Part shown: one piece after another, positions 1-60,508 of the stretch
How the letters are laid out: each line of letters starts with the position of its first letter
How positions within the stretch are numbered: position 1 is the first letter of the stretch
Sequence record: DRR378314_2501
DNA length: 60,508 nucleotides
Strand: one strand, 5' to 3'
Notes under the pieces: generated by a model
The model's database searches: none
The model's input: the letters and a program-made list of their open reading frames with translations, nothing else
Told to the model about the DNA's origin: nothing
Position numbers and translations under genes: made by a program

Positions 1-215
1 CATTTATTGGTTATGAATCCTGACCCTAGACCATTGCCGCTTTCCCCGATGATGACCGTTGACAAGTGACCAGTGGTCTCCATTCCAACCAGTTTCAGGC
101 GGCTGTCTGATCCAGTAAGGAAGTTCAGGGAAAGTGGTTATTCACGATCAAGGCGCCCCTCTTTTACATCATCAAAGCCAGTGCATATGCAATTGGATCA
201 TGAGGAGAGGCGTTT

Positions 216-1253
216 TTAGTTTAATACCTTGAATTCGATACGCCTGTTCTTCGCGCGATTATCGGCAGTACTATTGCCTACAAGAGGCGCAGTTTCACCG
301 TAGCCGACTGCGACCAAGCGGGACTGATCGGCGCCTTTTGTGATCAGGTGCTTGGTGACAGAAACCGCTCTCTGCCGACTCAGCTCCAAATTCCAAGCGG
401 CTTTGCCCCACGCGTCTGTGTGGCCGCCTACTTCGATCTTTAGATCGGGACATCTGTTCACGATATCAGCCAATGCATCCAAAAATGCTTCGGACGTTTC
501 CGCCACGTCTGATGAATTTGCCGCAAAGTTCACGCTGCGACTTTGTGAGAGCACTTCAAAACGCCCCTCGCATTCGCCGCGGTTAAATGTTCCGTTGGTT
601 TCCAACGCGACGCTGGCGTTTGTTGTGGTTTCCTGGGTCATGGCTCCTGCGTTGGAGCCGTTTCTCTGAAAGTAGAGATCAAGGCTTACGATACCGACGG
701 GCGTGATGGTGACATTCGCCGCCTCTTCCAGTTTTTCCAATCCAGAAAGAAGGTCGAAATCCGCCAGCGACAGAATTATGGGTTGTACGGTTGAGACGTT
801 GACCGTGTCGGTGTCCAGCAATGTCAGGGCGACCCGCGTGGACAGTTCAACTGTCACACCGTGAAGCTCCAGTGTAACCGGCAACTCCACGGTCTTGCGG
901 CCCGCCTCTGCCAAGTCAGATATTTGAGCCGAGGAGATCTGTGCAGAGACGCGCGCCTGACTGTGTTTGAACGTCTCGAAGAACAGGAACCGCATGCGGA
1001 CGTTGCGGAGATCAATGTTGGTGTCCACTGAATCCAGGGCGACGGTAACATCGGCATTTCCCGTGGGGTCGATGGTGCCAGTGAAAGATGCAAATCCACT
1101 ATACTCAGCGATCGTACCCTTCTTCACGGACAGGAAGCCGATGGAAGAACGTTCGGTGGCCAGTGTCCAGCCGCGCTCAAGCGGATTTGCGGACGCCAGC
1201 TGTGGGAGAAGTAAAAAGTTCAATAAGAACAGTTGGCAAAGGCGTTTTCTCAT
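216..1253 (-). CDS. Exported YceI-domain + OmpA C-terminal-like (peptidoglycan-binding) protein
   Basis: Signal peptide; YceI-like region (W.L...S.IGF.S.K, VALDSVDTNIDLRNVRM); OmpA_C motifs VNFA..S, IEVGGHTD, NLELSRQRA..V, VGYGE..P, NRRIEF. Confidence 0.85.
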   Translation of the reverse strand: MRKRLCQLFLLNFLLLPQLASANPLERGWTLATERSSIGFLSVKKGTIAEYSGFASFTGTIDPTGNADVTVALDSVDTNIDLRNVRMRFLFFETFKHSQARVSAQISSAQISDLAEAGRKTVELPVTLELHGVTVELSTRVALTLLDTDTVNVSTVQPIILSLADFDLLSGLEKLEEAANVTITPVGIVSLDLYFQRNGSNAGAMTQETTTNASVALETNGTFNRGECEGRFEVLSQSRSVNFAANSSDVAETSEAFLDALADIVNRCPDLKIEVGGHTDAWGKAAWNLELSRQRAVSVTKHLITKGADQSRLVAVGYGETAPLVGNSTADNRAKNRRIEFKVLN

Positions 1254-1456
1254 TGTTCTTTATCCTTTTCTTTTCTGTCCGCTCGCTCTGTCAGCCCAGT
1301 CTAGATTAGCCCAGTCTAGCACTCTCGTTGTGGAAAAGTACCGTTGCATTGACACTTCGGTAGGCGCGATTTGCGAAGATAGATAAATTGCCGATCATGA
1401 TGGTGATATGGTGGGCCCCTATCATGGCGCGAATCGTATTTCTCGCCGCAACGGGG

Positions 1457-2938
1457 ATGATGTTTGTGCAACGCGCTTTGAGTACCGTGAAATTCTGGGT
1501 CGGGCTCTTGATCGTATTGGGCGCCACCGTTTGGAACACTGTGGTTCATGCGGGGGATCGTATGGCGCTCGTGATTGGAAATTCGTCCTACGGCTCGGTT
1601 CCCTCGTTGGAGAACCCGGTGCACGACGCTCAGTTGATTGCGGAGACGCTGGAAGCCATGGCGTTCGAGGTCACATTGTTGACCGATGCCAGTCAGGTGG
1701 ATCTGAAACGCGCCATTGCGCAGTTTGGGCGTAGCTTGCGGGAACGTGATGAAGATGCGGTTGGTCTGTTCTACTATGCTGGTCACGGTGTGCAAAGTTT
1801 TGGCAACAATTACTTGCTGCCTGTAGATGTGTCGCTGAGCGATGCGGCTGACCTAGATTTGGTTGCAATTGAGGCGCAGTCGGTGTTGAGACAGATGGCG
1901 TCCGCTCGCAATACCACCAACATTGTCATTCTGGATGCATGCCGGAACAATCCCTTCGAGAACGTGACCGAGCTGAACGACAATGGTTTGGCCGAGATGC
2001 AAGCGCCTACAGGCACATTTCTGGCCTATGCCACGGCTCCCGGTGCGGTTGCGCTGGATGGTACCGAAGGTAATAGTCCATTCACACAAGCGCTGGCGCG
2101 GGAAATGAAGGCTGCGAACCAACCCATCGAACAGGTTCTAAAGCGTGTCAGGCGCTCTGTGCTTGACCACACCGATGGGCGTCAGACTCCATGGGATACG
2201 TCGTCGTTGGTCAGTGATTTCGTATTCAATGCGGTTACATCCGACCGTGCTGCTGATGCCTCTGATGCTGTTATCGCGGAACGGCAATTGTGGAGCATGG
2301 CCCGAGACAGTCAGGATGTCGTCCAGTTGATGTTGTTCTTGCGCAGCTACGGCCAGAGTGCGTATGCGGATGATGCCAGGGCGTTATTGAAGCAGCTGTC
2401 GGGCAACCAGCAGGGATCTTCTGCTACCGATGAAACGGCGATGTTCGAAGCGGCACATAATGAAGCTGGAATTGCAGCTCTTGAGGCGTATCTCCTGACG
2501 TTTCCAGAAGGACGCTACACCGAGCTTGCGATGGTAGAGATTGCAGCGCGCAAGCGTGGCAGGGAAGAAGATCCAGATCTAGCACCCGCCGAAGGCATTG
2601 TAACGAGCCTCATGGACACGCCTTTGAGCAACCAGATCGAAAACGGCCCGATAACTTTTATCCGCAAGCTTGAGTCTGATCTGGAGCAGGTAAATGGCCT
2701 ATCTTTGGAAGAGCTGGTCACACAGTCACCGATGTTTCCCCCGATTGCAGGCCTTCCTGACGAATATTGGAAGGATCAATCCTGCAGCAACTGTCACACT
2801 TGGACACGGGATGCGCTCTGCACTCAGGCCAAGACTTATTTGACCAGCAATTTGCAACGGTCACTGTCGAAACAACACCCCTTTGGCGGTGCGATGAAAC
2901 AGGCGCTGCGCAGTTGGGCCGGCGGTGAGTGCGGTTGA
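1457..2938 (+). CDS. Caspase-family (peptidase C14) protein with signal peptide, helical repeats and a C-terminal CxxCH motif; start uncertain (1388-1460)
   Basis: RMALVIGNSSY, L.NP.HDA, FYYAGHG (catalytic His), ILDACRNNP (catalytic Cys), AYATAPG.VA.DG, SPFT.AL, QTPW; CSNCH at 2783-2797. Confidence 0.88.
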   Translation: MMFVQRALSTVKFWVGLLIVLGATVWNTVVHAGDRMALVIGNSSYGSVPSLENPVHDAQLIAETLEAMAFEVTLLTDASQVDLKRAIAQFGRSLRERDEDAVGLFYYAGHGVQSFGNNYLLPVDVSLSDAADLDLVAIEAQSVLRQMASARNTTNIVILDACRNNPFENVTELNDNGLAEMQAPTGTFLAYATAPGAVALDGTEGNSPFTQALAREMKAANQPIEQVLKRVRRSVLDHTDGRQTPWDTSSLVSDFVFNAVTSDRAADASDAVIAERQLWSMARDSQDVVQLMLFLRSYGQSAYADDARALLKQLSGNQQGSSATDETAMFEAAHNEAGIAALEAYLLTFPEGRYTELAMVEIAARKRGREEDPDLAPAEGIVTSLMDTPLSNQIENGPITFIRKLESDLEQVNGLSLEELVTQSPMFPPIAGLPDEYWKDQSCSNCHTWTRDALCTQAKTYLTSNLQRSLSKQHPFGGAMKQALRSWAGGECG

Positions 2939-2956
2939 TGCACTTCTCCTCGGGAC

Positions 2957-4465
2957 TCACTGCGGGGGCGTCGTAACGACCAGGAAATACACCCATTCAC
3001 CCTTGAAATTTGCATGCGACGCGCGTGCACTGGATACAGCGCGTTGCAGATCTTCAAGGTACTCGACGGCCGTCTCTTGAATGGGTCGTGGTGTCTGTTC
3101 CGAAAACAACGGATGTGATGCTGCAAAAGCGACGGCGATTTCCTGACCGTAAGGGGGCGCAACGGTGATTTGGAGACCAGCGCCGGTCGCTGTGCGCGCG
3201 CCGACGTCTAGTTGGGAGTGCGGTGGTGCGCGAGTAAGAGGAGTTGTCGCATTCGGGATCAGATGCAGAACGGAACCACTGGCATCAAAATAGTCGACAT
3301 AGACATATGCCGGATATTCTGGCGTGGTGAGTGCGAAGTATAGCTGATCTCCTCCTGAGAAGTTCAAGACGCGCGCGTATGCGTCCGCCCCCATCAGCAG
3401 AGGATTCGTGATCTGGTCGTTGCTTTGAGGGAGACCTGCAGACTCTATCCCGGCGAGGATTCCACATTGCGGGCGTGGGAGCAGGCGCGTGCGATCTGAC
3501 AAAGTGATATCGGAGCCCATTTCCGCTTGGAGGGCAGCCAGAACCGGAGCGCGAAGCGTCTCGTCAGGTAAGTGGCCTCTCAAGTGCAACGTTGCAGTGT
3601 CGGGGTCGAAGGACAGCTGAAGTCGTGCACAGGGGAGGGTGGACAGATAGCCGGATAGCCCATCACGCAAGGTGCGGCCTTCCTCGCCGGCGTCCAGAAG
3701 ACGGCTGTAGGCTGCAAGGGATTGCGGGTCGACGTTTTGTCCTTCGGCCCCGGGCAGCGCAAAGCTGGCACGGATGGTGTCAATCGGAGCGTTTGCAATG
3801 CTTGCTTCGACCGTGGCGGATGACTTTGGTGCGGCCATTAGCACGTCAGCGGAAGTTTTGACTGTCCCAAGCGGCTCGCTGTCTGGTTCGTCGGTCTGAA
3901 TCGTCAGCGCAGCCGCAGGAGCCTGTGATACCTCAATATCAGGGCGTATCTTCGCGACAGGTATCTCAGGTGCGACGATCCGACCCTGTTTGATATGGTC
4001 CGGTGTGACGTCAGATGCGATGGCTGATGTGGCTGCGGGGGCAGCGAGTGGCGCCGTTTGTCCGCTCGGCTCGGAAACTACCGGGGCGGACGACAGGGAA
4101 GCAGACTCTATGTTTTCCACTCGCTCCCCGGCAGCGAAATGCGCCCTCACGTTGGATGCAGGCGCCGCAATAGCTTCAGCTCTGGTTGTTGGCACAGTAC
4201 CAGATTGCACGCTGTCGGTCGCAGCTGCTGCTTCTAGTAGGACATCCCCGCGCGCTGTGCTCAGAGTGGGCCGGTTGCGCGGAACGCTTTTGGACGTAAT
4301 CTGCATTTCGGCACGGTGCTCATCCTGTTTTACCGTAGGCCTGGGCTGTAAGCTGAGAAGGACCATGCCAATCAGAACGCAATTCGCGACGAACGAGCCC
4401 AAAACGCCGGCGCTCCAGATCAACAGCCCGTTGCGCTGGCCATATGGTTCGACTGCAAGCGTCAC
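2957..4465 (-). CDS. Membrane-anchored protein with Ala/Pro-rich linker and C-terminal DUF4384-like domain, in the TonB position of an exbBDD operon
   Basis: N-terminal TM helix (AGVLGSFVANCVLIGMVLL), about 200 aa low-complexity A/P/S/T linker, C-terminal GDQLYF..T....AYVYVDYFDASGSVLHLIPN...V.PPYGQE..VAFAAS.PLF; GTG start overlaps the exbD stop. Confidence 0.7.
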   Translation of the reverse strand: MTLAVEPYGQRNGLLIWSAGVLGSFVANCVLIGMVLLSLQPRPTVKQDEHRAEMQITSKSVPRNRPTLSTARGDVLLEAAAATDSVQSGTVPTTRAEAIAAPASNVRAHFAAGERVENIESASLSSAPVVSEPSGQTAPLAAPAATSAIASDVTPDHIKQGRIVAPEIPVAKIRPDIEVSQAPAAALTIQTDEPDSEPLGTVKTSADVLMAAPKSSATVEASIANAPIDTIRASFALPGAEGQNVDPQSLAAYSRLLDAGEEGRTLRDGLSGYLSTLPCARLQLSFDPDTATLHLRGHLPDETLRAPVLAALQAEMGSDITLSDRTRLLPRPQCGILAGIESAGLPQSNDQITNPLLMGADAYARVLNFSGGDQLYFALTTPEYPAYVYVDYFDASGSVLHLIPNATTPLTRAPPHSQLDVGARTATGAGLQITVAPPYGQEIAVAFAASHPLFSEQTPRPIQETAVEYLEDLQRAVSSARASHANFKGEWVYFLVVTTPPQ

Positions 4466-4875
4466 GGGACGGGAGCCGCGTCTGGCGATACGATAAGAAC
4501 GATGTCTTCAATGCCAAGGGCTTCGGCCTGTGAAATCAGTGGAAGAACATTTCTGAGCTCCGCGTCTTGATGGGCGTTTATGCGTAGCCGCAGGCCGGGG
4601 TCTGACCGCAGCCCTTCTGCGAGCAGGTCGTTGATGTTGCGAGGATCTACCTCTCTGCCGCCCAATGCGAGGTGGCCGTCTGCGGAGATGGACAGGGTTG
4701 CACCGCCAGCGGGTAAGTCCTGGCCCGTGTCGGCAGTGGGGGGCGCAACGTCGAAGGGTGCTGTGGCATCCATTCGGCCGATGAGCATGAAGAAGACCAG
4801 CAGGAAGAACACCACGTCGATCAGCGCCGTAGTCGGCTCGCCCTGTGCGCTGCGACTGGGGCGGCGTAAATTCAT
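4462..4875 (-). CDS. exbD: ExbD/TolR family biopolymer transport protein
   Basis: Real start MNLRRP at 4875 (ATGA overlap with upstream stop); TALIDVVFFLLVFFML TM motif with the essential Asp; LRINAH.DA...V. Confidence 0.88.
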   Translation of the reverse strand: MNLRRPSRSAQGEPTTALIDVVFFLLVFFMLIGRMDATAPFDVAPPTADTGQDLPAGGATLSISADGHLALGGREVDPRNINDLLAEGLRSDPGLRLRINAHQDAELRNVLPLISQAEALGIEDIVLIVSPDAAPVP

Positions 4876-5288
4876 TGATGGGCCTCCAGTCGCAGAACAC
4901 GCAGGTTCTTGACCCCGGCGGTTGCGGCTGCATCCAGAACCGAAACCAGAGCCTGTGTTCTCGTCGCGCCAGTGGGGAGGATCAACACCTGCGTCTGAGG
5001 GGAGCTGGCCAGTTGTGAGGACAGCGCTCCCTGCAGAGCGCCCATTCCAAGAGGGCGCCCCCGTATCGCGGGCTGACCATTTGCACCGAGGCGAATGATG
5101 ACTGTGTTGGCCGACGCAGGCGAGGCGCCTTGCGCAGGGAGCGACGCTTGCGGGCTGCGGGCCGGGATCATGTCGAGGTTCAGGTATGTGGAGGTGACCA
5201 TGAAGAAAACGAGCAGGATCAGTAGGACATCGACCATCGGGACCAACGATATGAGACCGGGAGGCCGGGCGGGGCGGGTCAGTTTCAT
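4872..5288 (-). CDS. exbD: ExbD/TolR family biopolymer transport protein (second copy)
   Basis: ISLVPMVDVLLILLVFFMVTS motif with the essential Asp; Q.LVSVLDAA..AG. Confidence 0.88.
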   Translation of the reverse strand: MKLTRPARPPGLISLVPMVDVLLILLVFFMVTSTYLNLDMIPARSPQASLPAQGASPASANTVIIRLGANGQPAIRGRPLGMGALQGALSSQLASSPQTQVLILPTGATRTQALVSVLDAAATAGVKNLRVLRLEAHQ

Positions 5289-5935
5289 GACGGGTCGCCT
5301 GTCGCTCCTCCGGGGTCCTGAGCGGCCTCTTCGGCAAGCATCAGGCGGCCGACAGCATTCTCGACGCTCTGGGCAACCCGTTCGATCCGGGCGGAGAACA
5401 GGCCGGATGCAATTGCTGCGGGAATGGCGACAACAAGACCCGCGGCCGTGGTCAGGAGTGCTTGCCAGATCCCGCCTGCAAGAAGCGAGGCATTGGCGGC
5501 GCCTTCAGCCAGTTCCAGTTCTTGAAAACTCTGAATCATGCCGAGCACGGTCCCCAGTAGGCCCAGCAACGGTGAAACCATGGCCGTAATTTCGAGCATG
5601 CGAATGCGCCGGCTCAGGGTGGAGAGTTCAGAGCTGCCACGGCGCTCGATTTCCGATTGCAGCAGGGCAGGCCGCACGCCCGCAACGAGCGCCTTCATGG
5701 CGAACGCCAGGATCCTGTCAGCTGGCGCGCCGTCACCAAGCTGCCGCATGGCTTCGGAACGTTTGCCCTGTTGCCATGTCCTGAGTATCCGGGTTCGGTT
5801 CTCCTCGCCCGACAGCACGGGCCAAAGCTCGATCAGCTTGACCACAATAACCGTGAGAGATGCGAGGGAGAGCAGGCCAAGAACCACCAAGATCGGCATG
5901 CCCGTTCCCATGTTGTCCAGGAGCTGGTTCATCAC
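5285..5935 (-). CDS. exbB: ExbB/TolQ/MotA family proton channel protein
   Basis: SPLLGLLGTVLGMIQSF and GIWQALLTTAAGLVVAIPA signature helices. Confidence 0.92.
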   Translation of the reverse strand: MMNQLLDNMGTGMPILVVLGLLSLASLTVIVVKLIELWPVLSGEENRTRILRTWQQGKRSEAMRQLGDGAPADRILAFAMKALVAGVRPALLQSEIERRGSSELSTLSRRIRMLEITAMVSPLLGLLGTVLGMIQSFQELELAEGAANASLLAGGIWQALLTTAAGLVVAIPAAIASGLFSARIERVAQSVENAVGRLMLAEEAAQDPGGATGDPS

Positions 5936-6357
5936 TACTTCACCAGGCGCGCATCAGTGCGTGATGCCAGATCGAGTATGCTGAAGCAGTCGATCTCGTC
6001 TTCATTCTGTGGCTGGCACTTTGTTATGTCGTGCAGCAGGATTTCCGAGATGTTGCTGCAATTCAGCTCTGGAATTTCAAAGAGTTTCAGTGTGGTGCGC
6101 GCGACGGGCAGGGGGGCGGCGTCGATTGATAGCAAGCGGTCGATGACGCCATCACCATCAAGCACCGCCAGCGACATTTCAAAGCCGGAAAAACTGTTGC
6201 CGGTCTCATTTTTGAACAGGAAAAACGCACGGCACCCGCCGCTTTCGATCTCTTCCGTCTTGTTGAGTTCGACAGTGAGGCGCTCATTTGCCATGACAGG
6301 TGATACTCCCAGAGCAATGGCGGCAATCAGGATGATCGATTTGAAAATTCTCTTCAT
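5935..6357 (-). CDS. Small exported protein with four Cys, directly upstream of exbB
   Basis: MKRIFKS... signal peptide ending VMA-N; LTVELNK.E....CR..F...N; stop abuts the exbB start. Confidence 0.7.
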   Translation of the reverse strand: MKRIFKSIILIAAIALGVSPVMANERLTVELNKTEEIESGGCRAFFLFKNETGNSFSGFEMSLAVLDGDGVIDRLLSIDAAPLPVARTTLKLFEIPELNCSNISEILLHDITKCQPQNEDEIDCFSILDLASRTDARLVK

Positions 6358-6419
6358 GCGGCTTCTCCAAAGAATGGCGGGATCGGCGAGTGCCCCCGGC
6401 CCAATAGGCCGGACCGAGA

Positions 6420-7265
6420 TCAAACGATGGCACCAAGCGCCGTTTCGATTCGGTCCATGACGACGCGCGCCTTGTCGTAATCACGCTGTTTCAGCAGGCG
6501 CGCGGCCACATGGACGGCACGGTCCAGCTTGGTCCGGTGGCTGCCCGGTACACGGCCGACCGAAGCGCGCAATTGCTTTGCCCGCTGAAGATCCGCGCCG
6601 AGAGTGCGACTGCGTCCCTCCCGATCCGCCCGCTTCATACTTGCATCTGCATCTTCACGATCCGCACCGATCCGGGCGACAGCTTGTTCGACGACAGTCA
6701 ACAGGGTTTGCGCTTCTTCCAGACGGCCTTCGTTGATGTGGCTGAGGGATTTCGACAGCCCCAGTTTCAGTTTGCGTTCCAGTGGGCCAGGCGCCTGCCC
6801 AATACGGGATTTGATTCTCTTTGCGCGTGCCAGCAGGGGGCGAACAAGTTTCTGATCGACGGAAGGAGTGCTCACTTCGTCCAGAGTGGTGACGCCATCG
6901 TCGCTTGTTGATTTTTCCGGCTTCAAACTGTCGAGGAGGTTGCCGCCGTCATCGCGAAACAGGACGTTCACCTTCGGCTTGTTGGCGCGCAGAAACTTCT
7001 TGAGGTTTGTAATCGCTTTGGTCGTAGCTTGTTCGCAGGTCATCTCCATTTCATCGGAGCGAACGACATAGGTGCCCCAAGTCATTGGAGACTTACCGCC
7101 TTCTTTTTTCAATAGTGGGCGCAATTGCTCAGGTTTGCTGCCGGGTTGGATCAGCAGCAAGGGGTCGCTGTTTCCATCCATGCAGAACGCGAAACTCGTG
7201 CGACGCTTGGCGCCTTCACGGACCATGGAGCGTATTTCGCTGCCATCTATTCGCGTCGGTTTCAT
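6420..7265 (-). CDS. Hypothetical basic protein with two C-terminal helical repeats; start 7265 preferred over 7334
   Basis: Long ORF, GGAG-type RBS before MKPTRID; divergent from tssA; no family recognised. Confidence 0.7.
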   Translation of the reverse strand: MKPTRIDGSEIRSMVREGAKRRTSFAFCMDGNSDPLLLIQPGSKPEQLRPLLKKEGGKSPMTWGTYVVRSDEMEMTCEQATTKAITNLKKFLRANKPKVNVLFRDDGGNLLDSLKPEKSTSDDGVTTLDEVSTPSVDQKLVRPLLARAKRIKSRIGQAPGPLERKLKLGLSKSLSHINEGRLEEAQTLLTVVEQAVARIGADREDADASMKRADREGRSRTLGADLQRAKQLRASVGRVPGSHRTKLDRAVHVAARLLKQRDYDKARVVMDRIETALGAIV

Positions 7266-7436
7266 GGCTGCAGTCTCCACCAAAGCTTCAAAACAATTGA
7301 CAAAGAGCATTCGACAAGGCTCACTTTGGGTCAAGTTATTGTTTTGTTGCTCGGTATTATTCGTTGCGGCATGCGTGGGATTGGTTCACAGTTCCAGTGG
7401 TACAAAAAACGCGTTGCCGACGGGGGTTAGTGAAGA

Positions 7437-8498
7437 ATGGATGTCACCATCCTGTTGCAATCCAAGGGGGACGATGCCCCAAGTGGATCAGATCCGGAGT
7501 ATGATCCGGACTTCACGGAAATGGAACTTGCCGCCCAACCAGGCGAGGAAACGGTCATTGGCGACCAGGTGACGCCGGCGACGGACCCCGATTATCGCGA
7601 GGTCGAAGCCAAAGCGTTGTCCGTGTTGGAGCGGGCTCATGATCTGCGGGCGGCTGTCTGTCTTGCTGATGCGGTCTTGCAATCCAAAGGTGTGGCCGGG
7701 TTTGCAGATGTGACCACCCTGATGCGTGGGATGTTGGAAGGCTACTGGGACAGTTGCCATCCGATGCTGGACGAAGATGACGGTGATCCGACCATGCGTG
7801 TAAACGCAGTGCAGGATATCTGCGGACAGCCGGATGATATGGCTGGTCCGTCGCCCGCCTTTCGATCCCTGAGACGCGCGGCGCTGACGGATAGCAGGGG
7901 GTTTGGCCGGTTTTCCATGCGCGACATTGAAATCGCCGAAGGTGTTCTGTCGGCGCCTGCCGGAATGGATCACCCACCGGATACGGCGACGATCAGCGCT
8001 GCGTTCCAGGACTCGGATGAACAGGTCCTTTCAGAACGTTTGACGGCGTTGGAGACGATTGAATCGAATATTCGGGCGATCTCGGCTGTTTTCGATGAGC
8101 ATACACCGGGGCAGGGGCCTGAACTGGACCCACTCCTGAAGCTCTTGAGGCAGATGACGCAAAAGATGCGAACTTATGGTAGCATGGCAGAAGGCGAAGC
8201 TGGGACTGATCCGGCTGACATTGATGACGATGCCGTGCAAATGTCCGCCGGGTCCGACCCGCGGCCCGCTGTCAGCGGTGTGCCCGGCGCAATCAATTCG
8301 CCGACCGATGTGGCAAACACCATCGACCGCATCATCAGCTATTATAAACGGGAAGAGCCCTCGAGTCCGATTCCGTTGTTGTTGGAGCGTGCCAAACGTC
8401 TGGTGGGGGCTGATTTCCTCACCATCATAAATGACATGGCGCCGAGTGGTATGGACAATGTTCACCTGGTCGGTGGCATCGAAGACGAAGACGATTGA
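7437..8498 (+). CDS. tssA: T6SS protein TssA (ImpA family, short form)
   Basis: ImpA_N motifs (G.DPEYDPDF, HDLRAAV, W...HPMLDEDD) and C-terminal YYKREEPSSPIPLLLERA. Confidence 0.93.
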   Translation: MDVTILLQSKGDDAPSGSDPEYDPDFTEMELAAQPGEETVIGDQVTPATDPDYREVEAKALSVLERAHDLRAAVCLADAVLQSKGVAGFADVTTLMRGMLEGYWDSCHPMLDEDDGDPTMRVNAVQDICGQPDDMAGPSPAFRSLRRAALTDSRGFGRFSMRDIEIAEGVLSAPAGMDHPPDTATISAAFQDSDEQVLSERLTALETIESNIRAISAVFDEHTPGQGPELDPLLKLLRQMTQKMRTYGSMAEGEAGTDPADIDDDAVQMSAGSDPRPAVSGVPGAINSPTDVANTIDRIISYYKREEPSSPIPLLLERAKRLVGADFLTIINDMAPSGMDNVHLVGGIEDEDD

Positions 8499-8574
8499 TA
8501 GAAACTCATTTCCGGTTTGGCGCGACGGACCTCTTTCCCGCGCAGGATAAGAAATGACGAGCGAGGAGGCCTAG

Positions 8575-9090
8575 ATGGCAGATAGTTCCCAGAAGTTCAT
8601 CGCGCGCAATCGTGCGCCGCGCGTTCAGATCGAATATGATGTTGAGCTCTACGGCGCAGAGAAGAAGGTTCAGTTGCCCTTCGTCATGGGCGTCATGAGC
8701 GATCTCGTGGGTAAATCGGAAGTCGAACAGCCGGCGATCGCAGATCGTAAATTCCTCGAAATTGATGTTGATAATTTCGACGACCGGATGAAATCCATGG
8801 CACCGCGTGCGGCATTCACCGTACCGAACACGTTGACCGGTGAGGGAAATCTGGCGGTCGACATCACCTTCGAGAGCATGGATGACTTCAAACCTGCCGC
8901 CATTGCCGCAAAGATAGAGCCTCTGCGCGAGCTTCTTGAAGCACGCACTCAGCTGTCCAATCTGATGACATATATGGATGGTAAGACAGGCGCCGAAGAT
9001 CTGATATCGAAAATCATTCAGGATCCGAGCCTGTTGAAGACTCTGGCTGCGCAGCCCGCTCCTGGTGGTGCTGACGATGCTGCCGAATAA
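8575..9090 (+). CDS. tssB: T6SS contractile sheath small subunit
   Basis: SQKFIARNRAPRVQIEYDVE..GAEKKVQLPFVMGVMSDL, RKFLEIDVDNFD. Confidence 0.97.
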   Translation: MADSSQKFIARNRAPRVQIEYDVELYGAEKKVQLPFVMGVMSDLVGKSEVEQPAIADRKFLEIDVDNFDDRMKSMAPRAAFTVPNTLTGEGNLAVDITFESMDDFKPAAIAAKIEPLRELLEARTQLSNLMTYMDGKTGAEDLISKIIQDPSLLKTLAAQPAPGGADDAAE

Positions 9091-9109
9091 AATTTAAGGA
9101 GGGACACAC

Positions 9110-10606
9110 ATGGCTGAACAAGATCTTCAGACCGAAGCCGCGGCAGGCGCCTCCGCGTTTGGCTCCAGCGAATTCGCCAACCTACTTCAAAAAGAGTTTC
9201 GACCGAAATCCGATCAGGCAAAGACGGCGGTAGAGTCGGCCGTCAAGACGCTGGCGGAGCAGGCGCTGGCCAATACAGCACTGATTTCCGACGATGCGCT
9301 GCGGTCGATCGAAGGCATCGTTGCCGAGATCGACAAGAAGCTCACCGAACAGGTCAACTTGATCCTGCACAATGAGGATTTCCAGCAACTTGAGAGCGCC
9401 TGGCGCGGTCTGCACTATCTGGTGAACAACACTGAGACCGACGAGCAGCTCAAGATCCGGGTCCTGCCGGTGTCGAAGAAAGAACTATCCAAGACCCTGA
9501 AGAAATTCAAGGGCACCGCCTGGGATCAATCGCCGATCTTCAAGAAGATCTACACCGAAGAATTCAGCCAGCTGGGCGGCGAGCCTTATGGCACTCTGGT
9601 GGCGGATTTCCACTTCGACCATTCGCCGGTCGATATCGAGCTGTTGGGCGAGATGTCCAAGATCGCCGCGGCGGCACATGCGCCGCTGATCACCGGCGCA
9701 AAGCCGACGCTGTTCCAGATGGACAGCTGGTCGGAACTGTCGAACCCGCGCGATCTGACCAAGATCTTCCAGACCCCGGAATATGCCGCCTGGCGGTCGC
9801 TGCGTGACAGCGAAGATGCCAAATACGTCGGTCTCGCGATGCCGCGGTTTCTGGGCCGTCTGCCCTATGGGTCGCAAACCGATCCGGTTGAAGAATTCGC
9901 CTTTGAAGAAGACACCGAGGGCGCGGATAGCAACAAGTACGGCTGGGTCAACGCGGCCTACGGCATGGCGACCAACATCACCCGCTCGTTCAAGAGCTAT
10001 GGCTGGTGTTCGCGGATCCGTGGCGTCGAAAGCGGCGGCACGCTTGAGGGGCTGCCCTCGCACACTTTCCCGACCACCGACGGTGGCGTGGATCAGAAAT
10101 GCCCGACCGAGATCGCGATCGATGACCGTCGCGAAGCGGAACTGGCCAAGAACGGTATGATGCCGCTGATCCACCGCAAGAACACCGACGTGGCCACCTT
10201 TATCGGCGCGCAGTCCCTGCACAAGCCCGCCGAGTATGACGATCCCGATGCCACCGCAAACGCGAACCTCGGGGCCCGTCTGCCGTATCTTTTTGCGACC
10301 TGCCGCTTTGCGCACTACCTGAAGTGCATGGTTCGCGACAAGGTTGGCTCTTTCAAGAGCCGTCAGGACATGGAGTCCTGGCTACAGGATTGGATCAACA
10401 ATTACGTTGATTTCAATGCCGACATTTCCTCCGAGTCCGAGAAGGCGCGCAAGCCGCTTGCCTCGGCGGAGGTTGTTGTCGAAGAGGTCGAAGGAAACCC
10501 GGGCTATTATAGTTCGAAGTTCTTCCTGCGCCCTCACTACCAACTGGAAGGCCTGTCAGTATCTTTGAGACTGGTTTCCAAACTACCCTCCGAGAAGGGG
10601 GGCTGA
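9110..10606 (+). CDS. tssC: T6SS contractile sheath large subunit
   Basis: QVNLILH..FQQLESAWRGL, GGEPYG, PRFLGRLPYG, KCPTEIAIDDRREAEL, LRPHYQLE. Confidence 0.97.
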   Translation: MAEQDLQTEAAAGASAFGSSEFANLLQKEFRPKSDQAKTAVESAVKTLAEQALANTALISDDALRSIEGIVAEIDKKLTEQVNLILHNEDFQQLESAWRGLHYLVNNTETDEQLKIRVLPVSKKELSKTLKKFKGTAWDQSPIFKKIYTEEFSQLGGEPYGTLVADFHFDHSPVDIELLGEMSKIAAAAHAPLITGAKPTLFQMDSWSELSNPRDLTKIFQTPEYAAWRSLRDSEDAKYVGLAMPRFLGRLPYGSQTDPVEEFAFEEDTEGADSNKYGWVNAAYGMATNITRSFKSYGWCSRIRGVESGGTLEGLPSHTFPTTDGGVDQKCPTEIAIDDRREAELAKNGMMPLIHRKNTDVATFIGAQSLHKPAEYDDPDATANANLGARLPYLFATCRFAHYLKCMVRDKVGSFKSRQDMESWLQDWINNYVDFNADISSESEKARKPLASAEVVVEEVEGNPGYYSSKFFLRPHYQLEGLSVSLRLVSKLPSEKGG

Positions 10607-10683
10607 TTTTAGGTCGCGTATTTCAACTTCACTCGAAAACAACTTCGAACTCGAAAAATCATCTGATCTGAAAGGAATGAACA

Positions 10684-11184
10684 ATGGCTGCGAACATGTT
10701 TGTGCACATCTCCGACATCCCGGGCGACGCAACCGAAAAAGGTCACGATAAGTGGATCGTGATTCAGTCTCTGAGCTGGAATGTTGAGCGCGCCGTAGAG
10801 ATGTCCGATTTGGGCTCCACCCAGCGTGGTCACGCAAACTCCAACTTCGGCAAAGTCGAAGTGACCTCGCAAATGGGCATTGCCTCAAACAAGCTGGCGA
10901 CCTCCGTTGCCAACGGCACCGTGCGCTCAGAAATCAAGCTGCACATGTGTCGGTCCGGTGAAAGTGCGTCCGCGGGTCTGGAGGCATATTCGATCTGGAA
11001 GCTGAAGGACGTTGTCATCGACAGCTATTCCATCTCCGGCTCCGAAGACGGTATCCCAGAAGAAACCTGGACACTGGCCTATGCTGGGATTGAGCATGAG
11101 TACAAGTCCACCGACCAGAAGACTGCCAAGCTCAAGACAGAAAACACCTTCAAGTGGAATGTTCAGACCGGTCAGGTCGAATAA
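10684..11184 (+). CDS. hcp: T6SS tube protein Hcp (TssD)
   Basis: IPGDATEKGHDKWI...SLSW, L.DVVIDSYSISG, PEETWTL.YA.I..EY; position after tssC. Confidence 0.93.
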   Translation: MAANMFVHISDIPGDATEKGHDKWIVIQSLSWNVERAVEMSDLGSTQRGHANSNFGKVEVTSQMGIASNKLATSVANGTVRSEIKLHMCRSGESASAGLEAYSIWKLKDVVIDSYSISGSEDGIPEETWTLAYAGIEHEYKSTDQKTAKLKTENTFKWNVQTGQVE

Positions 11185-11209
11185 AACCGCAGGCTTGCGT
11201 GTTGTACTA

Positions 11210-11235
11210 GTCCCGGGCGTTTCGGTGCCCGGGAC
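11210..11235 (+). promoter_or_regulatory. GC-rich stem-loop with UUCG tetraloop downstream of hcp (mRNA stabiliser or partial terminator)
   Basis: GTCCCGGGCGT-TTCG-GTGCCCGGGAC, 9 Watson-Crick pairs plus 2 G-U pairs; no U-tract. Confidence 0.55.
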
Positions 11236-11277
11236 CACTCGCATTGAACTACACAGAGTTTCAGGGGGAAGCGCTTC

Positions 11278-12087
11278 GTGTCTATGACAGCACAAGAGCA
11301 TTTGAAGGCTGGTGATCCAGTTGCCGCCTTGTCGGCGCTGCAGGATGATGTCCGCAAGGACCCGTCCAACGCCAAGCTGCGCATTTTCCTGTTTCAACTG
11401 CTCTGTGTACTGGGAGACTGGAAGCGTGCGGTCACCCAGTTGAAGCTCTCGGCGGATATGGACGGTGCCGCGACCACAATGGCGCAGGCTTATCGCGAGG
11501 CGATCATTTGCGAAGTCTACCGTAGCAAGGTGTTCAAGGGTGAAAAAGACCCGCTGATCTTCGGCGAACCCGAAGAGTGGCTTGCTCTTCTGATCCAGGC
11601 ACAGAAAACTCTTGCCACAGGTCATCCCGAGCAGGCTGCGGAGATCCGAGCCCGGGCTTTTGCGACTGCGCCTGCCATGAGCGGCGAATTGAACGGCGCC
11701 CGCTTCGAGTGGATTGCCGATGCGGATATGCGGCTTGGCCCCGTGCTCGAAGTCATCGTGAACGGTCGCTATTTCTGGATGCCATTTTCCAAGATCGACA
11801 CTTTGGAGTTGGACGAACCAGCGGATTTGCGCGACGCGATCTGGATGGCAGGGACACTGACGCCAAAGGAGGGCGGCGCGTTGGCGGTTTTGGTGCCGAC
11901 CCGGTATCCCGGCAGCGTCGAGGCCGGCGGATTGGCGGCGCTGGCACGCTCTACGGATTGGGTCGAACTGGGTGCCGATGCTTTTGGTGGGGTGGGGCAG
12001 CGCGTTCTGGCCACCGATCAGGATGATACGGCGCTGATGGATTTGCGGCTGTTAAAGATGGACGGGGAGACGCCCGGCGATGGCTGA
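11278..12087 (+). CDS. tagJ: T6SS accessory protein TagJ (ImpE/SciE)
   Basis: VRKDPSNAKLRIFLFQLLCVLGDWKRA, FEWIADADMRLGPVLE...G.Y.W.PF, PTRYPG. Confidence 0.93.
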   Translation: MSMTAQEHLKAGDPVAALSALQDDVRKDPSNAKLRIFLFQLLCVLGDWKRAVTQLKLSADMDGAATTMAQAYREAIICEVYRSKVFKGEKDPLIFGEPEEWLALLIQAQKTLATGHPEQAAEIRARAFATAPAMSGELNGARFEWIADADMRLGPVLEVIVNGRYFWMPFSKIDTLELDEPADLRDAIWMAGTLTPKEGGALAVLVPTRYPGSVEAGGLAALARSTDWVELGADAFGGVGQRVLATDQDDTALMDLRLLKMDGETPGDG

Positions 12088-12577
12088 CAAGACCCTCGCC
12101 GAGCGCCTGCAGCCGTCCATGCTGGACCGGCTTACGGATGATGCGCCCAGCGAGCGGAAGGAAACCCGCGACTCTCGTGTGATAGATCTCGTACGCCTGC
12201 GTGAGATCATTCAGCGTGATCTCTCCTGGTTGCTGAACACCCAAAACGGTGGACACTTTATTGACGAAGAGCGTTTCCCCTCAGTGTCGAAATCTGTGCT
12301 GAATTTCGGGTTGCATGAAGTGACCGGAGAATTCACGGCCAAGGAAAAGATGCGCGAGATACGGGATTCCATTCGGGCGGCAATCCAAGCGTATGAACCG
12401 CGTATCATCGATGGATCGGTGGATGTGATGCTGGTCGATGCAGAGGACACAACGCAGATGACCGTCGCACTGGAGATCCGGGCGGATATGTGGGCACAAC
12501 CGATGCCGTTAGAGCTTTATCTGCGGTCTAAAGTTGATCTGACCACCGGAGAAATTCACATGGATCGGAGAGGCTGA
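12080..12577 (+). CDS. tssE: T6SS baseplate subunit TssE
   Basis: RLQPSMLDRLTDD, RDLSWLLNT, SVLNFGL, YEPRI. Confidence 0.95.
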   Translation: MADKTLAERLQPSMLDRLTDDAPSERKETRDSRVIDLVRLREIIQRDLSWLLNTQNGGHFIDEERFPSVSKSVLNFGLHEVTGEFTAKEKMREIRDSIRAAIQAYEPRIIDGSVDVMLVDAEDTTQMTVALEIRADMWAQPMPLELYLRSKVDLTTGEIHMDRRG

Positions 12578-12578
12578 C

Positions 12579-14456
12579 GTGGATACCAGGCTCCTGGAAC
12601 ATTACGAGACCGAGCTGAACTATCTGCGTGACATGGGCGCGGAGTTTGCTGCGGCCTATCCGAAGGTTGCGTCACGTCTGGGAATGGAAGGGGTCGAAGT
12701 GCTCGACCCCTATGTCGAGCGCTTGCTCGAAGGGGTGGCGTTCCTTTCGGCGCGGGTGCAGCTGGAATTGCAGCTGCAGTATCCGAACTTCACCTCCAAT
12801 CTGCTGGAGATCATCTATCCGCATTATCTGGCGCCGACGCCGTCGATGATGATTGCCCAGTTGGAGCCGGATATTTCGAACTCTGCTGTTAAAGCAGGCT
12901 ATAAGTTGCCACGGGGCACCGTTCTGAGATCCGGCCTGACCGATGGAATCCAAACCGCAATTGAGTTTCGCACGGCTGCTGATCTGACTCTATGGCCGAT
13001 CGAGATCGCCGAAGCGCAGTATATTGATGGACGCGGAGAATTGGTCGCGGCGGGTGTCGCGCAGGGATTTGATGCGCGAGCAGGGATACGATTGCGCTTG
13101 CGACGCAAAGATGGCGAGCCCATCCGCGAGCTTGATATGAATAGCCTGGGCCTCTACCTGACCAATGCAGCGGGAAACAGCTGGCCGCTTCTGGAACTGC
13201 TGTGCACGCAGGTCACGGGGGTGGTCGGACGGAGTACGGATCGGCGTGACGACTGGCAGGTGCCGCTGCGCGGTGCACAAGTCCGGCAGAAAGGATTTTC
13301 GCCCGAGGAAGCCCTGTTGCCGGTACCTCGACGTGTCTTTGATGGGTATCGCCTGCTTCAGGAATATTTCGCACTGCCGGAACGGTTCCGTTTTGTGGAG
13401 CTGACAGAGCTCAAACCCGCGATCCAGCAGGCCAAAGGTGCCGACGTCGATATCTATATCTTGCTGCGCGAAGGGATGAAGAACATCGATCCGATCATCG
13501 TCCCGGATGTGTTCGAACCGCATGCTGTTCCGGCTGTGAATCTGTTTGAAAAGCGCTGCGACCGTGTGCGTGTTCTGTCCAAGGACACCGAGCATCACGT
13601 CATCCCGAACCGAACTGCCGGGCTTGATTTTGAAATCTATGCATTGAAATCGGTGACAGGTATCAGTGGCGATGGTGAGGATGATGTGACCTTCAGGCCA
13701 TTCTATTCCGCAACCGATCTGACCGCCGCGGGAGAGGGACATCCGGCGTATTATACCCTGAAGCGCAAAATGCGTCAGCGCTCGGAAAAAGAACGTTTGC
13801 GCGGAGTGCGCTCGTCTTATCTCGGATCCGAGGTCTATTTGACATTGGTGGATCGGGCGCAGGCCCCCTATAGCGCGGGGTTGGAGCAACTGGCGGTCAA
13901 GGCGCTTTGTACCAACCGAGATCTGCCGATGCTGTTGGTCACCGGAAACGAAGATGTCTTTCATCTGCCAGATGGTGGGCCGGTCAAGAAGATCATATTG
14001 CCGATTTCTCCGACACGTCCGCATCCGACCCTAGCACAGGGTGATACGGCATGGCGGCTCATATCGCACCTCAGTCTGAACTACCTGTCCATCGCAGAGA
14101 GTGACAAGGGACAGTCTGCGTCAGCTCTGCGTGAGCTTATTGGCCTCTACGCACCGCTTGGGAACCGGGTAACCGAAAAGCAGCTCGAGGGCATCCTGTC
14201 GGTCTCAACTCGTCCTATTGTGCGCCGGATGAGCGATGAAGTTCTCTCTACAGCGGTGCGCGGAATTGAGGTCTCCCTCGGTTTCGACGAAAGCTATTTT
14301 GAAGGCACCAACATCTATGCGCTTGGTGCGGTGCTGGAGCGGTTTTTCCGCGGGTATGCCAGTATCAACTCCTTTACTGAAACTGTCTTGAAGACGGAAA
14401 AACGCGGGGAAATTGCGAGATGGCGACCAGAGAAAGGTCTCGGGCGCGTTCTGTGA
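12579..14456 (+). CDS. tssF: T6SS baseplate subunit TssF
   Basis: YETELNYLRDMGAEFAAAYPKVA.RL, DPYVERLLEG.AFL.AR, GYRLLQEYF.LPERF.F, WRLISHLSLNYLS, YASINSF. Confidence 0.96.
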   Translation: MDTRLLEHYETELNYLRDMGAEFAAAYPKVASRLGMEGVEVLDPYVERLLEGVAFLSARVQLELQLQYPNFTSNLLEIIYPHYLAPTPSMMIAQLEPDISNSAVKAGYKLPRGTVLRSGLTDGIQTAIEFRTAADLTLWPIEIAEAQYIDGRGELVAAGVAQGFDARAGIRLRLRRKDGEPIRELDMNSLGLYLTNAAGNSWPLLELLCTQVTGVVGRSTDRRDDWQVPLRGAQVRQKGFSPEEALLPVPRRVFDGYRLLQEYFALPERFRFVELTELKPAIQQAKGADVDIYILLREGMKNIDPIIVPDVFEPHAVPAVNLFEKRCDRVRVLSKDTEHHVIPNRTAGLDFEIYALKSVTGISGDGEDDVTFRPFYSATDLTAAGEGHPAYYTLKRKMRQRSEKERLRGVRSSYLGSEVYLTLVDRAQAPYSAGLEQLAVKALCTNRDLPMLLVTGNEDVFHLPDGGPVKKIILPISPTRPHPTLAQGDTAWRLISHLSLNYLSIAESDKGQSASALRELIGLYAPLGNRVTEKQLEGILSVSTRPIVRRMSDEVLSTAVRGIEVSLGFDESYFEGTNIYALGAVLERFFRGYASINSFTETVLKTEKRGEIARWRPEKGLGRVL

Positions 14457-15493
14457 CCCGGGATGAGGACAGCCTGTTCGATACGCTTGTCGATGCGCCG
14501 CAGGAACACCACCTGTTTCAGGCGCTGCGTGTGCTCGAGGCGCATTTCTCCGACCGTCCCCGTCTGGGCGAAAGTCGGCGCCCACGGCAGGATGCACTAC
14601 GTCTGGGTCAGGAAGCGGAACTGGCTTTCCCCCCGTCAACGATCGCGGACTTCAAGCCAGGTAGCGCCACCGGACCGGCGCGGCTGACCAATAGGTTCTT
14701 TGGGCTCTTCGGTCCATCAGGTCCACTGCCCTTACATATGACCGAATACGCGCGGGATCGTAAACGAAACCATCGCGACCCTACCATGATCGCGTTTGCA
14801 GATATGCTGACGCATCGGATGTTGAGCCTGTTGTACCGGGCGTGGTCGCAAGGCGCGCCAGCGGTCAGTTTTGATCGGGGCGATGATCCGATGGCGCGCA
14901 AGGTTGCCGCACTTTCGGGGTATCATGGCGATCACCTGCAGGATCGCGATGCCATGCCGGACATGGCGCGGTTGCATTATGCCGGGCATCTAGGTCAACA
15001 GGCGCGCAATCCCGAAGGTTTGGTGTCGATCCTGTCGTCCTTCCTTGAGGTCGAGGTCCGGCTGGAGGAATTCGTCGGGTCGTGGCTTGAGCTGGAGCCG
15101 GATGATCGCTGGAAACTCGGCATGGGATCGCTGGGGCAGACGACCTCGATCGGTGACAAAGTCTGGAGCCGATCCGCCAAATTTCGAATCCGGATCGGTC
15201 CGCTCTCACTTGCGGACTACGAACGTCTCTTGCCGGGTGGCCAAAGCCTTGAACGGGTGCGTGCGATCGTGCGCTCCTATGTCGGTGATTGCCTGGATTG
15301 GGATGTGAACCTCATCCTTGCCGGAGACGAGGTTCCGCGGGCCAGCCTTGGCGGAACAACTCGGCTAGGACACACCAGTTGGGTCAGAACACGTCCTGAC
15401 CCGGAGGTCGAGCGGTCAGATGCCGGCGATCTATACCTGTACCCTGCGCATGCCAGTGCGGGACATGATAATTCGACAGAGGGAAGGACCTGA
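14453..15493 (+). CDS. tssG: T6SS baseplate subunit TssG
   Basis: FFGLFGPSGPLPLHMTE, FADMLTHR..SL.YRAW, F.IRIGPL...Y..LLPG; GTGA overlap with tssF. Confidence 0.94.
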   Translation: MTRDEDSLFDTLVDAPQEHHLFQALRVLEAHFSDRPRLGESRRPRQDALRLGQEAELAFPPSTIADFKPGSATGPARLTNRFFGLFGPSGPLPLHMTEYARDRKRNHRDPTMIAFADMLTHRMLSLLYRAWSQGAPAVSFDRGDDPMARKVAALSGYHGDHLQDRDAMPDMARLHYAGHLGQQARNPEGLVSILSSFLEVEVRLEEFVGSWLELEPDDRWKLGMGSLGQTTSIGDKVWSRSAKFRIRIGPLSLADYERLLPGGQSLERVRAIVRSYVGDCLDWDVNLILAGDEVPRASLGGTTRLGHTSWVRTRPDPEVERSDAGDLYLYPAHASAGHDNSTEGRT

Positions 15494-15494
15494 T

Positions 15495-18215
15495 ATGACC
15501 GAGATCAGCCGTGTCGCCTTGTTTGGCAAGCTCAACAAACTGGGGTATCAGGCCGTCGAAAGCGCGACCGTCTTTTGCAAAATGCGGGGAAACCCCTATG
15601 TGGAACTGGTCCACTGGTTGCATCAGCTTCTGGCGCAGCAGGACAGCGATATTCACCGCATCATCACACATTACGAATTGGACATCGGCAAGATCGCGAC
15701 GGAGTTGACCCGAGCGCTCGACCAACTGCCGCGCGGCGCGTCGACGATTTCCGATCTCTCAGATCACCTGATGGACGCAATGGAACGCGGCTGGGTTTGG
15801 GGCTCATTGCTGTTCTCCGCCAGTCATGTGCGGTCGGGGCACCTGTTGCTGGGCATGCTGAAGACCCCCGCGTTGCGGAATATTCTCAGCACAATGTCGC
15901 CTGAGATCGCCCGCATCGGTGCGGATGATCTCGCGGATAATTTTGATAACGCGACCGACGGTTCACCCGAGGAGCAACTGGTTGCTCAGGATGGGTCCAG
16001 CGTCGGCGGCGGTGCGGTGCCGGGAGAGGCCTCCAGCGCGATGTCGCCCGGAGCGATGGGACAGGGCGAAGCGCTGGAGCAATTCTGCACTGATCTCACC
16101 GCGCAAGCAAAAGCTGGTGAGATAGATCCAATCGTGGGGCGGGATGAGGAAATCCGCCAGATTGTCGATATTCTGATGCGCAGACGTCAGAACAACCCGA
16201 TCCTGACTGGCGAGGCCGGTGTGGGCAAGACTGCGGTGGTTGAAGGATTTGCGCTGCGTATCGCGCGCGGCGATGTGCCCCCTGCGTTGCAAGAGGTGCG
16301 CTTGCTGGTGCTCGACGTGGGCTTGTTGCAGGCAGGTGCAAGCATGAAGGGTGAGTTCGAGAACCGCTTGCGGCAAGTGATTGATGAAGTTCAGGCCAGC
16401 CCGACACCCATCGTGATGTTTGTTGACGAGACGCATACTCTGGTCGGGGCGGGAGGTGCGGCTGGAACGGGAGATGCGGCCAACCTGTTGAAGCCAGCGC
16501 TCGCGCGCGGCACACTGCGCACGATCGGCGCAACCACATGGGCAGAATACAAAAAATATATCGAGAAAGACCCAGCTCTTACCCGCCGCTTTCAGGTAGT
16601 GAAGGTTGAAGAACCATCAATTCCAAAGGCGATTTTGATGATGCGCGGCATTGCCTCAATGCTGGAGCAACATCACCGCGTTCAGGTGCTCGACGAAGGT
16701 ATCGAAGCCGCCGTTGGGCTTTCGGCGCGGTATATTCCAGCCCGCCAATTGCCCGATAAATCGGTCAGCCTGCTCGATACCGCCTGTGCGCGCGTCGCAG
16801 TTAGCCAACATGCGGTTCCGGCTGAAGTGGACGACAGCCAGCGTCGGATCGAAGCTTTGAATACCGAACTGGAGATCATCGGTCGCGATGAAACCGCAGG
16901 CTATGAGGTGGCGGACCGGCGTGAGGCGGTGACCGTCGCAAAAGAGGCTGAGGAGCAACGTCTCGGGGTGCTTACCGCGCAGTGGGATAAGGAAAAGGCC
17001 TGCGTCGACGCGATCCTCGACCTGCGTGCCCAGCTGCGCGCCGGGGCCGCTCCGGTGGATTCGGTAACAAACGCGGCTGAAGCCGACGCTGCGGATGCCG
17101 GCAATAGCCCACTGTCAGACGAGGACCGGGCAAGCCTCATGGCCGATCTTAAGGCAAAGAATGCCGAATTGGACACGCTACAGGGCGACAGTCCGCTGAT
17201 CCTGCCCATTGTCGATCACCAAGCTGTTGCTGCGGTGGTGGGGGATTGGACTGGCATTCCCGTGGGGCGTATGGTCAAGGACGAGATCCAGACCATTCTC
17301 AGCCTCGAAGAACACCTGGCGAAGCGCGTGATTGGCCAGGATCATGCGATGAAGATGATTGCCAAGCGCATTCAAACCAGCCGAGCAGGACTCGACAATC
17401 CCAACAAACCGATCGGGGTGTTCATGCTGGCAGGGACCTCAGGTGTCGGGAAAACCGAGACGGCACTGGCGCTGGCGGAAGTCATGTACGGAGGTGAACA
17501 AAACGTCATCACCATCAATATGTCCGAATATCAGGAGGCACATACGGTTTCTTCACTGAAGGGCGCGCCTCCGGGGTATGTCGGATATGGCGAGGGCGGC
17601 GTTTTGACAGAAGCCGTGCGGCGCAAGCCCTATGCTGTGGTGTTGCTGGATGAGGTGGAAAAAGCCCACCCGGATGTACATGAGATCTTTTTCCAGGTGT
17701 TTGACAAGGGCGTGATGGAAGACGGTGAGGGCCGTGTCATCGACTTCAAGAATACGCTGATCTTGCTCACCACCAATGCGGGCTCGGACATGGTGATGGA
17801 CATGTGCTCCGATCCGGACCTTTTGCCGGAGCCCGATGGGCTGGCAAAGGCGTTGCGCGACCCGCTTCTGAAAGTGTTCCCACCAGCCCTGCTAGGGCGC
17901 ATGGTGACAATCCCATACTATCCGCTGTCGCCGGACATGATCGCCGAAATTACCAAATTGCAGCTGGGTCGGATCAAGAAACGTGTCGAAACCGCACATG
18001 GCGTGCCCTTCACGTACTCCGATGCCGTGGTCGACACGATCGTGGAGCGCTGTCAGGAGCTTGAAAGCGGGGGCCGCATGATTGACGCCATCGTCACCAA
18101 CTCCATGCTGCCGGATATTTCGAACGAATTCCTGCGCCGCTTGATGGAAGGGCAGCAGGTAACAACCGTCAGCATCGACGTGGACAATGGTGAATTCACC
18201 TATGGCTTCGACTGA
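15495..18215 (+). CDS. tssH: T6SS AAA+ ATPase TssH/ClpV
   Basis: [28 protein letters not shown], second Walker [30 protein letters not shown]. Confidence 0.97.
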
Positions 18216-18257
18216 TCGTTGCAGGTCGGGCCGACCAGGCACAACCGCCGACCTTGC

Positions 18258-18269
18258 GGGGGGGGGGGG
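18258..18269 (+). repeat. Homopolymeric G12 tract in the clpV / sodium-channel intergenic region
   Basis: 12 consecutive G read directly from the sequence. Confidence 0.8.
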
Positions 18270-18388
18270 CGTAAAACCGGTTTTCGCCTGAGGGCGGGAG
18301 CCACGGGCCAAACCGGCCGGGCAAACAATACCGCTGCGGCGGGGCTTCCTGGCAATGGGAAGCCGAGAAGGACCAGGGAGACGAAACT

Positions 18389-19246
18389 GTGTCAGACATG
18401 ACCGCCAGCCCGACGTTCGGGAGCCGCGCATGGGCCCAAGCCGTAATTGAACGTCCTGCCGTGACCCATGCAATTCTTGGCGTGATCATCTTTAATGCCG
18501 TGACGCTTGGTCTTGGTACATCGGAAGTCGTGCGCACTCACTTTGGCGGATTGCTTGATGTCATCGACAGCATCGTGCTGACGATTTTCGTGGTTGAGCT
18601 TGCGCTGAAGCTCTATGCCTATGGGCTGCGTTTCTTTTCCTCCGCCTGGAATGTGTTTGATCTGGTCGTGGTTGCCGTTGGCATGCTGCCGGACCGGCAA
18701 GGATTGTCGGCGTTGCGAGGGTTGCGTGTGTTGCGCGCCATGCGATTGCTGTCGGTGATCCCGCAAATGCGTGCCGTGGTTCAGGCCCTTCTGGATGCGC
18801 TGCCCGGCATGGGGGCGGTGATCGTGATGATCTCGATCGTGTTCTACATTTTTGCAGTGATGGCGACGCTGATGTACGGGCCCGCATTTCCAGAGTGGTT
18901 CGGTACGCTTGGCCGATCACTCTATTCGCTGTTCCAGATCATGACACTGGAGAGTTGGTCGATGGGGATTGTGCGACCGGTGATGGAGGTTTTCCCCTAC
19001 GCCTGGGCGTTCTTTGTGCCATTCATTGTGGTGACCGCATTCTCTGTGCTCAATCTCTTCATCGGTTTGTTGGTCAATACCATGCAGTCCGCGGTGGAAG
19101 AGGAAACAGAGGCAGAAATTCACAAGTTGCGTGACCTGGTTAAGTCAGAAACGGACGTGGTGGGTGATCATGTTGTCGAATTGCGCGATGAGATCCGCGC
19201 GCTGCGGGCTGAAGTTGCAGCGATGAGGGAAGACAAAAATGGCTGA
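18389..19246 (+). CDS. Bacterial voltage-gated sodium channel (NaChBac/BacNaV family, Ion_trans)
   Basis: Six TM segments; S2 IFVVEL.LK, S3 WNVFD, S4 LRGLRVLRAMR (RxxRxxRxxR), pore helix and filter SLFQIMTLESWSMGIVRP, S6 LNLFIG, C-terminal coiled coil. Confidence 0.96.
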   Translation: MSDMTASPTFGSRAWAQAVIERPAVTHAILGVIIFNAVTLGLGTSEVVRTHFGGLLDVIDSIVLTIFVVELALKLYAYGLRFFSSAWNVFDLVVVAVGMLPDRQGLSALRGLRVLRAMRLLSVIPQMRAVVQALLDALPGMGAVIVMISIVFYIFAVMATLMYGPAFPEWFGTLGRSLYSLFQIMTLESWSMGIVRPVMEVFPYAWAFFVPFIVVTAFSVLNLFIGLLVNTMQSAVEEETEAEIHKLRDLVKSETDVVGDHVVELRDEIRALRAEVAAMREDKNG

Positions 19247-22200
19247 TAGCTCGCAAAAATTTGTTGCCCGTAATCGCGCACCACGTGTTCAGATTGAATA
19301 TGATGTCGAACTCTATGGTTCGGAGAAAAAGGTTCAGCTGCCCTTCGTTATGGGGGTCATGTCGGATCTGACAGGGAAATCGAAACAGCCTCAACCGGCA
19401 ATAGCGGACAGAAAGTTCCTTGAAATTGATGTCGACAATTTCGACGAACGGATGCGCTCCATGGCGCCACGCGCTGCCTTCAACGTTCCAAATACACTGA
19501 CTGGCGAAGGTAATATCGCAGTTGACCTCACGTTTGAGAGCATGGCCGATTTTACCCCCGGTGCCATCGCGTCCAAAGTGGATGCTCTACGGCCGCTTTT
19601 AGAGGCACGCCAACAGCTCGAGCAGCTGATGACGTATATGGATGGTAAATCCGGTGCCGAAGAACTGATCGAAAAAATCCTTAAGTCACCCGCATTGTTG
19701 TCATCGCTTGCAGGGGAAACAGACGAAGCGCGCGCAGAGGGCGAAGCTGCGTTGCAAGGGCTGCGTGAGATTGAACTGCCTGTCGAGGACTTGGGGCCGA
19801 CGCACCAGGACGTACTTGGGACGATGGAGGGGCAGGTATCGGAAGAGTTGCCATCCGAAGACCCCTCTATCGGGATTCTCGCCGGGCTGAGCGGCTCCGC
19901 CCCGAATGCGGATACAAAGGAGGATGACACCCGTGACATCCTGACTTCGCTCGCCTCGACTGCTCCAGAGGACAAGCCCGCGGCAACAGGTGTTGCGGAG
20001 ACTCTTTCGGACCTTGCTGCAGCAGCACCAGAGACGTCAGCTGAGGAGGATCGCAGCCAGGCTGTGCTGTCATCCCTGGCGGAGCAACGCACCGAGGTTT
20101 CTGAAGAAGACCGATCCATGGACGATGCGCTCAATGCGCTCGGAGATTCGGCAGATGCTGACATTCCGGATACTGACACGGCGGCGGAAATTCTGGGTAG
20201 TCTTACGCCTCCTGCCACGGCTGAAGACATCAATGAAGGAGACGGTTCAGCGGAAGTCCTTGCCGAATTGGCGACGCAGCAACCGCCGGCCCGGGACGCG
20301 CCTGTTGACGCGGATCAAGTTCTGCAAGGGCTTGATGCGCCCGAGGTCCCGGTAGCTGCCACAGCCGGTGTCGATGATGTCCTCGCAGGGCTGGACACCA
20401 TCGAAGAGGAAACGCCTGATCCAGAGATGGATTTGAGCACTGTTCTTGGTGAGTTCGAAGCGACAGAGGCGACAGAACACTCAAACTTCGATGAAGTTCT
20501 GTCAGGTCTGGAGCCTGCCGTCGTGGACGACGACGAGGCAGCGACGAACCTTGATGATTTGCTTGGAGAACTCGAGACGCCAGAGCCCGAACCTGATACG
20601 AAAGTTGCGGATGTGCTGGCTGATATTGATGTGGCAGCGGAGTCCGCTGAGGAAACCCAGCCCGACCTTACGACGATGCTAGATGATGTCCCCGCTGCGC
20701 AGGAGGAGGGTACCAGTGCAGAGGATGTGTTGCCAGGACTGGGCGCTGTGACCGAGGTCGCTGAGAGCAGTGATGTCGATCTCGAAGATCTGCTGGGAGA
20801 CACGCCGCCACCTGAAGCGGACACTGGCAGCGGTGCCGATGACACCTTGGCAGGGTTGGACATAGTTGAGGACGACGCGCCGAGCGCAGACCTCGACCTT
20901 GAGGATATGCTTGGCGATCTGGATATAGCCGAGCCAGAAGACGCGCTGGGTGCGGATGACATTCTGTCCTCGCTCGACCTTTCGGACGATGCGAGCGATG
21001 ATGGTGTTGATAGCGTCACCTCCGACGGGCTTTCAGGGTTGGTCGCAGATGATACCCCGACGCCTGATCCTTTAGCTGATGCAGAACTCTCACTGGATCT
21101 GGACGATCTGTTCAGCGATTCATCAGATACAAATTCCGGTCCCGCACAAGGCAGCGACCACGACGTCAATGACCTCGACCTTGATACGCAGATCCCGAGC
21201 GATAACGGTGCGCTTGATGATGAATTTGATCTCGATGCGCTGCTCGCAGATGAGCCAGCGACAGATGATACTACGACGCGCCGGGATGATTTGGTGGCGA
21301 TGGACGAGAAAACATCCGAGATCACCGATGTTCCGGCCGAGGCCGGCGCGGGGGATGGTCTGGATGATCTCCTGGAAGGTCTCGGAATTGACGAAAACCC
21401 GGGAGATGATGACGATGACCTCGATGCACTGTTCGGTGCTCTGGACCAAGAAGTCGCGGCGGATGATAGCAGCGATTCTGATGCTCTTGACGCCCTCTTG
21501 GGGGATCTGGAAGGCGACGTAGAAGACCTTGATGTCATGTTGGAGGACCAGAGCATAGCAACAGGGTCCGAGCAGCCCGGAGCTGGAATACAGCACGAAC
21601 CGGAGCTTGCCTACGGCACAATGTCCACAGCGCGCCCAAATCCGCAGAAACTGGAACGCAAGCGGTTTCGGATGGCGGTTTTCGGTGATTTCACCGGCCG
21701 CGCGGCCAAGGGACAATTGGAGATCGGAGACACCCTGGCAAACCGCAAACCTATGGTTCTTGATCCCGATACCTTTGAAGAGGTGATTGAGAGCTTCGCC
21801 ACTGAGCTGGTCCTGCCAATCGGCAAGGATGGCGCAGGGATTTCGGTCAAACTCGGGGAGTTCGATGATCTCCATCCGGATGAGCTTTTTGACAACGTGG
21901 AGCTATTTGCCGAACTGATCAGCCTGCGCGCACAACTTCAGAATGGTGTCACCAAAGATCGCGCAATGACAACGCTCACTACATGGGCCGAAGCGCATGG
22001 TACGCCCGCGCGCGCGCCGAAATCCCGATCTGGTGGCAATGTGGTGCCCGCGGACAAACGGCTCAGTGATTTCCAAATGTTGATCGGGAACAGTGCGAAT
22101 AGCCTCCGTACGGCCTCTCCGGTCGAGGAGATGCTTGCGCGAGTGGTTGGTCCGCACATTCGCGCATTGCCCGCCCCGAACCTTGGCGCAATGCAGGAAG

Positions 22201-23312
22201 CGGTGGATCTGGCACTTTCCGATGCGATGCGGTTGGTGCTGCACCATCCGGAGTTCCAGTTGATCGAAGCCCAGTGGCGTTCGCTGGATCTTATGCAGCG
22301 TTCGGTTGAGGTCGATGATACGCTTGAAGTCATGCTGTATGACGTTTCGGCAGAGGAGCTCGCCGCGGATCTCGCCACTCATGAAGATCTATCCGAATCC
22401 GGGTTTGTACGGCTGCTGACGGAAGCCCCAATGGATGAAGAGAATGGACGTGGGGCCTATTCGGCGATGCTCGGCCTCTATACGTTTGAGGAAACCCCGC
22501 CTCATGCGGAACTTTTGGGGCGTATAGCGCGCGTGGCTGCGCATGTGGATGCGCCTTTCCTGGCTGCAATCACTCCGGGATTTTGGGACACGGTCAAATT
22601 GGATCGTCCCAAAGTCGTAGCTGACGCCTGGAACACTCTGATGGGCATGCCCGAAGCTGGACACCTTGGCCTGTTGACGCCGCGTTTCCTGTTGCGGCGC
22701 CCCTATGGTGCAAAGAGCGAACCTATCGATCCATTTGATTTCGAAGAGTTTACCCAATCCGCAGGCTTGCGTGGTATGCTTTGGGGAAATCCTGTCGTGC
22801 TGGCTGGGATATTGATGGCGAAGTCCTTCAAGGAGAATGGTCCTTCGCTTCAGCTGGGCTCTATTATGTCGCTCGGCGAGATGCCGTATCACTACGTGAA
22901 TGATCGCTTTGGCGATCAGGTCGCGCTGCCCTGTACTGAACGCAACGTGGATCTGGACAAGATCGCTATTGCAAAAGAGCGCGGGTTCATGCCGATTGCC
23001 TCTGTCCGCGGACGCGACGAAATTCGATTGACCTCGTTCAATTCTCTGCGCGGAGATATGCTTCTCGGCCCTTGGATCGGAGAACCGGCACCCCAGCCAT
23101 CGCCGCCTGACCCAAGGCAAGAGCAGACCACATCAGATCCAGTGAACACAGGCGACGAGGATGATCTGGGACTGGATTTGGATTTTGACGACAACGGTGA
23201 GAGCGCCGATGATGATCTCGACGCGCTGCTCGCTGGTTTTGATGATGATGACGATACTGATTTAGACGGCGATATCGATGCCGACCTTGAGGCACTTTTG
23301 AATGACCTATGA
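19239..23312 (+). CDS. Giant sheath fusion protein: TssB + acidic repeat linker + TssB-like + truncated TssC-like domain + acidic tail
   Basis: aa 1-158 about 80% identical to TssB at 8575 (manual alignment); from about aa 807 RFRMAVFGDFTGR...LDPDTFEEV...FDDLHPDEL (TssB-like); LVLHHPEFQLIEAQWRSL, AAHVDAPFL, PRFLLRRPYG (TssC-like). Confidence 0.85.
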   Translation: MADSSQKFVARNRAPRVQIEYDVELYGSEKKVQLPFVMGVMSDLTGKSKQPQPAIADRKFLEIDVDNFDERMRSMAPRAAFNVPNTLTGEGNIAVDLTFESMADFTPGAIASKVDALRPLLEARQQLEQLMTYMDGKSGAEELIEKILKSPALLSSLAGETDEARAEGEAALQGLREIELPVEDLGPTHQDVLGTMEGQVSEELPSEDPSIGILAGLSGSAPNADTKEDDTRDILTSLASTAPEDKPAATGVAETLSDLAAAAPETSAEEDRSQAVLSSLAEQRTEVSEEDRSMDDALNALGDSADADIPDTDTAAEILGSLTPPATAEDINEGDGSAEVLAELATQQPPARDAPVDADQVLQGLDAPEVPVAATAGVDDVLAGLDTIEEETPDPEMDLSTVLGEFEATEATEHSNFDEVLSGLEPAVVDDDEAATNLDDLLGELETPEPEPDTKVADVLADIDVAAESAEETQPDLTTMLDDVPAAQEEGTSAEDVLPGLGAVTEVAESSDVDLEDLLGDTPPPEADTGSGADDTLAGLDIVEDDAPSADLDLEDMLGDLDIAEPEDALGADDILSSLDLSDDASDDGVDSVTSDGLSGLVADDTPTPDPLADAELSLDLDDLFSDSSDTNSGPAQGSDHDVNDLDLDTQIPSDNGALDDEFDLDALLADEPATDDTTTRRDDLVAMDEKTSEITDVPAEAGAGDGLDDLLEGLGIDENPGDDDDDLDALFGALDQEVAADDSSDSDALDALLGDLEGDVEDLDVMLEDQSIATGSEQPGAGIQHEPELAYGTMSTARPNPQKLERKRFRMAVFGDFTGRAAKGQLEIGDTLANRKPMVLDPDTFEEVIESFATELVLPIGKDGAGISVKLGEFDDLHPDELFDNVELFAELISLRAQLQNGVTKDRAMTTLTTWAEAHGTPARAPKSRSGGNVVPADKRLSDFQMLIGNSANSLRTASPVEEMLARVVGPHIRALPAPNLGAMQEAVDLALSDAMRLVLHHPEFQLIEAQWRSLDLMQRSVEVDDTLEVMLYDVSAEELAADLATHEDLSESGFVRLLTEAPMDEENGRGAYSAMLGLYTFEETPPHAELLGRIARVAAHVDAPFLAAITPGFWDTVKLDRPKVVADAWNTLMGMPEAGHLGLLTPRFLLRRPYGAKSEPIDPFDFEEFTQSAGLRGMLWGNPVVLAGILMAKSFKENGPSLQLGSIMSLGEMPYHYVNDRFGDQVALPCTERNVDLDKIAIAKERGFMPIASVRGRDEIRLTSFNSLRGDMLLGPWIGEPAPQPSPPDPRQEQTTSDPVNTGDEDDLGLDLDFDDNGESADDDLDALLAGFDDDDDTDLDGDIDADLEALLNDL
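19715..21560 (+). repeat. Degenerate protein-level repeats (about 20-aa period, core h-D/E-D/E-h-L-x-x-L) forming the acidic linker; boundaries approximate
   Basis: TRDILTSL, MDDALNAL, AAEILGSL, ADQVLQGL, VDDVLAGL, FDEVLSGL, LDDLLGEL, LEDLLGD, LEDMLGDL, LDDLLEGL, LDALLGDL and others. Confidence 0.75.
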
Positions 23313-23384
23313 ATTTGTAGTCCGAAACTCTTTACCCAGGGCTGAGGCGCGCCTCGCCGGTGCTCGGGACAGAAAGGAGAAGCC

Positions 23385-25577
23385 ATGACCGAAAGTAAAG
23401 CCCATGAAAATGACGTCGTTTGGATGTCTGGGTCTTATTCGGTAAAAGGGCTTATGATGCGCCGCGCCATTGTGCGTGAAGGATTGAGCAAACTTACCGA
23501 GACGACGATCGAATTCCAATCTCGCAACTCCGCCGTGTCGCTCGATGACCTAGTGGGGCAGACCATGAACCTGCATGTCGTGACCGAGGGGGGGAAGGAA
23601 CAGAAGTTTTCCGGACTTTGCATCTCGGTCGAAAATTTCGGGTTTCGGGACGGCTATACTCAGTTCGTGGCCGAAGTCAGGCCATGGTTCTGGCTGTTGA
23701 CCCGAACCGAAGACTGCCGGGTGTTCCAGAACATGTCGGCTCCGGATATCATCAAACAGATCCTGTCGGAGCACGGGTTCTCCGACTACAAAGACAGCTT
23801 GTCCAGTAGCTACGAGAAACGTGAATACTGTCTGCAGTACCGAGAGAGCGACTACGCCTTTATCTGTAGATTGATGGAAGAGGAGGGGGTTTATTTCTTC
23901 TTTGACAGCAACACCAGCCAGTCAACTGCAGAAAAGCTCGTTTTTGCGGATGGTCTCAGTGCTCACAAGCCGATCAGTGAAAGTGCCACTGCGGAGTTCA
24001 ACATTCGCGACGACGCAGATCGACGCCGCAAGGAACATGTGGCCGAGCTGAGCAAGGTCGAGCAGGTCACCCGCGGAAAGGTCACTCTCAACGACTTTGA
24101 TTTCAACACACCGCAGGCCGACCTCAAGGTGAGCGACGCACAATCCAAGGGTAAGCATCAGTACAAGACGTTTGAGGTCTATGACTATCAGGCACACTAC
24201 AGGAAAGAGACAGGGCTGGGCACCGGGTTTGCCCGGGCGCGCATGGACGCGGAAGCGCTGACCTATCAACAATGGCGCGGGGCGTCCTCTCTACGGACCA
24301 TGGGGGCTGGCTATACCTTCAAGCTGACCAAGCATGACGATACGGATGCCAACAAGGACTTCCTTGTGGTTGAGGCTACGCATTACCTGAAAGTCGACAG
24401 CGAGTTTGGCGAAAGGGACCGCGGTGCCAAGAAGGGCGGCAGCTCCGAAGAAATGCGCCGTGATTTGAAGGCGCAGAACCTCGACTTTCCGAAAGAAGCT
24501 GAGAAAGACAGTTATGCCAACACCTTTCGGGTGGTCGAAAAGTCGGTACAGTACCGTGCTCCTCGTGTGACCCCATGGCCTGAGGTGCCAGGCATCCAGA
24601 CGGCCACCGTTGTGGGCAACTCGGGCGAGGAGATTCTGACCGACGAACACGGCCGGGTGAAAATTCAGTTCCACTGGGATCGCGAAGGCAAAAAGAATGA
24701 AACCTCTTCATGTTTCGTACGGGTGATGACACCTTGGTCGGGCAAGGACTGGGGTATGGTCGCGGTGCCACGCATCGGCCAGGAGGTCGTCGTACAATTC
24801 GAAGATGGCAACCCGGATCGCCCGATCGTCACCGGCATGCTTTACAATGCCGAGACGAAACCACCGTTTTCATATCCCGACGACCAGACGCAATTGGGCA
24901 TCAAGACCAATTCCTCAAAGGGCGGTGGCGGCTATAACGAATTGATGTTTGATGACAAGGCAGGTGCTGAGCTAATGCGCATTCAGGCGCAGAAGTATCA
25001 TCAGACCCTGGTCAAAGACCGATTATCGATGACCGTAGGCCTAGACGCCATTGATAAGGCCGTCGCCTCCGTCGATGAAAACTCCTACGATCTCACGATC
25101 GAGCAGAACATGAACGAAACGGTCAAGACTGGTGACCGGACCGAAATTGTCGAAACGGGCAACAAGATCGAAACGGTGAAGACGGGAAACTACACGGAGA
25201 CCATTGAAACCGGCGACAAGACGATGACCATCGAAACGGGTAACCTGACGGAGAGTATCGATACCGGTGACGTGGAGGTGACCATCGGTCAGGGCAGTCT
25301 GACAGAGACCATAAGCCAGGGCAATCATACGGAAACCGTGAGCCTTGGTGATATCACCACTGAAGCATCGGCTGGGAAGATCGCGATCTCCGCCGGAATG
25401 GAAATCACGCTGACGGTAGGAGGGTCGTCGATTAAAATCGACAACTCGGGTGTTACGATAAGTGGTCCGATGATCAAGTTGTCGGCTGATGGGATGCTGG
25501 AAGCGAAATCCCCGCTGACAACCGTCAAGGGCGATGGAATGCTGACCCTCAAGGGCGGCGTCACCATGATCAACTAG
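23385..25577 (+). CDS. vgrG: T6SS spike protein VgrG without an evolved effector domain
   Basis: REYCLQYRESDYAFICRLMEEEG.YFFF, GIQTATVVG..GEEI.TDEHGRVKIQFHWDR, PRIGQEVVV.F.DG.PDRP, NELMFDDK.G.E. Confidence 0.96.
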   Translation: MTESKAHENDVVWMSGSYSVKGLMMRRAIVREGLSKLTETTIEFQSRNSAVSLDDLVGQTMNLHVVTEGGKEQKFSGLCISVENFGFRDGYTQFVAEVRPWFWLLTRTEDCRVFQNMSAPDIIKQILSEHGFSDYKDSLSSSYEKREYCLQYRESDYAFICRLMEEEGVYFFFDSNTSQSTAEKLVFADGLSAHKPISESATAEFNIRDDADRRRKEHVAELSKVEQVTRGKVTLNDFDFNTPQADLKVSDAQSKGKHQYKTFEVYDYQAHYRKETGLGTGFARARMDAEALTYQQWRGASSLRTMGAGYTFKLTKHDDTDANKDFLVVEATHYLKVDSEFGERDRGAKKGGSSEEMRRDLKAQNLDFPKEAEKDSYANTFRVVEKSVQYRAPRVTPWPEVPGIQTATVVGNSGEEILTDEHGRVKIQFHWDREGKKNETSSCFVRVMTPWSGKDWGMVAVPRIGQEVVVQFEDGNPDRPIVTGMLYNAETKPPFSYPDDQTQLGIKTNSSKGGGGYNELMFDDKAGAELMRIQAQKYHQTLVKDRLSMTVGLDAIDKAVASVDENSYDLTIEQNMNETVKTGDRTEIVETGNKIETVKTGNYTETIETGDKTMTIETGNLTESIDTGDVEVTIGQGSLTETISQGNHTETVSLGDITTEASAGKIAISAGMEITLTVGGSSIKIDNSGVTISGPMIKLSADGMLEAKSPLTTVKGDGMLTLKGGVTMIN

Positions 25578-25586
25578 GCATGAAGA

Positions 25587-26219
25587 ATGGCTGATATGTT
25601 TGAAAAACTGGTGAAATTGCCAAAAGAACCGGTCGCGAAGATCCTCTCGCGTCAGCAGGTTCTGTTGAAAACGCCCCTCAAGTGCGAGGTCAGCGCTACG
25701 GCGCCTGTTGTACTTAAGGAGCTTTATGAAAAAGCGGCGATGATCGACCTGTTGCGGTTGATGGGCATCCTGCTTCCTCCGCGTGAGCGGGTGTGGTGGG
25801 CCTGTTTAGCTGCTCGCGATTATATCGGTCCGCGTGGACCCAAGGATCCGCCCTCACTCATCACCTCTGAGGCTTGGGTTCTAGACCCTACCGAGGACAA
25901 CCGCCAAGCGGCCCGGATCACGATCGATCATGCCTATGTGGACGATGATACGGTGAACTGTGCCTGGGCCGTGACCTATCACGACGGGACTTTGGGGCCG
26001 GGCGATTTGCGTCAATATCCCGCTCCTGCTGGTGCGGCAGAGGCCGCGGCATTCGCCATGAATATGGTAGCCTTGGGACATTTATCTGATAAGTTTGAAG
26101 AGCATGGCTATATTCTCATCGAACGTGCGCTGGATATCGCACGCGGTGGCAATGGGCGTGTTGGTTCTGCAAGTGCAGAGCTGGCCGACGCACCGAAAAC
26201 CGCTTCGGAACAATCTTAG
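25587..26219 (+). CDS. vgrG-associated conserved protein (resembles DUF6931 family)
   Basis: LLPPRERVWWACL, WV..PTE.NR..A, C-terminal IERALDIA.GG; position after vgrG; family name from memory, needs HMM check. Confidence 0.7.
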   Translation: MADMFEKLVKLPKEPVAKILSRQQVLLKTPLKCEVSATAPVVLKELYEKAAMIDLLRLMGILLPPRERVWWACLAARDYIGPRGPKDPPSLITSEAWVLDPTEDNRQAARITIDHAYVDDDTVNCAWAVTYHDGTLGPGDLRQYPAPAGAAEAAAFAMNMVALGHLSDKFEEHGYILIERALDIARGGNGRVGSASAELADAPKTASEQS

Positions 26220-26242
26220 GTCCGAATAGGAGAAACGACGAC

Positions 26243-26329
26243 ATGGGCAGACCCGCTCTTGAGGGGAACAGGCGTGCTGGCACGGCTCACCACCGATCTG
26301 GCGAGCGGGAGGCATTTTCATGGGCGTAA
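26243..26329 (+). pseudogene. Possible 5' remnant of a PAAR gene (28-codon mini-ORF starting MGRPA)
   Basis: AGGAGA RBS at 26228-26233, ATG GGC AGA CCC GCT; sits where PAAR would be expected; stop overlaps the tagH start. Confidence 0.3.
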
Positions 26330-27831
26330 GGCTGCGTTTCCAATCGTCCGGTGCGATGCCGTCCGATGCCGCGCCTTTGATCCTGCGTGGACCCAGTCTG
26401 ACAATTGGGCGCGGAGCAACAAATGATATTGTGCTACCGGATCCCGACCAGATGCTATCGCGCAATCACTGCGTGATCGAGGACCATGGCAGCCATGTGG
26501 CCGTTGTCGATCTGAGTTCGAACGGTACTTTCCTGAATTATGGAAAGATGCCGCTGGGGCCGACGCCGACACCTCTGAATGATGGAGATGTTCTGACGGT
26601 TGGGTCTTATGAACTTGCCGTAGAAATTACGCAGGATGCGGCGTTGCCAGATCCGCTGGCCGTTGCGCCTCTTGATGCAGACCCAATGTCTCCGGGGCGT
26701 GCTGAGAATGCACCTGACCCGCTGGCTTTGCTCGATGATGCAGGGCCGGGCGGTGATTTTCTGGATGATTTACTTGGTGAGCGCGCGCCAACGGGGCCGT
26801 CGCAACTCAACCCGGTTGATCCAATTGATGATCTGCTGCCCCCGATGGGTGATGAAGAAGACCCTTTTTTCCAGAAACCAGACGCGGGTCGGCAAGGCCA
26901 TGGGGCAAGCTTGCCCGCGCACAACCCCGCGACGCAGGATGGGTTTAGTCCTCAACAGTCGCCCAGAGCCGACAGCGTGATCCCGGATGATTGGGACGAT
27001 GAGTTCTTTTCCGGAATCGGCGGCGGCACTCCACCTGCGGTCTCTCAGAATCCGGTCGCCACGCCTCAGATAACACAGCCTCCTGCCTCTGAGCCTGAGC
27101 CTGAGCCTACCGTGCCCGGTCTTGATGATGATCCTTTTGCCGAACCAGCCGAGGCCGCCGAAGATCCCCAAACCGCGCCGGCGAAACCAGTTGTCCCCAG
27201 CAAGCCCAAACCCGAAGCGAAAGTAGCTGATCGCGCGCATGATCACGCGGGGGCATTCATTGATGCGCTCCAGGTTGAGCAGCTGACGCTGGAAGAGAGT
27301 GATCTCGAACCGGTGATGGAGCGGATGGGGCGTGTCATGCGGACGTTCATCGTGGGCTTGCGCGAAATTCTAATGACCCGGACCTCGATCAAATCTGAAT
27401 TCCGGATCGAGCAGACCATGATTTCGGCCGGGGGCAACAACCCCCTGAAGTTCTCGATTTCGCCGGAGCAGGCGATCGAGGCGATGGTCAAGCCGCGCGC
27501 GCGAGGGTATCTGGATGCAGAGGCCGCTGCAGAGGAAGCACTGCGCGACATCAAAGCTCATGAGGTCGCGATGGTGACCGGTATGGAAGCTGCGTTGAAG
27601 GGCATTCTGGCCAAGCTTGATCCCAAACTTCTGGAGGGTCAGATCGAAAAGCGAGGCGGGCTAGGGGGGCTGCTGCGCAACAAGAAAGCCCAATATTGGG
27701 ACATTTACGAAGAACATTACGCAGAAATCTCTGATCAGGCGGAAAACGAGTTTCACGATCTGTTCAGCCGGGAGTTCGCGCGCGCTTACAAAGCGCAGAT
27801 GGATCGATTGAAAGAAGACGTCGACACTTAG
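26320..27831 (+). CDS. tagH: T6SS FHA-domain protein TagH/Fha
   Basis: FHA motifs LTIGRG...D..LPDP...SR.HC, D.SSNGTFLN; C-terminal NNPLKFS, DI.AHE.A...GM.AAL, F.REFARAY. Confidence 0.94.
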   Translation: MGVRLRFQSSGAMPSDAAPLILRGPSLTIGRGATNDIVLPDPDQMLSRNHCVIEDHGSHVAVVDLSSNGTFLNYGKMPLGPTPTPLNDGDVLTVGSYELAVEITQDAALPDPLAVAPLDADPMSPGRAENAPDPLALLDDAGPGGDFLDDLLGERAPTGPSQLNPVDPIDDLLPPMGDEEDPFFQKPDAGRQGHGASLPAHNPATQDGFSPQQSPRADSVIPDDWDDEFFSGIGGGTPPAVSQNPVATPQITQPPASEPEPEPTVPGLDDDPFAEPAEAAEDPQTAPAKPVVPSKPKPEAKVADRAHDHAGAFIDALQVEQLTLEESDLEPVMERMGRVMRTFIVGLREILMTRTSIKSEFRIEQTMISAGGNNPLKFSISPEQAIEAMVKPRARGYLDAEAAAEEALRDIKAHEVAMVTGMEAALKGILAKLDPKLLEGQIEKRGGLGGLLRNKKAQYWDIYEEHYAEISDQAENEFHDLFSREFARAYKAQMDRLKEDVDT

Positions 27832-27863
27832 GTGTCAGCCCGTCGCAGAGAGAGGAGAGCCAG

Positions 27864-29204
27864 GTGTCCTGGGACAGCAAGGTGCTTTGGACCGAGGGGT
27901 TGTTTTTGCAACCTCATCATTTCCAGCAGTCCGACCGCTATATGGAAGCGCAGGTCGCAGGCCTTGCGCGGCGTCTGGTTCCCTACGCGTGGGGGTTGAC
28001 GGGGATAGAGATCGACTTTGAGGCTTTGAAAATTGGGCAGTTCGCACTGAAGTCCTGTGAAGGGCTAACCCATGACGGCGCGGTGTTTCGCGTACCGATG
28101 GCGGACGATCATCCACCAGCTCTTGAGGTGCCGCAGACCGTCAAGGACTGCATCGTTTGCCTGACTGTGCCCCAGCGGCGTCAGGGTGGGACCGAGGTGG
28201 ACCTCAGTGGTGCCGAGCGATCTGCCAGCCGTCTGCGTCCCGGCAAACAGGAAGTCACTGATGTGACCTCGGTTGATCGCAAACCCGTCCAGTTGGACGT
28301 TGGGAAACTACGATTGCAGTTCGCTCTTGAAGTCGACGACATGGCGGATCTTCTCTCGATCCCGGTGGCCCGTATCATCGAAGTGCGTGCGGACAAGGAA
28401 ATTGTTCTGGACCAATCCTTTGTTCCGTCCGTGCTGGATATTCGTGCTGCCGCGCCATTGAATGATTTTCTGCGCGAACTGGAAGGACTGCTGGCACACC
28501 GCATGGAAGCATTGTCCGGGCGCTTATCCGAGGCAGGCGGTGCACGCGGTGTTGCCGACGTATCCGACTTTATGCTCCTGTCTCTGGTGAACCGGAGCTT
28601 GCCGCTCGTGCGTCATCTTCGTGAGATTGAAAACCTGCATCCGGAACGTTTGTTCGCAACCGCGGCGGGGCTTGCTGGTGAGTTGTCGGCATTTATGAGC
28701 TCCGACAAGGTGGTGCCCGAGTTTCCCCCTTATACGCATGACAATCTGAGCGCCTGCTTCGCGCCGGTGATCCGCGTGCTCCGTCAGTATCTCAGCTCGG
28801 TACTGGAACAGACCGCAATTCCGATCAAGCTGGAACCGCGCAAGTATGGCATATCGGTTGGCGTGATCGCAGATCGCAAACTGATCGGGAATTCCGGATT
28901 TGTTCTGGCGGTGAAAGCCGACGTTCCGGCAGAAGATGTGCGCCGTCATTTCGCAGGTCAGGCCAAGATTGGTCCCGTAGAGGAAATCCGTCAGCTTGTG
29001 AACTCAGCATTGCCGGGCATCACATTGCGCCCTCTGCCTGTTGCGCCACGGCAGATCCCCTATCACTCCGGCGTCGTCTATTTCGAGATGGACGCCGAAA
29101 GCCCCTATTGGGGCAAGATGACCACCTCCGGTGGGGTCGCCGTACACGTGTCCGGTCAATATCCGGGGCTCAATATGGAGCTCTGGGCCATTCGCAATGC
29201 GTGA
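27864..29204 (+). CDS. tssK: T6SS baseplate subunit TssK
   Basis: KVLWTEGLFLQPHHFQQSDRY, LVNSALPGI.L.PLPVAPRQIPYH.G..YF, ELWAIR. Confidence 0.96.
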   Translation: MSWDSKVLWTEGLFLQPHHFQQSDRYMEAQVAGLARRLVPYAWGLTGIEIDFEALKIGQFALKSCEGLTHDGAVFRVPMADDHPPALEVPQTVKDCIVCLTVPQRRQGGTEVDLSGAERSASRLRPGKQEVTDVTSVDRKPVQLDVGKLRLQFALEVDDMADLLSIPVARIIEVRADKEIVLDQSFVPSVLDIRAAAPLNDFLRELEGLLAHRMEALSGRLSEAGGARGVADVSDFMLLSLVNRSLPLVRHLREIENLHPERLFATAAGLAGELSAFMSSDKVVPEFPPYTHDNLSACFAPVIRVLRQYLSSVLEQTAIPIKLEPRKYGISVGVIADRKLIGNSGFVLAVKADVPAEDVRRHFAGQAKIGPVEEIRQLVNSALPGITLRPLPVAPRQIPYHSGVVYFEMDAESPYWGKMTTSGGVAVHVSGQYPGLNMELWAIRNA

Positions 29205-29226
29205 ACGCGGCTGAAGGAGTAAGCCA

Positions 29227-30630
29227 ATGGGCGATTTCGACGATCCTTTTGCAGAACCAGGCGACACCGACAAGACGGTGATCCGGCCCAATCCAGGTGG
29301 GCGCCGCTCTGCCCAGCCGCAGACGCAAAACGCGCCCGCGCCACATTCGACGCCAGCCAGCGCCGGAGGTGAAGCCTTTGGGGTTCCGAAATCCGCTCCG
29401 GCGGCACACTCCACCGGCAGCAAGGCGCCATCCGTCGCGCTTACCGGCATGAATCAACTCACGGCCTGCGCTACGGCGCTGTTTGCATTGATCAGTCGTA
29501 TTCGAAATCGCGCGCAGCATATGGATCCCGATAAGTTGCGCCAAAGCGTTGTCGGAGAAGTCCGCGCCTTTGAAAACAGGGCTTTGCAGGCTGGCATTCC
29601 CGCCCAGACCGTCAAAATCGCGCGTTATGCCTTATGTGCGACGCTGGATGACGTCGTTCTGAATACCCCATGGGGTGGACAATCTGCCTGGGGACTGCAG
29701 TCCATGGTCGGGACTTTCCACCGGGAAACCGTTGGTGGGGATCGTTTCTATGATCTGTTGGCGCGGCTGGAGAAAGAGCCGTCATCGAATATAGATATGC
29801 TCGAATTCCTCTACATGTGCATGTCGCTTGGCTTCGAAGGTCGCCTGCGTGTCGAGCAGGGCGGCTCTGAAAAACACCTGCAGATCCGCGCGGCATTGGC
29901 CCGGATAGTCCGCGGCCAGCGCGGGCAGGTCGAATGGGAGCTATCGCCAAATTGGAAAGGAGTGGTCAAACCCTTCCTTGTTAGATCGGCCTGGCGATTG
30001 GTCTGGATCTCCATTGCAGTGGCTGCGGTGCTGCTGGCAGGGCAGTTTGTCGGGTTGAGCTGGGCTCTTTCATCAGACACGGAACGGGTTATCGGCAAGA
30101 TGCAGACAGTGGAAGCGGGTCAGACAGCGACCCTCGAACGTCGTGCGCCGCCACCGCCACCCGCGCCGCCAGTCCCGACGATCGAACAACAGGTCGCGAA
30201 AGTGTCGGGTTTCTTGGATCAGGAAATTAAGGATGGGCTCGTTGAGGTTTTCCCCAAAGGGAACACACTGACCATTCGCGTTGCTGGATCCGGGATGTTT
30301 GGTTCCGGGTCCGATCAGCTGAAATCTGCGTTCGACAACCCGATCAACCGAGTGGCGGAAGCTCTGAATGATGAACCCGGCAAGGTTATTGTTGTCGGGC
30401 ATTCCGACAACGTGCCGATCCGGTCTGCACGGTTTCCGTCCAACATGGCACTGTCGCTGGCGCGTGCCAAATCGGTGATGGCGCGAATGGCGAATGAACT
30501 GGGTGATCCTGCGCGCCTGTCTGCCGAAGGTCGCGCGGACAAGGAACCAATCGCGGACAACGCGACGCGCGAAGGTCGGGCTAAGAATAGAAGAATTGAA
30601 GTCCTGCTCGTGCAGGAGGTACAAGAATGA
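29227..30630 (+). CDS. tssL: T6SS membrane protein TssL, long form (DotU + OmpA/MotB domain)
   Basis: RYALCATLDD.VL.TPWG, FH.ET.GG..F, LGFEGR; C-terminal VVGHSDNVPI...FPSN..LS.ARA, NRRIEV. Confidence 0.95.
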   Translation: MGDFDDPFAEPGDTDKTVIRPNPGGRRSAQPQTQNAPAPHSTPASAGGEAFGVPKSAPAAHSTGSKAPSVALTGMNQLTACATALFALISRIRNRAQHMDPDKLRQSVVGEVRAFENRALQAGIPAQTVKIARYALCATLDDVVLNTPWGGQSAWGLQSMVGTFHRETVGGDRFYDLLARLEKEPSSNIDMLEFLYMCMSLGFEGRLRVEQGGSEKHLQIRAALARIVRGQRGQVEWELSPNWKGVVKPFLVRSAWRLVWISIAVAAVLLAGQFVGLSWALSSDTERVIGKMQTVEAGQTATLERRAPPPPPAPPVPTIEQQVAKVSGFLDQEIKDGLVEVFPKGNTLTIRVAGSGMFGSGSDQLKSAFDNPINRVAEALNDEPGKVIVVGHSDNVPIRSARFPSNMALSLARAKSVMARMANELGDPARLSAEGRADKEPIADNATREGRAKNRRIEVLLVQEVQE

Positions 30631-33600
30631 TCCGTCGCTATATCCTGCCGTTGTTCAGGTCGATTTATACCATCCTTATCCTGCTGGCGGCCGCGCTTTC
30701 AGCCTGCATCTGGTTCTTTGCGCCATTCATCGGCTCGGACAGTTGGCGGCCGTTTGACAGCGTTTCGTCCCGGTTGATCACAATTGCCATTCTTTGGGCG
30801 CTGACGCTCCTGACCCTGTTGCTGATCGCATTGCTGCGCGCTCGCCGGGATCGCCAGATGACAGAAGAGATGGCAGAGGTTGTCGACACCATCGAGGATG
30901 ATGTCATCGGTGAAGAACTTGTCGAGCTGAAAGGTAAATTCAAGATTGCGCTGACTGAGTTGCGCAAGTCCAAGAACGGACGCAAGCATCTCAATCAACT
31001 GCCTTGGTACATCATGATTGGCCCCCCGGGAGCGGGTAAGACAACAGCGATCGTAAATTCGGGCCTGCAATTTCCGCTTGCTGACAAATTGGGCAAGGCG
31101 GCCATCGGCGGGGTGGGCGGCACGAGAAACTGTGACTGGTGGTTCACAAATCAAGCTGTACTGATCGATACGGCAGGTCGCTACACAACGCAAGAAAGTG
31201 ACGAGGAGACAGACAATGCGGCCTGGCTCGGGTTTCTCAATCTGTTGAAAAAGTATCGCAAACGCCAACCGATCAATGGCGCGATAATCGCGATCTCCCT
31301 GTCGGACCTGTCTCTGCAGGATGAAATGACACAGAAGGCCCACGCTACCGCGATCCGCAATCGTCTTGCAGAGTTGCGAGGGCGATTGGGGGTTCGGTTC
31401 CCAGTTTATGTGGTGTTTACCAAAGCGGACCTGATTGCGGGCTTTCAAGAGTACTACGACACGCTTGGCAAAGAAGAACGTGAACAAGTCTGGGGCTTCA
31501 CGCTGCCGCTGGTGAAAAGTAAATCTGATGCAGATCCTGTCACACGATTTGACGAGGAGTTCGGCGGTATCTTGGGGCAACTCAATGCTCAGCTTCTTGA
31601 AAAGATGCAGGCCGAAACAGACCCTCAGCGGCGTGCGCTCGTCGCCGGTTTTCCATCGCAGGTGGCATCTGTGCGCAGTGTCGCTAGAGAGTTCCTCAAG
31701 GAGGTATTCCAGGACAACGCCTATCAGAAACGACAAATGCTGCGGGGGGTCTATCTGGCCTCCGGCACGCAGGAAGGCACACCGATCGACCGGTTGATGC
31801 TGGGTATGGCGCAGACATTCGGGATCGGTCGCCAGGCGATCGGCACTGGCAAGGGGACTGGACGGTCTTATTTTCTCACCCGCTTGTTCGAGGGTGTGAT
31901 GTTTCCCGAGGCAGGTCTCGTTTCCTCGGATGATAAGGTTGAGCGCCGCTATCTCTGGGCTCGAGGTATCGCAGTGGCCGCAACCGTTCTGGTGAGCCTG
32001 ACCATGGGGGGATTGTGGGTGAATTCCTTCTTGAAGAACAAATCAATGATCGCCGACGCCAGCGCTCAGGTGGACCAATATCAGGCCTCGGCCTCGTCGT
32101 TGCCACCCAGCCCTGTCGGGGACTCCGATCTGGTTCCGGTCGTGGCGGCCTTGAACCTCCTGCGGGATTTGCCGGGCAACCCAGTTCTCTCAACACCAGA
32201 TCCCAGCCTGTCAGAAACTTATGGTCTCTATCAGGGAGAGGTGATCGGCACGCAGGGGGCGCAGACGTATCGTTCCGCCTTGAACCGTCGTTTCCTTCCG
32301 CGCCTTCTGGTGCGTTTAGAAGAACAAATTGCGGGAAATATGAATGATGTTGATGCGCTCTATGAAACGCTGAAGATCTACCTGATGCTTGGCCTTCAAG
32401 GGCCGATGAACCCGGACCTTGTAAAGGAGTTTCTCAACAAGGACTGGACGGATGTGACCTATTCCGGCGTTGTCCGTCAGCAATTGCGAGCAGATCTGAA
32501 CGATCACCTGAACGCACTCTTGTCGCAGCCCATGGAGGAAGTGGTGCTGAACGGAGATCTCATCGCCCAGGCGCGTGGCGTTCTGGCTGAAATGCCAATG
32601 TCACAACGTGTGTATTCCGGTATCATCAATTCGCGCACGGCGACCGAGCTGCCGCAATGGCGCCTGACTGACGTTGGCGGGCCTGAAATCACACGCGTGA
32701 TGACCCGCAATTCGGGAAAACCCATGGCCGAAGGGATCGAGGGTATCTTCACTCACAATGGGTTCAACAACGTGTTTTTGACCGAGGCTGTGAGCGTGTC
32801 CAACCGAGTACAAAGCGAAGCATGGGTGCTCGGCGATAGCAGTCAGGAGGCACAAAGCGAAGCGGCGTTGCTGTCGTTGAGCCGCGATGTTTTGGACCTT
32901 TATTACAACGACTTCATTGGCCGATATGATGACCTGCTCGGCGATCTGGATGTAATCCCATTGCAGTCGCTCAATCAGGCGGTGGATGTAACGCGGATCT
33001 TGTCAGGCGCCAGTTCGCCCATCGAAAATGTACTGCGTGCGGTGGCCAAGGAAACGCAGCTGACACAATCGCAATCGGCACTGGATACCACTGCAGTAAA
33101 CGAAGGCCTGGGACAGGTCGCAAACCTCGAAGCTCAATCGAACCTCTCGATCCAAGGTCAGATACTGCTCGAGGCGTTGATGAAGTCAACTCCGGCACAA
33201 GGCGGCCCCAAGCAGCTTCCACCGGGTATGTTTGTGGAAAACCGTTTCGCCTGGCTGCATCAGATGGTCGACGCGCCAGAAGGACAACCTTCACAGCTTG
33301 ATGGGCTAATGGGACTACTTCTGACCGTCTACCAAGAGCTAAACAAGATGACAATCAGCGGCATTTCGGCAGGTGGTGCCAGCAGCCAGGCGCTGCTTCA
33401 GTTCCAACAAACTGCGAGCCAATACCAAGGTCCGATGCAACGTTGGGCAAAACAGATCACGGTTGGGTCTTCTGGCATCACGTCAGAAGGTACGCGCGCG
33501 TCGATAAATGCGGCATGGCAATCTGATGTTCTGCCGTTCTGCACTCAGGCGCTTTCAAATCGGTATCCGTTCAACCGCTCTGCTCGGGCCGATGTCGCGA

Positions 33601-34202
33601 TGGCGGATTTTGCCAAGCTGTTCTCACCAGGAGGGTTGATTGACGGTTTTTTCAATCAGCATCTGACCCAATACGTGGATACGGCCACGAACCCCTGGAC
33701 CTTCAAATCCACAGGCGCGGGTGCAGATCTTGGTATCAGTCAGGCGGTGCTGAACCAGATGCAATATGCCGCAGAGATCCGGGATGCCTTTTTTGCATCA
33801 GGTACGGCGCCATTGGTTCCGTTCCAGATCACGCCCAAGGCACTGGACCCAAAGGCCAAGGAAATGATCCTCGAAATCGATGGAACAACAGTGGCATTCA
33901 ATCACAAGATGGGCCAGCCCACACCTGTTGCAGTGACCTGGCCCGGATCTGTTGGATTGGCCCGTATCACATTGAACCCCAATCGGCGCAGCAGTGAAAA
34001 TGTTCTCTCCAAAGATGGCCCATGGGCGTGGTTCCGATTGCTTGATGCGGCGGAAGTGCGGCGGACCAATGCAGTGGATCGCAGACGCGTGAACTTTACT
34101 GTCGGGGGCCGATTGGCACTGTACGAATTGCAGGCCGGGTCGGCGGTAAATCCCTTTGCCCTGCCCGCCATGGCCAAGTTTTCTTGTCCGAAGTCGATGT
34201 AA
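30627..34202 (+). CDS. tssM: T6SS membrane subunit TssM (IcmF)
   Basis: LPWYIMIGPPGAGKTT, GTRNCDWWF...AVLIDTAGRY, R.RQPING, FPVYVVFTK.DL, GPWAWFRL. Confidence 0.96.
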   Translation: MIRRYILPLFRSIYTILILLAAALSACIWFFAPFIGSDSWRPFDSVSSRLITIAILWALTLLTLLLIALLRARRDRQMTEEMAEVVDTIEDDVIGEELVELKGKFKIALTELRKSKNGRKHLNQLPWYIMIGPPGAGKTTAIVNSGLQFPLADKLGKAAIGGVGGTRNCDWWFTNQAVLIDTAGRYTTQESDEETDNAAWLGFLNLLKKYRKRQPINGAIIAISLSDLSLQDEMTQKAHATAIRNRLAELRGRLGVRFPVYVVFTKADLIAGFQEYYDTLGKEEREQVWGFTLPLVKSKSDADPVTRFDEEFGGILGQLNAQLLEKMQAETDPQRRALVAGFPSQVASVRSVAREFLKEVFQDNAYQKRQMLRGVYLASGTQEGTPIDRLMLGMAQTFGIGRQAIGTGKGTGRSYFLTRLFEGVMFPEAGLVSSDDKVERRYLWARGIAVAATVLVSLTMGGLWVNSFLKNKSMIADASAQVDQYQASASSLPPSPVGDSDLVPVVAALNLLRDLPGNPVLSTPDPSLSETYGLYQGEVIGTQGAQTYRSALNRRFLPRLLVRLEEQIAGNMNDVDALYETLKIYLMLGLQGPMNPDLVKEFLNKDWTDVTYSGVVRQQLRADLNDHLNALLSQPMEEVVLNGDLIAQARGVLAEMPMSQRVYSGIINSRTATELPQWRLTDVGGPEITRVMTRNSGKPMAEGIEGIFTHNGFNNVFLTEAVSVSNRVQSEAWVLGDSSQEAQSEAALLSLSRDVLDLYYNDFIGRYDDLLGDLDVIPLQSLNQAVDVTRILSGASSPIENVLRAVAKETQLTQSQSALDTTAVNEGLGQVANLEAQSNLSIQGQILLEALMKSTPAQGGPKQLPPGMFVENRFAWLHQMVDAPEGQPSQLDGLMGLLLTVYQELNKMTISGISAGGASSQALLQFQQTASQYQGPMQRWAKQITVGSSGITSEGTRASINAAWQSDVLPFCTQALSNRYPFNRSARADVAMADFAKLFSPGGLIDGFFNQHLTQYVDTATNPWTFKSTGAGADLGISQAVLNQMQYAAEIRDAFFASGTAPLVPFQITPKALDPKAKEMILEIDGTTVAFNHKMGQPTPVAVTWPGSVGLARITLNPNRRSSENVLSKDGPWAWFRLLDAAEVRRTNAVDRRRVNFTVGGRLALYELQAGSAVNPFALPAMAKFSCPKSM

Positions 34203-34885
34203 TGACGGCCGGTTTCGGAGCCTTTGGCAAAATGCCGACGGTCGGAGATTTCTTCCGGCTGTCGCCTCCGGCGGGATTCGTCAGAATTTGGGACCCCTGG
34301 ATCCAGTCGGTGATGACCGCGGGGCAGGGGGCTTATGGGCCGCATTTCGATCAGCATTATATGTCTGCCCCGATTTGGCGGTTTACGATTCCATCAGGTG
34401 TCGCAGGCGCGCAAAAACTTACTGGCGTGTTGATGCCGTCAGTCGACAGGGTGGGGCGGCGTTTCCCACTGACGCTGGTCAGTGCTCTGCCGACTCCGGG
34501 CCCGGTCGCCTGCGATCATCTCAGTGATACCGAGCTGTTTGAGCGTCTCGAAGATATCGCGCTGGATTGTCTGGAAGACAATATGAACCAGGAGCGTCTG
34601 GCCCGCCTTCTCGAAACAGTACAGGTGCCTGATATGCGCGCGGTTGCACCGCTTCGGGCAAACGACGAGTGCATCGTTTTGACCGGCGTAGGCGAGGTCT
34701 CGCGGCTACCGTTAGCAGTCGCAGGTGGGTTATTGGAACAACAGGGCCCCGACTTAAGTGTTTGGTCTGCCGTTCTGGACGGAAAACCGCGTATGCTCGC
34801 GTGCAAGGGCCTCCCGACGGGCTCACATGCTCTGGGTCTATTCGACCTTAGCGCAAGCGTATGGAGAGAGGCCCGGCCACTATGA
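34202..34885 (+). CDS. tagF: T6SS post-translational repressor TagF
   Basis: G.FGKMP..GDF, APIWRF, GVLMPSVDRVGRRFPL. Confidence 0.94.
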   Translation: MTAGFGAFGKMPTVGDFFRLSPPAGFVRIWDPWIQSVMTAGQGAYGPHFDQHYMSAPIWRFTIPSGVAGAQKLTGVLMPSVDRVGRRFPLTLVSALPTPGPVACDHLSDTELFERLEDIALDCLEDNMNQERLARLLETVQVPDMRAVAPLRANDECIVLTGVGEVSRLPLAVAGGLLEQQGPDLSVWSAVLDGKPRMLACKGLPTGSHALGLFDLSASVWREARPL

Positions 34886-35604
34886 CAGAGATGCGGAATA
34901 CCCGTTTCATTGCCCAGACGCACACAGGGCTCGTCCGAAAGGTGAACGAGGATTCCGTTCTGACCTTGCCAGAACATGAAATTTGGCTCGTCTCTGATGG
35001 GATGGGAGGGCATGATGCCGGTGATTTCGCGAGCCGTTTGATTGCGGATATGGTCGCTACCATCCCGCAAGATCTCGATCCGGCGGCAAGGATGCATGCC
35101 TTACGTGACGCAATACACGGGGCGCATCACGCGATTCAGGCCGAATCCGCACGGCGCGGCGGCACGACGATCGGTGCGACCGTCGCAACATTGGTTATCA
35201 GCCAAGGTTACTTTCTGTGTCTATGGGCCGGGGACAGTCGTATTTATCGGTTGCGGAATGGCCGGATCGAGCTCCTGACTGCGGATCATTCAGCTGTTGC
35301 AGAGTATGTCTTGGCTGGAAAAATGAGTTGGGATGAAGCAGATCAGCACCCGCAATCCAATGCCATCACACGTGCTGTCGGAATTGAAGGTGATCTAATC
35401 CTCGACAAGGTGCGTGGCGAGACGGCACCAGGTGATCGTTTCCTGCTGTGCTCGGATGGGCTGACAAAATACGCAACATTCTCGATGCTTGAGGATGTGC
35501 TATCCACGACCCCATTGGAAACACTCGGTGACAGACTGATCCAGATTGCATTGACCGGCGGAGGTGCCGACAATATTTCAGCCATCATCGTAGACGTTCT
35601 CTAG
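34882..35604 (+). CDS. pppA: PP2C-family Ser/Thr phosphatase (PppA-like)
   Basis: TH.G.VR..NED, VSDGMGGH.AG, WAGDSR.Y, LLCSDGL, GGADNIS. Confidence 0.9.
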   Translation: MTEMRNTRFIAQTHTGLVRKVNEDSVLTLPEHEIWLVSDGMGGHDAGDFASRLIADMVATIPQDLDPAARMHALRDAIHGAHHAIQAESARRGGTTIGATVATLVISQGYFLCLWAGDSRIYRLRNGRIELLTADHSAVAEYVLAGKMSWDEADQHPQSNAITRAVGIEGDLILDKVRGETAPGDRFLLCSDGLTKYATFSMLEDVLSTTPLETLGDRLIQIALTGGGADNISAIIVDVL

Positions 35605-35622
35605 GAGATCCATGCATTCAGA

Positions 35623-37806
35623 TCACGGTTGCGCGGTGGTCAGTATGCTGCTGTCGAGCGACAGAACCCGCCCAGCGTCACCAGTCGCGCTCTTCTGAAG
35701 CGCTTCTGCAAAACTTGCGGCACTTTCAGCAGTGGGGCGCATCCCATCGAACAAAGGTTGAGCGGAATGCAGAATTAAAATTTTGCTCTTGCCCAAAGTG
35801 CTGTCATCGACCTTGAAAGCAATGCCTCCTGTATCATCCCGTGCATCAAGACTATAGGCGACGCGGATCGACAACTCCCCGGTTTTCCCGTCTCTCAATT
35901 TCTCTACGGCCTGGGTTTGACGGTTGATGTTGGGCAGTAGGTGAAACACGTTGCCCGTAACGTCCAAGATGGACACGGTCAGGAACCCGTCGGTCAGGCT
36001 TGCTGGCAAGACAACGTCGATTACCGGATTCTCACCTACAAAAAAGCGGCCCGAAGGGTTGGTGTCACCGTTCGCACCATTGGCATATGTCACGTCTATC
36101 CCGCCTTTAGGCGCCTTCGGGAGATGTTGTTCGACAATGCAGAGCGCAGGATTCAGCACTTCGAGATCAAGATTGACTGATCGCCCTTTTGCGACGGCTG
36201 TAAGCGCGTCAAAAAGACGAAGTTGGGTCTCCGTACCGGCCACTTGACCGACCACTCGGAGCGCCTCGTCGGGAGCATATCCGGTTCCCCCCGATGATCC
36301 TTGCAGAACCAAAGGGCCACAGTCCGAATGGTTGGCCACGACAGCGGCAGGGATCTGGCGGTCCAACAACGGGAGCTCAAACGCGATGGTGACAATTCCC
36401 ACCAATGCACCGGGTAAATCTCCTCCGAAGAACCCGTCAAGATCAGCAAGCAGTTCTGCGTTCGACGTTGTGCCCGAGAGCTTGGCCTGATTGTTCTCGA
36501 CCACAAAGCGCCAATCTTCAAGTTCCGCCAGCGGCTCGAGAGTAAAAAGGACATCGCGCAGCCACGTATCAGCGATTTCTCCCGACGCCAGTTCCAGTTC
36601 GCCCTCGTCGACCAATTCCATCAGCGCCGCATGCCCGTCCTCACTCGGAACGTTGCCCGCAGCGCGAACCGGTCCGCCAGCACTGCGTTCAACGATCAGG
36701 CGAAAGGGCTCGGCGGCGGGGTAGTTTGGTGAGAACACGCCGTCCAGCGCACCGCTCATCCAGGCACCGGCTCCACCAAAGCCCACAATAAGAACCGCAA
36801 TGAGCAAGCTCAGTTTCCCACGACCACGCCCACGTTGCGCAGCCGCCATTGGAGCAGGATCTTGCGGTGGATTGACTGTGGAGCGCGGGGTGAGGATCGT
36901 GGCGTCATTCACCGGTTCGGAAGGGGTTCCAATCAGGGCGTCAAGCGGGTCGCCGGTTTGGGCAGTCTCACTTGATCGGGCATCGGAAGCATGGAGAAAT
37001 GCAAGGACCTCACCGGCGGTTTGAAAACGATCCTGAGGGCTTGGTGCGCACATCCGTTCGATCAGTGTCCGGAACGGGTCAGGAAGATCGTCGGTCTCCA
37101 ACGGTTTCTTCTTGTTCTCGACCACTTCCATCGGATTGGCGCCCAACGAAGGGGGGCTGCCGCGGAAGTTCGCGAGAAGGAGCGCCCCCAATGAATAGAT
37201 ATCCGAGCGGGCATCGGTCTGACCGCTCATTTGTTCGGGAGCCGCATAGGCATATTTGCCGGCAAACTCGTTTCCGACGATCGTCTCGGCACCGGGATTT
37301 GTATCCTTCGCAATGCCGAAATCGATGATAACCGCCTGTTCCGGATCTCCATCGCGCAGAATGATGTTGTCGGGGCTTAGGTCTCGGTGGACAATTTTTC
37401 GTTTGTGCGCTGCCTGGAGCCCTTCGCTCACCCGTCGACAGATCGTCAACAGATCCGTCACCGGCATGGGACCGTTCTTCAACTTTCTGTCCAGCCCAGG
37501 TCCGTCGATATAGTCCATCAGAAGATAGATGCGCCCATCCGGAGTTCGGTGATTTTCCGAATAGCGCACAACGGAATCGTGCCTGATTTCCCGGATGTTC
37601 TCTTCGCGCGCCATCAAGACGGTGAAGTCTTCGTTGCCCGAAAACTCCTGCTTCAGAACTTTCAAGGCAACGGTGTTTCCGGAAATTTCTGAACGAGCCT
37701 TATAAACCTCAGACGTACCGCCGCGACCTAGTAGGGCCTCGATGCGATAGGTATTGTTCAGCAAATCACCGGGTTCGAACATATCCCCGGGTCGGGAGCC
37801 GATCAT
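35623..37806 (-). CDS. ppkA: Membrane Ser/Thr protein kinase (PpkA-like) with periplasmic region ending in a DUF4384-like domain
   Basis: LGRGGTSEVY, VALK, HRDLSPDNI, IDFG, YAAPEQ, SDIYSLG; one TM helix; C-terminal GFLTVSILDVTGNVFHLLPN. Confidence 0.88.
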   Translation of the reverse strand: MIGSRPGDMFEPGDLLNNTYRIEALLGRGGTSEVYKARSEISGNTVALKVLKQEFSGNEDFTVLMAREENIREIRHDSVVRYSENHRTPDGRIYLLMDYIDGPGLDRKLKNGPMPVTDLLTICRRVSEGLQAAHKRKIVHRDLSPDNIILRDGDPEQAVIIDFGIAKDTNPGAETIVGNEFAGKYAYAAPEQMSGQTDARSDIYSLGALLLANFRGSPPSLGANPMEVVENKKKPLETDDLPDPFRTLIERMCAPSPQDRFQTAGEVLAFLHASDARSSETAQTGDPLDALIGTPSEPVNDATILTPRSTVNPPQDPAPMAAAQRGRGRGKLSLLIAVLIVGFGGAGAWMSGALDGVFSPNYPAAEPFRLIVERSAGGPVRAAGNVPSEDGHAALMELVDEGELELASGEIADTWLRDVLFTLEPLAELEDWRFVVENNQAKLSGTTSNAELLADLDGFFGGDLPGALVGIVTIAFELPLLDRQIPAAVVANHSDCGPLVLQGSSGGTGYAPDEALRVVGQVAGTETQLRLFDALTAVAKGRSVNLDLEVLNPALCIVEQHLPKAPKGGIDVTYANGANGDTNPSGRFFVGENPVIDVVLPASLTDGFLTVSILDVTGNVFHLLPNINRQTQAVEKLRDGKTGELSIRVAYSLDARDDTGGIAFKVDDSTLGKSKILILHSAQPLFDGMRPTAESAASFAEALQKSATGDAGRVLSLDSSILTTAQP

Positions 37807-37851
37807 TCAACACTCTCCGATCGAAGCACGTAGTCGCAAAATATCATTCGG

Positions 37852-38418
37852 TCAGCCTAGTGCTTGGAATTCTACGCGCCGGTTCTCATCGGCACGGGGG
37901 TCGGCAGGATTGAACGGTGCAGTCTCTCCCATTCCGATGGCCTTCAGCGACTCGGCCGTTATCCCGCAGTCACTTACCAGATGCCGCCGCACTTCTTGCG
38001 CGCGCAGGAGCGATAGGCGTTCGTTATACGTGACCGACCCGGAGCTATCGGTGTGGCCGATGATCTGGAACACGGTCCCATCCATGACCTTCATCGATTC
38101 GCACATGTTTGCCAGTTTCGGCTTCTGATCATCACGAAGGGTGGCACTGTCAAAGTCAAAGGAGATCTGTACGTTGATCTGCGTCTCCGATTCCACTGCA
38201 TTGTACTCTTCGGATGCTGCGGCGATCGTAGTTGCACCGGTCTCTTCAGCAGCGGTCTCGCTATCGGTAGCGTTTGGCACGATCACCAGACCACGGGTCT
38301 TTTGCTTCTTGAAGGCCTCAGTGATTTCTTCGACGGACAGATCCTCGGCAGCCAAAGGCGTGCTCAAGCAGATTGCGGCGGTGAAAATCGACAGTGCCAA
38401 AGTGCGGAACTGGACCAT
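37852..38418 (-). CDS. Exported OmpA C-terminal-like peptidoglycan-binding protein
   Basis: Signal peptide; ISFDFDSA.L, IIGHTDSSG...YN..LS..RA, IG.GE, ENRRVEF. Confidence 0.9.
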   Translation of the reverse strand: MVQFRTLALSIFTAAICLSTPLAAEDLSVEEITEAFKKQKTRGLVIVPNATDSETAAEETGATTIAAASEEYNAVESETQINVQISFDFDSATLRDDQKPKLANMCESMKVMDGTVFQIIGHTDSSGSVTYNERLSLLRAQEVRRHLVSDCGITAESLKAIGMGETAPFNPADPRADENRRVEFQALG

Positions 38419-38595
38419 GAATACGCCCTCCCATATAATTCCACTTTAGTTGAGCAGAGTTTATACTACCCCTGTCACTGTGCCAATGGTCACGGGCCAG
38501 GCCTCCATCGAAACAGAGCGATTACACGCATATAAATAGGCAGGATTGCGTTTCCATCAAAATTGCATCCAAACCATCAGACTTTAAGGACGATC

Positions 38596-39438
38596 ATGAA
38601 GGTCATTCCCGCCATTATCATAGCTGTCGGCCTCATCGGCGCCTCCGCCCTTTGGTTTGGACTATCCTACCTGTTCAATGAGCAGGGATATGGAAGCGGC
38701 GCGGTGGATTCAGAGGCCCGGATCGACATCGAGCTCCTGCGTCAACAGCTGGAAGATACACAGGTAAAACTGGATGACCTGCAAACGGCACTCGGCGCAC
38801 TCTCGACGCGGAACACGCCGGTTGCCCCATCGCCGAACCTTCAGGACGAAGAAGACAGCCTACTGCGCCAGACTGGTCCGAATGCTATTTTGGACTCCTA
38901 TGCGCAGGTGGTTCTGATTGCCGATCGGAGGAACGTGAATGATGGACTGAAAGTCGCAGGTGGAACCTATCTTTCGGAGAAGCTCGGCCGGCCACGCGAC
39001 AATCTGACAGATGATTGCCAGCCGATGACAAACCAGAGACTGAAGGACAAGCTGGTTCTCGAACAAGTTGGTCCCATTCGGGTGCGTATGCTTACGCCTG
39101 CAGTCGAGAGTTTGAAAGTGGTGTTCGCAAACATCCAAAAAGCGGATCCGGACCTCTACGAGCGGATCAACACGGCCGGATCCCTCTGTGTGCGCCGCAT
39201 CCGGGGCACACAGAACTCACTTTCGACTCACAGCTATGGCCTCGCCGTAGATCTGAACATCGATGGTCGCCTGGACACCCTGGGGGATGGAAAAACTCAA
39301 CTTGGCCTGACGATACTCGCCGACTTTTTCAAAGACGAAGGTTGGGTCTGGGGCGCAGGCTTCGGGCGCGAGGATAGCATGCATTTCGAGATCAGCCGAC
39401 GGCAACTGGATTTGTGGTTGGCCGAGGGACTGCTCTGA
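38596..39438 (+). CDS. Membrane-anchored M15-family zinc peptidase (peptidoglycan endopeptidase/carboxypeptidase, TagX-like)
   Basis: N-terminal TM and coiled coil; R.IRG....STHSYGLAVDLN (SxHxxGxAxD), W.WG..F...DSMHFE. Confidence 0.85.
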   Translation: MKVIPAIIIAVGLIGASALWFGLSYLFNEQGYGSGAVDSEARIDIELLRQQLEDTQVKLDDLQTALGALSTRNTPVAPSPNLQDEEDSLLRQTGPNAILDSYAQVVLIADRRNVNDGLKVAGGTYLSEKLGRPRDNLTDDCQPMTNQRLKDKLVLEQVGPIRVRMLTPAVESLKVVFANIQKADPDLYERINTAGSLCVRRIRGTQNSLSTHSYGLAVDLNIDGRLDTLGDGKTQLGLTILADFFKDEGWVWGAGFGREDSMHFEISRRQLDLWLAEGLL

Positions 39439-39445
39439 AATTCCC

Positions 39446-40984
39446 TCAGCTATCCTCAATTCCATAAGCCCGGCGGATACCACGTTGCGTTCCTGGACCA
39501 AAATCTCCATCGATCGCACCGGTGTAGAATTCGTTGTCCCTCAGCCGCGCCTGCAAGGCACGTCTGGTCTCGGAGGTGAACATCGTGGGGCGCTCGCTCA
39601 ATAGGTTAAGCACATCCTGACTGCCGGATCGCAGTGCCTCATATAGGTATTTCGCCGCATCTTCCGGCCCCTTCGATGCAATGTGTCCGTCATCTATCAA
39701 CGCAGCAAAGTTGAACTGCGCCTGTGGATGGCGCAAATCCGCAGCGCGTTCAAAATATCGCAGTGCCTTGCCTGGGTCGGCGGGCAACCCCAGTCCCCCT
39801 TGGTAGTAGAGGAACCCGAGATCGTTGATGGCATCAGCGAAATTTTGTTCTGCCGCAGCGCGATACAGTTCCAAAGCCCTCTCTTCGCTCTGCTCGACAC
39901 CGGTGCCGCGTTCATAAAGTTTTGCCAACTCGAACTGCGCTTCAGGTGATCCAGCCTCTGCCGCTCGGGTCAAAAAGCTGACTGCGGCCTCAGGATCGAA
40001 CCGGCCTTCATTGGGATTAAGGCGCATATAGGCCAAGCCCAACATGGACCTGGTATCACCGAGATCTGCCAGCGCCAGAAGCTGATCCTCCTGATCTGGG
40101 CGAAGGTTGGCCCAGGCCTTGGCTGCATCACTTGCGTCTAACGACTTGTCACCGTCACCTGGTCCGGCGAGATAGAACGGAATACCAGTCAGAGAACCAT
40201 AAGTATGCGGTTCCTGCAGATTTGCCGTACGCTCCAGCACCCCATCGCGCACCTGCCGGAACATCAGGCTGATTTCGAGTCCGGGTTGGGTCATCTTGTC
40301 CATCAGGGCCAAGGCGAACGGGCTGTTGTCGCCACTGCCGTCAAGCGCGACTTGGCCGTCTTTGGCTGCAAAGGCCACCAGTGTACCACGGTCCGGATTT
40401 GCGGCCGCAAGCCCGCCGCCACCGCGTGTCGTTTCGCTAGAGGGGCTGGTTTCGCTGGTTTGTTCACTTGCGAGCGTGATTGCATCTCCCAATGGGTTGT
40501 CGCGACAGCTGTCGAGTATGACGATGCGCATTTTGCGCGCCCGGTCCACGGCTGAAAGAAACTTCTTAAGAGACGGCGACTGATCCTGCACGTCCTTGTT
40601 CGATGCAACATTTGCATCAACCGGGATCATGAAGTTTTCGCCCTGAACCTCGATCCCGTGTCCTGCGTAATAAATCAACGCAAGATCAGCCACTTCCGAT
40701 TTGAAGGCGAATTCGTCGAGCAAGCGATCCATTTCTGCCCCGCTCGCATCAACTGACAAGGTTACGTCGAAGCCAATTTCCTCAAGCGTATTCGAAATCG
40801 CGACAGCATCGTTTCGCGTGTTGGTCAACGATGGCAGGTTGCGGTAATCTGCCATACCAAACACAAGCGCTATCCGGTCACTGGCAGCGCTCACAGGGCG
40901 TATACCGCCCAATGCACTGAAACAAATGAAGGTCAGGGTGAGCAGAAGTAGTACTCTGCACGTGATCACAGACAAGTTAAGCAT
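39446..40984 (-). CDS. Caspase-family protein with SEL1-like repeats and a C-terminal peptidoglycan-binding domain
   Basis: Signal peptide; IYYAGHG, ILDSCRDNP; AQFELAKLYE.G.GV, AINDLG.LY.QG; Q..L....FY.G.IDG.FGPGT. Confidence 0.9.
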   Translation of the reverse strand: MLNLSVITCRVLLLLTLTFICFSALGGIRPVSAASDRIALVFGMADYRNLPSLTNTRNDAVAISNTLEEIGFDVTLSVDASGAEMDRLLDEFAFKSEVADLALIYYAGHGIEVQGENFMIPVDANVASNKDVQDQSPSLKKFLSAVDRARKMRIVILDSCRDNPLGDAITLASEQTSETSPSSETTRGGGGLAAANPDRGTLVAFAAKDGQVALDGSGDNSPFALALMDKMTQPGLEISLMFRQVRDGVLERTANLQEPHTYGSLTGIPFYLAGPGDGDKSLDASDAAKAWANLRPDQEDQLLALADLGDTRSMLGLAYMRLNPNEGRFDPEAAVSFLTRAAEAGSPEAQFELAKLYERGTGVEQSEERALELYRAAAEQNFADAINDLGFLYYQGGLGLPADPGKALRYFERAADLRHPQAQFNFAALIDDGHIASKGPEDAAKYLYEALRSGSQDVLNLLSERPTMFTSETRRALQARLRDNEFYTGAIDGDFGPGTQRGIRRAYGIEDS

Positions 40985-41140
40985 GGCAAAGCCCTTGAGC
41001 GAAGGGAAATCAATTGCCGAGAACTCTACTCGCTATCGGGCGCTTTGCGAAGTGCCCATGGTGGCATCATCACATGCACGAGAGGTTCCGGTGCATTCAG
41101 CAGGTACCGGAACCTCTGAGTGTGTCGTGCACAGGCGGGC

Positions 41141-41704
41141 TCAGAACAGAGTAACGTTGTCCGCAGCTGCAGGTTTGCGGACAGGTGCAGATTGAGTTCG
41201 TGCCACGGCCGCGCGCTCCTCTTCACCAAGGCGACGATCATCTGCAACATGTGTTTGCTGTGCAGCCCCGGAGTAAGCGTGAAACCGGACACGTCGAGCG
41301 GACGTGCCGCCAACCGAAGATGAGATCACGGGAATACCCTCATCGCGAAGGAAGCGCTGCACGAAATCAGCATTGTTTGCACCGATGTCAGAGAGATTCG
41401 CCGACATCTTTGCACCTCCAAAAACTTTGGCCTTCAAGTTGGAGCGCTGCGCACCTTTTTTCATGATGCCGTTGATCAACAGCTCCATTGCGTGGACCCC
41501 GTAGCGGGCGCTGACACCGCCACCACCGGAAGACGAAGCGAGCAAGAAATGGTTCATGCCACCAACCCCAACTTTTTCGTCATAGATGCAGGCCGCAATA
41601 CAGGAGCCCAGCACTGTCGAAAAAACGACTTTGGGATCCGTTGTCACCTTGTAGTCACCTTGTAGAACGGTGACCGTACTCGTATTTTGAAAAACAGTCG
41701 ACAA
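41141..41704 (-). CDS. cheD: Chemoreceptor glutamine deamidase CheD
   Basis: TVLGSCIAAC.YD, GGMNHFLL, YGVHAMELLIN, AKVFGGA; TTG start at 41704 after GGAAGG. Confidence 0.93.
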   Translation of the reverse strand: MSTVFQNTSTVTVLQGDYKVTTDPKVVFSTVLGSCIAACIYDEKVGVGGMNHFLLASSSGGGGVSARYGVHAMELLINGIMKKGAQRSNLKAKVFGGAKMSANLSDIGANNADFVQRFLRDEGIPVISSSVGGTSARRVRFHAYSGAAQQTHVADDRRLGEEERAAVARTQSAPVRKPAAADNVTLF

Positions 41705-41730
41705 AGCGGCTTCCTTCCAGATCTCTAGGC

Positions 41731-42744
41731 TCAGGTCTTGCAAGCTTGCAAGATTGCACCGGCCATTCGGGCCAGAGGCACTTGTTTTTGGGCGGCTCCG
41801 GTTTCCCAAGCCACCCTGGGCATACCGTAGACGACGGCGGTTTTTTCATCTTGGGCAAAGGTTGTTGCGCCGGCCTTGCGCAATTCCAACATGCCCTTGG
41901 CCCCATCCTGCCCCATTCCGGTTAAAATTGCGGCAACAACATCCTGCGCAAACGGAACTGCCGACGAAAATAATGCATCAACGGACGGTGTGTGACCGGA
42001 GATGTTCGGGCCTTCCTTCATTCGCAGGCGATAGGGTTTGCGCGGCGTCACCCCCATGTGGCGAGGTTGACCGGCTGCAACGTAGACGTGACCACTTTGC
42101 AATGTGATGTTGTCATCTGCCGCAACGACCTTTGCTGGACAGATCCGATCCAACAGTGAGACCAGTCCCGAACCGAAGCTCTTTCCAGTATGCTGCACAA
42201 TCAGGGTTGGTGGACATTGTATCGGAAAGCCGACGAGGACGTTCCGCAGCGCCTCGACGCCACCGGTTGAAGATCCGATGAGAATGATTTTCTTAAAGTT
42301 CCCCCGAGCAACCGCAGCCTTTCCGGTCGTGACTGGTGGCGCGTTGCGACGCGGTGCTTTGATCATCATGTCAAAGTATTGGATGAACTGGCGAGGGCTG
42401 TCGGATTTCGTCAGCTCGAAGATACCTGCACCGACATTCAACAATGGAGACGAGCGCCGGGCCGGAGTCGAGTTTTTGTCGTCCATTACGGATACCCAAC
42501 GCACGTCCAGCGCGGAGAACAAGGCGAGCATCATTTCGAATTCAGGCAGTTTAGTAAACCCGTCTTCGACGAAGGCAAAGCTGGGCTGACCCGCCTCTGA
42601 TTGGTTGTAGGCCATCATCAAGTTGTTGGCCAACAACACCTGCAGGCCTGGGTAGGCCGCCTCCATCTGGCTCTGCAGAGTCCGGGCAAAGTTTCGATCA
42701 GTAGTTACAATCAACACGCTTAAGGAAGACAATGGCTTACCCAC
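41731..42744 (-). CDS. cheB: Chemotaxis methylesterase CheB with a degenerate receiver-like N-terminus
   Basis: IGSSTGG, IVQH, PSVDALF.S, ILTGMG.DGA.G, AQDE.T.VVYGMP. Confidence 0.92.
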   Translation of the reverse strand: MGKPLSSLSVLIVTTDRNFARTLQSQMEAAYPGLQVLLANNLMMAYNQSEAGQPSFAFVEDGFTKLPEFEMMLALFSALDVRWVSVMDDKNSTPARRSSPLLNVGAGIFELTKSDSPRQFIQYFDMMIKAPRRNAPPVTTGKAAVARGNFKKIILIGSSTGGVEALRNVLVGFPIQCPPTLIVQHTGKSFGSGLVSLLDRICPAKVVAADDNITLQSGHVYVAAGQPRHMGVTPRKPYRLRMKEGPNISGHTPSVDALFSSAVPFAQDVVAAILTGMGQDGAKGMLELRKAGATTFAQDEKTAVVYGMPRVAWETGAAQKQVPLARMAGAILQACKT

Positions 42745-43590
42745 TTGTTTACCCCGGAGCCCCGGGAATTCCTGTTCAACAAGACAACATCCGCCTCGTC
42801 AGCTCATATAATTTTTTGCCGGAGTTCGCTCCGAATGCAGCCACATAGTGTGCCGACGAACTCGGACCTCACCCTTCAATCGCTCCCCACGCACCGCCCC
42901 AGTTCACCGCGTTTGCGTTCAGATGAGAGGCCAAAGTTAGACATCTCATACAGACTCCGCCTTTGGGATGCGGATGCATGTGCGTGATTATTTTGCTCCG
43001 CACCTCAGCAACAGATTTGCAGATGCGATCATACAGTATGAAGTTCTCGGCATGCGATACTGCCATCCTTCTCTGAGAATCACTTGCTACGGCGCCCGCT
43101 CCGATCCGCGTGGGCCTTCTCATGGGAACGTCCTAGTGAAACTTGCGCGAAAAGCCTGACCGTTTGCTCTGCTCACGCGAAGAATGCGTGTCAGGAGCGT
43201 AAAACTCACAGTGGAAACCGTGTGTCCTAGGCGAATCTTAAATCGCTGCGACGCGTTCATATCTTGCTCCGGAGATTCGCGCACGAGATGATGCGCATGT
43301 GCTTTGGGCTATATCTCCGCCATTAGGGGTTAATTTGCGCCTTACACGGGCAAATTCGATCTCGATATATCCGGTTGGCCGGCTTTTCTGACCCTGCAGC
43401 CTAAGTGGCTAGCCCTTGGTGAGCGCTGCAATGGTTGATGCTTGTGATACCGGACCAGAGTTCGGTCGAACTGTCTGAGCAGTTCGGAATTTCTGCAGAA
43501 TGGCGGAAATCAAATGTTAAGGCCCTGAAGCTAAGACTGCTTCCATCGAACTGAAATTTGTCGCCGCAAACGGGGGTGCGAATCGCGAAA

Positions 43591-43878
43591 ATGTCCACCG
43601 AAACGCAAAAGCATACATTGGACTTGCCCAATGCCTTCGCGGATCTAGACCCATTGATCGCCTTCTTCAACGCGTCCCGAGACACGGCTGTTGAGGTTGA
43701 TTGCAGCAATGTCGCCGTGATGCCGTCGCGCTGCCTGCAGCTGCTTCTGGGGGCAGAACAACAATGGCGCTCCGAGGGCATGGGTTTCTCGGTCACTAAT
43801 ATCAACGAGGGGTGCAGAAAGTCCCTTACTCTTCTGGGCCTGGAACCCAATCGATTTGAAGACGAGGAAACAGTATGA
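43591..43878 (+). CDS. Small STAS-domain chemotaxis protein (CheS-like)
   Basis: VEVDCSNV......CLQLLL.A...W; first gene of the che operon, overlaps cheY. Confidence 0.75.
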   Translation: MSTETQKHTLDLPNAFADLDPLIAFFNASRDTAVEVDCSNVAVMPSRCLQLLLGAEQQWRSEGMGFSVTNINEGCRKSLTLLGLEPNRFEDEETV

Positions 43879-44249
43879 AAACCAAAGTTCTGGCAATCGA
43901 CGACTCCCGAACCATTCGCAACCTTCTGGCGGCGACGCTTGAAGAAGCAGGTTTCGAGTATCATTGCGCCGTTGATGGACGTGAGGGTGTCGATATGTAT
44001 GATAACGTCGCTCCAGACGTTGTCATCACAGACATCAACATGCCCAATCTCGACGGCTTTGGTGTAATCGAAGAGCTGCGCGGGAACGGGATTAACTCCA
44101 AGGTTCCGATCCTCGTTCTGACCACTGAAAGCGCGCCAGAGATGAAGGCCCGCGCACGAGATGCTGGTGCAACCGGCTGGATCACCAAGCCGTTTGACGA
44201 TCAATCCCTGATTTTTGCGCTGAAGCGTGTAACCGGAGCGGTCGCGTAA
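43875..44249 (+). CDS. cheY: Chemotaxis response regulator CheY
   Basis: LAIDDSRTIR, ITDINMP.LDG, LTTES, GW..KPF. Confidence 0.93.
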   Translation: MKTKVLAIDDSRTIRNLLAATLEEAGFEYHCAVDGREGVDMYDNVAPDVVITDINMPNLDGFGVIEELRGNGINSKVPILVLTTESAPEMKARARDAGATGWITKPFDDQSLIFALKRVTGAVA

Positions 44250-44250
44250 A

Positions 44251-46383
44251 ATGTCGGGGTCGATTCAAGATACATTCTTCGAGGAGTGCGAAGAACTTCT
44301 CGAAGCAATGGATGAGGGTCTGACCGCTATCGAAGGAGGCGATCACGATCCCGAGGTGGTCAATGCAGTATTCCGCGCAGTTCACTCGATCAAGGGTGGT
44401 GCCGGAGCATTTGGCCTGGATGAACTGGTCGCGTTTGCGCACAAGTTCGAAACAGTCTTTGATGAAGTTCGGTCCAACAAGATTCAACTGGACACGAAAC
44501 TCATCCAACTCCTCCTACGGTGCAGTGATCATCTTGCCGATTTGGTCAGCGTATCTCGCGATGGCGGCAGTGTGGATGAAGAACATAACGATGTGCTGGT
44601 TTCCGGCCTCGAAGAGTACCTCGGCGAAGAAGAAGAAGAGTTGACCTTCGAGCCAATGGGCCTGGGGGGACCCTCCGTTCCTCTGCCATTGGATATCGAG
44701 GAGGAAAAGACCTACGAAATCCGTTTCCAGCCTCTCAAAGAGATGTTTGGAACGGGAAATGAACCTTTTTTCTTATTCCAGGCGCTTTCCGAGCTGGGAC
44801 CCCTGACGGTAAAGCTCGATGAAACCGAACTCCCTGGTTTCGACGCCATGGCGATGGATGACAGCTATCTTGCATGGGACCTGACACTGACGACGAAAGA
44901 GCCGAAGTCAGCGGTAGAATCCGTCTTCGAATTTGTCGAAGGCCTATGCGAGCTTTCCATCGTGTCCGACAAGGACTCTGAAGACGAAGCCGCTGCCCTG
45001 GCTGCACTCAACGCCGCATTTGGCGTGCCCGGGGAAAGTGCCGAGCCCGAGCCGTCGGACCCTTTTGAAGCGCCGGCACCTGCAGAGGCAACTCCCATGG
45101 CGATACCAGAAACGACAAACGTCGAAGCCGTTAAGCCAGAGAGCAACAAGTCAGAACAACGCGGACCAAAGCCGACCTTGCGTGTTGATCTGGAGCGGGT
45201 GGACCGGCTGATCAATGCGGTCGGCGAACTTATCATCAACCATTCCATGTTGGCGCAACAGATTGCCAATCTGGACGTGGCTGACCTGCGGGATGTGGAA
45301 ACTGAACTGGAGGGCTTCAAAAATCTGGCCCGTGATATTCAGGAAGGGGTAATGTCCATTCGTGCGCAACCGGTCAAGCCATTGTTCCAACGGATGGCCC
45401 GGATCGTACGCGAAGCTTCAGCTGCAACGGAAAAAACAGCGAAGCTTGTCACCGAAGGTGAGAACACCGAGGTCGACAAGACTGTCATCGAACGATTGTC
45501 AGACCCACTGACCCATATCTTGCGCAACGCAGTGGATCATGGCGTCGAAAAACCGGAAGATCGCGAAGCGGCAGGAAAGAGCCGCGCAGGTGAAATACGC
45601 CTGTCTGCGTCACATCGATCCGGCAGCGTCTGTATCGAGATCAAAGATGATGGCGCGGGTGTGAACCGACCGCGTGTCAAACAGATCGCCATCGATAAAG
45701 GTCTGATCCCTGAAAATGCTGATCTCACCGACGCCGAGATCGACAACCTTTTGTTCTTGCCAGGCTTTTCGACAGCCAAAGAGATCTCAAACCTCTCCGG
45801 TCGTGGTGTTGGCATGGACGTTGTCAAAAATGCAGTCACGGCTCTCGGTGGGAGAATTAACATCTCCTCTACCCCCGGAAAGGGTTCAACCTTCACCATT
45901 ATCCTACCTCTGACACTGGCGGTGATGGATGGAATGGTAGTCTCCGTTGCGGACCAAACAATGGTGGTACCGATCACCTCGATCATCGAAACTATGCGCG
46001 GTAGCGATGATATGATCAACAGTTTGGGGGCTGATGGGACCCTGTTGTCCATTCGCGGCAACTTCGTTCCGATCTGCGATGTCGCCGGTGCGCTAGGCCT
46101 TCGAAAACCCGAAGGCGACAAGCCGCCCGGGGTGTATCTTTTGGTTGAGACGGAAACGGGCCAGCGCAGTGCCCTCGCCGTCGACGATATTCACGATCAA
46201 CGGCAGGTCGTGATCAAGAGCCTCGATGGCGTCTGCGGAAACATTCCAGGCGTCGCGGCGGCCACAATCCTCGGAGATGGTAAAATCGCCATGATCTTGG
46301 ACTCGGAAAGCATAATCGCGGCCTCCCCTTCCTCGGCCACCTTTGATTCAGAGCGGAGAATGAGCAATGCAATCGCAAGCTGA
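44251..46383 (+). CDS. cheA: Chemotaxis histidine kinase CheA
   Basis: FRAVHSIKGGAG, LRVDLERVD.L.N.VGEL, H..RNAVDHG, LSGRGVGMDVV, LPLTLA, C-terminal CheW domain. Confidence 0.97.
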   Translation: MSGSIQDTFFEECEELLEAMDEGLTAIEGGDHDPEVVNAVFRAVHSIKGGAGAFGLDELVAFAHKFETVFDEVRSNKIQLDTKLIQLLLRCSDHLADLVSVSRDGGSVDEEHNDVLVSGLEEYLGEEEEELTFEPMGLGGPSVPLPLDIEEEKTYEIRFQPLKEMFGTGNEPFFLFQALSELGPLTVKLDETELPGFDAMAMDDSYLAWDLTLTTKEPKSAVESVFEFVEGLCELSIVSDKDSEDEAAALAALNAAFGVPGESAEPEPSDPFEAPAPAEATPMAIPETTNVEAVKPESNKSEQRGPKPTLRVDLERVDRLINAVGELIINHSMLAQQIANLDVADLRDVETELEGFKNLARDIQEGVMSIRAQPVKPLFQRMARIVREASAATEKTAKLVTEGENTEVDKTVIERLSDPLTHILRNAVDHGVEKPEDREAAGKSRAGEIRLSASHRSGSVCIEIKDDGAGVNRPRVKQIAIDKGLIPENADLTDAEIDNLLFLPGFSTAKEISNLSGRGVGMDVVKNAVTALGGRINISSTPGKGSTFTIILPLTLAVMDGMVVSVADQTMVVPITSIIETMRGSDDMINSLGADGTLLSIRGNFVPICDVAGALGLRKPEGDKPPGVYLLVETETGQRSALAVDDIHDQRQVVIKSLDGVCGNIPGVAAATILGDGKIAMILDSESIIAASPSSATFDSERRMSNAIAS

Positions 46384-46855
46384 AGTACAAATTGGCGACC
46401 AGGAGATCAAGCACGCTCAGCAGAGTGAGTTTGTCAGCTTCACAGTCGCGGGGCAGGCCTTCTGCCTGAAAATCACCCAAATTCGAGAGATCCGTCGGTG
46501 GGCTCCGGTCACGATACTGCCGCATGCGCCGATGGACGTCCTTGGCGTCATGAATCTACGCGGTGCGGTGATCCCCATCTATGATCTTGCGGCCCGTTTC
46601 GGCCTGCAGCAAACTGAAGCAAGCGAACGCAATGTGGTGATCGTGGTTGCCGTTCACGGGAAGCCGGTTGGGCTTCTGGCTGAATCGGTCTCCGAGATTA
46701 TCTCGATCAATCCTGAGGAGATCCAGGAAACGCCACCCGTCGATAGTCGCCACACCATGGAGTATATTCAAGGGATCATTTCCCATGACGACACCATGGT
46801 GCGGATCATCAACCTCGACGCCGTTATTTCTGCACCGGAGCAAGGTCTGTCGTGA
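46367..46855 (+). CDS. cheW: Chemotaxis coupling protein CheW
   Basis: IREIR....VT.LPHAP..VLGVMNLRG.VIPI.DL. Confidence 0.95.
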   Translation: MQSQAEVQIGDQEIKHAQQSEFVSFTVAGQAFCLKITQIREIRRWAPVTILPHAPMDVLGVMNLRGAVIPIYDLAARFGLQQTEASERNVVIVVAVHGKPVGLLAESVSEIISINPEEIQETPPVDSRHTMEYIQGIISHDDTMVRIINLDAVISAPEQGLS

Positions 46856-47709
46856 GTGTCGCTGGTCCAATCGAATCCGTTGACGGTGGAATCGTCCTGT
46901 CAGATCAGGATTTCGAGGCCATTGCTCAATTCGCGTATAAACACTTTGGCCTGGCTATGTCTCCAAGCAAAAAGCCACTGGTGTCGTCACGCTTGTCGCG
47001 CAAACTGCGAAAGCAGAACATAACTGCGTTCAAAGAGTATCTGAAACGCTTGGACGGTCCAAATGCCGACCATGAACGCAGTGAACTTCTGTCGCTGCTA
47101 ACCACAAACGTGACACAGTTCTTTCGAGAGCCGCATCATTTCGAAACGTTGCGAAAAGATGTACTCCCTCCTCTGATTGAGCGCGCGAAGAAAGGTGGAC
47201 GGGTTCGGATTTGGTCGGCGGGATGCTCCATCGGGCAGGAACCCTACACGATTGCCGCAGTCCTGCACGATCTATGCCCGGACGCGGATCGGTATGATAT
47301 CAAGATCCTCGGAACTGATATCGACCCGGTTGTGGTGCGCACTGCGGAAGAGGCTCAATATCCGCTCGAGGACTTCGAGGGCATTCCTAAAAACTACAGG
47401 ATGCAACTGGAACCTGGAAGCAAACCGGAGACCGGACGTGTTCCGCTGCATTTGCGAAAGAAGGTTACATATGGCGTTCTGAATCTGATCCAGCCGTTTC
47501 CTTTCAAGGGGAAGTTCGATGCAATCTTCTGCCGGAACGTCGCGATCTACTTCGACAACCCAACGCAACAAAAGGTCTGGCAAGCCTTCCAGAGCACACT
47601 AAACCCAGGTGGGTACCTATTCATAGGTCACTCTGAACGCATGTCCGGCCCGGCAGCTCAATATATGAAGACGGTCGGCATCACCACATACGTCAATACC
47701 CCCGGCTAA
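46852..47709 (+). CDS. cheR: Chemotaxis methyltransferase CheR
   Basis: LTTNVT.FFRE.HHF, RIWSAGCS.GQEPY, FD.IFCRNV.IYF, GYLFIGHSE. Confidence 0.96.
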   Translation: MSVAGPIESVDGGIVLSDQDFEAIAQFAYKHFGLAMSPSKKPLVSSRLSRKLRKQNITAFKEYLKRLDGPNADHERSELLSLLTTNVTQFFREPHHFETLRKDVLPPLIERAKKGGRVRIWSAGCSIGQEPYTIAAVLHDLCPDADRYDIKILGTDIDPVVVRTAEEAQYPLEDFEGIPKNYRMQLEPGSKPETGRVPLHLRKKVTYGVLNLIQPFPFKGKFDAIFCRNVAIYFDNPTQQKVWQAFQSTLNPGGYLFIGHSERMSGPAAQYMKTVGITTYVNTPG

Positions 47710-47754
47710 ACACGCACTCACGGTTAGCCAAGACGAGAACACGAGGAAAAAACC

Positions 47755-48141
47755 ATGAGCTTGAAAGACTCTTTGCGCGTGATGGTTGTCGACGATATGT
47801 CGACCAGCCGAGGCATTCTTACCCAGTGTCTTGATGAACTCGGCGTCAAGAACTATCTCGTCGAAAACAACGGGCAGTCCGCATTCCAGAAACTTGCAAC
47901 CAATCCGGTTCACCTTGTTCTGTCGGACTACAACATGCCAGGCATGGACGGCCTTGGACTTTTGCAGGCGGTGCGCGGCAACGTATCGACGCAGCGTGTC
48001 GGTTTCATTCTGGTGACCGGGAAGCCGACACCAGAGATGATTGAGGTCGGCAAAAAGCTTGGTCTGAATAACATCATTCGCAAACCGTTCACGGTGGCGT
48101 CAATGCGCCAGGCCATAGAACAGGTGGTGGGGCGTTTGTAA
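47755..48141 (+). CDS. cheY: Second single-domain response regulator (CheY2-like)
   Basis: VMVVDD, VLSDYNMPGMDG, LVTG, KPF. Confidence 0.88.
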   Translation: MSLKDSLRVMVVDDMSTSRGILTQCLDELGVKNYLVENNGQSAFQKLATNPVHLVLSDYNMPGMDGLGLLQAVRGNVSTQRVGFILVTGKPTPEMIEVGKKLGLNNIIRKPFTVASMRQAIEQVVGRL

Positions 48142-48142
48142 G

Positions 48143-48472
48143 ATGAGCACGAACTCTTCTAAACCGCTCGATACGGTATATGCGAATTCGGCGCGTGAAA
48201 TGCGTCAGCTGCAAAGCCAGATTCAGCAGCTGGAAGATACCGTGTTGACCATTGTCGAACGCCGCACGCCGCCGACAAGCGCAGAAATTCGAGAGCTGCA
48301 GGATTTTGATTTGATCTCTCAAACACTGGGGGGGTTGTCGACCTTCTTCGATACGTTGCGAGAGCAGGTTGGGACCCAAGATTGCACCGATATCAATCTC
48401 GCCACCGAAGGCGTAACCCTTCAATTGTTGCGGGATCGGTTACGGGAAAGACAAGCGCTCTTTGAGCTTTGA
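48143..48472 (+). CDS. Small helical chemotaxis-operon protein (CheT-like of Alphaproteobacteria)
   Basis: LQDFD.I.Q.L..L motif, L..LRDRL, C-terminal LFEL; last gene of the che operon. Confidence 0.6.
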   Translation: MSTNSSKPLDTVYANSAREMRQLQSQIQQLEDTVLTIVERRTPPTSAEIRELQDFDLISQTLGGLSTFFDTLREQVGTQDCTDINLATEGVTLQLLRDRLRERQALFEL

Positions 48473-48516
48473 GCGTTTCTTGTTCGAGCATGTCTACATA
48501 GCTGAATAAGCTAAGC

Positions 48517-48549
48517 ATACCGGCCGCTTGCAGGGCAAGCGGCCGGTAT
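48517..48549. terminator. Perfect 15-bp inverted repeat after the che operon
   Basis: ATACCGGCCGCTTGC-AGG-GCAAGCGGCCGGTAT. Confidence 0.75.
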
Positions 48550-48792
48550 CACATTTCACGGAGGTTCTACGCCGACAACAGCGAAGCAGTAACGGGGCAC
48601 ACGACTTACCCCTGTTTGCTGGGTGACTTGCGCGTGGGTCGGGCCAATCAGGTTTAATGTACTGACATCAACCAACCACAAGCGCTATACGGCCCACAGG
48701 GCTGCTCCATAGCGAATTGGCAAGCTCGCTGCGCGGGTGTTGCACCGACCGGCACCTCTCCCTAGAGTCACGCAAGCAAACACTAACCGACC

Positions 48793-49575
48793 GTGCTCAT
48801 GACACCTCTCAAACTCAAACACTTGGCGCGATGGATCCGAATTCTGTGCCTCGCCCTGCTGAGCGTTTTGCCCAGTTTAGCGACAGGTGAACCGCTACGG
48901 GTCTTCGCTGCTGCAAGCTTAAAGACTGCGCTGGATGAAATTGCGGTGACGTTCGAGGTTGCAACCGAGACCGAAATTTCCGTTTCTTATGGTGGCTCAT
49001 CGGTACTTGCGCGCCAAATTGGCCTCGGGGCACCGGCCGATGTCTTCATTTCGGCAAATGCCGAGTGGATGAATGCCCTTGCGCAGCAAGGCCGTATCGA
49101 CGAGACAACCCGCTTGGACCTGCTACGCAATAAGCTGATCGTGATCGCGGCGCGAGACGAACCTTTGCTAACCAGTTTGTCTGATTTGCCAGCGGCCCTT
49201 GGGACGGGCAAGTTGGCTATGGCCCAGACTGACGCTGTGCCAGCCGGCATATACGGCAAGGCTGCACTGGAAACCGCCAATGTTTGGCAAGGATTGCAGC
49301 CTCAAATCGCCCAGACTGACAATGTGCGTTCCGCCCTTGCACTTGTCGCCAGCCGCGCCGCTCCATACGGCATCGTGTACCAAACCGATGCCCGGGCCGA
49401 ACATCGTGTGACCGTCGCGTTTGCCATTCCGGACAGTATGCATCCACCGATCATCTATCCCGTTGCAGCAATAAACACCAATGATGGAAGCCGAGCGTTC
49501 ATCGCATTTTTGACATCCCAAACTGCACGCCAAGTATTTGAGGCGCAGGGGTTCATCCCGGTGGAAACACCTTGA
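48793..49575 (+). CDS. modA: Molybdate ABC transporter substrate-binding protein
   Basis: VFAAASL, S.G.SS.LARQI..GAPADVF.SA, VPAG.Y, GIVY.TDA, I.YP.A. Confidence 0.95.
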   Translation: MLMTPLKLKHLARWIRILCLALLSVLPSLATGEPLRVFAAASLKTALDEIAVTFEVATETEISVSYGGSSVLARQIGLGAPADVFISANAEWMNALAQQGRIDETTRLDLLRNKLIVIAARDEPLLTSLSDLPAALGTGKLAMAQTDAVPAGIYGKAALETANVWQGLQPQIAQTDNVRSALALVASRAAPYGIVYQTDARAEHRVTVAFAIPDSMHPPIIYPVAAINTNDGSRAFIAFLTSQTARQVFEAQGFIPVETP

Positions 49576-50285
49576 GTGCAAGCATGCCTTCTTGGCTTGG
49601 GCCGGAGGAGTGGCTCGCCGTGCACCTATCAATCAAAGTGGCATTTTGGGCAATGGTGATCAGCTTGCCGTTTGGCATCGTAGTTGCATATGCTCTTGCA
49701 CGGTGGCAATTTCCTGGCAAACATCTCTTAAATGGGCTTGTTCACCTGCCGCTCATTATGCCGCCTGTGGTGACAGGATATCTGCTGCTCTTGGTCTTTG
49801 GGCCGTACGGGCCGATCGGTCGATGGCTGGAGCCGATCGGTCTCAGTATCGCCTTCCGATGGACTGGCGCGTCCCTTGCAGCAGGGCTCATGGGATTTCC
49901 GCTTATGGTCCGCGCGCTGCGCCTGTCATTCGAACTCATCGATCCCGGGCTAGAGCATGCCGCATCCACACTCGGCGCCCATCCGGTGATGGTTTTCCTT
50001 ACGGTGACGCTGCCATTGGCCCTGCCAGGAGTGATCGCCGGAGCCGTGTTGGCCTTTGCCAAGGCGATGGGAGAATTTGGTGCAACAATTACGTTTGTGG
50101 CCAACATTCCCGGTGAGACACAAACATTGCCATCCGCCATCTATGCTTTCCTGCAGGTGCCTGGTGGCGAAACGTCGGCGCTACGGCTGGTCGTGATCTC
50201 CATCGTTGTTTCCTTCGCCGCCTTGCTCATGTCCGAGCTCCTAAGTCGCCGATTGGCGCAAAGCTGGGACAAGCATGAGCTTTGA
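49572..50285 (+). CDS. modB: Molybdate ABC transporter permease
   Basis: LPL..PPVVTGY.LL, LAFAKA.GEFGATI.F..NIPG.TQTLP. Confidence 0.95.
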   Translation: MSASMPSWLGPEEWLAVHLSIKVAFWAMVISLPFGIVVAYALARWQFPGKHLLNGLVHLPLIMPPVVTGYLLLLVFGPYGPIGRWLEPIGLSIAFRWTGASLAAGLMGFPLMVRALRLSFELIDPGLEHAASTLGAHPVMVFLTVTLPLALPGVIAGAVLAFAKAMGEFGATITFVANIPGETQTLPSAIYAFLQVPGGETSALRLVVISIVVSFAALLMSELLSRRLAQSWDKHEL

Positions 50286-51387
50286 AATCGATATCTCTGT
50301 CCGGCAAGGCACGTTCCAGCTACAGGCAGATTTTGCTGCGCCAAGCGGATTAACAGTCCTATTCGGTCGGTCCGGTTCAGGAAAATCCACCCTGATCAAC
50401 GCCGTAGCCGGACTGACCAGACCAGATCGTGGGCGTATCAAGATCGGGGAACGTGTTCTGTTCGACTCGGTTCGCAAGATAGCGCTCCCACCGCGTAAGA
50501 GGCGACTGGGATATATATTCCAGGATGCCCGCCTTTTCCCGCATATGAGCGTGTACAAGAATTTAGTTTACGGGCAACGGTTTGCGCCAAAACTTCGGCG
50601 GGGCAGGGAGGTCGAGCAGATCGTGGAGCTCCTTGGCCTAGAACATCTGCTGCACCGCATGCCTGCATATTTGTCAGGTGGGGAAAAACAGCGCGTTTCC
50701 ATTGGCCGCGCCCTCTTGGCAGCACCTGAATTACTGCTCGCGGACGAACCGCTAACCGCTTTGGACCAGACCCGAAAGCTCGAAATTCTCCCTTACTTCG
50801 AGCGCATACGTGATGAATTGAAACTGCCTGTGCTATATGTCAGTCATTCTGCGGCGGAGGTTGCACGGCTCGCAACAACAGTTGTGGTTCTCGACAACGG
50901 TCAGATCACCCACGTTGGCACCGCGGCCGAAATTTTATCTGATCCCCGCGTGGTTCCGACAGGTGTTCGCAGCGTCGGTTCCATCATTGTCGCGAGGTTG
51001 GTCGGTCATCACGTCGACGGGTTGAGCGAATTGCAGGGGAACGGAATTCAGCTGTTTGTGCCAAAAGTGAATAAGCCAATCGGCGCGTCGTTGCGCCTGC
51101 GGATCTCTGCGCATGAGATCATTTTATCTGTAGCACCGCCCGCGGGGCTTTCTGCTCTCAACATCTTGTCTGGAACCATCTCGGCGATCCGATCTGGAGA
51201 TGGGCCCGGCGCACTGGTCACACTTTCGACCGCAGCCGGTCCGATTCTGGCGCGCGTCACCCAAAGATCCGTTTCCACGCTTGGCTTGCGACCAGGTATA
51301 AGCGCCTACGCGATTATGAAGTCTGTAGCGATCGCACAGCAAGACATTGGTGGAGAACAACATTTCTCTCCAAGTGACATTTTATAG
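50275..51387 (+). CDS. modC: Molybdate ABC transporter ATP-binding protein
   Basis: [38 protein letters not shown]-terminal TOBE/Mop region. Confidence 0.95.
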
Positions 51388-51476
51388 ATAATCTATTCTT
51401 TTCAAGCTCGACTTCATCCCGTATAGCCCGATCAGCACCCGCAAAATCCTGTCGGGTCAAAAGGGACGCGCGCCAA

Positions 51477-52157
51477 ATGATCGAAGTTCAGAACGTTAGC
51501 CTGACAATGGATGATCGGCCGGTGCTGCGGGATATTTCTCTGTCGCTGACAGAACGACGTATCGCCATCGTGGGCAGCAATGGCAGTGGCAAGAGCAGCT
51601 TTGCGCGCCTGTTAAATGGCTTACGCACGCCCACAAAGGGGAGCGTCTTCATAGATGGGCTAGACACCCAAAAACAGGCGCGGAACATCAGACGGAAGGT
51701 TGGATTTGTCTTCCAGAATCCGGACAATCAGATCGTATTCCCGATCGTTGAAGAAGACGTGGCTTTTGGCCTGAAGAATCTTGGTATTTCGTTGGATAAG
51801 CGCACCGAGATGGCGGATGAAATTCTGCAACGATACGGGTTAAGCTCGCACGGCAAACACCCAGCGCACAATCTCAGCGGCGGTCAGAAGCAGCTTCTCG
51901 CCATCGCGGGTGTTCTGGTGATGCAACCGGATTACGTCGTCCTGGATGAGCCAACCACATTGCTTGATTTGCGCAACAAGCTTCGTATTGGCAACGCCAT
52001 AGACGAGCTCGAACAAACTGCAATAGTGATCACGCATGACCTTGATCTCGTGAAAGATTTTGATCGCGTGATTGTTTTCGAGGACGGCCGGGTATTGGCT
52101 GACGATGCTCCAAATGTGGCGCTGACTCGCTATATAGAGGCAATGCTGGATGCTTGA
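51477..52157 (+). CDS. bioM: ECF transporter ATPase (BioM)
   Basis: [29 protein letters not shown]; upstream of EcfT and bioY. Confidence 0.85.
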
Positions 52158-52740
52158 CCTTTATTCTGAGGGAAACTCGCGGCTGCATCACACGAGGCCA
52201 GGGTGGAAAATTCTCGGCTTGGCCATTTCGGGCAGCCTACTCTTCGCCGTGGATCACATCGCCTTCTCGCTTGCATTTCTGCTCGCGACACTCGCCCTAT
52301 ACGCTGCCGCAGGCCTGCCGCTCCGTCGTGCGTGGAACCAAATCCGACCTGTGGTTTGGGTTTTCGCGCTGATCCTGATTGCTCAATCCATCTTTAACAG
52401 CTGGTGGCTGGGCGTCTTCGTCATCATACGCTTTGCGGTCTTACTGATGTTGGCTGGCCTACTCACGCTCACAACCCGGTCCAGCGAAATGATCGACGGC
52501 ATCGAGGCTGGATTACGTCCGTTGAGCCGGCTCGGACTGCGTACCCGTGGCATCAGTTTGGCGATTTCACTGACTTTGCGTTTTATTCCAGTCTTGTCCT
52601 CTATCGTTCGAGAGGTGCGTGAAGCGCAATGCGCACGCGGCCTGGAGCGAAATATCTTCGCAATCACAATTCCCGCAATCGTACGTACCCTGAAGATGTC
52701 GGAAGACATTTCGGATGCCATCGACGCACGCGGATTTTGA
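52150..52740 (+). CDS. bioN: ECF transporter transmembrane component (BioN/EcfT)
   Basis: LRFIP, EAQ.ARG and C-terminal DARGF Ala-Arg-Gly motifs. Confidence 0.87.
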
Positions 52741-52781
52741 CGGCTAAAACACGTCTACTCATGAAGTTAGGAGTCCCGTTC

Positions 52782-53315
52782 ATGACCACAAAGGACATCG
52801 TACTGATCGCCCTGTTCGCTGCGTTGACAGCAGCCCTTGGTGTCATACCTCAAATCACCCTGCCGATGGGCGTTCCAATTACAGCCCAATCCATGGGCGT
52901 GATGCTGGCCGGTGCATTTCTGGGTGCCAATCGGGGCAGTCTTGCGATCATTCTCTTTCTTGCGCTTGTTGCAATCGGATTGCCGCTTCTGGCTGGCGGT
53001 CGTGGCGGAGTAGGCGTCTTTTTCGGAACATCCGGCGGATTTCTGATCGGTTTTCCTGTTGGCGCGTTTGTGATTGGCTTTCTGTTCGACAGATTTGCAG
53101 GTCGGCCACCACTGCTGCCGTCGATCTCGTTCGTGCTCTTGGGCGGCATTGGCGTCGTTTACCTGTTTGGAGTACCCTGGCTGGCCGCTGTCGCGGAACT
53201 CTCCATCTGGCAGGCGCTTGCAGGTTCAGCGGCTTTCCTACCCGGAGATGTGATCAAAGCGGTGCTCACAAGCCTGATTTTGCGCGAAGTGCGCAAGGCA
53301 ATCCCAAATCTGTAG
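52782..53315 (+). CDS. bioY: Biotin transporter S-component BioY
   Basis: VPITAQ, GLPLLAGGRGG, SGGFLIGF, FLPGD.IK; AGGAG RBS before ATG 52782. Confidence 0.93.
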   Translation: MTTKDIVLIALFAALTAALGVIPQITLPMGVPITAQSMGVMLAGAFLGANRGSLAIILFLALVAIGLPLLAGGRGGVGVFFGTSGGFLIGFPVGAFVIGFLFDRFAGRPPLLPSISFVLLGGIGVVYLFGVPWLAAVAELSIWQALAGSAAFLPGDVIKAVLTSLILREVRKAIPNL

Positions 53316-53348
53316 TAGCCCGATGGGCACTCTCAATCGCTCGTATAC

Positions 53349-53376
53349 AAGTTACATAATTCACATTATGCAACGC
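53349..53376 (-). other. dif-like XerC/XerD recombination site (11-6-11)
   Basis: Minus strand GCGTTGCATAA-TGTGAA-TTATGTAACTT; CATAA-N6-TTATG core as in E. coli dif (GGTGCGCATAA-TGTATA-TTATGTTAAAT). Confidence 0.75.
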
Positions 53377-53381
53377 TATCA

Positions 53382-54225
53382 TGCACCCGCAAGGCAGTAA
53401 TGTCACCCATCGGCAAAGCAGAAGTGTCACTCTCCTCGCATAAGGCAGCGAGGACGAGCGGACATGGGATGGGTGATGATGAGTGAGTGCGAGTTGAACC
53501 GCGTTGAGGTTCTGGCGCAGGTCAATGACGGCCGATTGACAGTTGATAACGCGGCGAACCTGCTGGATCTGACACGGCGGCAAATTTTCCGGCTTCTGAA
53601 GCGATACCGCCAGGACGGCGCATCCGCGATCCGTCACAACGCGCGCGGCAAGCCTCCGAACAACCGGATCCACAACGCGAAGCGCGACTATGCCCTGAGC
53701 CTGATCAAAGAGAATTACCCGGATTTCGGCCCGACACTGGCAACTGAGATGCTGGCTGAGCATCACGGGATCAAGGTCTCCCGCGAGACCTTGCGCAAAT
53801 GGATGATCAAAGCCGGCCTTTGGTTATCACGCAAACAGCGCCGGACGTTTCACCAGCCGCGTCTGCGCCGGGAATGCTTTGGCGAGCTAATCCAGATTGA
53901 CGGCTCAGATCACCGCTGGTTTGAAGATCGTGCGCCACCCGGCACCTTGCTCGTCTTCATCGATGACGCGACCAGCACCTTGATGGAACTTCGCTTTGTG
54001 AAGGACCGTTTCAACGCCAAGTTTGCCAAGGCCCCAACTGACCTGTCAATGTTGCCATGCCTCGCATAACAAAGGGCTCAAACCTGCATTCAGTCTATTG
54101 ATCCCACAAGGCTTATCAGCCCTTCGATATTTGAGGTCTCCGGGCTGAAAAGCCTTGTTCCTGTTGCGCTAGGCGGTGACGTTTCTGCTTTGCGCAATCG
54201 GTGACATTTCTGGATAGCGTTTACA
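53382..54225 (+). mobile_element. Internally deleted IS1202-family (formerly ISNCY) insertion sequence, 844 bp
   Basis: 25-bp imperfect terminal IRs (TGCACCCGCAAGGCAGTAATGTCAC vs reverse complement of right end TGTAAACGCTATCCAGAAATGTCAC, 18/25); inner repeats at 53413-53430 and 54176-54193; flanks TATCA / TATTA. Confidence 0.8.
53464..54069 (+). pseudogene. Truncated IS1202/ISNCY-family DDE transposase
   Basis: MGWVMMSE.EL.RVEVL, Y.DFGPTLA.E.L, GELIQIDGS.H.WFE.R, LLVFIDDATS; then jumps to FNAKFAK.P and stops, so most of the catalytic core is missing. Confidence 0.88.
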
Positions 54226-54377
54226 TATTACGCGCCTTTATTTGGACTGCCCATATGAGCGCTTTGTCGTGGAGGAACTCATCAAATAGGGGTTTCGTGT
54301 GTGCGACTTCTGGCGGACTGGTGGCGTTTGGCGCCAGCCCGCCCATTAAGGGTAAATTTGAGCCCAAGGTTCCGGCC

Positions 54378-54464
54378 CTAGCTGTCCAGTCCCGGCAAAT
54401 GGTGGATCGAGTTCAAGACCAAACGATCCGGCTCCGAGATCCAGCCCTTACAGATGTATTCGTA
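54378..54464 (-). mobile_element. IS481-family remnant (transposase C-terminus and element end)
   Basis: Minus strand reads YEYICKGWISEPDRLVLNSIHHLPGLDS*, resembling the YEYICK.W..EP.RF...P.H..PGL C-terminus of alphaproteobacterial IS481 transposases; TGT end at 54383. Confidence 0.65.
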
Positions 54465-54776
54465 TGTCCGTGGTCGTGGCGTATCCGTGACGAAATTGAC
54501 CCATCGGGCATCCTTTCAATCCAAAGAAAGAAGCGCAACATCAAACCTTGGGATCAAACAACTAGCGCAATGAAAAGAAAAGCGAACGCTCACACTATCG
54601 CTATCGACATTCATGCTCTCGGGTAGGTCGAGCTTGTGGATCGCTTTGTTGCGGCGCAGTGGCCACCGATCCTTCGCGGTGGTCAGCCATAGAGATCTAG
54701 CACGAACGATACGGCATCAAACAATGAGGAGCAAAAGAGCAGAATTTAACGAATGGCAGGTGATCTGTTGATCAGA

Positions 54777-56111
54777 TCAGGATGCAACCAATGCCTTCTT
54801 GAGTGCATGGTAGGAGGCCTTGGGAGTACGCTTCAGGGTGTCGAAGTCCACATGCACCATGCCAAAGCGCTTCTCGTATCCCAGCGCCCATTCGTAATTG
54901 TCCATGAGCGACCACAGGAAATAGCCCTGCACCGGAACGCCGTCGGCGATCGCGCGGCGGACGCGAGCCAGATGGGCATCGACATAGGCAATGCGCTCGG
55001 GGTCAGACACGTGGCCCGCTGTGATCACATCCGGGTTGGCCATACCGTTCTCGGTCACGATCAAGGGCAGATCGCCGGTGTAGTCTGCGGCGGTGCGGCT
55101 CAGGAACTGGTAGAGCCCGTCCGGGTAGATTTCCCAGCCCATCTGGGTCTTGGGCAGTGGACCGTCGATTTCCGCGTAATGGGGCCAAGGACCGGCAGCG
55201 GCGCCAACCACCTTGCGGGTGTAGTAATTCAGACCGCACCAGTCGACCGGCTGTGTTATCGTTTTGAAATCTTCCTGCCAGCCCTTGGGCAAATGAGGCT
55301 CAAGACCCTTCAGGGCCGGTTCGGGGTATGCGCCCTTGAACACGCCACCAAGGAAGAAACGGTTGTAAATGGCGTCATAGGTCTCGGCAGCGGCCTGCGC
55401 GGCGGCGCTGTCGTCCACCGGAGTGGCCCATTCAAAGTTGAATACCGCGCCAAGGTTATCCATGCCGAGGCCGCGCATCACCTCGATGGCACGGCCATGG
55501 GCCAACAGAACATGGTGCATGGCGCGGGCGGTGGCGCGGATGTCGCGCAGGCCGGGCGCGTGGTGGCCGAGGAAATGCGACAACCAGCCGACGCACCAGG
55601 GCTCATTGATTGGCGCCACCGAATACATCCGGTCGCCGATCCGCCCCATGATGACCTCGGTGAACTCGGCAAACCAATTGCCGATGTCGCGATTGCGCCA
55701 ACCGCCGAGGTCCGCGAGCGGCTGCGGCAGCTCCCAGTGATAGAGCGTCGCGCAAGGTTTCAGCCCGCGCTCCAGCATCGCATCTGTCAGGCGGTCGTAG
55801 AAATCGAGCCCCTCGGGGTTGGGCGTGCCAGTGCCCTCGGGCAGGACACGTGCCCAGCTGGTCGAAAAGCGATAGCAATCCAGCCCCGCTGCCGCGGCCA
55901 GATCCAGATCCGCCTCGAAGTGATGATAGTGATCGCAGGCGATCTCACCGTTCTCGGCGCGCACCACATTGCCCGGCGTGGCGGCAAAACTGTCCCAATG
56001 GGTCGGCCCGGCATCCCCAAAACCATGACCTTCGATCTGATAAGAGGAGGTGGCGCTGCCGAAGAGGAAGTTCGCCGGGAAGTCTTTGCGGGTGAAGGTG
56101 AAATGGTCCAT
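54777..56111 (-). CDS. bglA: Glycoside hydrolase family 1 beta-glucosidase
   Basis: FLFGSATSSYQIEG, YRFSTSW.R, TLYHWELP, INEP (acid/base), VTENG (nucleophile), WSLMDNYEW..GY.KRFG. Confidence 0.95.
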   Translation of the reverse strand: MDHFTFTRKDFPANFLFGSATSSYQIEGHGFGDAGPTHWDSFAATPGNVVRAENGEIACDHYHHFEADLDLAAAAGLDCYRFSTSWARVLPEGTGTPNPEGLDFYDRLTDAMLERGLKPCATLYHWELPQPLADLGGWRNRDIGNWFAEFTEVIMGRIGDRMYSVAPINEPWCVGWLSHFLGHHAPGLRDIRATARAMHHVLLAHGRAIEVMRGLGMDNLGAVFNFEWATPVDDSAAAQAAAETYDAIYNRFFLGGVFKGAYPEPALKGLEPHLPKGWQEDFKTITQPVDWCGLNYYTRKVVGAAAGPWPHYAEIDGPLPKTQMGWEIYPDGLYQFLSRTAADYTGDLPLIVTENGMANPDVITAGHVSDPERIAYVDAHLARVRRAIADGVPVQGYFLWSLMDNYEWALGYEKRFGMVHVDFDTLKRTPKASYHALKKALVAS

Positions 56112-56115
56112 ATCG

Positions 56116-57147
56116 CTAGATCCTGTTGGGAGTGGGGCCGGTGGAACGGCCGACAGTCAACTCTGCTTCGAGCAGTTCGGTGAGCGGCGGCGCGCCCGGG
56201 TTTTCGATCTGAGAGATCAGCAGCTTGGCCAGACGGCTGCCTGCGTGGCGCACGGAAGAGCGCGTGGCGGTGAAGACCGGCACATCGGCGCCGTTGCGCA
56301 GGTAGGACAGATCATCGTCATGAGTGATGACGGAGATGTCGCGCCCCATTGTCAGGCCGGCCTCCTCGATCGCGCGGCGCACCCCGAAGGCGGCGATGAT
56401 CGAGGACACCAGATAGGCGGTGGGCGGCTGCTCCAACAGTTGCGTGCGCCGCACGGTGTCGTAGCCGTAGACCTCTGTCATCTCGCCGGCGAACAGCAGC
56501 GCCGGGTCGGGGGCGATGTTGCGGGCCAGCAGGGCGGCCTCGTACCCACGTCGGCGGCGGAAGGCGAAATCCATGCTCTCCTGACCGTTCACCAGGCAGA
56601 TGCGACGATGGCCAAGGTCGAGCAGGAAATCGGTTGCTCGCTGAAAGGCGCTGGTGTTGTTGACGTCGAGCCAGCTGTAGGGGCCCGCGATATCGGTGGC
56701 ACGCCCGTGTACCGCAAAAGGCAGGCCGATCTGCTGCAGCAGGGTGATGCGGGCATCCTGCATCTTGGGCGCGTGTAGTACGATACCGTCTACATTCCGC
56801 TTTGCCGCCATGTCATGATACGCGCGGGACTGGTCCTCATCCGCCACCAGCGACAGCACCATGTCATAGCCGGCCGTGCTGTAGCTTTCCCCGGCCCCGG
56901 CGATGAAATCACCAAAAATCGGATTCATCATCTCGTGTTGAGTCGACAGCGGGATCACATGGCCAATCGCCATGGCGCGCCCGGTGGCCAGCGCCTTGGC
57001 CCGCGTATTGGGGCGATAGTTGTGCTGATCGGCGACCTGCATCACACGCTGGCGCGTCGCCTCGCTGACCTCGGGGTAGCCGTTCAGCGCCCGGCTCACG
57101 GTGGTCTGGGACAGGCCCAGAAGCGTGGACAGCTGCTTGAGGTTCAT
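56116..57147 (-). CDS. LacI-family transcriptional regulator (AglR-like)
   Basis: LKQLS..LGLS.TTVSRALN HTH, Y.PN..A..L, periplasmic-binding-fold sensor; divergent from the sugar ABC operon. Confidence 0.93.
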   Translation of the reverse strand: MNLKQLSTLLGLSQTTVSRALNGYPEVSEATRQRVMQVADQHNYRPNTRAKALATGRAMAIGHVIPLSTQHEMMNPIFGDFIAGAGESYSTAGYDMVLSLVADEDQSRAYHDMAAKRNVDGIVLHAPKMQDARITLLQQIGLPFAVHGRATDIAGPYSWLDVNNTSAFQRATDFLLDLGHRRICLVNGQESMDFAFRRRRGYEAALLARNIAPDPALLFAGEMTEVYGYDTVRRTQLLEQPPTAYLVSSIIAAFGVRRAIEEAGLTMGRDISVITHDDDLSYLRNGADVPVFTATRSSVRHAGSRLAKLLISQIENPGAPPLTELLEAELTVGRSTGPTPNRI

Positions 57148-57159
57148 CTGCAAATCTCC

Positions 57160-57169
57160 AAAGCGCTTT
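57160..57169. promoter_or_regulatory. LacI-type operator palindrome 1
   Basis: AAAGCGCTTT with central CG, just upstream of the regulator gene. Confidence 0.65.
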
Positions 57170-57310
57170 AAATTGCTGTGCGGCTGGTTTCAGAATGGCC
57201 AGAATGCCCCTCTTTATCGCCGAGGAAAAGAAGAGAATTCAACCCTATATATTTGGCGCAAACATAGACTCATTGACAGATCGCTTCGAATCTAGAAGTT
57301 TGGAGAAAAT

Positions 57311-57322
57311 CAAAGCGCTTTG
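57311..57322. promoter_or_regulatory. LacI-type operator palindrome 2
   Basis: Perfect palindrome CAAAGCGCTTTG downstream of a TTGACA hexamer (57273-57278), upstream of the ABC operon. Confidence 0.7.
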
Positions 57323-57412
57323 GTTATTTGATCGAAAGCATCCTGCAAATCGGGATTGATGGCCCAGACCAGAACCACGGCGATGAGTGTCGAAATCTTG
57401 GGAGGAGATGAC

Positions 57413-58762
57413 ATGAAACGGACATTGATGACGGCCGCGGGCGTCATGGCGCTGATGGCGGGAACGTCCAGCGCGCAGGAGCTGATTTTTCCGGTCGGCG
57501 AAGGTGACTTCAATTGGGCGAGCTACGCCGAACTGGAAAAAATCGACCTCGACGGCGAACAGGTGACCGTGTTTGGCCCCTGGCTGGGTCCGGATCAGGC
57601 GCTGGTTGAAAACGTTCTGGCCTATTTCGGCGCCGCAACCGGTGCTGATGTGCGCTATGCTGGCTCTGACAGTTTCGAGCAGCAGATCGTGGTCGATGCC
57701 GAGGCCGGCTCCGCCCCCAATGTCGCAGTTTTCCCGCAGCCGGGTCTGGTCTCTGACATGGCCGGGCGCGGCTTCATCGCGCCATTGGGCGAAGACACGG
57801 CAACCTGGGTCGCGGACAACTACGCCGCAGGTCAGTCCTGGGTCGATCTGGGCACCTACTCCGGCCCCGATGGCAACGATGATCTGTATGGTTTGTTCTA
57901 CAAGGTCGACGTGAAATCGCTGGTCTGGTTCAACCCGGAGAACTTCGAGGATTTCGGCTATGAGATCCCCTCCTCGATGGAGGAGCTGAAGACGCTCACC
58001 GATCGGATGGTTGAGGATGGCAACACGCCATGGTGCATCGGCCTGGGCTCCGGCGGCGCAACCGGCTGGCCGGCGACCGATTGGGTCGAGGACATGATGC
58101 TGCGCACGCAGGAGCCGTCGGTCTATGACCAGTGGGTCGCCAACGAGATCGCGTTCGACGATCCGCGTGTGGTCGAGGCGATCGAGGAATTTGGCTACTT
58201 CGCCCGCAACGAGGACTATGTCTCCGGCGGCGCCGGAGCCGTGGCCTCCACCGATTTCCGCGACAGCCCCAAGGGACTGTTTGCCAGCCCGCCGCAGTGC
58301 ATGATGCACCGCCAGGCCTCTTTCATTCCGGCGTTCTTCCCCGAAGGCACCGAAATGGGTCTGGACGCGGATTTCTTCTACTTCCCTGCCTATGAGGGCA
58401 AAGAGCTGGGCAACCCGGTTCTGGGTGCGGGCACCATCTGGTCGATCACCAACGACAGCGATGGCGCGCGGGCACTGATGGAGTTCCTGAAATCCCCCAT
58501 CGCGCATGAGGTCTGGATGGCCCAGCAGGGGTTCCTGACACCCCACAAGGGCGTGAACACCGATCTCTACGCCACCGACACGCTGAAGAAGATGGGCGAG
58601 ATCCTTCTGAACGCCGACACTTTCCGCTTTGACGCCTCCGACCTGATGCCAGGTGGCGTGGGCGCAGGGGCCTTCTGGACCGGCATGGTCGACTATGCCG
58701 GTGGCGCTGCCGCGTCGGACGTGGCTGCAGAGATCCAATCCTCCTGGGACGCGCTGAAGTAA
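57413..58762 (+). CDS. aglE: Sugar (alpha-glucoside-type) ABC transporter substrate-binding protein, AglE-like
   Basis: GGAGGAG RBS, signal peptide, FPQPG, KSLVW, PWCIG..SG.ATGWP.TDW.ED, CMMH.QASF, RFDASDLMP..VG. Confidence 0.85.
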   Translation: MKRTLMTAAGVMALMAGTSSAQELIFPVGEGDFNWASYAELEKIDLDGEQVTVFGPWLGPDQALVENVLAYFGAATGADVRYAGSDSFEQQIVVDAEAGSAPNVAVFPQPGLVSDMAGRGFIAPLGEDTATWVADNYAAGQSWVDLGTYSGPDGNDDLYGLFYKVDVKSLVWFNPENFEDFGYEIPSSMEELKTLTDRMVEDGNTPWCIGLGSGGATGWPATDWVEDMMLRTQEPSVYDQWVANEIAFDDPRVVEAIEEFGYFARNEDYVSGGAGAVASTDFRDSPKGLFASPPQCMMHRQASFIPAFFPEGTEMGLDADFFYFPAYEGKELGNPVLGAGTIWSITNDSDGARALMEFLKSPIAHEVWMAQQGFLTPHKGVNTDLYATDTLKKMGEILLNADTFRFDASDLMPGGVGAGAFWTGMVDYAGGAAASDVAAEIQSSWDALK

Positions 58763-58777
58763 CCTGTCGCCTCCACC

Positions 58778-58802
58778 GCAGGGCCGCCCCGCGCGGCCCT
58801 GC
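58778..58802 (+). promoter_or_regulatory. Intercistronic stem-loop after the substrate-binding protein gene
   Basis: GCAGGGCCGC-CCCGC-GCGGCCCTGC, perfect 10-bp stem. Confidence 0.6.
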
Positions 58803-58880
58803 CCCCCCCTTTGCCGCTAAGCGGTGCTGCACAGGCTGCACGTCACCTTCCGGCATCCAACTCTTTTTCAGGAGCCAGTC

Positions 58881-59888
58881 ATGCATCCAGCCATTCAGGG
58901 GCTGCTGACCATCGCCTTTGGCGTCGGGGGCTGTGTCGGCTATTTCTATCTCTCCAACGTGATCCTCGACAAGCTGATCTTTCCCGCCCGCGGCCCGCAC
59001 ATCGCCCGCAACATCCGCCGTGCCAATATGGTGCGTCCCTGGCTCTTTCTGCTGCCGGCGCTGTTGGCGCTGGGGCTGTATCTTGCCTATCCGGTTGTGG
59101 AGACCATGCGCCTGTCGCTGACCGAGCGTCTGCCCGGTGGTGGCTCGGAATTCGTCGGACTGGACAACTACAACCAGATGCTGGGCGAGGCCAAGTTCTG
59201 GGAAGCCTTGCAGAACAACTTCCTCTGGCTTCTGGTGGTGCCTGCGGTCTCGACCGCCTTTGGCCTTCTGGCGGCCCAGCTGACGGACCGGCTGGCCTGG
59301 GGCAATATCGCCAAATCGCTGATCTTCATGCCGATGGCGATTTCTTTTGTCGGCGCTGCGGTGATCTGGAAACTGGTCTATGACGCCCGCCCACCGGGCA
59401 CCGAGCAGATCGGCATCCTGAACGCGATCTATGTCTGGCTGGGCGGCGTGGAGCCGCAGCAATGGCTGACCATCCCGTTCTGGAACAACTTCTTTCTGAT
59501 GATGGTGCTGGTGTGGATCCAAACCGGCTTTGCCATGGTAATTCTGTCCGCCGCCCTGCGTGGCATTCCGGAAGAAACCATCGAGGCCGCCATCGTGGAC
59601 GGTGCCGGGCCGTTCCAGATCTTCTTCAAGATCAAGGTGCCGCAGATCATGGGCACCATCGTGGTGGTATGGACCACCATCACCATCGTGGTGCTGAAGA
59701 TCTTCGACATCGTGTTCGCCCTGACCAACGGCCAGTGGGAGACGCAGGTTCTGGCCAATTACATGTACGACAAGCTGTTCCGCGCCAATGACTGGGGCGT
59801 CGGCTCCGCCTCGGCAATGATCATCATGCTGCTGGTGATGCCGATCCTGGTCTGGAACGTCTACAACGCACGCCGCGAAATGCGCTGA
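58881..59888 (+). CDS. aglF: Sugar ABC transporter permease, AglF-like
   Basis: FVGL.NY, KSLIF.PMAISFVGA..IW, W.QTGFAMV..SAA..GIP....EAA..DGA. Confidence 0.87.
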   Translation: MHPAIQGLLTIAFGVGGCVGYFYLSNVILDKLIFPARGPHIARNIRRANMVRPWLFLLPALLALGLYLAYPVVETMRLSLTERLPGGGSEFVGLDNYNQMLGEAKFWEALQNNFLWLLVVPAVSTAFGLLAAQLTDRLAWGNIAKSLIFMPMAISFVGAAVIWKLVYDARPPGTEQIGILNAIYVWLGGVEPQQWLTIPFWNNFFLMMVLVWIQTGFAMVILSAALRGIPEETIEAAIVDGAGPFQIFFKIKVPQIMGTIVVVWTTITIVVLKIFDIVFALTNGQWETQVLANYMYDKLFRANDWGVGSASAMIIMLLVMPILVWNVYNARREMR

Positions 59889-59902
59889 GGGAGGGCTGAG
59901 CC

Positions 59903-60508
59903 ATGAATGCCATAGCTGGACAGAAGCCTGGGCTGATCTGGGCGCTTCGTATCTCGGTCATCGTGCTGGTGGGGCTGTGGCTCTTCCCGACGGTTGGCCT
60001 GTTTATCTCCTCCTTCCGCACCGGCGACCAGATCGCCACCTCGGGCTGGTGGAAGGCGCTGTTCCCGACCGAACAGAACCTCACCCTGCGCACGGCCGCC
60101 CCGGAAACGCAGGTGCCGGAGGGGGACCTCTGGGTGATCGAGGGCAACCTGTTTGAAGGTGAGAGCGACGCTGAAATTTCCGCCTGGGGCACCAACGCCC
60201 GTGACATCTCTGCCTATGGGCCCGGTGACATGGCCGAGCTGCGCGGCGGCGAGCGACTGACGGTCGAGGCCGACGGCAGCTACCGGATGGAAGCGACAGA
60301 GGAGATGGGCGGACGCCGTGGCCCGCGTGTCTTTGTCACCGCTGTGGTACCACCGGAGTTCACGCTGCAGAACTACGAGACCATCCTGATCTCGGGCGGT
60401 GCCACCGACAATATGGCACGCGCCTTTTTCAACACGCTGACGGTGACGATCCCGGCGACCATCATCCCCATTCTGGTGGCCGCCTTTGCCGCCTATGCGC
60501 TGGCATGG
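59903..60508 (+). CDS. aglG: Sugar ABC transporter permease, AglG-like (runs off the window end)
   Basis: ATG 59903 after GGAGGG; LW..PT.GL.ISSFR..DQI..SGWW, FTL.NY, F.NTL.VTIP..I.PI..A.FAAYAL.W. Confidence 0.85.
   Translation, partial: MNAIAGQKPGLIWALRISVIVLVGLWLFPTVGLFISSFRTGDQIATSGWWKALFPTEQNLTLRTAAPETQVPEGDLWVIEGNLFEGESDAEISAWGTNARDISAYGPGDMAELRGGERLTVEADGSYRMEATEEMGGRRGPRVFVTAVVPPEFTLQNYETILISGGATDNMARAFFNTLTVTIPATIIPILVAAFAAYALAW

What the first reader, a model, noticed from the sequence alone, without database searches (positions are those of the whole stretch)
216..40984. Candidate undescribed system: a T6SS wired to an ion channel, a PMF motor and exported caspase-family proteases
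Seen: a T6SS with the full threonine-phosphorylation circuit (PpkA, PppA, TagH, TagF) but no TagQRST-like genes. It instead carries a voltage-gated Na+ channel, a giant sheath fusion, ExbB-ExbD-ExbD with a TonB-like DUF4384-type protein, two exported C14 proteases with intact His/Cys dyads, and several peptidoglycan-binding proteins. Known: in the P. aeruginosa H1-T6SS, envelope perturbation reaches PpkA through TagQRST. Inference: these accessory genes form an alternative envelope or membrane-potential sensing input that controls assembly or firing. I know of no characterised T6SS with this gene set.
Basis: partly seen in the sequence, partly recalled or inferred. Interest (0 to 1): 0.88.

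Follow-up and report, generated by a model that had tools for sequence, protein, structure and literature searches.

The report
Roseobacter T6SS with unusual accessory modules
This is a complete type VI secretion (contact weapon) gene cluster of marine roseobacters that also carries its own sodium-channel copy, a sheath-protein fusion, a small proton-driven motor and exported caspase-like proteases; these extra genes travel with the weapon in related genomes, but what they do is untested.

Summary

The accessory genes are real T6SS companions, but they form several separable modules rather than one wired system.
- **Channel and sheath fusion.** A distinct BacNaV paralogue lies directly upstream of the sheath fusion in 66 of 66 evaluable related loci.
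- **Prior description.** The fusion is already published as TssCL (PMC9515649).
- **Motor operon.** A five-gene operon (IrmA-like protein, exbB, exbD, exbD, TonB-like BON-like/DUF4384 protein) occurs in 26 of 251 family genomes, and 25 of those carry a T6SS.
- **Caspase 2.** Its orthologues occur in 25 genomes, 24 of them with a T6SS.
- **Independent assortment.** The same T6SS exists without channel and TssCL, with the channel alone, or with the operon unlinked.
- **New link.** PpkA's periplasmic part is homologous to the TonB-like protein's C-terminal module (hhalign 96%).

The sensing-input interpretation is therefore plausible but unproven. No searched paper links a BacNaV, ExbBD or caspases to a T6SS. 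Verdict: a new variant of a known kind, interest 0.62.

The parts
216..1253 (-). Exported YceI plus OmpA-like peptidoglycan-binding protein; left end of the conserved set
   Evidence: Pfam OmpA 7e-20 and YceI 4e-12. Found at the same end of the cluster in related genomes.
1388..2938 (+). Caspase 1: N-terminal hydrophobic segment, Peptidase_C14 domain, and a Cys-containing C-terminal part of unknown family
   Evidence: C14 2e-41. Aligns with MALT1 with YYAGHG and LDACR matched. Lies next to the DUF4384 gene in relatives.
2957..4465 (-). TonB-like (by topology) protein: N-terminal membrane helix, Ala/Pro-rich linker, then a BON-like plus DUF4384 periplasmic module
   Evidence: DUF4384 4e-8; BON_like is sub-threshold. 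The AF2 model has pLDDT 83.8, and fold matches are generic. Homologous to the PpkA periplasmic part.
4462..4875 (-). ExbD paralogue 2 (start approximate)
   Evidence: ExbD 2e-18. The transmembrane Asp is seen in the translation.
4872..5288 (-). ExbD paralogue 1
   Evidence: ExbD 5e-21.
5285..5935 (-). ExbB/TolQ-family proton-channel protein; an extra paralogue
   Evidence: MotA_ExbB 1.5e-30. Other ExbB/TolQ-like genes at 31-43% identity lie elsewhere in relatives' genomes.
5935..6423 (-). Exported beta-sandwich protein with four invariant Cys (IrmA-like fold); first gene of the five-gene operon (probable start near 6357)
   Evidence: No Pfam match. Alignment of 15 sequences. Model pLDDT 89.7. 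IrmA 5ek5 matches at Z 11.6 against 8.0 for the next hit, with Foldseek E 3e-5.
6420..7334 (-). Unknown 304-aa protein, poorly conserved
   Evidence: No family found. Only 26-77% identical or not detected in relatives.
7437..18215 (+). tssA, tssB, tssC, hcp, tagJ, tssE, tssF, tssG, clpV
   Evidence: Pfam and NCBIfam.
18389..19246 (+). T6SS-linked BacNaV paralogue (voltage-gated Na+ channel type)
   Evidence: Ion_trans 4e-39. NavMs E 2e-79. The filter and four S4 Arg are kept in 79 of 79 rows. It forms its own clade, SH-aLRT 99. It lies directly upstream of TssCL in 66 of 66 evaluable loci.
19239..23312 (+). TssCL: a TssB copy (1-170), an acidic linker (166-960, net charge -174), a TssC-like module without the C-terminal gp25-like domain (about 960-1300), and an acidic tail
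   Evidence: VipA 7e-67 and VipB 3e-39, with no VipB_2. 76% identical to TssB; 29% identical to TssC residues 74-370. Matches P. aeruginosa TssC1 5n8n_B residues 33-325 of 461. Named TssCL in PMC9515649.
23385..34202 (+). vgrG, DUF6931 gene, fha/tagH, tssK, tssL (with OmpA domain), tssM
   Evidence: Pfam.
34184..35604 (+). tagF and pppA (PP2C phosphatase)
   Evidence: TagF_N 4e-36; PP2C_2 8e-13; NF033484 7e-55.
35623..37806 (-). ppkA: Ser/Thr kinase, membrane helix near residue 340, and a periplasmic part homologous to the BON-like/DUF4384 module
   Evidence: Pkinase 3e-37. BLASTP E 4e-5. hhalign probability 96.3%, E 1.7e-9 over 196 columns.
37852..38418 (-). Small exported OmpA-like peptidoglycan-binding protein
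   Evidence: OmpA 4e-17. Conserved next to ppkA in relatives.
38563..39438 (+). Membrane-anchored Peptidase_M15_4 protein (TagX-like cell-wall endopeptidase candidate)
   Evidence: M15_4 2e-11. An N-terminal hydrophobic segment is seen in the translation. Present in 17 of 20 fetched neighbourhoods. TagX description from the review PMC13584744.
39446..40984 (-). Caspase 2: signal peptide, Peptidase_C14, Sel1 repeats, PG_binding_1
   Evidence: C14 1e-34, Sel1 3e-22, PG_binding_1 2e-5. MALT1 alignment with YYAGHG and LDSCR matched. Orthologues occur in 25 of 251 genomes, 24 of them with a T6SS.

Best explanation
**Shown.** The region is a complete roseobacter-type T6SS cluster without tssJ. It is regulated by PpkA, PppA, Fha and TagF. 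Four lineage-specific accessory modules have become attached to it, and each travels with T6SSs in related genomes but can be gained or lost on its own:
1. A dedicated BacNaV paralogue whose stop codon overlaps the start of TssCL.
2. A five-gene operon divergent from tssA: an IrmA-like periplasmic protein, ExbB, two ExbD, and a membrane-anchored protein ending in a BON-like plus DUF4384 module.
3. Two exported C14 proteases.
4. Cell-wall proteins: a TagX-like M15 peptidase, an OmpA-like protein and a YceI-OmpA protein.

**Inferred, my preferred mechanism.**
- PpkA's periplasmic part is a copy of the same BON-like/DUF4384 module. I therefore propose that the ExbB-ExbD motor uses the proton-motive force to move or load its DUF4384 arm. 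That arm would pair with, or compete with, PpkA's sensor for one envelope partner.
- In this way the energetic and mechanical state of the envelope would set PpkA activity, Fha phosphorylation and T6SS assembly. This is the job TagQRST does in P. aeruginosa and RtkS does in Serratia.
- The caspases, whose family is often fused to DUF4384, probably act on these modules.
- TssCL enters or caps the sheath through its TssB head.
- The channel tunes that step in response to membrane voltage or Na+ entry.
For: **Linkage of channel and TssCL**
- The channel lies directly upstream of TssCL in 66 of 66 loci with enough upstream DNA; 14 of the 80 loci are cut by contig ends.
- The predicted stop/start overlap is 7-11 nt in 58 of those 66.
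- T6SS-linked channels form one branch apart from housekeeping paralogues, 79 rows against 18, SH-aLRT 99 on a quick tree.
- All 79 rows keep the TLESWSM filter and four S4 arginines.
- Their clade-specific changes lie in the S4-S5 linker and the cytoplasmic tail.

**Linkage of the operon and caspase 2**
- In 251 family genomes, 58 have a TssC-type match.
- The DUF4384 protein is in 26 genomes, 25 of them among those 58.
- Caspase-2 orthologues are in 25 genomes, 24 of them among the 58.
- The operon also sits beside a divergent T6SS subtype in G218. It is retained, unlinked, in three T6SS genomes: G134, G135 and G180.

**Link to PpkA**
- hhalign of the PpkA periplasmic part against the DUF4384 module gives probability 96.3%, E 1.7e-9.
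- In G180 one 779-aa ORF carries both the kinase and the module.
- In 5 of 12 places fetched from other Alphaproteobacteria, PpkA ORFs inside T6SS clusters end in this module.

**From papers (passages read)**
- DUF4384 is a C-terminal domain of a proteobacterial Ser/Thr kinase family (bioRxiv 10.1101/2025.01.12.632604).
- DUF4384 is an accessory domain of orthocaspases (PMC7475262).
- Lineage-specific upstream regulators of PpkA have a precedent in RtkS (PMC13584744).

**TssCL**
- Its TssB head is 76% identical to TssB.
- It stays 73-85% identical to its own cluster's TssB across 13 genomes.
Against: - No experiment or expression data bear on any of this.
- The modules are not obligatory.
  - Of 16 fetched neighbourhoods that reach past tssA, 5 lack the operon there, and 2 of those genomes (G241, G250) gave no hit at all.
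  - Of 17 with clpV and TssCL on one stretch, 3 lack the channel.
  - G233 and G019 have the full outer set but neither channel nor TssCL. G226 has the channel without TssCL.
- Presence of the operon does not track detectable ppkA. G020 has the operon but no ppkA was found nearby. G241 has ppkA but no operon.
- Homology of two periplasmic domains does not show that they interact.
- The association statistics are not corrected for relatedness.
- The T6SS-positive set rests on cross-matches of one diverged query.
- The fold of the DUF4384 module gave only generic matches, Z at most 7.0.
Confidence: 0.4

Rival explanations
1. Structural or energising role. Because the system has no TssJ, the accessory genes build and anchor the membrane complex rather than sense anything. 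The ExbBD motor with its envelope-spanning arm, the OmpA-type anchors, the TagX-like peptidase and the peptidoglycan-bound caspase would open the wall and outer membrane for the spike.
For: - tssJ is absent. There is no room for it in the cluster, and PF12790 was found in 0 of 5 relatives' genomes. PMC9515649 also reports tssJ missing.
- Many peptidoglycan-binding domains are present.
- The M15 peptidase is nearly constant, in 17 of 20 neighbourhoods.
- The N-terminal half of the periplasmic module resembles ring-building or BON motifs (CdsD Z 7.0, DolP Z 6.0).
- The review PMC13584744 describes TsmK and TagV as compensating for TssJ.
Against: - The operon is missing from part of the same T6SS clade.
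- It lies far from the T6SS in three genomes.
- The fold matches are below the level that separates kin from a common arrangement.
- This reading does not explain why PpkA carries the same module.
Confidence: 0.27
2. Hitch-hiking cargo. The channel, motor and caspases are unrelated functions (ion homeostasis, uptake, programmed cell death or phage defence). They merely share a mobile, often plasmid-borne island with the T6SS.
For: - The closest relative's locus lies on a 236-kb plasmid (L004).
- The modules assort semi-independently.
- Generic C14 proteins occur in 84 of 251 genomes, and BacNaV in 169 of 251.
- PADLOC matches a generic caspase model.
Against: - The T6SS-linked channel is a separate clade found only inside T6SS clusters, between clpV and vgrG.
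- The operon accompanies two different T6SS subtypes.
- The operon and caspase 2 are almost never found in genomes without a T6SS: 1 of 26 and 1 of 25. The one exception, G061, is a small, fragmented assembly.
- PADLOC found no defence-system model for the channel, ExbB, ExbD or the DUF4384 protein.
Confidence: 0.12
3. Uptake partner. The ExbBD motor powers import of a T6SS-secreted scavenging protein through an outer-membrane receptor. This would resemble the T6SS metal-acquisition effectors that dock on TonB-dependent receptors (recalled knowledge, not checked here).
For: ExbB and two ExbD with an envelope-spanning partner lie beside a T6SS.
Against: - The arm has no TonB_C domain.
- No TonB-dependent receptor gene lies in the cluster or around the stand-alone operons. 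In those 20-kb stretches only the five operon genes matched my 31 queries, which is a weak test.
Confidence: 0.05

Closest known systems
Roseobacter T6SS1 clusters with TssCL (Leisingera, Ruegeria and Tateyamaria squid symbionts; Suria et al. 2022, PMC9515649)
   Same: Same cluster type: same gene order, tssJ missing, FHA and impE accessory genes, and the same TssB/TssC fusion with two VipA matches and one VipB match. Several of my related loci are from those very strains (L018, L023, L024, L037).
   Different: That paper describes only TssCL. Its main text never mentions a channel, TolQ or MotA, ExbB or caspases, and the other genes are drawn as 'other'. Its supplementary tables could not be read and may list them.
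P. aeruginosa H1-T6SS threonine-phosphorylation pathway (PpkA, PppA, Fha1, TagF with TagQRST)
   Same: Kinase, phosphatase, FHA protein and TagF are all present. PMC9515649 places the sheath closest to H1.
   Different: There are no TagQ, TagR, TagS or TagT genes. The PpkA periplasmic part is a BON-like/DUF4384 module, not the domain of the Pseudomonas kinase (recalled). The candidate upstream input is an ExbBD-coupled protein.
RtkS of Serratia, a lineage-specific periplasmic regulator of PpkA (as summarised in PMC13584744)
   Same: It is a precedent for replacing TagQR by another protein that acts on the kinase's periplasmic domain.
   Different: There is no sequence relation, tested or claimed. 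Here the candidate is membrane-anchored, motor-coupled and a paralogue of the sensor itself.
ExbB-ExbD-TonB, TolQ-TolR-TolA and related envelope motors (GldLM, AglRQS; the last two recalled)
   Same: An ExbB-family channel plus ExbD-family proteins with the transmembrane Asp, encoded with a membrane-anchored protein that has a long linker and a periplasmic head.
   Different: The head is BON-like plus DUF4384, not TonB_C or TolA_III. An IrmA-like periplasmic protein is the best-conserved member. The operon is tied to T6SS-bearing genomes.
Bacterial voltage-gated sodium channels (NavMs, NavAb, NaChBac)
   Same: Six-helix Ion_trans protein of 285 aa. E 2e-79 to NavMs, an identical selectivity filter, four S4 arginines, and a C-terminal helical tail.
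   Different: It is a second copy beside the housekeeping paralogue (both are in G001). It is encoded inside a T6SS operon, with clade-specific changes in the S4-S5 linker and tail.
Acinetobacter T6SS accessory set (TagX, TsmK, TslA), which works without TssJ
   Same: No tssJ, and a membrane-anchored VanY/M15-superfamily peptidase in the locus.
   Different: No TsmK or TslA relation was tested. Here the extra genes are a motor, caspases and a channel.

Membership tests
Type VI secretion system, subtype i (core set TssA-TssM) | TssA, B, C, Hcp, E, F, G, ClpV, VgrG, K, L and M encoded together | tested here: met
   All twelve were found with Pfam or NCBIfam E-values from 1e-19 to 1e-201.
Type VI secretion system, subtype i (core set TssA-TssM) | TssJ outer-membrane lipoprotein | tested here: not met
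   No ORF in the cluster matches it, and no gap exceeds about 180 nt. PF12790 was found in 0 of 5 relatives' genomes. PMC9515649 reports the same. Working T6SSs without TssJ are known (PMC13584744).
Threonine-phosphorylation pathway of T6SS | PpkA kinase, PppA PP2C phosphatase, FHA protein with T6SS_FHA_C, and TagF | tested here: met
   Pkinase 3e-37, PP2C_2 8e-13, FHA 1e-15 with T6SS_FHA_C 2e-58, TagF_N 4e-36.
Threonine-phosphorylation pathway of T6SS | TagQRST upstream module | tested here: not met
   None of the 31 genes in 216-40984 matches such proteins. The rest of the genome is not held.
TssCL sheath fusion (PMC9515649) | One polypeptide with a full VipA domain, a second short VipA match and one VipB domain, encoded in addition to tssB and tssC | tested here: met
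   VipA with 2 stretches and VipB at residues 987-1270, with no VipB_2. tssB and tssC are present. There are 380 long homologues.
BacNaV voltage-gated sodium channels | Single six-helix Ion_trans domain, S4 with Arg at every third position, and a TLESWSM-type filter | tested here: met
BacNaV voltage-gated sodium channels | Voltage-gated, Na+-selective current | not testable with these tools
   This needs electrophysiology.
TonB system | ExbB and ExbD proteins | tested here: met
   MotA_ExbB 1.5e-30. ExbD 5e-21 and 2e-18.
TonB system | TonB with a C-terminal TonB_C domain that binds receptor TonB boxes | tested here: not met
   Pfam finds DUF4384 and a BON-like match only, even at E up to 5. 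It is therefore filed as TonB-like in topology and not as a TonB system.
TagX cell-wall endopeptidase | Inner-membrane anchor plus a periplasmic VanY/M15-superfamily peptidase, encoded in a T6SS locus | tested here: met
   Peptidase_M15_4 2e-11 at the C-terminus. An N-terminal hydrophobic segment is present. Criteria are from PMC13584744. Direct sequence relation to Acinetobacter TagX, and activity, were not tested.
Peptidase C14 (caspase, orthocaspase) | p20-type fold with a His/Cys dyad | tested here: met
   C14 2e-41 and 1e-34. YYAGHG and LDxCR align with the same motifs of MALT1. That these motifs hold the catalytic His and Cys is recalled.

The most novel reading that the evidence does not exclude
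A T6SS gated by membrane energetics. I propose that an attack or envelope injury depolarises the cell and opens the dedicated BacNaV.
- The channel would act through TssCL, which has a TssB head, an 800-residue polyanionic tether and a TssC-like end. That step would start, cap or release the sheath.
- In parallel, loss of proton-motive force would stall the ExbBD motor. Its DUF4384 arm would then release PpkA's twin sensor and switch on Fha phosphorylation.
- The periplasmic caspases would reset or commit the switch.

This would be the first physiological role tied to a BacNaV in a Gram-negative marine bacterium, and a new input class for T6SS firing.
Probability: 0.13. Interest if true: 0.9.

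Novelty: new variant of a known kind. Interest (0 to 1): 0.62.

Why it matters
- **Triggers of firing.** How T6SSs decide when and where to fire is known for only a few lineages (TagQRST, RtkS, TslA). Here a widespread marine T6SS clade carries candidate inputs of a different kind. They comprise a voltage-gated channel paralogue confined to T6SS operons, and a proton-driven motor whose arm is a copy of the kinase's own sensor domain.
- **Function of BacNaVs.** These channels are structural workhorses whose biological function in most bacteria is unknown. A paralogue locked to a T6SS gene gives a testable function.
- **Tractable hosts.** Roseobacters are abundant, non-pathogenic and genetically tractable, so the predictions can be tested directly.
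- **A handle on DUF4384.** The link between PpkA, DUF4384 and caspases also gives a handle on a domain of unknown function that recurs in kinases and orthocaspases.

Tried and rejected
- **Earlier findings and the window's own genome** were not available.
- **Complex prediction.** I submitted four copies of channel residues 122-285 with TssCL residues 960-1300. The result was no verdict, score 0.00, and the controls were not run. This is no evidence either way.
- **RNA runs.** No RNA holder was listed for window 15500-24500, so co-transcription could not be examined.
- **Promoter and terminator scan** of 17900-23600 gave chance-level counts: 3 promoter-like sites against 2.7 expected, and 3 terminator-like sites against 4.4.
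- **PADLOC** gave only a generic caspase model for the two C14 proteins. It gave nothing for the channel, ExbB, ExbD1, the DUF4384 protein or the two unknowns. A defence-system reading was therefore not pursued.
- **Protein atlas.** The 162-aa and 304-aa unknowns matched only 'hypothetical protein' clusters, plus an IrmA lead for the former.
- **Fold search of the DUF4384 module** gave nothing above Z 7.0, so no function was drawn from it.
- **Sel1 similarity to MotX.** The Sel1 part of caspase 2 resembles MotX of the sodium flagellar motor (E about 7e-5 to 1e-4; NCBIfam 2e-9). I judged this to be shared Sel1 repeats only.
- **Literature.**
  - 'DUF4384': 7 papers, none on T6SS by title or abstract.
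  - 'TssCL': 1 paper.
  - T6SS with voltage-gated sodium channel: 6 papers, none about a channel gene in a T6SS locus by title or abstract.
  - T6SS with ExbB, ExbD and TssA: 11 papers, 10 listed, all gene inventories or reviews by title or abstract, not read.
  - The 2026 review of accessory factors has no mention of ExbB, TonB, caspase, ion channel, proton motive or membrane potential.
  - The 2026 plasmid-T6SS survey has none of ExbB, caspase or TonB.
- **Supplementary tables** of these papers were closed.

Full report
**1. What is there**

ORF listing and family scans assign every sizeable gene between 216 and 40984.

- **Plus-strand core, 7437-35604.** tssA, tssB, tssC, hcp, tagJ (ImpE), tssE, tssF, tssG, clpV, an Ion_trans channel, a 1357-aa VipA/VipB protein, vgrG, a DUF6931 gene, fha/tagH, tssK, tssL with an OmpA domain, tssM, tagF and pppA.
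- **Right of the core.** ppkA(-), a small OmpA-like gene(-), a Peptidase_M15_4 gene(+), and a C14-Sel1-PG_binding_1 protein(-).
- **Left of tssA, transcribed the other way.** A 304-aa unknown, a 162-aa exported unknown, exbB, two exbD genes, and a membrane-anchored protein with a BON-like and a DUF4384 domain.
- **Further left.** A C14 protease(+) and a YceI-OmpA protein(-).
- **Absent.** No tssJ, PAAR or TagQRST gene is present, and the gaps are too short to hide one.
- **Beyond 41 kb.** A che operon, modABC and a biotin ECF transporter.

The one correction is that 'TonB-like' holds for topology only, because there is no TonB_C match even at E 5.

**2. The sheath fusion is known; its anatomy**

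The fusion was named TssCL by Suria et al. 2022 (PMC9515649; passages read). They found it in roseobacter squid symbionts, alongside normal tssB and tssC. 'TssCL' occurs in no other paper of the library.

| Region (residues) | Feature |
|---|---|
| 1-170 | 76% identical to the cluster's TssB over its whole length |
| 166-960 | 26% Asp+Glu, net charge -174, with at least 11 DD-[LIVM]-L-x-[GS]-L-type motifs |
| 988-1270 | Aligns with TssC residues 74-370 at 29% |
| C-terminal module | Aligns with P. aeruginosa TssC1 residues 33-325 of 461; no VipB_2 (gp25-like) domain |
| 1301-1357 | Tail, 44% acidic |

- Homologues number 380 in the long size class. Lengths of the 120 best listed run from 752 to 1536 aa (some partial), so the linker length is free.
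- Across 13 genomes the TssCL heads mostly form their own clade. They stay 73-85% identical to their own TssB.

Inference: the head can take a TssB place beside TssC, and the rest hangs off it.

**3. The channel**

- It is a textbook BacNaV: NavMs E 2e-79, NavAb E 9e-74, and a filter stretch TLESWSMGIVRPVM identical to theirs.
- In the 80 related loci from genome contigs (326 stretches matched), a channel gene lies directly upstream of TssCL in all 66 loci that hold enough upstream DNA. The other 14 loci are cut by contig ends within 3.0 kb of the match.
- The predicted channel stop overlaps the TssCL start by 7-11 nt in 58 loci. A gap of 4-9 nt is seen in 7. One locus (L073) has no TssB-like head after the channel.
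- In 251 evenly drawn genomes of the family, 169 have a BacNaV. Most of these are a housekeeping type at 47-60% identity.
- Nineteen genomes have the T6SS type (E at most 1e-98), always at the T6SS. G001 has both types.
- A quick ML tree separates 79 T6SS-linked rows from 18 housekeeping rows by one branch, SH-aLRT 99. Some rows are the same genome fetched twice, and the careful search did not finish.
- Filter and gating arginines are kept in 79 of 79 and 18 of 18 rows.
- The clade-specific residues lie in the S4-S5 linker and the cytoplasmic tail.

**4. The motor operon**

- The DUF4384 protein is a single-copy gene about 18-20 kb from the TssCL tail in 5 of 5 genomes first tested.
- In the family sample it is found (E at most 1e-56) in 26 of 251 genomes. 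Of these, 25 are among the 58 genomes with a TssC-type match. Fisher p is 2e-17, uncorrected for relatedness. The exception, G061, is a 3.1-Mb assembly with short contigs.
- I fetched neighbourhoods for 20 of the 27 TssCL genomes; 7 with short contigs were left out.
- Of the 16 that reach past tssA, 11 have the operon there: the IrmA-like gene, exbB, exbD, exbD and the DUF4384 gene. Caspase 1 and YceI-OmpA usually lie beyond it.
- Of the other 5, three (G134, G135, G180) carry the same five genes alone elsewhere in the genome. Two (G241, G250) gave no hit.
- The operon also flanks the same T6SS type without TssCL (G019, G233). It flanks a clearly different T6SS subtype too (G218, core proteins 25-36% identical).
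- The T6SS-linked exbB is an extra paralogue.
- In a class-wide sample of 401 genomes, strong orthologues occur only in G001 and one other genome, so the operon is a roseobacter speciality.
- The 162-aa protein is the best-conserved member, at 53-80% identity. It has a signal peptide and four invariant Cys.
- Its confident model (pLDDT 89.7) matches E. coli IrmA at Z 11.6 against 8.0 for the next hit. That is a fold, not a function.

**5. The link to PpkA**

- PpkA has a membrane helix near residue 340 and a 370-residue periplasmic part with no Pfam match.
- BLASTP against the DUF4384 protein gives E 4e-5.
- A profile comparison of 14 PpkA tails with 12 DUF4384 modules gives probability 96.3%, E 1.7e-9, over 196 columns. 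These span both the BON-like and the DUF4384 parts.
- In G180 a single 779-aa ORF holds the kinase and a module 36% identical to the window's.
- Among 12 weak-hit places fetched from other Alphaproteobacteria, 5 are PpkA ORFs of 747-778 aa inside T6SS clusters.
- Passages in two papers agree. DUF4384 is a C-terminal domain of a proteobacterial kinase family, and it is an accessory domain of orthocaspases.

The kinase sensor, the motor's arm and the neighbouring caspases are therefore tied together by one domain.

**6. Caspases and wall proteins**

- Both C14 domains align with MALT1 with YYAGHG and LDxCR matched. Both proteins begin with hydrophobic export or anchor segments.
- Full-length caspase-2 orthologues (E at most 1e-181) occur in 25 of 251 genomes, 24 of them T6SS-positive. 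Generic C14 hits occur in 84.
- The M15 peptidase is present in 17 of the 20 neighbourhoods. It fits the published description of TagX: an inner-membrane anchor with a VanY-superfamily peptidase.

**7. One system or several?**

Several.

- Within TssCL genomes the channel is missing in 3 of 17 evaluable neighbourhoods (G011, G107, G241). Genome-wide it is missing in 9 of 27.
- G226 has the channel between clpV and vgrG with no TssCL.
- G233 and G019 have everything except channel and TssCL.

The channel/TssCL pair looks like an insertion between clpV and vgrG into an older T6SS that already had the outer modules.

**8. Mechanism**

Shown: linkage, conservation of functional motifs, and domain homology. 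Everything about action is inference.

- **Preferred reading (0.40).** The motor operon feeds envelope or PMF state into PpkA through the shared module. The caspases act on that module. TssCL and the channel modulate sheath assembly.
- **Main rival (0.27).** The modules give structural compensation for the missing TssJ, as TsmK and TagV do elsewhere.
- **Lesser rivals.** Hitch-hiking cargo (0.12) and an uptake partner (0.05).

**9. Novelty**

- TssCL is in print.
- The T6SS-locked BacNaV clade, the ExbBD/DUF4384 operon, the caspase association and the PpkA-DUF4384 homology were found in none of the searches made. They are also absent from the main text of the 2022 paper, the 2026 accessory-factor review and the 2026 plasmid survey.
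- Supplements were closed and subscription journals are not in the library, so 'not found' is the limit of the claim.

Verdict: a new variant of a known kind of system; interest 0.62.

Noticed in passing
window 41141-48472: A chemotaxis operon lies right next to the T6SS island: cheD and cheB on the minus strand, then cheA, cheW, cheR and a cheY-like receiver on the plus strand.
   Followed up: no
window 48793-53315: A molybdate-type ABC transporter (SBP_bac_11, permease, ATPase with TOBE domain) is followed by an ECF biotin transporter (ABC_tran, CbiQ, BioY).
   Followed up: no
window 53464-54069: An HTH_29/HTH_32 protein of the kind found in IS-element transposase N-terminal parts. It may be a mobile-element remnant near the island.
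   Followed up: no
L155 (G226:C26) 14476-15237: Here a T6SS-type channel (61% identical) lies between clpV and vgrG with no TssCL gene. The channel's tie to the T6SS therefore does not strictly need TssCL.
   Followed up: partly
L073 8593-11002: The channel ends only about 0.6 kb before the TssC-like module, and no TssB-like head was found. This is either a headless TssCL or a collapsed assembly of the repeat-rich linker.
   Followed up: no
L061: A metagenome bin labelled Granulosicoccus (Gammaproteobacteria) carries a roseobacter-type locus 71% identical in the TssCL module. This points to mis-binning or transfer.
   Followed up: no
G063, G152, G170, G129, G038: Draft assemblies often break inside the acidic, repetitive TssCL linker. 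The T6SS cluster is then split over two contigs, and annotated TssCL lengths are unreliable.
   Followed up: partly
G001:C7 3229-4569 and 172399-173835: The closest relative's 236-kb plasmid has two caspase-2 copies, 85-86% identical to the window's.
   Followed up: no
L171-L175 (G564, G537, G324, G524, G611): In other Alphaproteobacteria, PpkA genes inside T6SS clusters end in a DUF4384-like periplasmic module. This appears to be the usual sensor of alphaproteobacterial PpkA.
   Followed up: partly
L010-L042 and others, between clpV and the channel: Many relatives have 1-4 kb of extra DNA between clpV and the channel that the window lacks (173 nt here). PMC9515649 mentions PAAR genes in these clusters, but the content was not examined.
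   Followed up: no
window 25587-26219: The DUF6931 gene directly after vgrG is kept in 78 of 80 related loci. No effector, PAAR or immunity gene is evident in the window's cluster, so the cargo of this T6SS is unknown.
   Followed up: no

Follow-up and report, generated by a model that had tools for sequence, protein, structure and literature searches.

A Ton-type motor cassette at type VI secretion loci of Rhodobacteraceae: a candidate energy-coupled input to the kinase PpkA

Introduction

In the usual account, a type VI secretion system (T6SS) draws its power from sheath contraction and ClpV, and to our knowledge this account has no proton motor. The window analysed here, a stretch of 60,508 nucleotides from record DRR378314_2501, carries Ton-type motor genes divergent from a T6SS cluster. 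An earlier note on this DNA had proposed a transducer powered by proton motive force (PMF), turned from nutrient uptake to "signalling or T6SS envelope assembly". The explanation we prefer, with a probability of about 0.5, is that a Ton-type motor has come to serve the PpkA switch as an optional, energy-coupled input.

Results

Architecture of the five-gene cassette

Five coupled genes form one unit, encoding a secreted 140-aa protein, ExbB, two ExbDs and a TonB-like transducer (the arm), with overlapping stop and start codons wherever two of the five genes meet. The overlapping exbB-exbD-exbD genes of the earlier note are borne out by these overlaps and by Pfam matches. Its unit of exbB-exbD-exbD-arm was incomplete, as it overlooked a fifth gene at 5935-6357; it had also missed the arm's BON-like domain and the link to the kinase. 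The features are as follows.

216-1253, minus strand: YceI-OmpA_C fusion (PF04264 and PF00691; score under the Pal cut-off), a frequent neighbour
1388-2938, plus strand: secreted caspase-family protein (PF00656), C-terminal CxxCH, tail-to-tail with the transducer
2957-4465, minus strand: TonB-like transducer (arm), 502 aa, with TM anchor, D-box-like strand, Ala/Pro linker and BON-like + DUF4384 tip
2969-3370, minus strand: arm residues 366-499, DUF4384 Ig-like β-sandwich (PF14326 above cut-off)
3440-3685, minus strand: arm residues 261-342, BON-like domain (α-β-β-α-β model), invariant C279 and C334
3776-4240, minus strand: arm residues 76-230, disordered Ala/Pro/Ser linker (composition, low pLDDT)
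4292-4306, minus strand: arm residues 54-58, D-box-like alternating strand, 26 residues past the His/Asn
4352-4432, minus strand: arm residues 12-38, TM helix with W17 and S24-x3-N28-x6-V35 (family consensus S-x3-H-x6-L)
4462-4875, minus strand: ExbD2, TM Asp20 (PF02472, E=2.2e-18)
4872-5288, minus strand: ExbD1, TM Asp20 (PF02472, E=4.7e-21)
5285-5935, minus strand: ExbB/TolQ-type motor subunit (MotA_ExbB, PF01618, E=1.5e-30)
5935-6357, minus strand: cassette gene 1, secreted 140-aa protein ("Tat pathway signal sequence domain protein"/IrmA-like), four conserved Cys
6420-7334, minus strand: protein without assigned family (no family match), upstream of the cassette in the same direction
7437-35604, plus strand: T6SS cluster, divergent from the cassette (tssA-tssB-tssC-hcp-tagJ-tssEFG-clpV, ion channel, long TssBC fusion, vgrG, fha, tssKLM, tagF, pppA)
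35623-37806, minus strand: T6SS Ser/Thr kinase PpkA (Pkinase)
about 35626-36369, minus strand: PpkA periplasmic C-terminal module, homologous to the transducer tip

The Pfam scan covered the ORFs to about 49.6 kb; those beyond were read by eye and by tblastn for receptors and TonB_C. All seven window genes longer than 600 aa were assigned to T6SS, the kinase or CheA. The 140-aa protein gave no match in the Pfam/NCBIfam scan. Its atlas neighbours score 0.97 and IrmA 0.95, which is a lead only; distant relatives also head true Ton operons.

Among the closest 80 of 239 loci, which made up the locus comparison, exbB-exbD-exbD lay upstream of the arm in 70/70, the 140-aa gene lay upstream of exbB in 69/69, and tssABC diverged from the cassette in all 63 with enough flank. 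The gene at 6420-7334, the variable part of the unit, had a counterpart in 54/66. Where the gene order is different, the cassette still lies within a T6SS cluster or on its border.

Motor residues of ExbB and ExbD

ExbB T129, T163, P122 and P172 align to T145, T178, P138 and P187 of E. coli TolQ, and all four are invariant (64/64 homologues). The TM Asp that the earlier note had seen in both ExbDs is Asp20 in each, kept in 73/73 homologues of ExbD1 and 70/70 of ExbD2. Motor coupling is well supported by conserved residues. Ser34 and Trp38 of ExbB TM1 form the transducer docking site (PMC12215075). The Ser is kept in 63/64 homologues, and the position equivalent to E. coli Trp38 is Leu in 43/64 and Trp in 11/64. 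Since the true TonB-operon ExbBs of the same family have Trp there in 0/14, we rejected the idea that the missing Trp marks a dead motor.

Anchor and linker of the transducer arm

As predicted earlier, the arm has a single N-terminal TM helix (hydropathy peak at residues 21-39, modelled helix 12-38), which bears S24-F-V-A-N28. Among the 72 homologues of the loci set, the Ser is kept in 71, followed by His in 65 and Asn in 7; among 120 homologues, Ser occurs in 110, His in 99, Asn in 13 and L35 in 91. A strict test found S-x3-H/N in 125/150 representatives. The fourth Ser of SHLS is not conserved among the arm homologues. Judged by these alignments, S-x3-H is the conserved motif and the window's S-x3-N its less common variant. 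The Asn, already seen in the earlier note, stands for an otherwise canonical His and is no hallmark of the arm; because most homologues have His, we rejected it as the mark of a special mechanism. According to bioRxiv 2022.09.26.509584, Asn is functional in place of TonB His20.

The D-box-like pattern (motif as defined in PMC10907165) recurs at the same offset in 104 of the 139 class I representatives (the window type) with the TM motif, as against 50 of 417 control linker windows. It is a pattern match, and ExbD docking by this strand is putative. The long Ala/Pro-rich spacer noted before was confirmed: residues 76-240 contain 22% Ala, 10% Pro and 11% Ser, mostly at pLDDT <50, and the linkers of 125 representatives span 120-448 aa with 27% Ala and 14% Pro.

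The arm tip lacks a detectable TonB_C domain

The BON-like domain gave a sub-threshold BON_like match (20.4 against a cut-off of 24.1 bits). Its top fold matches were CdsD and YscD, at middling Z scores of 6.7 and 6.4 (rmsd 2.2 and 2.3, 62 aligned). The C-terminus is DUF4384-like, as the earlier note had it, with residues 369-452 matching at 33.9 bits (cut-off 27) and Ig-like folds at Z 5.3-6.4. The window arm gave no profile match to TonB_C, TonB_2 or TolA; the same scan recovers TonB_C in 11/11 class III arms. Pfam found no vWA in the arm, whose C-terminal DUF4384 is modelled as a β-sandwich. Foldseek against the PDB returned no match for the arm at E<=0.001, and our search for solved structures related to it by sequence found none. 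TonB_C chains were absent from the top 50 of wide fold searches, lists that leave TonB_C possible.

In tblastn searches whose queries were two receptors and five TonB_C sequences, and which detected their targets in three control loci, we found neither in the window, in agreement with the earlier note on the receptor. No true tonB or receptor gene was present in 96 class I loci; a true TonB is encoded elsewhere in 4/5 genomes checked. With the TM motif conserved, no tonB or receptor nearby and the motor residues invariant, the earlier idea of a PMF transducer turned from nutrient uptake is supported at the level of sequence.

The cassette co-occurs with T6SS

In a 401-genome sample of the Rhodobacteraceae, the class I arm was found in 46 genomes, 45 of them with TssC, against a background of 110/401; in the single arm-bearing genome without TssC, ppkA adjoins the arm. 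The Fisher P of 7e-28 is overstated because the genomes are related. In 4/46 genomes, the genes around an intact cassette are unrelated ones, and out to about 9 kb none belongs to a T6SS. Counting class II, described below, either arm is present in 76/110 TssC genomes and neither in 34/110, which indicates that the motor is dispensable; only 2/291 TssC-negative genomes have an arm.

The tip is related to the periplasmic module of PpkA

The transducer profile matched PpkA at residues 592-706 (E=2.8e-8). By hhalign, the tip and the PpkA module matched at 93% and 96% over 194 columns, with shuffles at <=0.35%. Pairwise BLASTP of arm and PpkA was weak (E=0.005), the link being visible to profiles only. 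A kinase module of the window type is present in 45/46 arm-bearing genomes, the 46th having a T6SS kinase with DUF4384, and also in 18 of the 34 TssC genomes without either arm. As stated in PMC6082577, inputs that differ between lineages activate PpkA by way of its periplasmic domain; binding of the arm to this domain is putative. A complex prediction for the tip (228-502) and the periplasmic part of PpkA (362-727) scored 0.00; run without alignments, it is uninformative either way.

DUF4384 has other settings as well: genomes without TssC encode it together with caspase and OmpA proteins, and cyanobacterial caspases carry it. Given this spread, the common domain may mean a common type of ligand rather than one pathway.

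A second T6SS lineage (class II, 32 genomes) has the same design, its tip paired with the module of its own kinase (hhalign 99.5-99.7%). The kinase lies within 2 kb of the arm in 24/32 class II loci. Class I and class II tips match at 3-8% probability, over 184 colinear columns with the same order of secondary structure; at that probability their homology is not established. In the ExbB tree, each class forms one side of a branch, and a joint class I + II clade was not rejected (p-AU 0.41, on 42/81 rows). A very long branch leads to the TolQ outgroup. One or two origins of the designs would both be compatible with this tree. Derivation of the class I ExbB from haem Ton operons would rest on the common gene layout, as the tree does not show descent.

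Discussion

Since the tip is paralogous to the PpkA module and the pairing is repeated in a second lineage, the likeliest job of the motor is to feed the PpkA-PppA-Fha-TagF switch. In the proposed mechanism, ExbB, ExbD1, ExbD2 and the 502-aa arm would form a Ton-type proton motor, ExbB5-ExbD1-ExbD2; the arm's S-x3-H/N helix would dock on ExbB, and its D-box-like strand on the two ExbDs. The long linker would carry force to the BON-like + DUF4384 tip, and the energised tip would pair with the PpkA periplasmic module, or pull an envelope ligand read by both modules. Its action would set when or where the T6SS assembles, through PpkA-PppA-Fha-TagF. The motor would be an optional accessory, in the slot taken by TagQRST in Pseudomonas and RtkS in Serratia. 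The analysis shows the gene set, the motifs, synteny, co-occurrence and the homology of tip and kinase module; we infer complex formation, proton use, the target of the tip and the direction of its effect. Of the earlier phrase "signalling or T6SS envelope assembly", the T6SS link stands, on synteny and co-occurrence, and for the job itself we favour signalling via PpkA. More tentatively, most T6SS-bearing Rhodobacteraceae sampled (76/110) may couple a dedicated PMF-driven 5:2 motor to PpkA, the arm engaging or releasing the kinase by a tip copied from the module of its cognate kinase, so that membrane energy or mechanical envelope contact gates firing.

The motor could instead do mechanical work for T6SS assembly, pulling on peptidoglycan or outer-membrane partners (OmpA_C proteins, M15 peptidase) and thereby opening or anchoring the membrane-complex site in systems often without TssJ; the kinase would share the tip domain only through localisation to the same envelope site. 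No tssJ was seen in the window's T6SS cluster, roseobacter T6SS1 clusters are described as lacking it in PMC9515649, OmpA_C and peptidase genes travel with the T6SS cluster, and BON-like domains are found in secretion-system rings. Yet one cluster with tssJ carries the cassette too, 34/110 T6SS genomes have no arm, and in class II it is the kinase rather than tssKLM that lies nearest, so that we regard assembly as unlikely.

Somewhat less likely still, the motor may serve a periplasmic caspase/OmpA/DUF4384 module in envelope stress or surface-protein processing, sitting on the T6SS island and acting beside it. DUF4384 is a known caspase accessory domain (PMC7475262), and DUF4384-OmpA-caspase units exist in genomes without TssC. 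A caspase lies tail-to-tail with the transducer in 59/74 loci (CxxCH in 59/59) and the YceI-OmpA_C fusion near the cassette in 59/72; caspases flank many class II cassettes too. However, the adjacent caspase is missing in 15/74 loci while tssABC is kept in all 63 with enough flank, two caspase-OmpA-DUF4384 units of TssC-negative genomes have no motor genes at their loci, and arms are nearly confined to TssC genomes (2/291 otherwise).

Metal uptake by T6SS effectors via TonB-dependent receptors is known. The motor might still energise import, taking up a metal-scavenging protein that the T6SS secretes, by way of an unlinked receptor, and its first four genes are the same as in haem/iron Ton operons; but this is improbable, as the receptor-binding TonB_C is absent, the 96 class I loci have no receptor and a true TonB is encoded elsewhere in 4/5 genomes checked. 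A non-energised scaffold or decaying remnant, whose proteins assemble and no longer conduct protons, is the least probable reading, for although the window arm has Asn for His, its ExbB has no Trp38 equivalent and some T6SS loci retain only cassette gene 1, the two Asp and the two Thr do not vary among 64-73 homologues, true Ton ExbBs of the same family also lack the Trp, and the His20Asn TonB is functional.

Among the closest known systems, Rhodobacteraceae Ton operons of the form secreted protein-exbB-exbD-exbD-tonB, near haem/iron receptors, share the five-gene layout, the motor residues, the TM S-x3-H, the D-box-like strand and the Pro-rich linker. The cassette differs in having BON-like + DUF4384 for TonB_C, T6SS linkage and no receptor nearby. 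The Asp is kept in both of its ExbDs; in those class III and class II operons that were examined, the second ExbD carries Asn instead. Tol-Pal, which is not an import system, has a homologous motor and TM motif, but the cassette has two different ExbD/TolR proteins, lacks tolB, pal and the TolA C-terminal domain, and scores far under the TolQ/TolR profile cut-offs, and its genomes have a separate TolQ.

Williams-Jones et al. 2025 (PMC12204202) predicted force transducers with a vWA tip, which share with the cassette a TolQ-like gene, two heterologous TolR-like genes and an SHLS-type arm; the cassette has a BON-like and Ig-like DUF4384 tip instead, with linkage to T6SS and the kinase. Type VI is not mentioned in the main text of that paper. 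TagQRST (P. aeruginosa) and RtkS (Serratia) would hold the same pathway position, as lineage-specific periplasmic inputs to PpkA encoded with the cluster. As described, they work through a lipoprotein, a periplasmic protein and an ABC-type complex, or else through a soluble protein, with no proton motor; their action is experimentally shown, in contrast to that proposed here from sequence, and we found no sequence relation.

Our literature searches, mostly judged from search listings, found no paper describing the cassette, and ExbB, TonB and "proton motive" are absent from the main text of a 2026 review of T6SS accessory factors. If the PpkA reading is true, the cassette would give the threonine-phosphorylation pathway a third type of input, DUF4384 a first role and, within the literature searched, Ton-type motors a first job in type VI secretion. 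This can be tested directly, since the ExbD Asp are invariant and the carriers Leisingera and Ruegeria can be cultured. About two thirds of the T6SS-positive genomes in this family, which is abundant in sea and soil, carry the cassette, and it would then represent a new energy-coupled layer of T6SS control, extending Ton/Tol-type motors beyond import, division and gliding.

Organization of the cassette and its surroundings

The cassette comprises five coupled genes that end in a TonB-like transducer, the arm, and it lies beside a T6SS cluster closed by the Ser/Thr kinase PpkA. The genes concerned are:

5935-6357, minus strand, 140-aa secreted protein, first gene of the cassette
5285-5935, minus strand, exbB (Pfam MotA_ExbB)
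4872-5288, minus strand, exbD1 (Pfam ExbD)
4462-4875, minus strand, exbD2 (Pfam ExbD)
2957-4465, minus strand, 502-aa arm (Pfam DUF4384), last gene of the cassette
7437-35604, divergent from the cassette, T6SS cluster tssA to pppA (family scans)
35623-37806, Ser/Thr kinase, terminal gene of the T6SS cluster (family scans)
18389-19246, plus strand, voltage-gated-type ion transport protein (PF00520), between clpV and the TssB/TssC fusion
19239-23312, plus strand, 1357-aa TssB/TssC fusion with a long spacer (family scan)
37852-40984, OmpA_C protein, M15 peptidase and caspase-Sel1-PG-binding protein, adjoining ppkA
1388-2938, plus strand, secreted protein of the caspase family whose His/Cys dyad is intact and whose C-terminus bears a CxxCH haem-binding motif
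53464-54069, plus strand, short ORF resembling a transposase (identified by eye)

At every junction from the 140-aa gene to the arm, the stop codon of one gene overlaps the start codon of the next. The NCBIfam TolQ, TolR, ExbB and ExbD models all scored far under cut-off on the cassette proteins. By tblastn, no TonB-dependent receptor and no TonB_C were detected in the window. The earlier note had described exbB-exbD-exbD followed by an arm with a DUF4384-like C-terminus, without TonB_C or a receptor, and this description was correct.

The TssB/TssC fusion corresponds to 'TssCL', described for roseobacter T6SS clusters in PMC9515649, and the PF00520 protein is possibly another ion-coupled element of this T6SS. 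The transposase-like ORF divides the T6SS/chemotaxis/molybdate block (GC 0.57) from the sugar ABC region (GC 0.62).

Association of the window-type arm with T6SS

A relative is encoded on 239 GTDB stretches, of which the best 80 (almost exclusively from roseobacters) were kept, and only loci with enough flank were counted. Within these, exbB-exbD-exbD precedes the arm in 70/70 loci, the 140-aa gene lies upstream in 69/69, and tssA/B/C are divergent from the cassette in 63/63. On more distant plasmid records, the cassette lies within a T6SS directly 5' of tssA, at the ppkA-tagF-tssM end, or without any T6SS gene within 15 kb.

In 401 genomes from the family of one locus, with three weak tip matches set aside, a strong match to the tip of the window-type (class I) arm was found in 46 and TssC in 110; 45 of the 46 have both, a co-occurrence whose statistics are inflated by genome kinship. 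For 37 of the 46 arms, TssC or the kinase is no more than 50 kb away; five arms sit on short contigs or at the end of a contig, and four are unlinked, in genomes that nonetheless have a T6SS. We consider it probable (about 0.8) that the motor serves the T6SS cluster. One rival gives it a mechanical role, in assembling a TssJ-less T6SS.

Another rival has the motor serving the caspase/OmpA module. In the best 80 of 239, a caspase adjoins 59/74 loci and YceI-OmpA 59/72; where the gene order differs, the OmpA_C, M15 peptidase and caspase-Sel1-PG-binding set also occurs beside the cassette. Caspases and large adhesin-like genes adjoin the cassette in loci L082 (MBG domain), L125 (2223-aa ORF) and L130. 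Homologues of the caspase at 1388-2938 retain His in 57/59 and Cys and CxxCH in 59/59, and by its motifs this protein is possibly a haem-c-bearing periplasmic metacaspase.

Residual import, a further rival, is to be set beside the gene content: tblastn of 96 class I loci found no TonB-dependent receptor and no TonB_C (three control loci were positive), and a true TonB is encoded elsewhere in 4/5 genomes tested.

Conserved residues of the motor and the arm

ExbB T129, T163, P122 and P172, invariant in 64/64 homologues, align with E. coli TolQ T145, T178, P138 and P187, whose roles we take from the available text of PMC12215075. All 73 ExbD1 and all 70 ExbD2 homologues have Asp20, and the Ser of ExbB TM1 is retained. 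Where E. coli ExbB has a Trp in contact with TonB, the cassette family usually has Leu, and this Trp is also missing in 14/14 ExbBs of true TonB operons of the same family. ExbB and an ExbD heterodimer very probably form a 5:2 motor that would hold the arm as in the Ton and Tol systems; the weakest rival, an inert scaffold, is to be read against these invariant residues.

The arm matches DUF4384 above cut-off (residues 369-452) and a BON-like family under cut-off (293-330), with no TonB_C match (Pfam). An AlphaFold2 model built with 88 sequences shows a TM helix (12-38), a linker of low confidence to about 231, an alpha-beta-beta-alpha-beta-alpha domain (261-342) and a beta-sandwich (366-499). 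In the widest fold search, residues 264-329 resembled CdsD/YscD periplasmic domains (Z 6.7/6.4, rmsd 2.2-2.3, 62 residues) and 344-502 many Ig-like folds, with middling Z in both cases. The linker spans 120-448 aa, both of its ends being conserved.

Of the best 120 of 463 homologues, 110 carry Ser at position 24; at position 28, 99 carry His and 13 carry Asn. Among 72 complete ORFs taken from genome loci, 71 have the Ser, 65 the His and 7 the Asn. A strict test on 150 representatives at 50% identity gave S-x3-H in 115, S-x3-N in 10 and a TM without the motif in 7; the other 18, which include several truncated proteins, fell under the hydropathy cut. The Asn of the window is therefore a minority variant of the TonB/TolA motif; Asn can replace TonB His20, according to the available text of bioRxiv 2022.09.26.509584. 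An alternating hydrophobic strand resembling the D-box (comparison motif from the available text of PMC10907165) lies exactly 26 residues past the His in 104/139 representatives, and such a pattern occurred at any offset in 50/417 control windows.

Three classes of operon

Relatives of the 140-aa protein occur in 161/401 genomes. Forty distant ones were fetched, 20 picked for nearness to TssC and 20 not; 34 of the forty are encoded at the start of an exbB operon. Class III operons have a true TonB as their fifth product (TonB_C in 11/11 tested) and lie near receptor or haem genes. In class II, the fifth protein carries a His motif in its TM helix, then a linker and a tip that matches no Pfam family; its gene lies mostly between clpV and ppkA. 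The class II profile retrieved 32 genomes, 31 with TssC, 18 of the 32 having built the profile; TssC is present in 11/12 genomes outside the profile and not picked for T6SS proximity. Classes I and II share no genome in the 401-genome sample and together cover 76/110 TssC genomes, as against 2/291 others; in both exceptions a kinase adjoins the arm.

Asn replaces the Asp of the second ExbD in the class II and III operons (L171-L210), which would leave these motors with a single protonatable Asp. The TM3 Pro is missing from class II ExbB in 31/31. Six T6SS-type loci (L233, L234, L235, L236, L176 and L179) have the 140-aa gene without exbB-exbD-exbD-arm, a pattern resembling deletion of the motor; in L233-L236 this gene directly abuts the class II kinase or kinase-module gene.

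Paralogy with the kinase and a proposed mechanism

An hhalign comparison matched the class I tip to the window-type kinase's periplasmic module across 194 columns (93%, E=3e-7), and deeper profiles gave 96% (E=3e-9; shuffles <=0.35%). Against another T6SS kinase it scored 99.9%, and the class II tip scored 99.5-99.7% against the class II module, as compared to 8% or lower across classes. The class II tip model is BON-like then Ig-like, in the element order of class I. DUF4384 has previously been noted on kinases of proteobacteria and on caspases of cyanobacteria. DUF4384-OmpA-caspase sets also stand alone, without motor genes, in L085, L138 and L139, two of them in TssC-negative genomes.

Published precedent for a foreign-tipped TonB-like arm exists in the predicted vWA transducers (PMC12204202, available text), which likewise lie behind tolQ and two tolR-like genes. 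Literature searches, with subscription journals outside coverage, found nothing joining DUF4384 with ExbD, no description of the cassette under DUF4384 alone and, in the texts available, none in work that pairs roseobacter or alphaproteobacterial T6SS with ExbB/TonB. A 2026 review of accessory factors and two papers on roseobacter T6SS mention neither ExbB nor TonB in their main text.

The gene set, motifs, synteny, co-occurrence and paralogy with the cognate kinase are established here. In other bacteria, TagR or RtkS activates PpkA via its periplasmic domain (PMC6082577 and PMC13584744, available text); family scans recognised neither in the window. We propose that the arm tip would reach the PpkA-PppA-Fha-TagF switch through the module common to tip and kinase, whether it pairs with the kinase or acts on an envelope ligand that the two share, a route to which we give roughly even odds. 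In a search of 80 genomes, with class II genomes set aside, the window-type module was found in 45/46 class I genomes, the 46th having a DUF4384 kinase, and in 18/34 arm-less TssC genomes. The arm set thus falls inside the kinase set, and the kinase set inside the T6SS set, so that the motor is an optional component of these systems.

Follow-up and report, generated by a model that had tools for sequence, protein, structure and literature searches.

Voltage-gated sodium channels of bacteria (BacNaVs) are, to our knowledge, among the best-studied channel structures, while their cellular role is almost unknown. NaVBP of alkaliphilic Bacillus is a BacNaV for which Ito et al. are said to have described a role in motility and chemotaxis in 2004. 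The channel analyzed here would share with NaVBP that a BacNaV feeds a cellular machine; NaVBP differs in its lineage, in its partner system and in having no gene coupling to a secretion apparatus. The decision of a T6SS to fire is, as far as we know, understood for few species only. In the H1-T6SS of P. aeruginosa sensing is post-translational and proceeds via TagQRST-PpkA-Fha, and an accessory membrane sensor which feeds into firing is an established idea. We know of no T6SS for which a voltage-gated ion channel serves as an input. The cluster described below resembles the H1-T6SS of P. aeruginosa in carrying ppkA, pppA, fha and tagF; unlike TagQRST-PpkA-Fha, the candidate sensor found here is a voltage-gated ion channel.

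The second partner of this locus, TssCL, was described in 2022 and, according to the main text of that article, only for roseobacter T6SS clusters (PMC9515649). It combines two VipA domains with one VipB domain and accompanies tssB and tssC, which are present as genes of their own (Suria et al. 2022, PMC9515649). Clusters of this sort are termed H1-like there, the figure legends use grey and the label “other” for genes that have no role in the T6SS, and the main text contains 0 occurrences of “channel”, “ion trans” and “sodium” (PMC9515649). Beyond this article the name TssCL was absent from the open-access literature searched, and a link between a NaV and a T6SS was not found there either. 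The channel family and TssCL were known already; neither the clade of T6SS-linked channels nor its constant pairing with TssCL turned up in open-access print. Compared to the published description of TssCL, the channel is added here as a near-constant upstream partner of tssCL.

The window, i.e., the whole analyzed stretch of 60,508 nucleotides from sequence record DRR378314_2501, carries a complete T6SS cluster with tssA, tssB, tssC, hcp, tagJ, tssE, tssF, tssG, clpV, the channel gene and tssCL in this order on the + strand, followed by vgrG, DUF6931, fha, tssK, tssL, tssM, tagF and pppA; ppkA is found on the - strand. Coordinates are summarized in Table 1. The first-pass annotation had placed the channel between clpV and vgrG. 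The common strand was confirmed, but the direct downstream neighbor is the sheath-like fusion gene tssCL and not vgrG.

Table 1. Features of the channel locus and its T6SS cluster (positions refer to the window).
Feature	Position	Strand	Basis
Whole T6SS cluster	7437..37806	.	Pfam scans
clpV/tssH (T6SS AAA+ ATPase)	15420..18215	+	Pfam AAA_2 9.2e-54, AAA_lid_9, ClpB_D2-small, Clp_N
clpV-channel spacer, 173 nt, G12 run at 18258-18269	18216..18388	+	Sequence; spacers of relatives
Shine-Dalgarno-like GGGAGAC before the GTG start	18376..18382	+	Alignment with 7 close relatives
T6SS-linked BacNaV paralog, 285 aa	18389..19246	+	ORF, Pfam, structure matches, clade, dN/dS
S4 voltage-sensor arginines R110, R113, R116, R119	18716..18745	+	4 Arg in 91/91 T6SS-type; invariant in 33-sequence alignment
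Selectivity filter TLESWSM (residues 186-192)	18944..18964	+	Sequence; 91/91 T6SS-type, 20/20 stand-alone identical
Cytoplasmic C-terminal domain, residues 226-285	19064..19243	+	Alignments; ~20 residues longer than stand-alone paralog
8-nt overlap ATGGCTGA, channel stop/tssCL start	19239..19246	+	Sequence; overlap in 80/91 loci
tssCL, 1357 aa	19239..23312	+	Pfam, NCBIfam, composition, model, PMC9515649
vgrG/tssI	23385..25577	+	Phage_GPD 7.4e-83, Gp5_trimer_C, Phage_base_V

The channel ORF opens with a GTG codon. Its residues 25-238 match Pfam Ion_trans at 3.8e-39; besides Ion_trans, Pfam yielded PKD_channel only, and no Tss/Tag family model of NCBIfam matched. The best match among solved structures was 5hvx_A (2.3e-79, query residues 19-262), which together with 6sx5 we take to represent the NavMs group. 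The structure 3rvy_A followed at 9.1e-74, NavAb entries were found at ~1e-73, and 6p6w, labeled NavAb in the search output, was also among the matches. The alignments to these solved channels cover residues 19-262 or 19-274. By Pfam and by full-length structure alignment the protein is a single-domain BacNaV, a fold of about 270 aa in which S1-S4 form the voltage sensor and S5-S6 the pore. The S4 segment reads RGLRVLRAMR, with one arginine at every third position and four arginines in total. An alignment of 33 clade members revealed N36, D60, F67, E70 and D91 as unchanged, along with the four S4 arginines; by analogy with NavAb, these residues presumably include the countercharges and the hydrophobic plug of S1-S3 and form the charge-transfer center. 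The filter TLESWSM aligns to the same motif in 5hvx and is of the Na+ type, TLESW(S/A)(M/S). Motifs of this type have been tied to Na+ selectivity (PMC7041947). The earlier claim of a full BacNaV with a four-arginine S4 and a TLESWSM filter was thus borne out by Pfam, structure alignment and motifs. Like the solved BacNaVs, the protein has six transmembrane segments in a single domain, the same filter, four S4 arginines and a helical C-terminal tail. Unlike them, it belongs to a separate paralog clade of the Rhodobacterales which is found in T6SS clusters only and has a longer conserved C-terminal domain. Within the T6SS clade this domain is conserved to approximately residue 275, with T231, M232, Q233, A235, V236, E237, L247, L250, E254, T255, V262, E268 and R273 invariant.

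The gene downstream of the channel fits the published TssCL definition, as the same cluster also has its own tssB gene at 8575 and its own tssC gene at 9110. The TssCL N-terminus (residues 1-170) is TssB/VipA-like (NCBIfam TIGR03358, 211.6 bits). It is followed by an extremely acidic linker of ~620-730 residues. For the chosen cut at residues 171-900 the net charge is -176, with 28% Asp+Glu and 3% Lys+Arg, while the acidic run itself stops near residue 790. By Pfam two stretches of TssCL matched T6SS_VipA; the second, which is degenerate and weak, lies behind the linker, and the N-terminal domain of VipB (residues 987-1270) and an acidic tail come after it. For the VipB part TIGR03355 yielded 129 bits, which is under the cut-off of 271.5. 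An AlphaFold2 model of residues 901-1357 had a moderate mean pLDDT of 59.9, and its best structure match was TssC1 of P. aeruginosa (5n8n_B, 1.3e-19), so that the model points to a TssC-like fold. The C-terminal gp25-like domain (VipB_2) was detected by Pfam in TssC of the window and is absent from TssCL. A shorter form of TssCL composed of VipA2+VipB, without the TssB-like head and the linker, also occurs, and the term “TssC2” is used for it throughout this paper.

Channel and tssCL are joined by a stop/start overlap, in which the ATG of tssCL at 19239 and the channel TGA ending at 19246 share the sequence ATGGCTGA. The first-pass annotation had reported these 8 nt and had taken them as a sign of translational coupling; the former is correct, and the overlap turned out to be conserved. 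In a survey of 91 T6SS-type loci, window included, 80 show an overlap of 1-14 nt between the channel stop and the beginning of the sheath-like gene (8 nt in 44, 4 nt in 25, 1 nt in 5, 11 nt in 5, 14 nt in 1). Among the remaining loci, 4 had gaps of 3-7 nt, for 4 the script found no ATG, and 3 had no TssB-like start within 400 nt. In one of these three (L077) the channel overlaps by 4 nt with a 593-aa VipA2+VipB gene lacking the TssB-like head and linker, and in another (L089) a gene of the same kind encoding 632 aa follows after a gap of 51 nt. In a third (L088, genome G160) the channel gene is located between hcp and tagJ, overlaps tagJ by 17 nt and is not beside the TssC2 gene. A hidden frameshift fusion of channel and TssCL was considered and discarded. 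Offsets of -1, -4, -8, -11 and -14 nt place the two genes in differing relative frames, and the geometry is therefore one of termination-reinitiation. The best reading of these arrangements is that the channel is probably made together with TssCL/TssC2 by termination-reinitiation coupling. Pairwise distances of the channel and of the TssCL C-module were correlated (Mantel r 0.64, 0 of 2000 permutations as high), as expected for any neighboring genes, and those of the channel and another TssCL part likewise (r 0.52, 0 of 2000 permutations as high), which fits joint inheritance.

The overlap, which suggests matched synthesis, could also mean that the channel acts chiefly as a structural partner of TssCL, or its anchor, in the membrane, for example a dock for the sheath end, with conduction being secondary or irrelevant. 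The extended C-terminal domain with its good conservation would suit such a function, and so would the lack of the gp25-like C-terminal domain of TssC in TssCL, due to which TssCL may end the sheath and not extend it. We regard this explanation as quite unlikely, since the filter and four gating charges, retained in 91 of 91 T6SS-type channels, are needless for anchoring, and since the G160 channel is not adjacent to the TssC2 gene. A complex of channel residues 226-285 with TssCL 1-170 and TssCL 901-1357, predicted without alignments and with the fold of the partner uncertain, scored 0.00 (mark 0.34) and speaks neither for nor against binding.

The insertion is not unique to this strain. Among species-representative genomes 386 stretches encode a relative of the channel. 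The best 80 of the 386, with ~69-90% identity, were examined as loci. In all 80 the channel lies among T6SS genes, clpV preceding it and a TssB-like start following it wherever the contig extends that far. Judged by sequence, both this 80/80 association (best 80 of 386) and the structure match are far beyond chance expectation. In the plasmid collection 41 records matched the channel, 21 of them at 60-80% identity and all of these from Rhodobacterales. In annotated plasmid regions the succession tssH, hypothetical gene, “ion transporter”, long “sheath large subunit”, tssI is seen for Leisingera aquaemixtae, Ruegeria conchae and Qingshengfaniella alkalisoli. A Phaeobacter plasmid (H27) matched at 76.7% identity by sequence alone. 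In plasmid pW43D of Parasedimentitalea marina the order is kept, but none of the genes for the channel, the sheath-like protein and VgrG is intact. The channels of Peteryoungia, Skermanella and Microvirga (44-53% identity) are not located beside T6SS genes.

A census of 401 Rhodobacterales genomes yielded a NaV match in 327, with a bimodal distribution of identities. Channels of the T6SS type were found in 37 of the 401 genomes (59-90% identity, E <= 7.5e-97); the rest lay near 52-60%. A high-identity copy of the TssCL C-module occurs in 40 genomes, and 54 more carry ordinary TssC only. All 37 genomes with a T6SS-type channel are within these 40 and therefore also encode TssCL/TssC2. Both genes lie on one contig less than 6 kb apart in 30 of the 37, at opposite contig ends in 2, as a circular replicon would allow, and on separate contigs in 4, where 3 of the 4 channel copies are ~1 kb away from the end of their contig; in G160 the distance is 7.4 kb. 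Two further genomes (G092, G062) have clpV directly followed by a short TssC2 gene and then vgrG, without a channel, and one (G178) has the sheath-like gene without a T6SS-type channel, on a contig which stops there. An ExbB/ExbD-like operon beside tssA had appeared tied to the channel in a small sample (4/5 versus 0/2). This association was dropped: its marker gene was found in 41 of the 401 genomes, 29 of them channel carriers and 12 not, and was absent from 8 of the 37 carriers. The 12 genomes with marker gene and without channel do possess a T6SS, but neither a T6SS-type channel nor TssCL. Since clusters of this general T6SS type occur without the channel, it is to be considered accessory to the system and does not belong to its core. 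A T6SS-type channel outside a T6SS context was not found among the loci examined.

Three close relatives of the window (G001, G002, G003) each carry a T6SS-type channel (85-90% identity) and, elsewhere in the genome, a second channel (50-54%). The second channel of G001 has 261 aa and an ordinary chromosomal context between genes for a tRNA methyltransferase and a YkuD protein. Such stand-alone channels belong to the same family and share the filter, but differ from the T6SS type in context and are about 55% identical to the channel of the window, within a range of 50-60%. A phylogeny, proposed together with the first-pass annotation, was calculated, and the T6SS-linked channels formed a clade apart from the stand-alone Roseobacter channels (100/100). 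In the 53-row tree the two groups received UFBoot/SH-aLRT values of 100/100 and 100/99. The larger tree comprised 115 channels, namely 92 T6SS-linked ones (SH-aLRT 99), 20 stand-alone ones (SH-aLRT 100) and three plasmid channels as outgroup, with the root weakly supported. For 18 of the 20 stand-alone rows the label was assigned from 1.6 kb, because the contig differs from the T6SS contig or the genome has no TssC match; the stand-alone channels of G001 and G223 had no T6SS gene within their 8-kb flanks. Seven borderline channels (54-61% identity) were 73-78% identical to the stand-alone group and 50-56% to the T6SS group, and none of the seven had a T6SS gene within 8 kb. In total 27 positions consistently separate the two types. 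NavSp1 and other characterized channels of the Roseobacter group presumably fall into the stand-alone group. Taken from the trees and gene contexts, the best reading is that the channel represents a distinct paralog lineage which one T6SS lineage has probably taken on as its dedicated accessory.

A channel with filter and sensor conserved as in a working one, in clusters some relatives of which do without it, could alternatively contribute to ionic housekeeping or self-protection during T6SS activity and not to control of the machine. It would then offer a route for Na+ re-entry or repolarization against envelope stress or against depolarizing effectors from sister cells. This appears unlikely to us. 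The three close relatives already own a second NaV, at least one NaV match was present in 327 of the 401 genomes, and a copy for general homeostasis needs neither a conserved overlap with tssCL nor co-occurrence with TssCL/TssC2 in 37 of 37 genomes.

Upstream of the channel the picture is different in window and relatives. Relatives of clpV align only from residues 20-26 on, and the real clpV start is probably M26 (nt 15495), directly after the tssG stop at 15493. In the spacer between clpV and the channel, GGAGA and, after a short interval, GTGTCAGA are identical in the window and in 7 of 7 close relatives, while the remaining spacer is unconserved. All of these sequences share the GTG start; conservation does not extend to the ATG at codon 4. 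This conservation within an otherwise unconserved spacer supports the GTG start with its own ribosome-binding site, which could allow a regulation of the channel separate from clpV. A weak consensus scan of 17900-19500 revealed 0 promoter-like sites and 3 weak terminator-like sites, all within the channel ORF, with 1.8 expected. Across relatives the slot between clpV and channel holds 0-3 hypothetical genes, in most of them 1-3; it is free of genes in the window and its nearest relatives and contains three in Ruegeria sp. L037. The slot gene of Leisingera and Ruegeria encodes one K/A/E-rich helical protein of ~411 aa, Qingshengfaniella likewise has a hypothetical gene directly upstream of the channel, and Pfam yielded nothing significant for the hypothetical slot genes. 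As the slot varies and its hypothetical genes are unrelated, the region is one of gene gain and loss. The position of these genes in the three genera would agree with an immunity-like function of the channel toward an effector from the slot, such as the K/A/E-rich proteins. We consider this extremely unlikely: slot genes are missing from the window and its close relatives, which still have the channel, the coupling is to tssCL downstream and not to the upstream genes, and the channel retains ~69-90% identity over the best 80 of 386 loci, whereas immunity genes normally vary with their effectors.

Filter and gating charges were conserved throughout. In 91 of 91 T6SS-type channels (decayed copy L004 excluded) the filter reads TLESWSM and S4 has its four arginines, a count which due to shared ancestry represents fewer than 91 independent observations. 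The same holds for 20 of 20 stand-alone channels. This invariance suggests that conduction and voltage sensing matter. Using the NG86 method, dN/dS values of 0.03-0.22 were obtained for 11 of 12 pairs, several of them near dS saturation; the remaining pair gave no estimate as dS was saturated. The sole decayed channel copy sits in a cluster which is itself decaying. A passenger gene, inserted once into an ancestral cluster without taking on a T6SS role, might be expected to adjoin a variable slot, to be missing from related clusters and to be covered by no T6SS family model, as is the case here. Still, we find it very unlikely. The gene is intact with low dN/dS in at least 91 loci of many genera, decay was seen only together with that of the cluster, G160 has it at a second, different position of the T6SS cluster, and none of the loci examined had it outside a T6SS context. 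A lineage which is confined to T6SS clusters, was kept for long and is produced in step with TssCL/TssC2 therefore has a T6SS role much more likely than it is a passenger.

We favor, with a probability of roughly 0.55, a functional NaV which may serve as an accessory regulator or sensor of one Rhodobacterales T6SS and act together with TssCL. Cells living in sea water would face a large inward gradient of Na+. Depolarization of the inner membrane, for example when the envelope is damaged, when the cell is attacked or when its energy state changes, would move the four-arginine S4 and open the pore. Due to the sea-water gradient, opening would result in Na+ entry and further depolarization. Either the entering Na+ or the movement of the sensor itself would then modulate assembly or firing of the T6SS via TssCL, which would enter the sheath by its TssB-like N-terminus and bring the extremely acidic linker with it. 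From sequence we infer Na+ conduction in vivo as well as the action on the T6SS and its direction, and depolarization by contact or attack may correspondingly trigger or tune firing. No route from Na+ entry or sensor movement to the sheath machinery is visible in the sequence.

A stricter version of this idea, in which the T6SS would be electrically gated, seems rather unlikely to us. There, TssCL would be built into the sheath or cap it, the dedicated NaV would open upon depolarization, and the local Na+ influx would act directly on the polyanionic TssCL (linker net charge -176) and set off or block contraction. If true, electrical gating would constitute an excitable-membrane trigger of a contractile injection system, and a BacNaV would have its first defined cellular job outside Bacillus.

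The broader reading, a NaV acting as an accessory of the T6SS, has consequences for the description of these clusters as well. The published, unexplained TssCL gains a constant partner, and the “ion transporter” shown as an unrelated gene on cluster maps may belong to the system. A channel paralog confined to T6SS clusters provides a concrete system in which membrane voltage or Na+ flux may be an input of a contractile weapon, and these marine bacteria are non-pathogenic, culturable hosts in which a link of a bacterial sodium channel to a contact-dependent weapon can be tested.

The second sheath gene of the T6SS cluster exists in three forms (loci L096/G092, L097/G062, L077, L089 and L088), namely a short VipA2 plus VipB arrangement without the channel, the short form together with the channel, and the long TssB/TssC fusion TssCL together with the channel. 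These three forms look like a stepwise history. TssCL contains an acidic linker in which short motifs of acidic and hydrophobic residues (for example DDLLGEL, DALLGDL and DVLAGLD) recur throughout, and the C-terminal tail is acidic as well. Linker length was very variable among relatives, with open frames of about 1000 to 2050 aa. The coordinates of the features in the window are summarized in the table.

Features within and around the T6SS cluster of the window
Feature	Position	Strand	Remarks
Caspase-domain (Peptidase_C14) protein gene, one side of the cluster	1388-2938	+	
Divergent operon adjoining tssA	2957-7334	-	also in relatives' loci L118, L119, L120 and L122
Marker gene of this operon	5935-6420		
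Slot between clpV and the channel	18216-18388		run of 12 G at 18258-18269
TssCL acidic linker	19749-21650		residues about 171-800; net charge -176
TssCL C-terminal tail	23109-23309		residues 1291-1357; net charge -27
Gap between the DUF6931 gene and fha	26219-26320		about 100 nt
Caspase-domain (Peptidase_C14) protein gene, other side of the cluster	39446-40984	-	
Chemotaxis set cheD, cheB, cheA, cheW, cheR	41141-47709		about 3 kb past the T6SS region

A single decayed copy was seen, located on plasmid pW43D of Parasedimentitalea marina (locus L004, 1-10153). Its channel gene carries internal stops, the sheath-like gene is fragmented, spread over several ORFs, and a truncated vgrG is present. 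As all three are damaged, the entire cluster appears to be eroding together. The full channel/T6SS arrangement was also observed in a MAG labelled Granulosicoccus (Gammaproteobacteria; L078), whose channel nests within Paracoccaceae sequences in the channel tree; the contig was either misbinned or acquired the arrangement by transfer.

Between clpV and the channel lies a slot that contains no gene in the window; in relatives it holds one to three K/A/E-rich proteins of 316-525 aa (e.g., L001, 7699-8934; L037, 5584-9924), for which no match to Pfam was obtained. They are apparently all-helical, and their genes may be cargo or effector-related. The position between the DUF6931 gene and fha is taken by a PAAR gene in Leisingera, Ruegeria and Qingshengfaniella plasmids; the gap in the window is only about 100 nt, and there is therefore no room for a PAAR gene at that site.

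The cluster is flanked on each side by a Peptidase_C14 gene, adjoined by OmpA-family and M15 peptidase genes. One of the two caspase-domain proteins has Sel1 repeats and a peptidoglycan-binding domain, and the left-hand pair is kept in the Rhodobacterales genomes G001 and G340. After the chemotaxis set come ABC transporter and BioY/CbiQ genes.

The divergent operon beside tssA encodes two proteins without family assignment, an ExbB/MotA-like, an ExbD-like and a DUF4384/BON-like protein. Using its marker gene, copies of at least 49% identity were found in 41 of 401 Rhodobacterales genomes, 12 of which are without the channel; in 10 of these 12 (10 checked) the marker was located within 2-6 kb of a TssC match. 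This suggests a possible general role for an ion-driven, stator-like pair as an accessory to T6SSs of this type, whether or not the channel is present.

Follow-up and report, generated by a model that had tools for sequence, protein, structure and literature searches.

The DNA analysed here, a stretch of 60,508 nucleotides from sequence record DRR378314_2501 (the window), carries a T6SS cluster in which a 1357-residue protein built partly from sheath-subunit parts is encoded immediately downstream of a predicted sodium channel. The protein is a TssCL, the "long TssC" of roseobacter T6SS1 clusters, which was described in silico and with its function unknown (Suria et al. 2022, PMC9515649). The cluster and the modules of the protein are arranged as follows.

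7437..37806: whole T6SS cluster, with tssA, tssB, tssC, hcp, tagJ, tssE, tssF, tssG, clpV, the channel gene and tssCL, followed by vgrG, a DUF6931 gene, fha, tssK, tssL-OmpA, tssM, tagF, pppA and, on the minus strand, ppkA
7437-8498: separate short tssA
8575..9090, plus strand: canonical tssB
9110..10606, plus strand: canonical tssC (VipB and VipB_2), with the N-terminal helix S-E-F-A-N-L-L-Q
11278..12087, plus strand: tagJ (ImpE family), a marker of the H1-like T6SS class (PMC4239648)
15495..18215, plus strand: clpV, likely start M at 15495 (ORF open from 15420)
18389..19246, plus strand: BacNav-type voltage-gated sodium channel gene (Pfam Ion_trans, E 3.8e-39)
19239..23312, plus strand: tssCL, a single 1357-residue frame from ATG (P0001)
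19239..19733, plus strand: module 1, complete TssB paralogue (residues 1-165; Pfam VipA, TIGR03358)
19734..21608, plus strand: module 2, acidic linker (residues 166-790) of units of about 21 residues, with hydrophobic-L-x-x-hydrophobic cores preceded by D/E
21609..21953, plus strand: module 3a, TssB-like part of the head (residues ~791-905; VipA positions 28-122)
22056..23060, plus strand: TssC-like part of the head (hhalign, Pfam VipB, AF2, Foldseek)
23064..23309, plus strand: module 4, acidic tail (residues 1276-1357), 29 D/E versus 1 K/R
23214..23240, plus strand: tail motif 1 (residues 1326-1334, D-L-D-A-L-L-A-G-F), matrix score 23.2
23283..23309, plus strand: tail motif 2 at the C-terminus (residues 1349-1357, D-L-E-A-L-L-N-D-L), from the tail-motif matrix

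The original prediction, of one open frame alongside canonical tssB and tssC, agrees with this layout: 19239..23312 is a single frame with an ATG start, and both canonical genes are present (8575-9090; 9110-10606, the latter with VipB and VipB_2). Roseobacter-group genomes hold TssCL homologues that are 65-88% identical over the head, the best of them from Phaeobacter, Leisingera, Ruegeria and Sulfitobacter. Residues 10-161 of module 1 cover positions 2-154 of the 155 of the VipA profile PF05591 (E 6.6e-67, 224.6 bits, cut-off 24), and the module reaches 211.6 bits against TIGR03358 (cut-off 97.25). It is identical to the canonical TssB (8575-9090) at 127 of 160 residues, or 79%, with 71% nucleotide identity; 56 of the 160 codons are identical, 71 differ synonymously and 33 non-synonymously. 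The well-conserved second TssB, about 80% identical to the first and with many synonymous differences, is thus borne out as complete, matched over the full profile and under purifying selection. Between genera, the TssB modules of TssCLs are 76-81% identical, as against 89-98% for canonical TssB, a faster evolution that could mean that their role has been relaxed or has changed. Over residues 6-18 there is a single difference from the TagJ-binding HsiB1 8-20 peptide (PMC4239648).

The distal head, or knob, had been described as a divergent TssB-like domain joined to a TssC-like one, and this order is recovered: a second VipA stretch at about residues 810-902 (profile positions 28-122, E 1.9e-9) is followed by the Pfam VipB N-terminal domain PF05943 at residues 987-1270 (E 3.2e-39, 135.2 bits). 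The TssB-like part is 25% identical to canonical TssB 6-132 and lacks the TssB N-terminal arm (VipA profile positions 1-27), and hhalign places head residues 940-1274 on canonical TssC 17-374 (probability 100, E 1.8e-62), so that the head amounts to TssB 28-132 plus TssC 17-374 in one chain. Its score against TIGR03355, 129 bits, lies below the equivalog cut-off of 271.5. The AF2 model of residues 780-1290 (pLDDT 90.3, pTM 0.91) has TssC1 (5n8n_B) as its best Foldseek match (E 9.7e-17), and the top matches are TssC chains of four solved sheaths. The predicted early end of the head also holds: the alignment stops at TssC 374, the Pfam scan gives no match in P0001 to VipB_2 (PF18945, gpW/gp25-like, sheath domain 1), which canonical TssC does match (E 3.8e-44), and the strings RFAHY and PHYQLE are absent from TssCL. 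A scan with the three sheath profiles, the check suggested for the original prediction, accordingly finds VipA twice, VipB once and VipB_2 not at all. In sheaths, the N-terminal strand of TssB and the C-terminal strand of TssC are used for the handshake (PMC5807055). Judged from its sequence, the knob has none of the handshake elements and cannot be expected to polymerise, and the earlier description of the head as defective in this respect fits the absence of both VipB_2 and the TssB N-terminal arm.

Between the two ends, a very acidic and probably disordered linker of about 650 residues had been proposed. The acidity is confirmed (184 D/E versus 12 K/R in 625 residues), but the picture of a plain disordered tether gives way to that of a periodic array, in which each unit carries the amphipathic motif D/E-L-x-x-L-L-x-x-hydrophobic that also closes every tail. 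The linker has 22 cores, mostly spaced by 21 residues, versus 3.6 +/- 1.8 (maximum 11) in 1000 shuffles, and a strict tail-motif matrix applied to it at threshold 6 gives 4 matches versus 0.09 in shuffles; no tandem repeat was found in the linker at the DNA level. Across 18 TssCLs the linker spans 267-1123 residues and 6-54 cores (r = 0.89) at a median spacing of about 20-21, and this spread between species, from 6 to 54 units, provides natural variants of linker length with which sheath dynamics could be studied.

The 82-residue tail is mostly of low pLDDT, with two short predicted helices; its motifs are modelled in the monomer with moderate confidence (pLDDT 56 and 73), the last 8 residues of TssCL being at about 73. 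The motif leucines are invariant in 78 of 78 aligned head-and-tail sequences, and the same C-terminal ending occurs in all 80 loci where the head ORF reaches its stop. The tail motif could dock on the knob itself. The acidic tail with its two conserved motifs, the linker periodicity of about 21 residues and the overlapping upstream channel gene were all absent from the original prediction.

A search with the head module returned 968 representatives at E <= 1e-30, and many stand-alone proteins of 490-640 residues span the whole head, with 31-48% identity over query residues 10-510. An alignment of the head family comprises 86 sequences, and an acidic tail with the same ending is present in 22 of 85 aligned stand-alone proteins. 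The 79 loci belong to Planctomycetota, Verrucomicrobiota, Acetobacteraceae/Rhodospirillales, Burkholderiales and Pseudovibrio; as a stand-alone protein, head plus tail occurs in the first two phyla, in Alphaproteobacteria other than roseobacters and in Burkholderiales. The head gene often adjoins tssA, and ImpA_N fusions from Planctomycetota and others (P0189, P0198, P0233, P0252) have the same head and the same motifs in acidic linkers. The TssB-fused form is confined to Alphaproteobacteria, one protein labelled Microbulbifer excepted, whereas the head module extends beyond them. These comparisons indicate that head and acidic tail form the older module, an independent accessory protein of such T6SSs, and that roseobacters added a duplicated TssB and an expanded motif array in front of the knob.

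The channel gene, whose stop overlaps the tssCL start by 8 nt, encodes a TLESWS filter, an arginine-rich S4 and a C-terminal coiled coil, and its product matches the structures of NavMs (5hvx, E 2.3e-79) and NavAb (3rvy); voltage gating and sodium selectivity are predicted from BacNav family membership. Of 22 roseobacter-type plasmid matches, 21 have an "ion transporter" at the matching place. The window and 30 of 82 loci contain a channel homologue, and its stop overlaps the start of the head or TssCL gene by 1-11 nt in 23 of these 31, unfused forms included; in two Planctomycetota loci an Ion_trans domain adjoining the head was confirmed by Pfam. The two genes thus appear to be translationally coupled in several orders and a second phylum, with much of the adjacency lying in related Rhodobacterales, where shared ancestry could partly explain it. 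About 52 of 82 tail-bearing loci have no channel within the fetched flanks, and neither does any of the 40 tail-less loci of at least 9 kb; the knob must therefore have a core function that does not depend on the channel.

The reading that we favour, at a probability of roughly 0.45, is that TssCL is a sheath-inserted tether carrying an accessory docking module, with the channel as candidate partner. It would be a composite accessory subunit of an H1-like (TagJ/ClpV1-class) T6SS and not a second kind of sheath. To judge from known structures and from the 79% identity, which includes the C-terminal helix region, the N-terminal true TssB would pair with canonical TssC and take the place of an ordinary TssB in the sheath wall. 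The C-terminal 35 or so residues of TssB would lie on the outer sheath face, so that everything past residue ~165 would project outward; an extension at this terminus is sterically plausible. The projecting parts would be a 625-residue polyanionic arm of amphipathic-helix units of about 21 residues and a non-polymerising knob, the latter reproducing in one chain the two outer domains of the TssB-TssC protomer. Insertion of the TssB end with outward display of the rest is the part of this reading that we consider probable. Because an older knob-and-tail module, joined to ImpA_N in other phyla, has in roseobacters gained TssB and the array in front, the fusion may serve to tether the docking module to the sheath, along with any binding partners of its motifs and knob.

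With the BacNav-type channel as that partner, sheaths would be linked to the inner membrane and perhaps also to the electrical state of that membrane, and we propose the channel as a direct partner of TssCL only tentatively. A further step is rather doubtful: the channel might be a working part of the T6SS, an inner-membrane tetramer that binds the knob or the LD-like motifs, so that roseobacter TssCL ties the sheath to it and depolarisation or gating controls sheath building, holding or firing. If true, a neighbour's attack would be an example of a depolarising trigger for sheath control, and the BacNav channels of marine bacteria would gain a physiological role. The purpose of bacterial voltage-gated sodium channels is poorly understood; with a contractile weapon linked to one in a conserved operon, it becomes testable in harmless marine bacteria that are genetically tractable. 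No paper linking BacNav channels to TssCL or the T6SS was found in the literature search. ClpV, TagJ or Fha as main partner in place of the channel seems to us improbable.

The alternative that survives best, itself doubtful, is that TssCL serves as a platform or decoy for ClpV and TagJ, loading the ClpV unfoldase (with TagJ) onto sheaths before contraction or buffering it; a connection between TssCL and either ClpV or TagJ is hypothetical. The core of the motif, E/D-hydrophobic-x-x-L-L, resembles the helix at the N-terminus of the canonical TssC encoded here, as well as an internal helix of the head that hhalign aligns to it, and in other T6SS classes this TssC helix is the docking site of the ClpV N-domain (PMC5048182, PMC4239648). 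Multivalent motifs would suit a hexamer with six N-domains, the TagJ-binding stretch is kept at the TssCL N-terminus (PMC4239648), and tagJ and clpV occur in those clusters for which the flanks extend far enough. However, the ClpV of the window has Arg6 and Asp87 (Arg6 being invariant in 30 of 30 aligned ClpV N-domains), as has P. aeruginosa ClpV1, where they obstruct the helix groove; ClpV1-N is reported not to bind the HsiC1 peptide, and HsiC1 deprived of residues 1-33 to retain ClpV1 binding (PMC4239648). Since clpV and tagJ also accompany tail-less heads in their clusters, the presence of the tail does not follow that of these genes.

Less likely still is a reading that takes up the original prediction, a sheath-end cap, stabiliser, ruler or cross-linker, with the knob bound to exposed sheath-subunit surfaces at the end or wall and, further, the motif array laid along the sheath at one motif per ring. 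Those motifs of TssC domain 2 that are most conserved are retained in the knob, although they may be mere fold core, and in other phyla it is fused to, or adjoins, TssA-type ImpA_N proteins, which act at sheath ends. The linker varies widely in length in units of about 21 residues, but the length covered by 6-54 motifs would fall well short of a sheath that crosses the cell, and a cap would leave the channel coupling unexplained.

We give lower odds to a scaffold for a threonine-phosphorylation checkpoint, in which the tail would bind to Fha (TagH) or serve PpkA as a substrate and the knob would be linked to the Fha/PpkA/PppA/TagF assembly switch. All four genes (fha, ppkA, pppA, tagF) are in the window, and an Fha family gene occurs in 32 of 45 tail-bearing loci of at least 15 kb versus none of 21 classed as tail-less, a contrast that is confounded by phylogeny and short metagenome flanks and for which the automatic classifier placed two tail-bearing loci in the tail-less class. 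In the Acetobacteraceae/Rhodospirillales group, fha comes directly downstream of the head gene, and a conserved T-E-P-D opens the tail motif, the T being present in 24 of 78 sequences. FHA domains prefer pT-x-x-D, but in the window the Thr position is Ile.

An artefact or decaying gene (read-through, misassembly or a pseudogene, without function as one chain) is very improbable. In its favour, contigs from the public run X1 depart from the window by a net +1 base each at 20284-20286 and 21341-21345, which would end the frame at residue 357; in MAG contig L079 the TssB part and the head are in different frames, and PGAP annotates shorter starts in relatives. Against it, the X1 differences coincide exactly with the two GCCGGC hexamers that are the only ones within the 5.2 kb of 18300-23500, and they are therefore read as motif-specific base-calling errors, with no real break. 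One intact ORF from TssB through tail exists in 17 other loci besides the window, 252 long proteins share the N-terminal TssB, that module is under purifying selection, and the linker periodicity is kept without DNA repeats. Unfused-head relatives have no extra TssB gene at all, and TssCL is therefore not a read-through of two adjoining genes. The original prediction had asked whether relatives encode one ORF or two; the fused ORF is conserved, and the two-protein scenario is rejected as stated. By its conservation TssCL appears to be a real T6SS protein, and the artefact reading is already largely refuted.

Compared with the canonical TssB-TssC sheath (VipA/VipB, TssB1C1), module 1 is a complete TssB and the head has the fold of sheath domains 2 and 3, matching five solved sheaths (Foldseek E 1e-16 to 3e-10). 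Unlike the canonical protomer, the head is a single chain without the TssB N-terminal arm, VipB_2 and TssC residues 1-16, and it is tied to a TssB by the 625-residue linker. The TssA/TagA family, whose ImpA_N proteins coordinate the growth of sheaths or bring it to an end, likewise consists of accessory proteins on the sheath, and the same head and acidic arm are fused to ImpA_N elsewhere, whereas TssCL has no ImpA_N domain and the window has a separate tssA. The P. aeruginosa H1 system is of the same class, with tagJ, ClpV Arg6/Asp87 and, as here, a TssC helix of the E-F-A-x-L-L and not the L-L-D-E-I-I type (PMC4239648), but as described in PMC9515649 it is without a TssCL. With BacNav channels (NavMs, NavAb, NaChBac family) the neighbour shares the six-TM Ion_trans fold, filter, S4 and coiled coil; unlike known BacNavs, it is encoded inside a T6SS cluster and overlaps the tssCL start.

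Some JGI records name such proteins FimV, but no FimV model is among the Pfam/NCBIfam matches of P0001 at E <= 0.01. FimV/HubP-type scaffolds likewise have long, very acidic, repeat-bearing regions, and the TssCL motif fits the LD consensus L-D-x-L-L-x-x-L, the amphipathic docking helices of eukaryotic LD-motif adaptors such as paxillin. Both likenesses are of composition or short pattern only and most probably convergent.

The closest comparison is with TssCL itself. The architecture is already in print: two VipA domains (~80-86% and ~26% identical to TssB) and one VipB, as here, in the same cluster type and taxonomic group, with separate tssB and tssC kept and with tagJ/impE and fha (PMC9515649); the window encodes a member with nothing essential different. 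TssCL-bearing clusters are described there as lacking tssJ, and no TssJ family member is among the scanned ORFs of at least 150 residues in the window, smaller ORFs lying outside the scan. That study reports TssCL only from Alphaproteobacteria, and the words channel, ion transport, acidic, disordered, linker and repeat do not occur in its main text. The older head-and-tail module, the array of about 21 residues, the missing handshake of the head and the channel overlap were not found in print. The bare TssCL observation adds one more member, and the context found here could matter: a non-polymerising, single-chain outer half of a sheath subunit with an LD-like acidic arm is a widespread unit of H1-like T6SSs, uncharacterised as far as literature searches show, and its ties in turn to TssB (sheath wall) and TssA (sheath end) are strong hints of its site of action.

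The gene tssCL encodes a 1357-residue protein, TssCL, which is organized as an N-terminal TssB, an acidic linker, a TssB-like/TssC-like head and an acidic tail. It lies inside a T6SS cluster with the following relevant features.

8575-9090: canonical tssB, same cluster, 10 kb upstream of tssCL
9110-10606: canonical tssC, same cluster, 10 kb upstream of tssCL, with VipB and VipB_2
18389-19246 (+): BacNav-type voltage-gated sodium channel, 285 aa, Ion_trans fold, inside the T6SS cluster
19239-23312 (+): tssCL, single open frame of 1357 codons
TssCL residues 166-790: acidic linker, 184 D/E and 12 K/R
TssCL last 82 residues: acidic tail, 29 D/E and 1 K/R

The VipA/TssB model is covered in full by residues 10-161 of TssCL (E 6.6e-67), a module that also clears the NCBIfam equivalog cut-off. 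It is identical to the canonical TssB at 127 of 160 residues (79%), while the corresponding 160 codons comprise 56 identical, 71 synonymous and 33 residue-changing ones, which marks it as an old paralogue under purifying selection; the same codon differences rule out a recent copy or gene conversion. At the other end of the linker, the second VipA stretch is weak (about residues 810-902, profile positions 28-122, E 1.9e-9) and is followed by a VipB N-terminal domain (residues 987-1270, E 3.2e-39), and a domain search of TssCL for VipB_2 did not find it. An AlphaFold2 model of residues 780-1290, based on an 86-sequence alignment, reached a pLDDT of 90.3 and a pTM of 0.91. A Foldseek search with this model gave nine matches at E <= 0.001, all of them TssC/VipB chains from solved sheaths and led by TssC1 of P. 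aeruginosa (5n8n_B, E 9.7e-17, 305 columns), with a TssB chain matched weakly.

Profile-profile comparison aligns head positions 161-495 (protein residues 940-1274) with canonical TssC 17-374 (probability 100, E 1.8e-62), ending there, and pairs the head-internal L-S-D-F-Q-M-L-I-G with the N-terminal helix S-E-F-A-N-L-L-Q of canonical TssC. Together with the VipA positions, this defines the head as TssB 28-132 joined to TssC 17-374. What it reproduces are the middle and outer layers of the sheath, domains 2 and 3; domain 1 is wholly absent. According to the structural account in PMC5807055, the inter-subunit handshake in domain 1 of the P. aeruginosa sheath is formed by the N-terminal strand of TssB and the C-terminal strand of TssC; both are missing from the head, which should therefore be a soluble, non-polymerising knob. 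Every element of the double-headed sheath protein described in the original prediction is present, namely a well-conserved second TssB, a very acidic linker, a divergent TssB-like and TssC-like head without the C-terminal part of TssC, and separate canonical tssB and tssC genes; the prediction overlooked the tail, the linker's periodicity and the gene immediately upstream.

The suspicion that relatives encode two separate proteins, the fusion being a sequencing or read-through artefact, is contradicted by the related loci. An intact single ORF running from the TssB signature to the tail is found in 17 of the 82 loci fetched, another one keeps the same frame throughout until the contig end cuts it, and 252 such long proteins came up when the N-terminal TssB was searched by itself, so the single ORF is real. 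On the complete plasmids of Leisingera methylohalidivorans (1654 aa) and Qingshengfaniella alkalisoli (about 1214 aa) the frame runs unbroken from the start of TssB through to the tail. In the deposited records of these two (L001, 14001-18965, and L002, about 14001-17642) the annotated tssCL start lies 450-850 bases past the TssB start, and the N-terminal TssB is thereby lost from them. Gene starts annotated too far downstream explain many short database lengths, and many of the 750-1100-aa entries are probably start miscalls of this kind. A search with the head alone gave 371 proteins of 746-2375 aa; the best 120 of these matches are 65-88% identical, carry PF05943 in all cases and PF05591 in all but three, and, where the source is named, come from Phaeobacter, Leisingera, Ruegeria, Sulfitobacter and relatives. 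L079, a Rhodobacterales MAG contig (1-3521), is alone in having the parts in different frames: the TssB part, in frame 0, stays open to 1774 and is overlapped by the head, which is in frame 2 and open from 1101. In the linker of this contig, Ala-rich units of the A-L-A-A-L-R-E type replace the acidic ones.

The public sequencing run X1 contains 96% of the gene's sampled words, and its contigs span the whole stretch with two differences only, both in the linker and each complex with a net gain of one base; the X1 version of the frame would end at residue 357. The two sites (window 20285-20290 and 21342-21347) are the sole GCCGGC hexamers in the 5.2 kb compared, out of 26 in the whole window. 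Two independent, complex frame-breaking changes falling exactly on one palindrome point to systematic miscalls at a modified motif, and the discrepancy is best explained by such miscalls in one of the two data sets, which suggests that in the window's organism the GCCGGC motif is modified (methylated). The window version retains the palindrome and the frame common to all relatives. Another run, X2, was left out, as it matched small shares only, at 90-95% likeness and mostly across the channel gene.

Linker and tail share a short motif. The two tail copies, D-L-D-x-L-L-A-S/G-L/F and, at the C-terminus, M/T/I-D/E-P/A-D/E-L-A/D-A-L-L-x-x-L, are universal in a 78-sequence alignment of head plus tail, with four key leucines invariant in 78/78; in the model both are predicted to be helical (pLDDT about 56 and 73) and the rest of the tail disordered. 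A looser core, hydrophobic-L-x-x-hydrophobic after acidic residues, occurs 22 times in the window's linker against 3.6 +/- 1.8 in 1000 shuffles (maximum 11), mostly at a spacing of 21 residues (positions 171, 192, 213, 234, 276, 297, 318 and onward), and a strict tail-motif matrix finds 4 copies in the linker against 0.09 in shuffles at equal threshold. Repetition at the DNA level is almost absent (one 24-base two-copy row, score 34, minimum allowed 30), indicating that the periodicity is maintained at the protein level. Across 18 TssCLs the linker varies from 267 to 1123 residues and the number of cores from 6 to 54 (r = 0.89), and in most of them the median spacing is about 20-21. Judged by its sequence, the motif reads as a docking helix present in many copies; it is similar to the N-terminal E-F-A-x-L-L helix of H1-class TssC and fits the LD-motif consensus of eukaryotic adaptor proteins.

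The head is also an old, independent module. HMMER with the head against 1.84 billion representatives gave 968 matches at E <= 1e-30, in which some 25 long TssCL-type proteins are followed by many of 490-640 aa that cover the whole head at 31-48% identity and show a weak VipA (28-122) and the VipB N-domain in Pfam, with VipB_2 absent. Among 85 aligned stand-alone proteins, 22 have an acidic tail with a window-like ending, and the remaining 63 end within some 25 residues past the fold. Tail-less heads occur in MAGs labelled Sedimentisphaerales, Methylomirabilis, Terriglobia, Nitrospirota and Deltaproteobacteria, in T6SS clusters also carrying canonical tssB, tssC, tssA, tagJ and clpV; an association of the tail with tagJ or clpV was discarded on this account. 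The tail-bearing branch (79 loci) covers Planctomycetota, Verrucomicrobiota, Acetobacteraceae/Rhodospirillales, Burkholderiales, Pseudovibrio and Rhodobacterales, and a tail-bearing head is also found in Eleftheria terrae. Four Rhodobacterales loci (L066, L070, L080, L081) have an unfused head between clpV and vgrG, the place of tssCL in the window, and no second tssB. This arrangement implies that a duplicated tssB and the motif array were added before an existing gene, and an origin by joining two neighbour genes was rejected.

The gene immediately upstream of tssCL encodes a BacNav-type channel with a T-L-E-S-W-S selectivity filter, an arginine-rich S4 and a C-terminal coiled coil, matching NavMs at E 2.3e-79 and NavAb at about 1e-73; its stop codon overlaps the tssCL start by 8 bases. 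Of 22 roseobacter-type plasmid hits, 21 have an 'ion transporter' at the matched position. A channel homologue is present in 30 of the 82 loci and, with the window counted, there is an overlap of 1-11 bases between its stop and the first ATG of the gene for the head or TssCL in 23 of 31 cases, among them unfused heads of Pseudovibrio and of several MAGs of Alphaproteobacteria. The channel gene of Planctomycetota, its family confirmed by Pfam, is divergently oriented in L048 and lies one gene downstream in L005. No channel was found in any of the 40 tail-less loci of at least 9 kb, nor within the fetched flanks of about 52 of the 82 tail-bearing loci. Coupling is accordingly frequent, old and tight where present, yet not universal. 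An apparent channel-head gene fusion in L060 was rejected, as the two parts are in different frames. The channel C-terminal domains consist of the ordinary BacNav neck and coiled coil, moderately conserved, and their inspection for signs of an interface gave nothing decisive. Among the papers listed by literature searches on T6SS with BacNav, NaChBac or sodium channels, none connects both.

We favour, with a probability of roughly 0.65, a reading in which the TssB module would pair with canonical TssC and enter the sheath, given that the module is complete and constrained, that it keeps the TagJ-binding stretch and that the C-terminus of TssB faces outward. C-terminal fluorescent fusions to TssB are functional. 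In the P. aeruginosa structure, as described in PMC5807055, TssB1 M136-A172 is untraced and located at the outer extremity, so a chain continuing from a sheath-embedded TssB would exit outside. Arm and knob would then be displayed there as a polyvalent docking device.

The partner of this device can be named only tentatively. The coupled channel is the foremost candidate on gene order, and would connect sheaths with the inner membrane and perhaps with its voltage. Docking to ClpV, TagJ or both is somewhat doubtful, the more so because ClpV here carries the Arg6/Asp87 groove that, according to PMC4239648, blocks helix binding in ClpV1. Sheath ends or walls would be a rather improbable target. 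Four long proteins (P0189, P0198, P0233 and P0252, one of them from a Planctomycetales genome) join an N-terminal head to a C-terminal ImpA_N (TssA-type) domain through a very acidic linker that bears the motif; 2 to 6 copies of it are present in these acidic linkers and also in the longer tails of stand-alone heads. The TssA-type family sits at sheath ends, so the module has been tied once to a sheath wall protein and once to a sheath-end family. Fha is the least likely partner: it co-occurs with tails (32 of 45 tail-bearing against 0 of 21 tail-less loci), a contrast that is confounded. The automatic tail classifier behind it called L002 and L080 tail-less though both end in the motif, which makes this contrast, and the one for the channel drawn with the same classifier, approximate. 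In the Acetobacteraceae/Rhodospirillales loci L016-L042 the head gene lies directly 5' of fha, and the terminal motif opens with a conserved T-E-P-D, which by its sequence could be a phospho-threonine site for an FHA protein.

The surroundings of the cluster include Peptidase_C14 caspase-domain proteins on both T6SS flanks (1388-2938, +, and 39446-40984, -, the latter also with Sel1 repeats), and in Qingshengfaniella (L002) a caspase family gene lies just 5' of tssA. A Peptidase_M15_4 (D-Ala-D-Ala carboxypeptidase-like) protein (38563-39438, +) and an OmpA-domain protein (37852-38418, -) at the cluster edge could be a cell-wall-acting effector or accessory. The operon 5' of tssA (2957-7334, -) encodes DUF4384/BON-like, ExbD-like and MotA/ExbB-like proteins and a 304-aa protein matching no family. 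After vgrG comes a DUF6931 gene (25587-26219, +), with a homologue in the same position in most Rhodobacterales-type loci and the family in 20 of 45 tail-bearing loci of at least 15 kb; a PAAR gene adjoins it in relatives, and the window has no room for one. The chemotaxis genes cheD, cheB, cheA, cheW and cheR (41141-47709) adjoin the T6SS island.

A protein of this architecture has already been named. Searched as a whole word, 'TssCL' returned PMC9515649 only, and literature searches on TssB/TssC fusions brought up nothing further about TssCL or stand-alone heads. In that paper, Suria et al. (2022) describe TssCL from roseobacter T6SS1 clusters as having two VipA domains, whose identities to TssB are 86% and 26%, and a single VipB domain with 31% identity to TssC; it occurs in 20 out of 28 roseobacter reference genomes that carry such a cluster, where canonical tssB and tssC are kept and tssJ is absent. 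Its main text reports no assay of TssCL function and makes no mention of a channel, ion transport, or an acidic, disordered, linker or repeat region. The window's TssCL matches the published description as far as that text goes and adds one member to a named, functionally uncharacterised family, to which the present analysis contributes the head plus tail as a widespread unit, the motif array, a structural reason against polymerising and the coupling to a channel.
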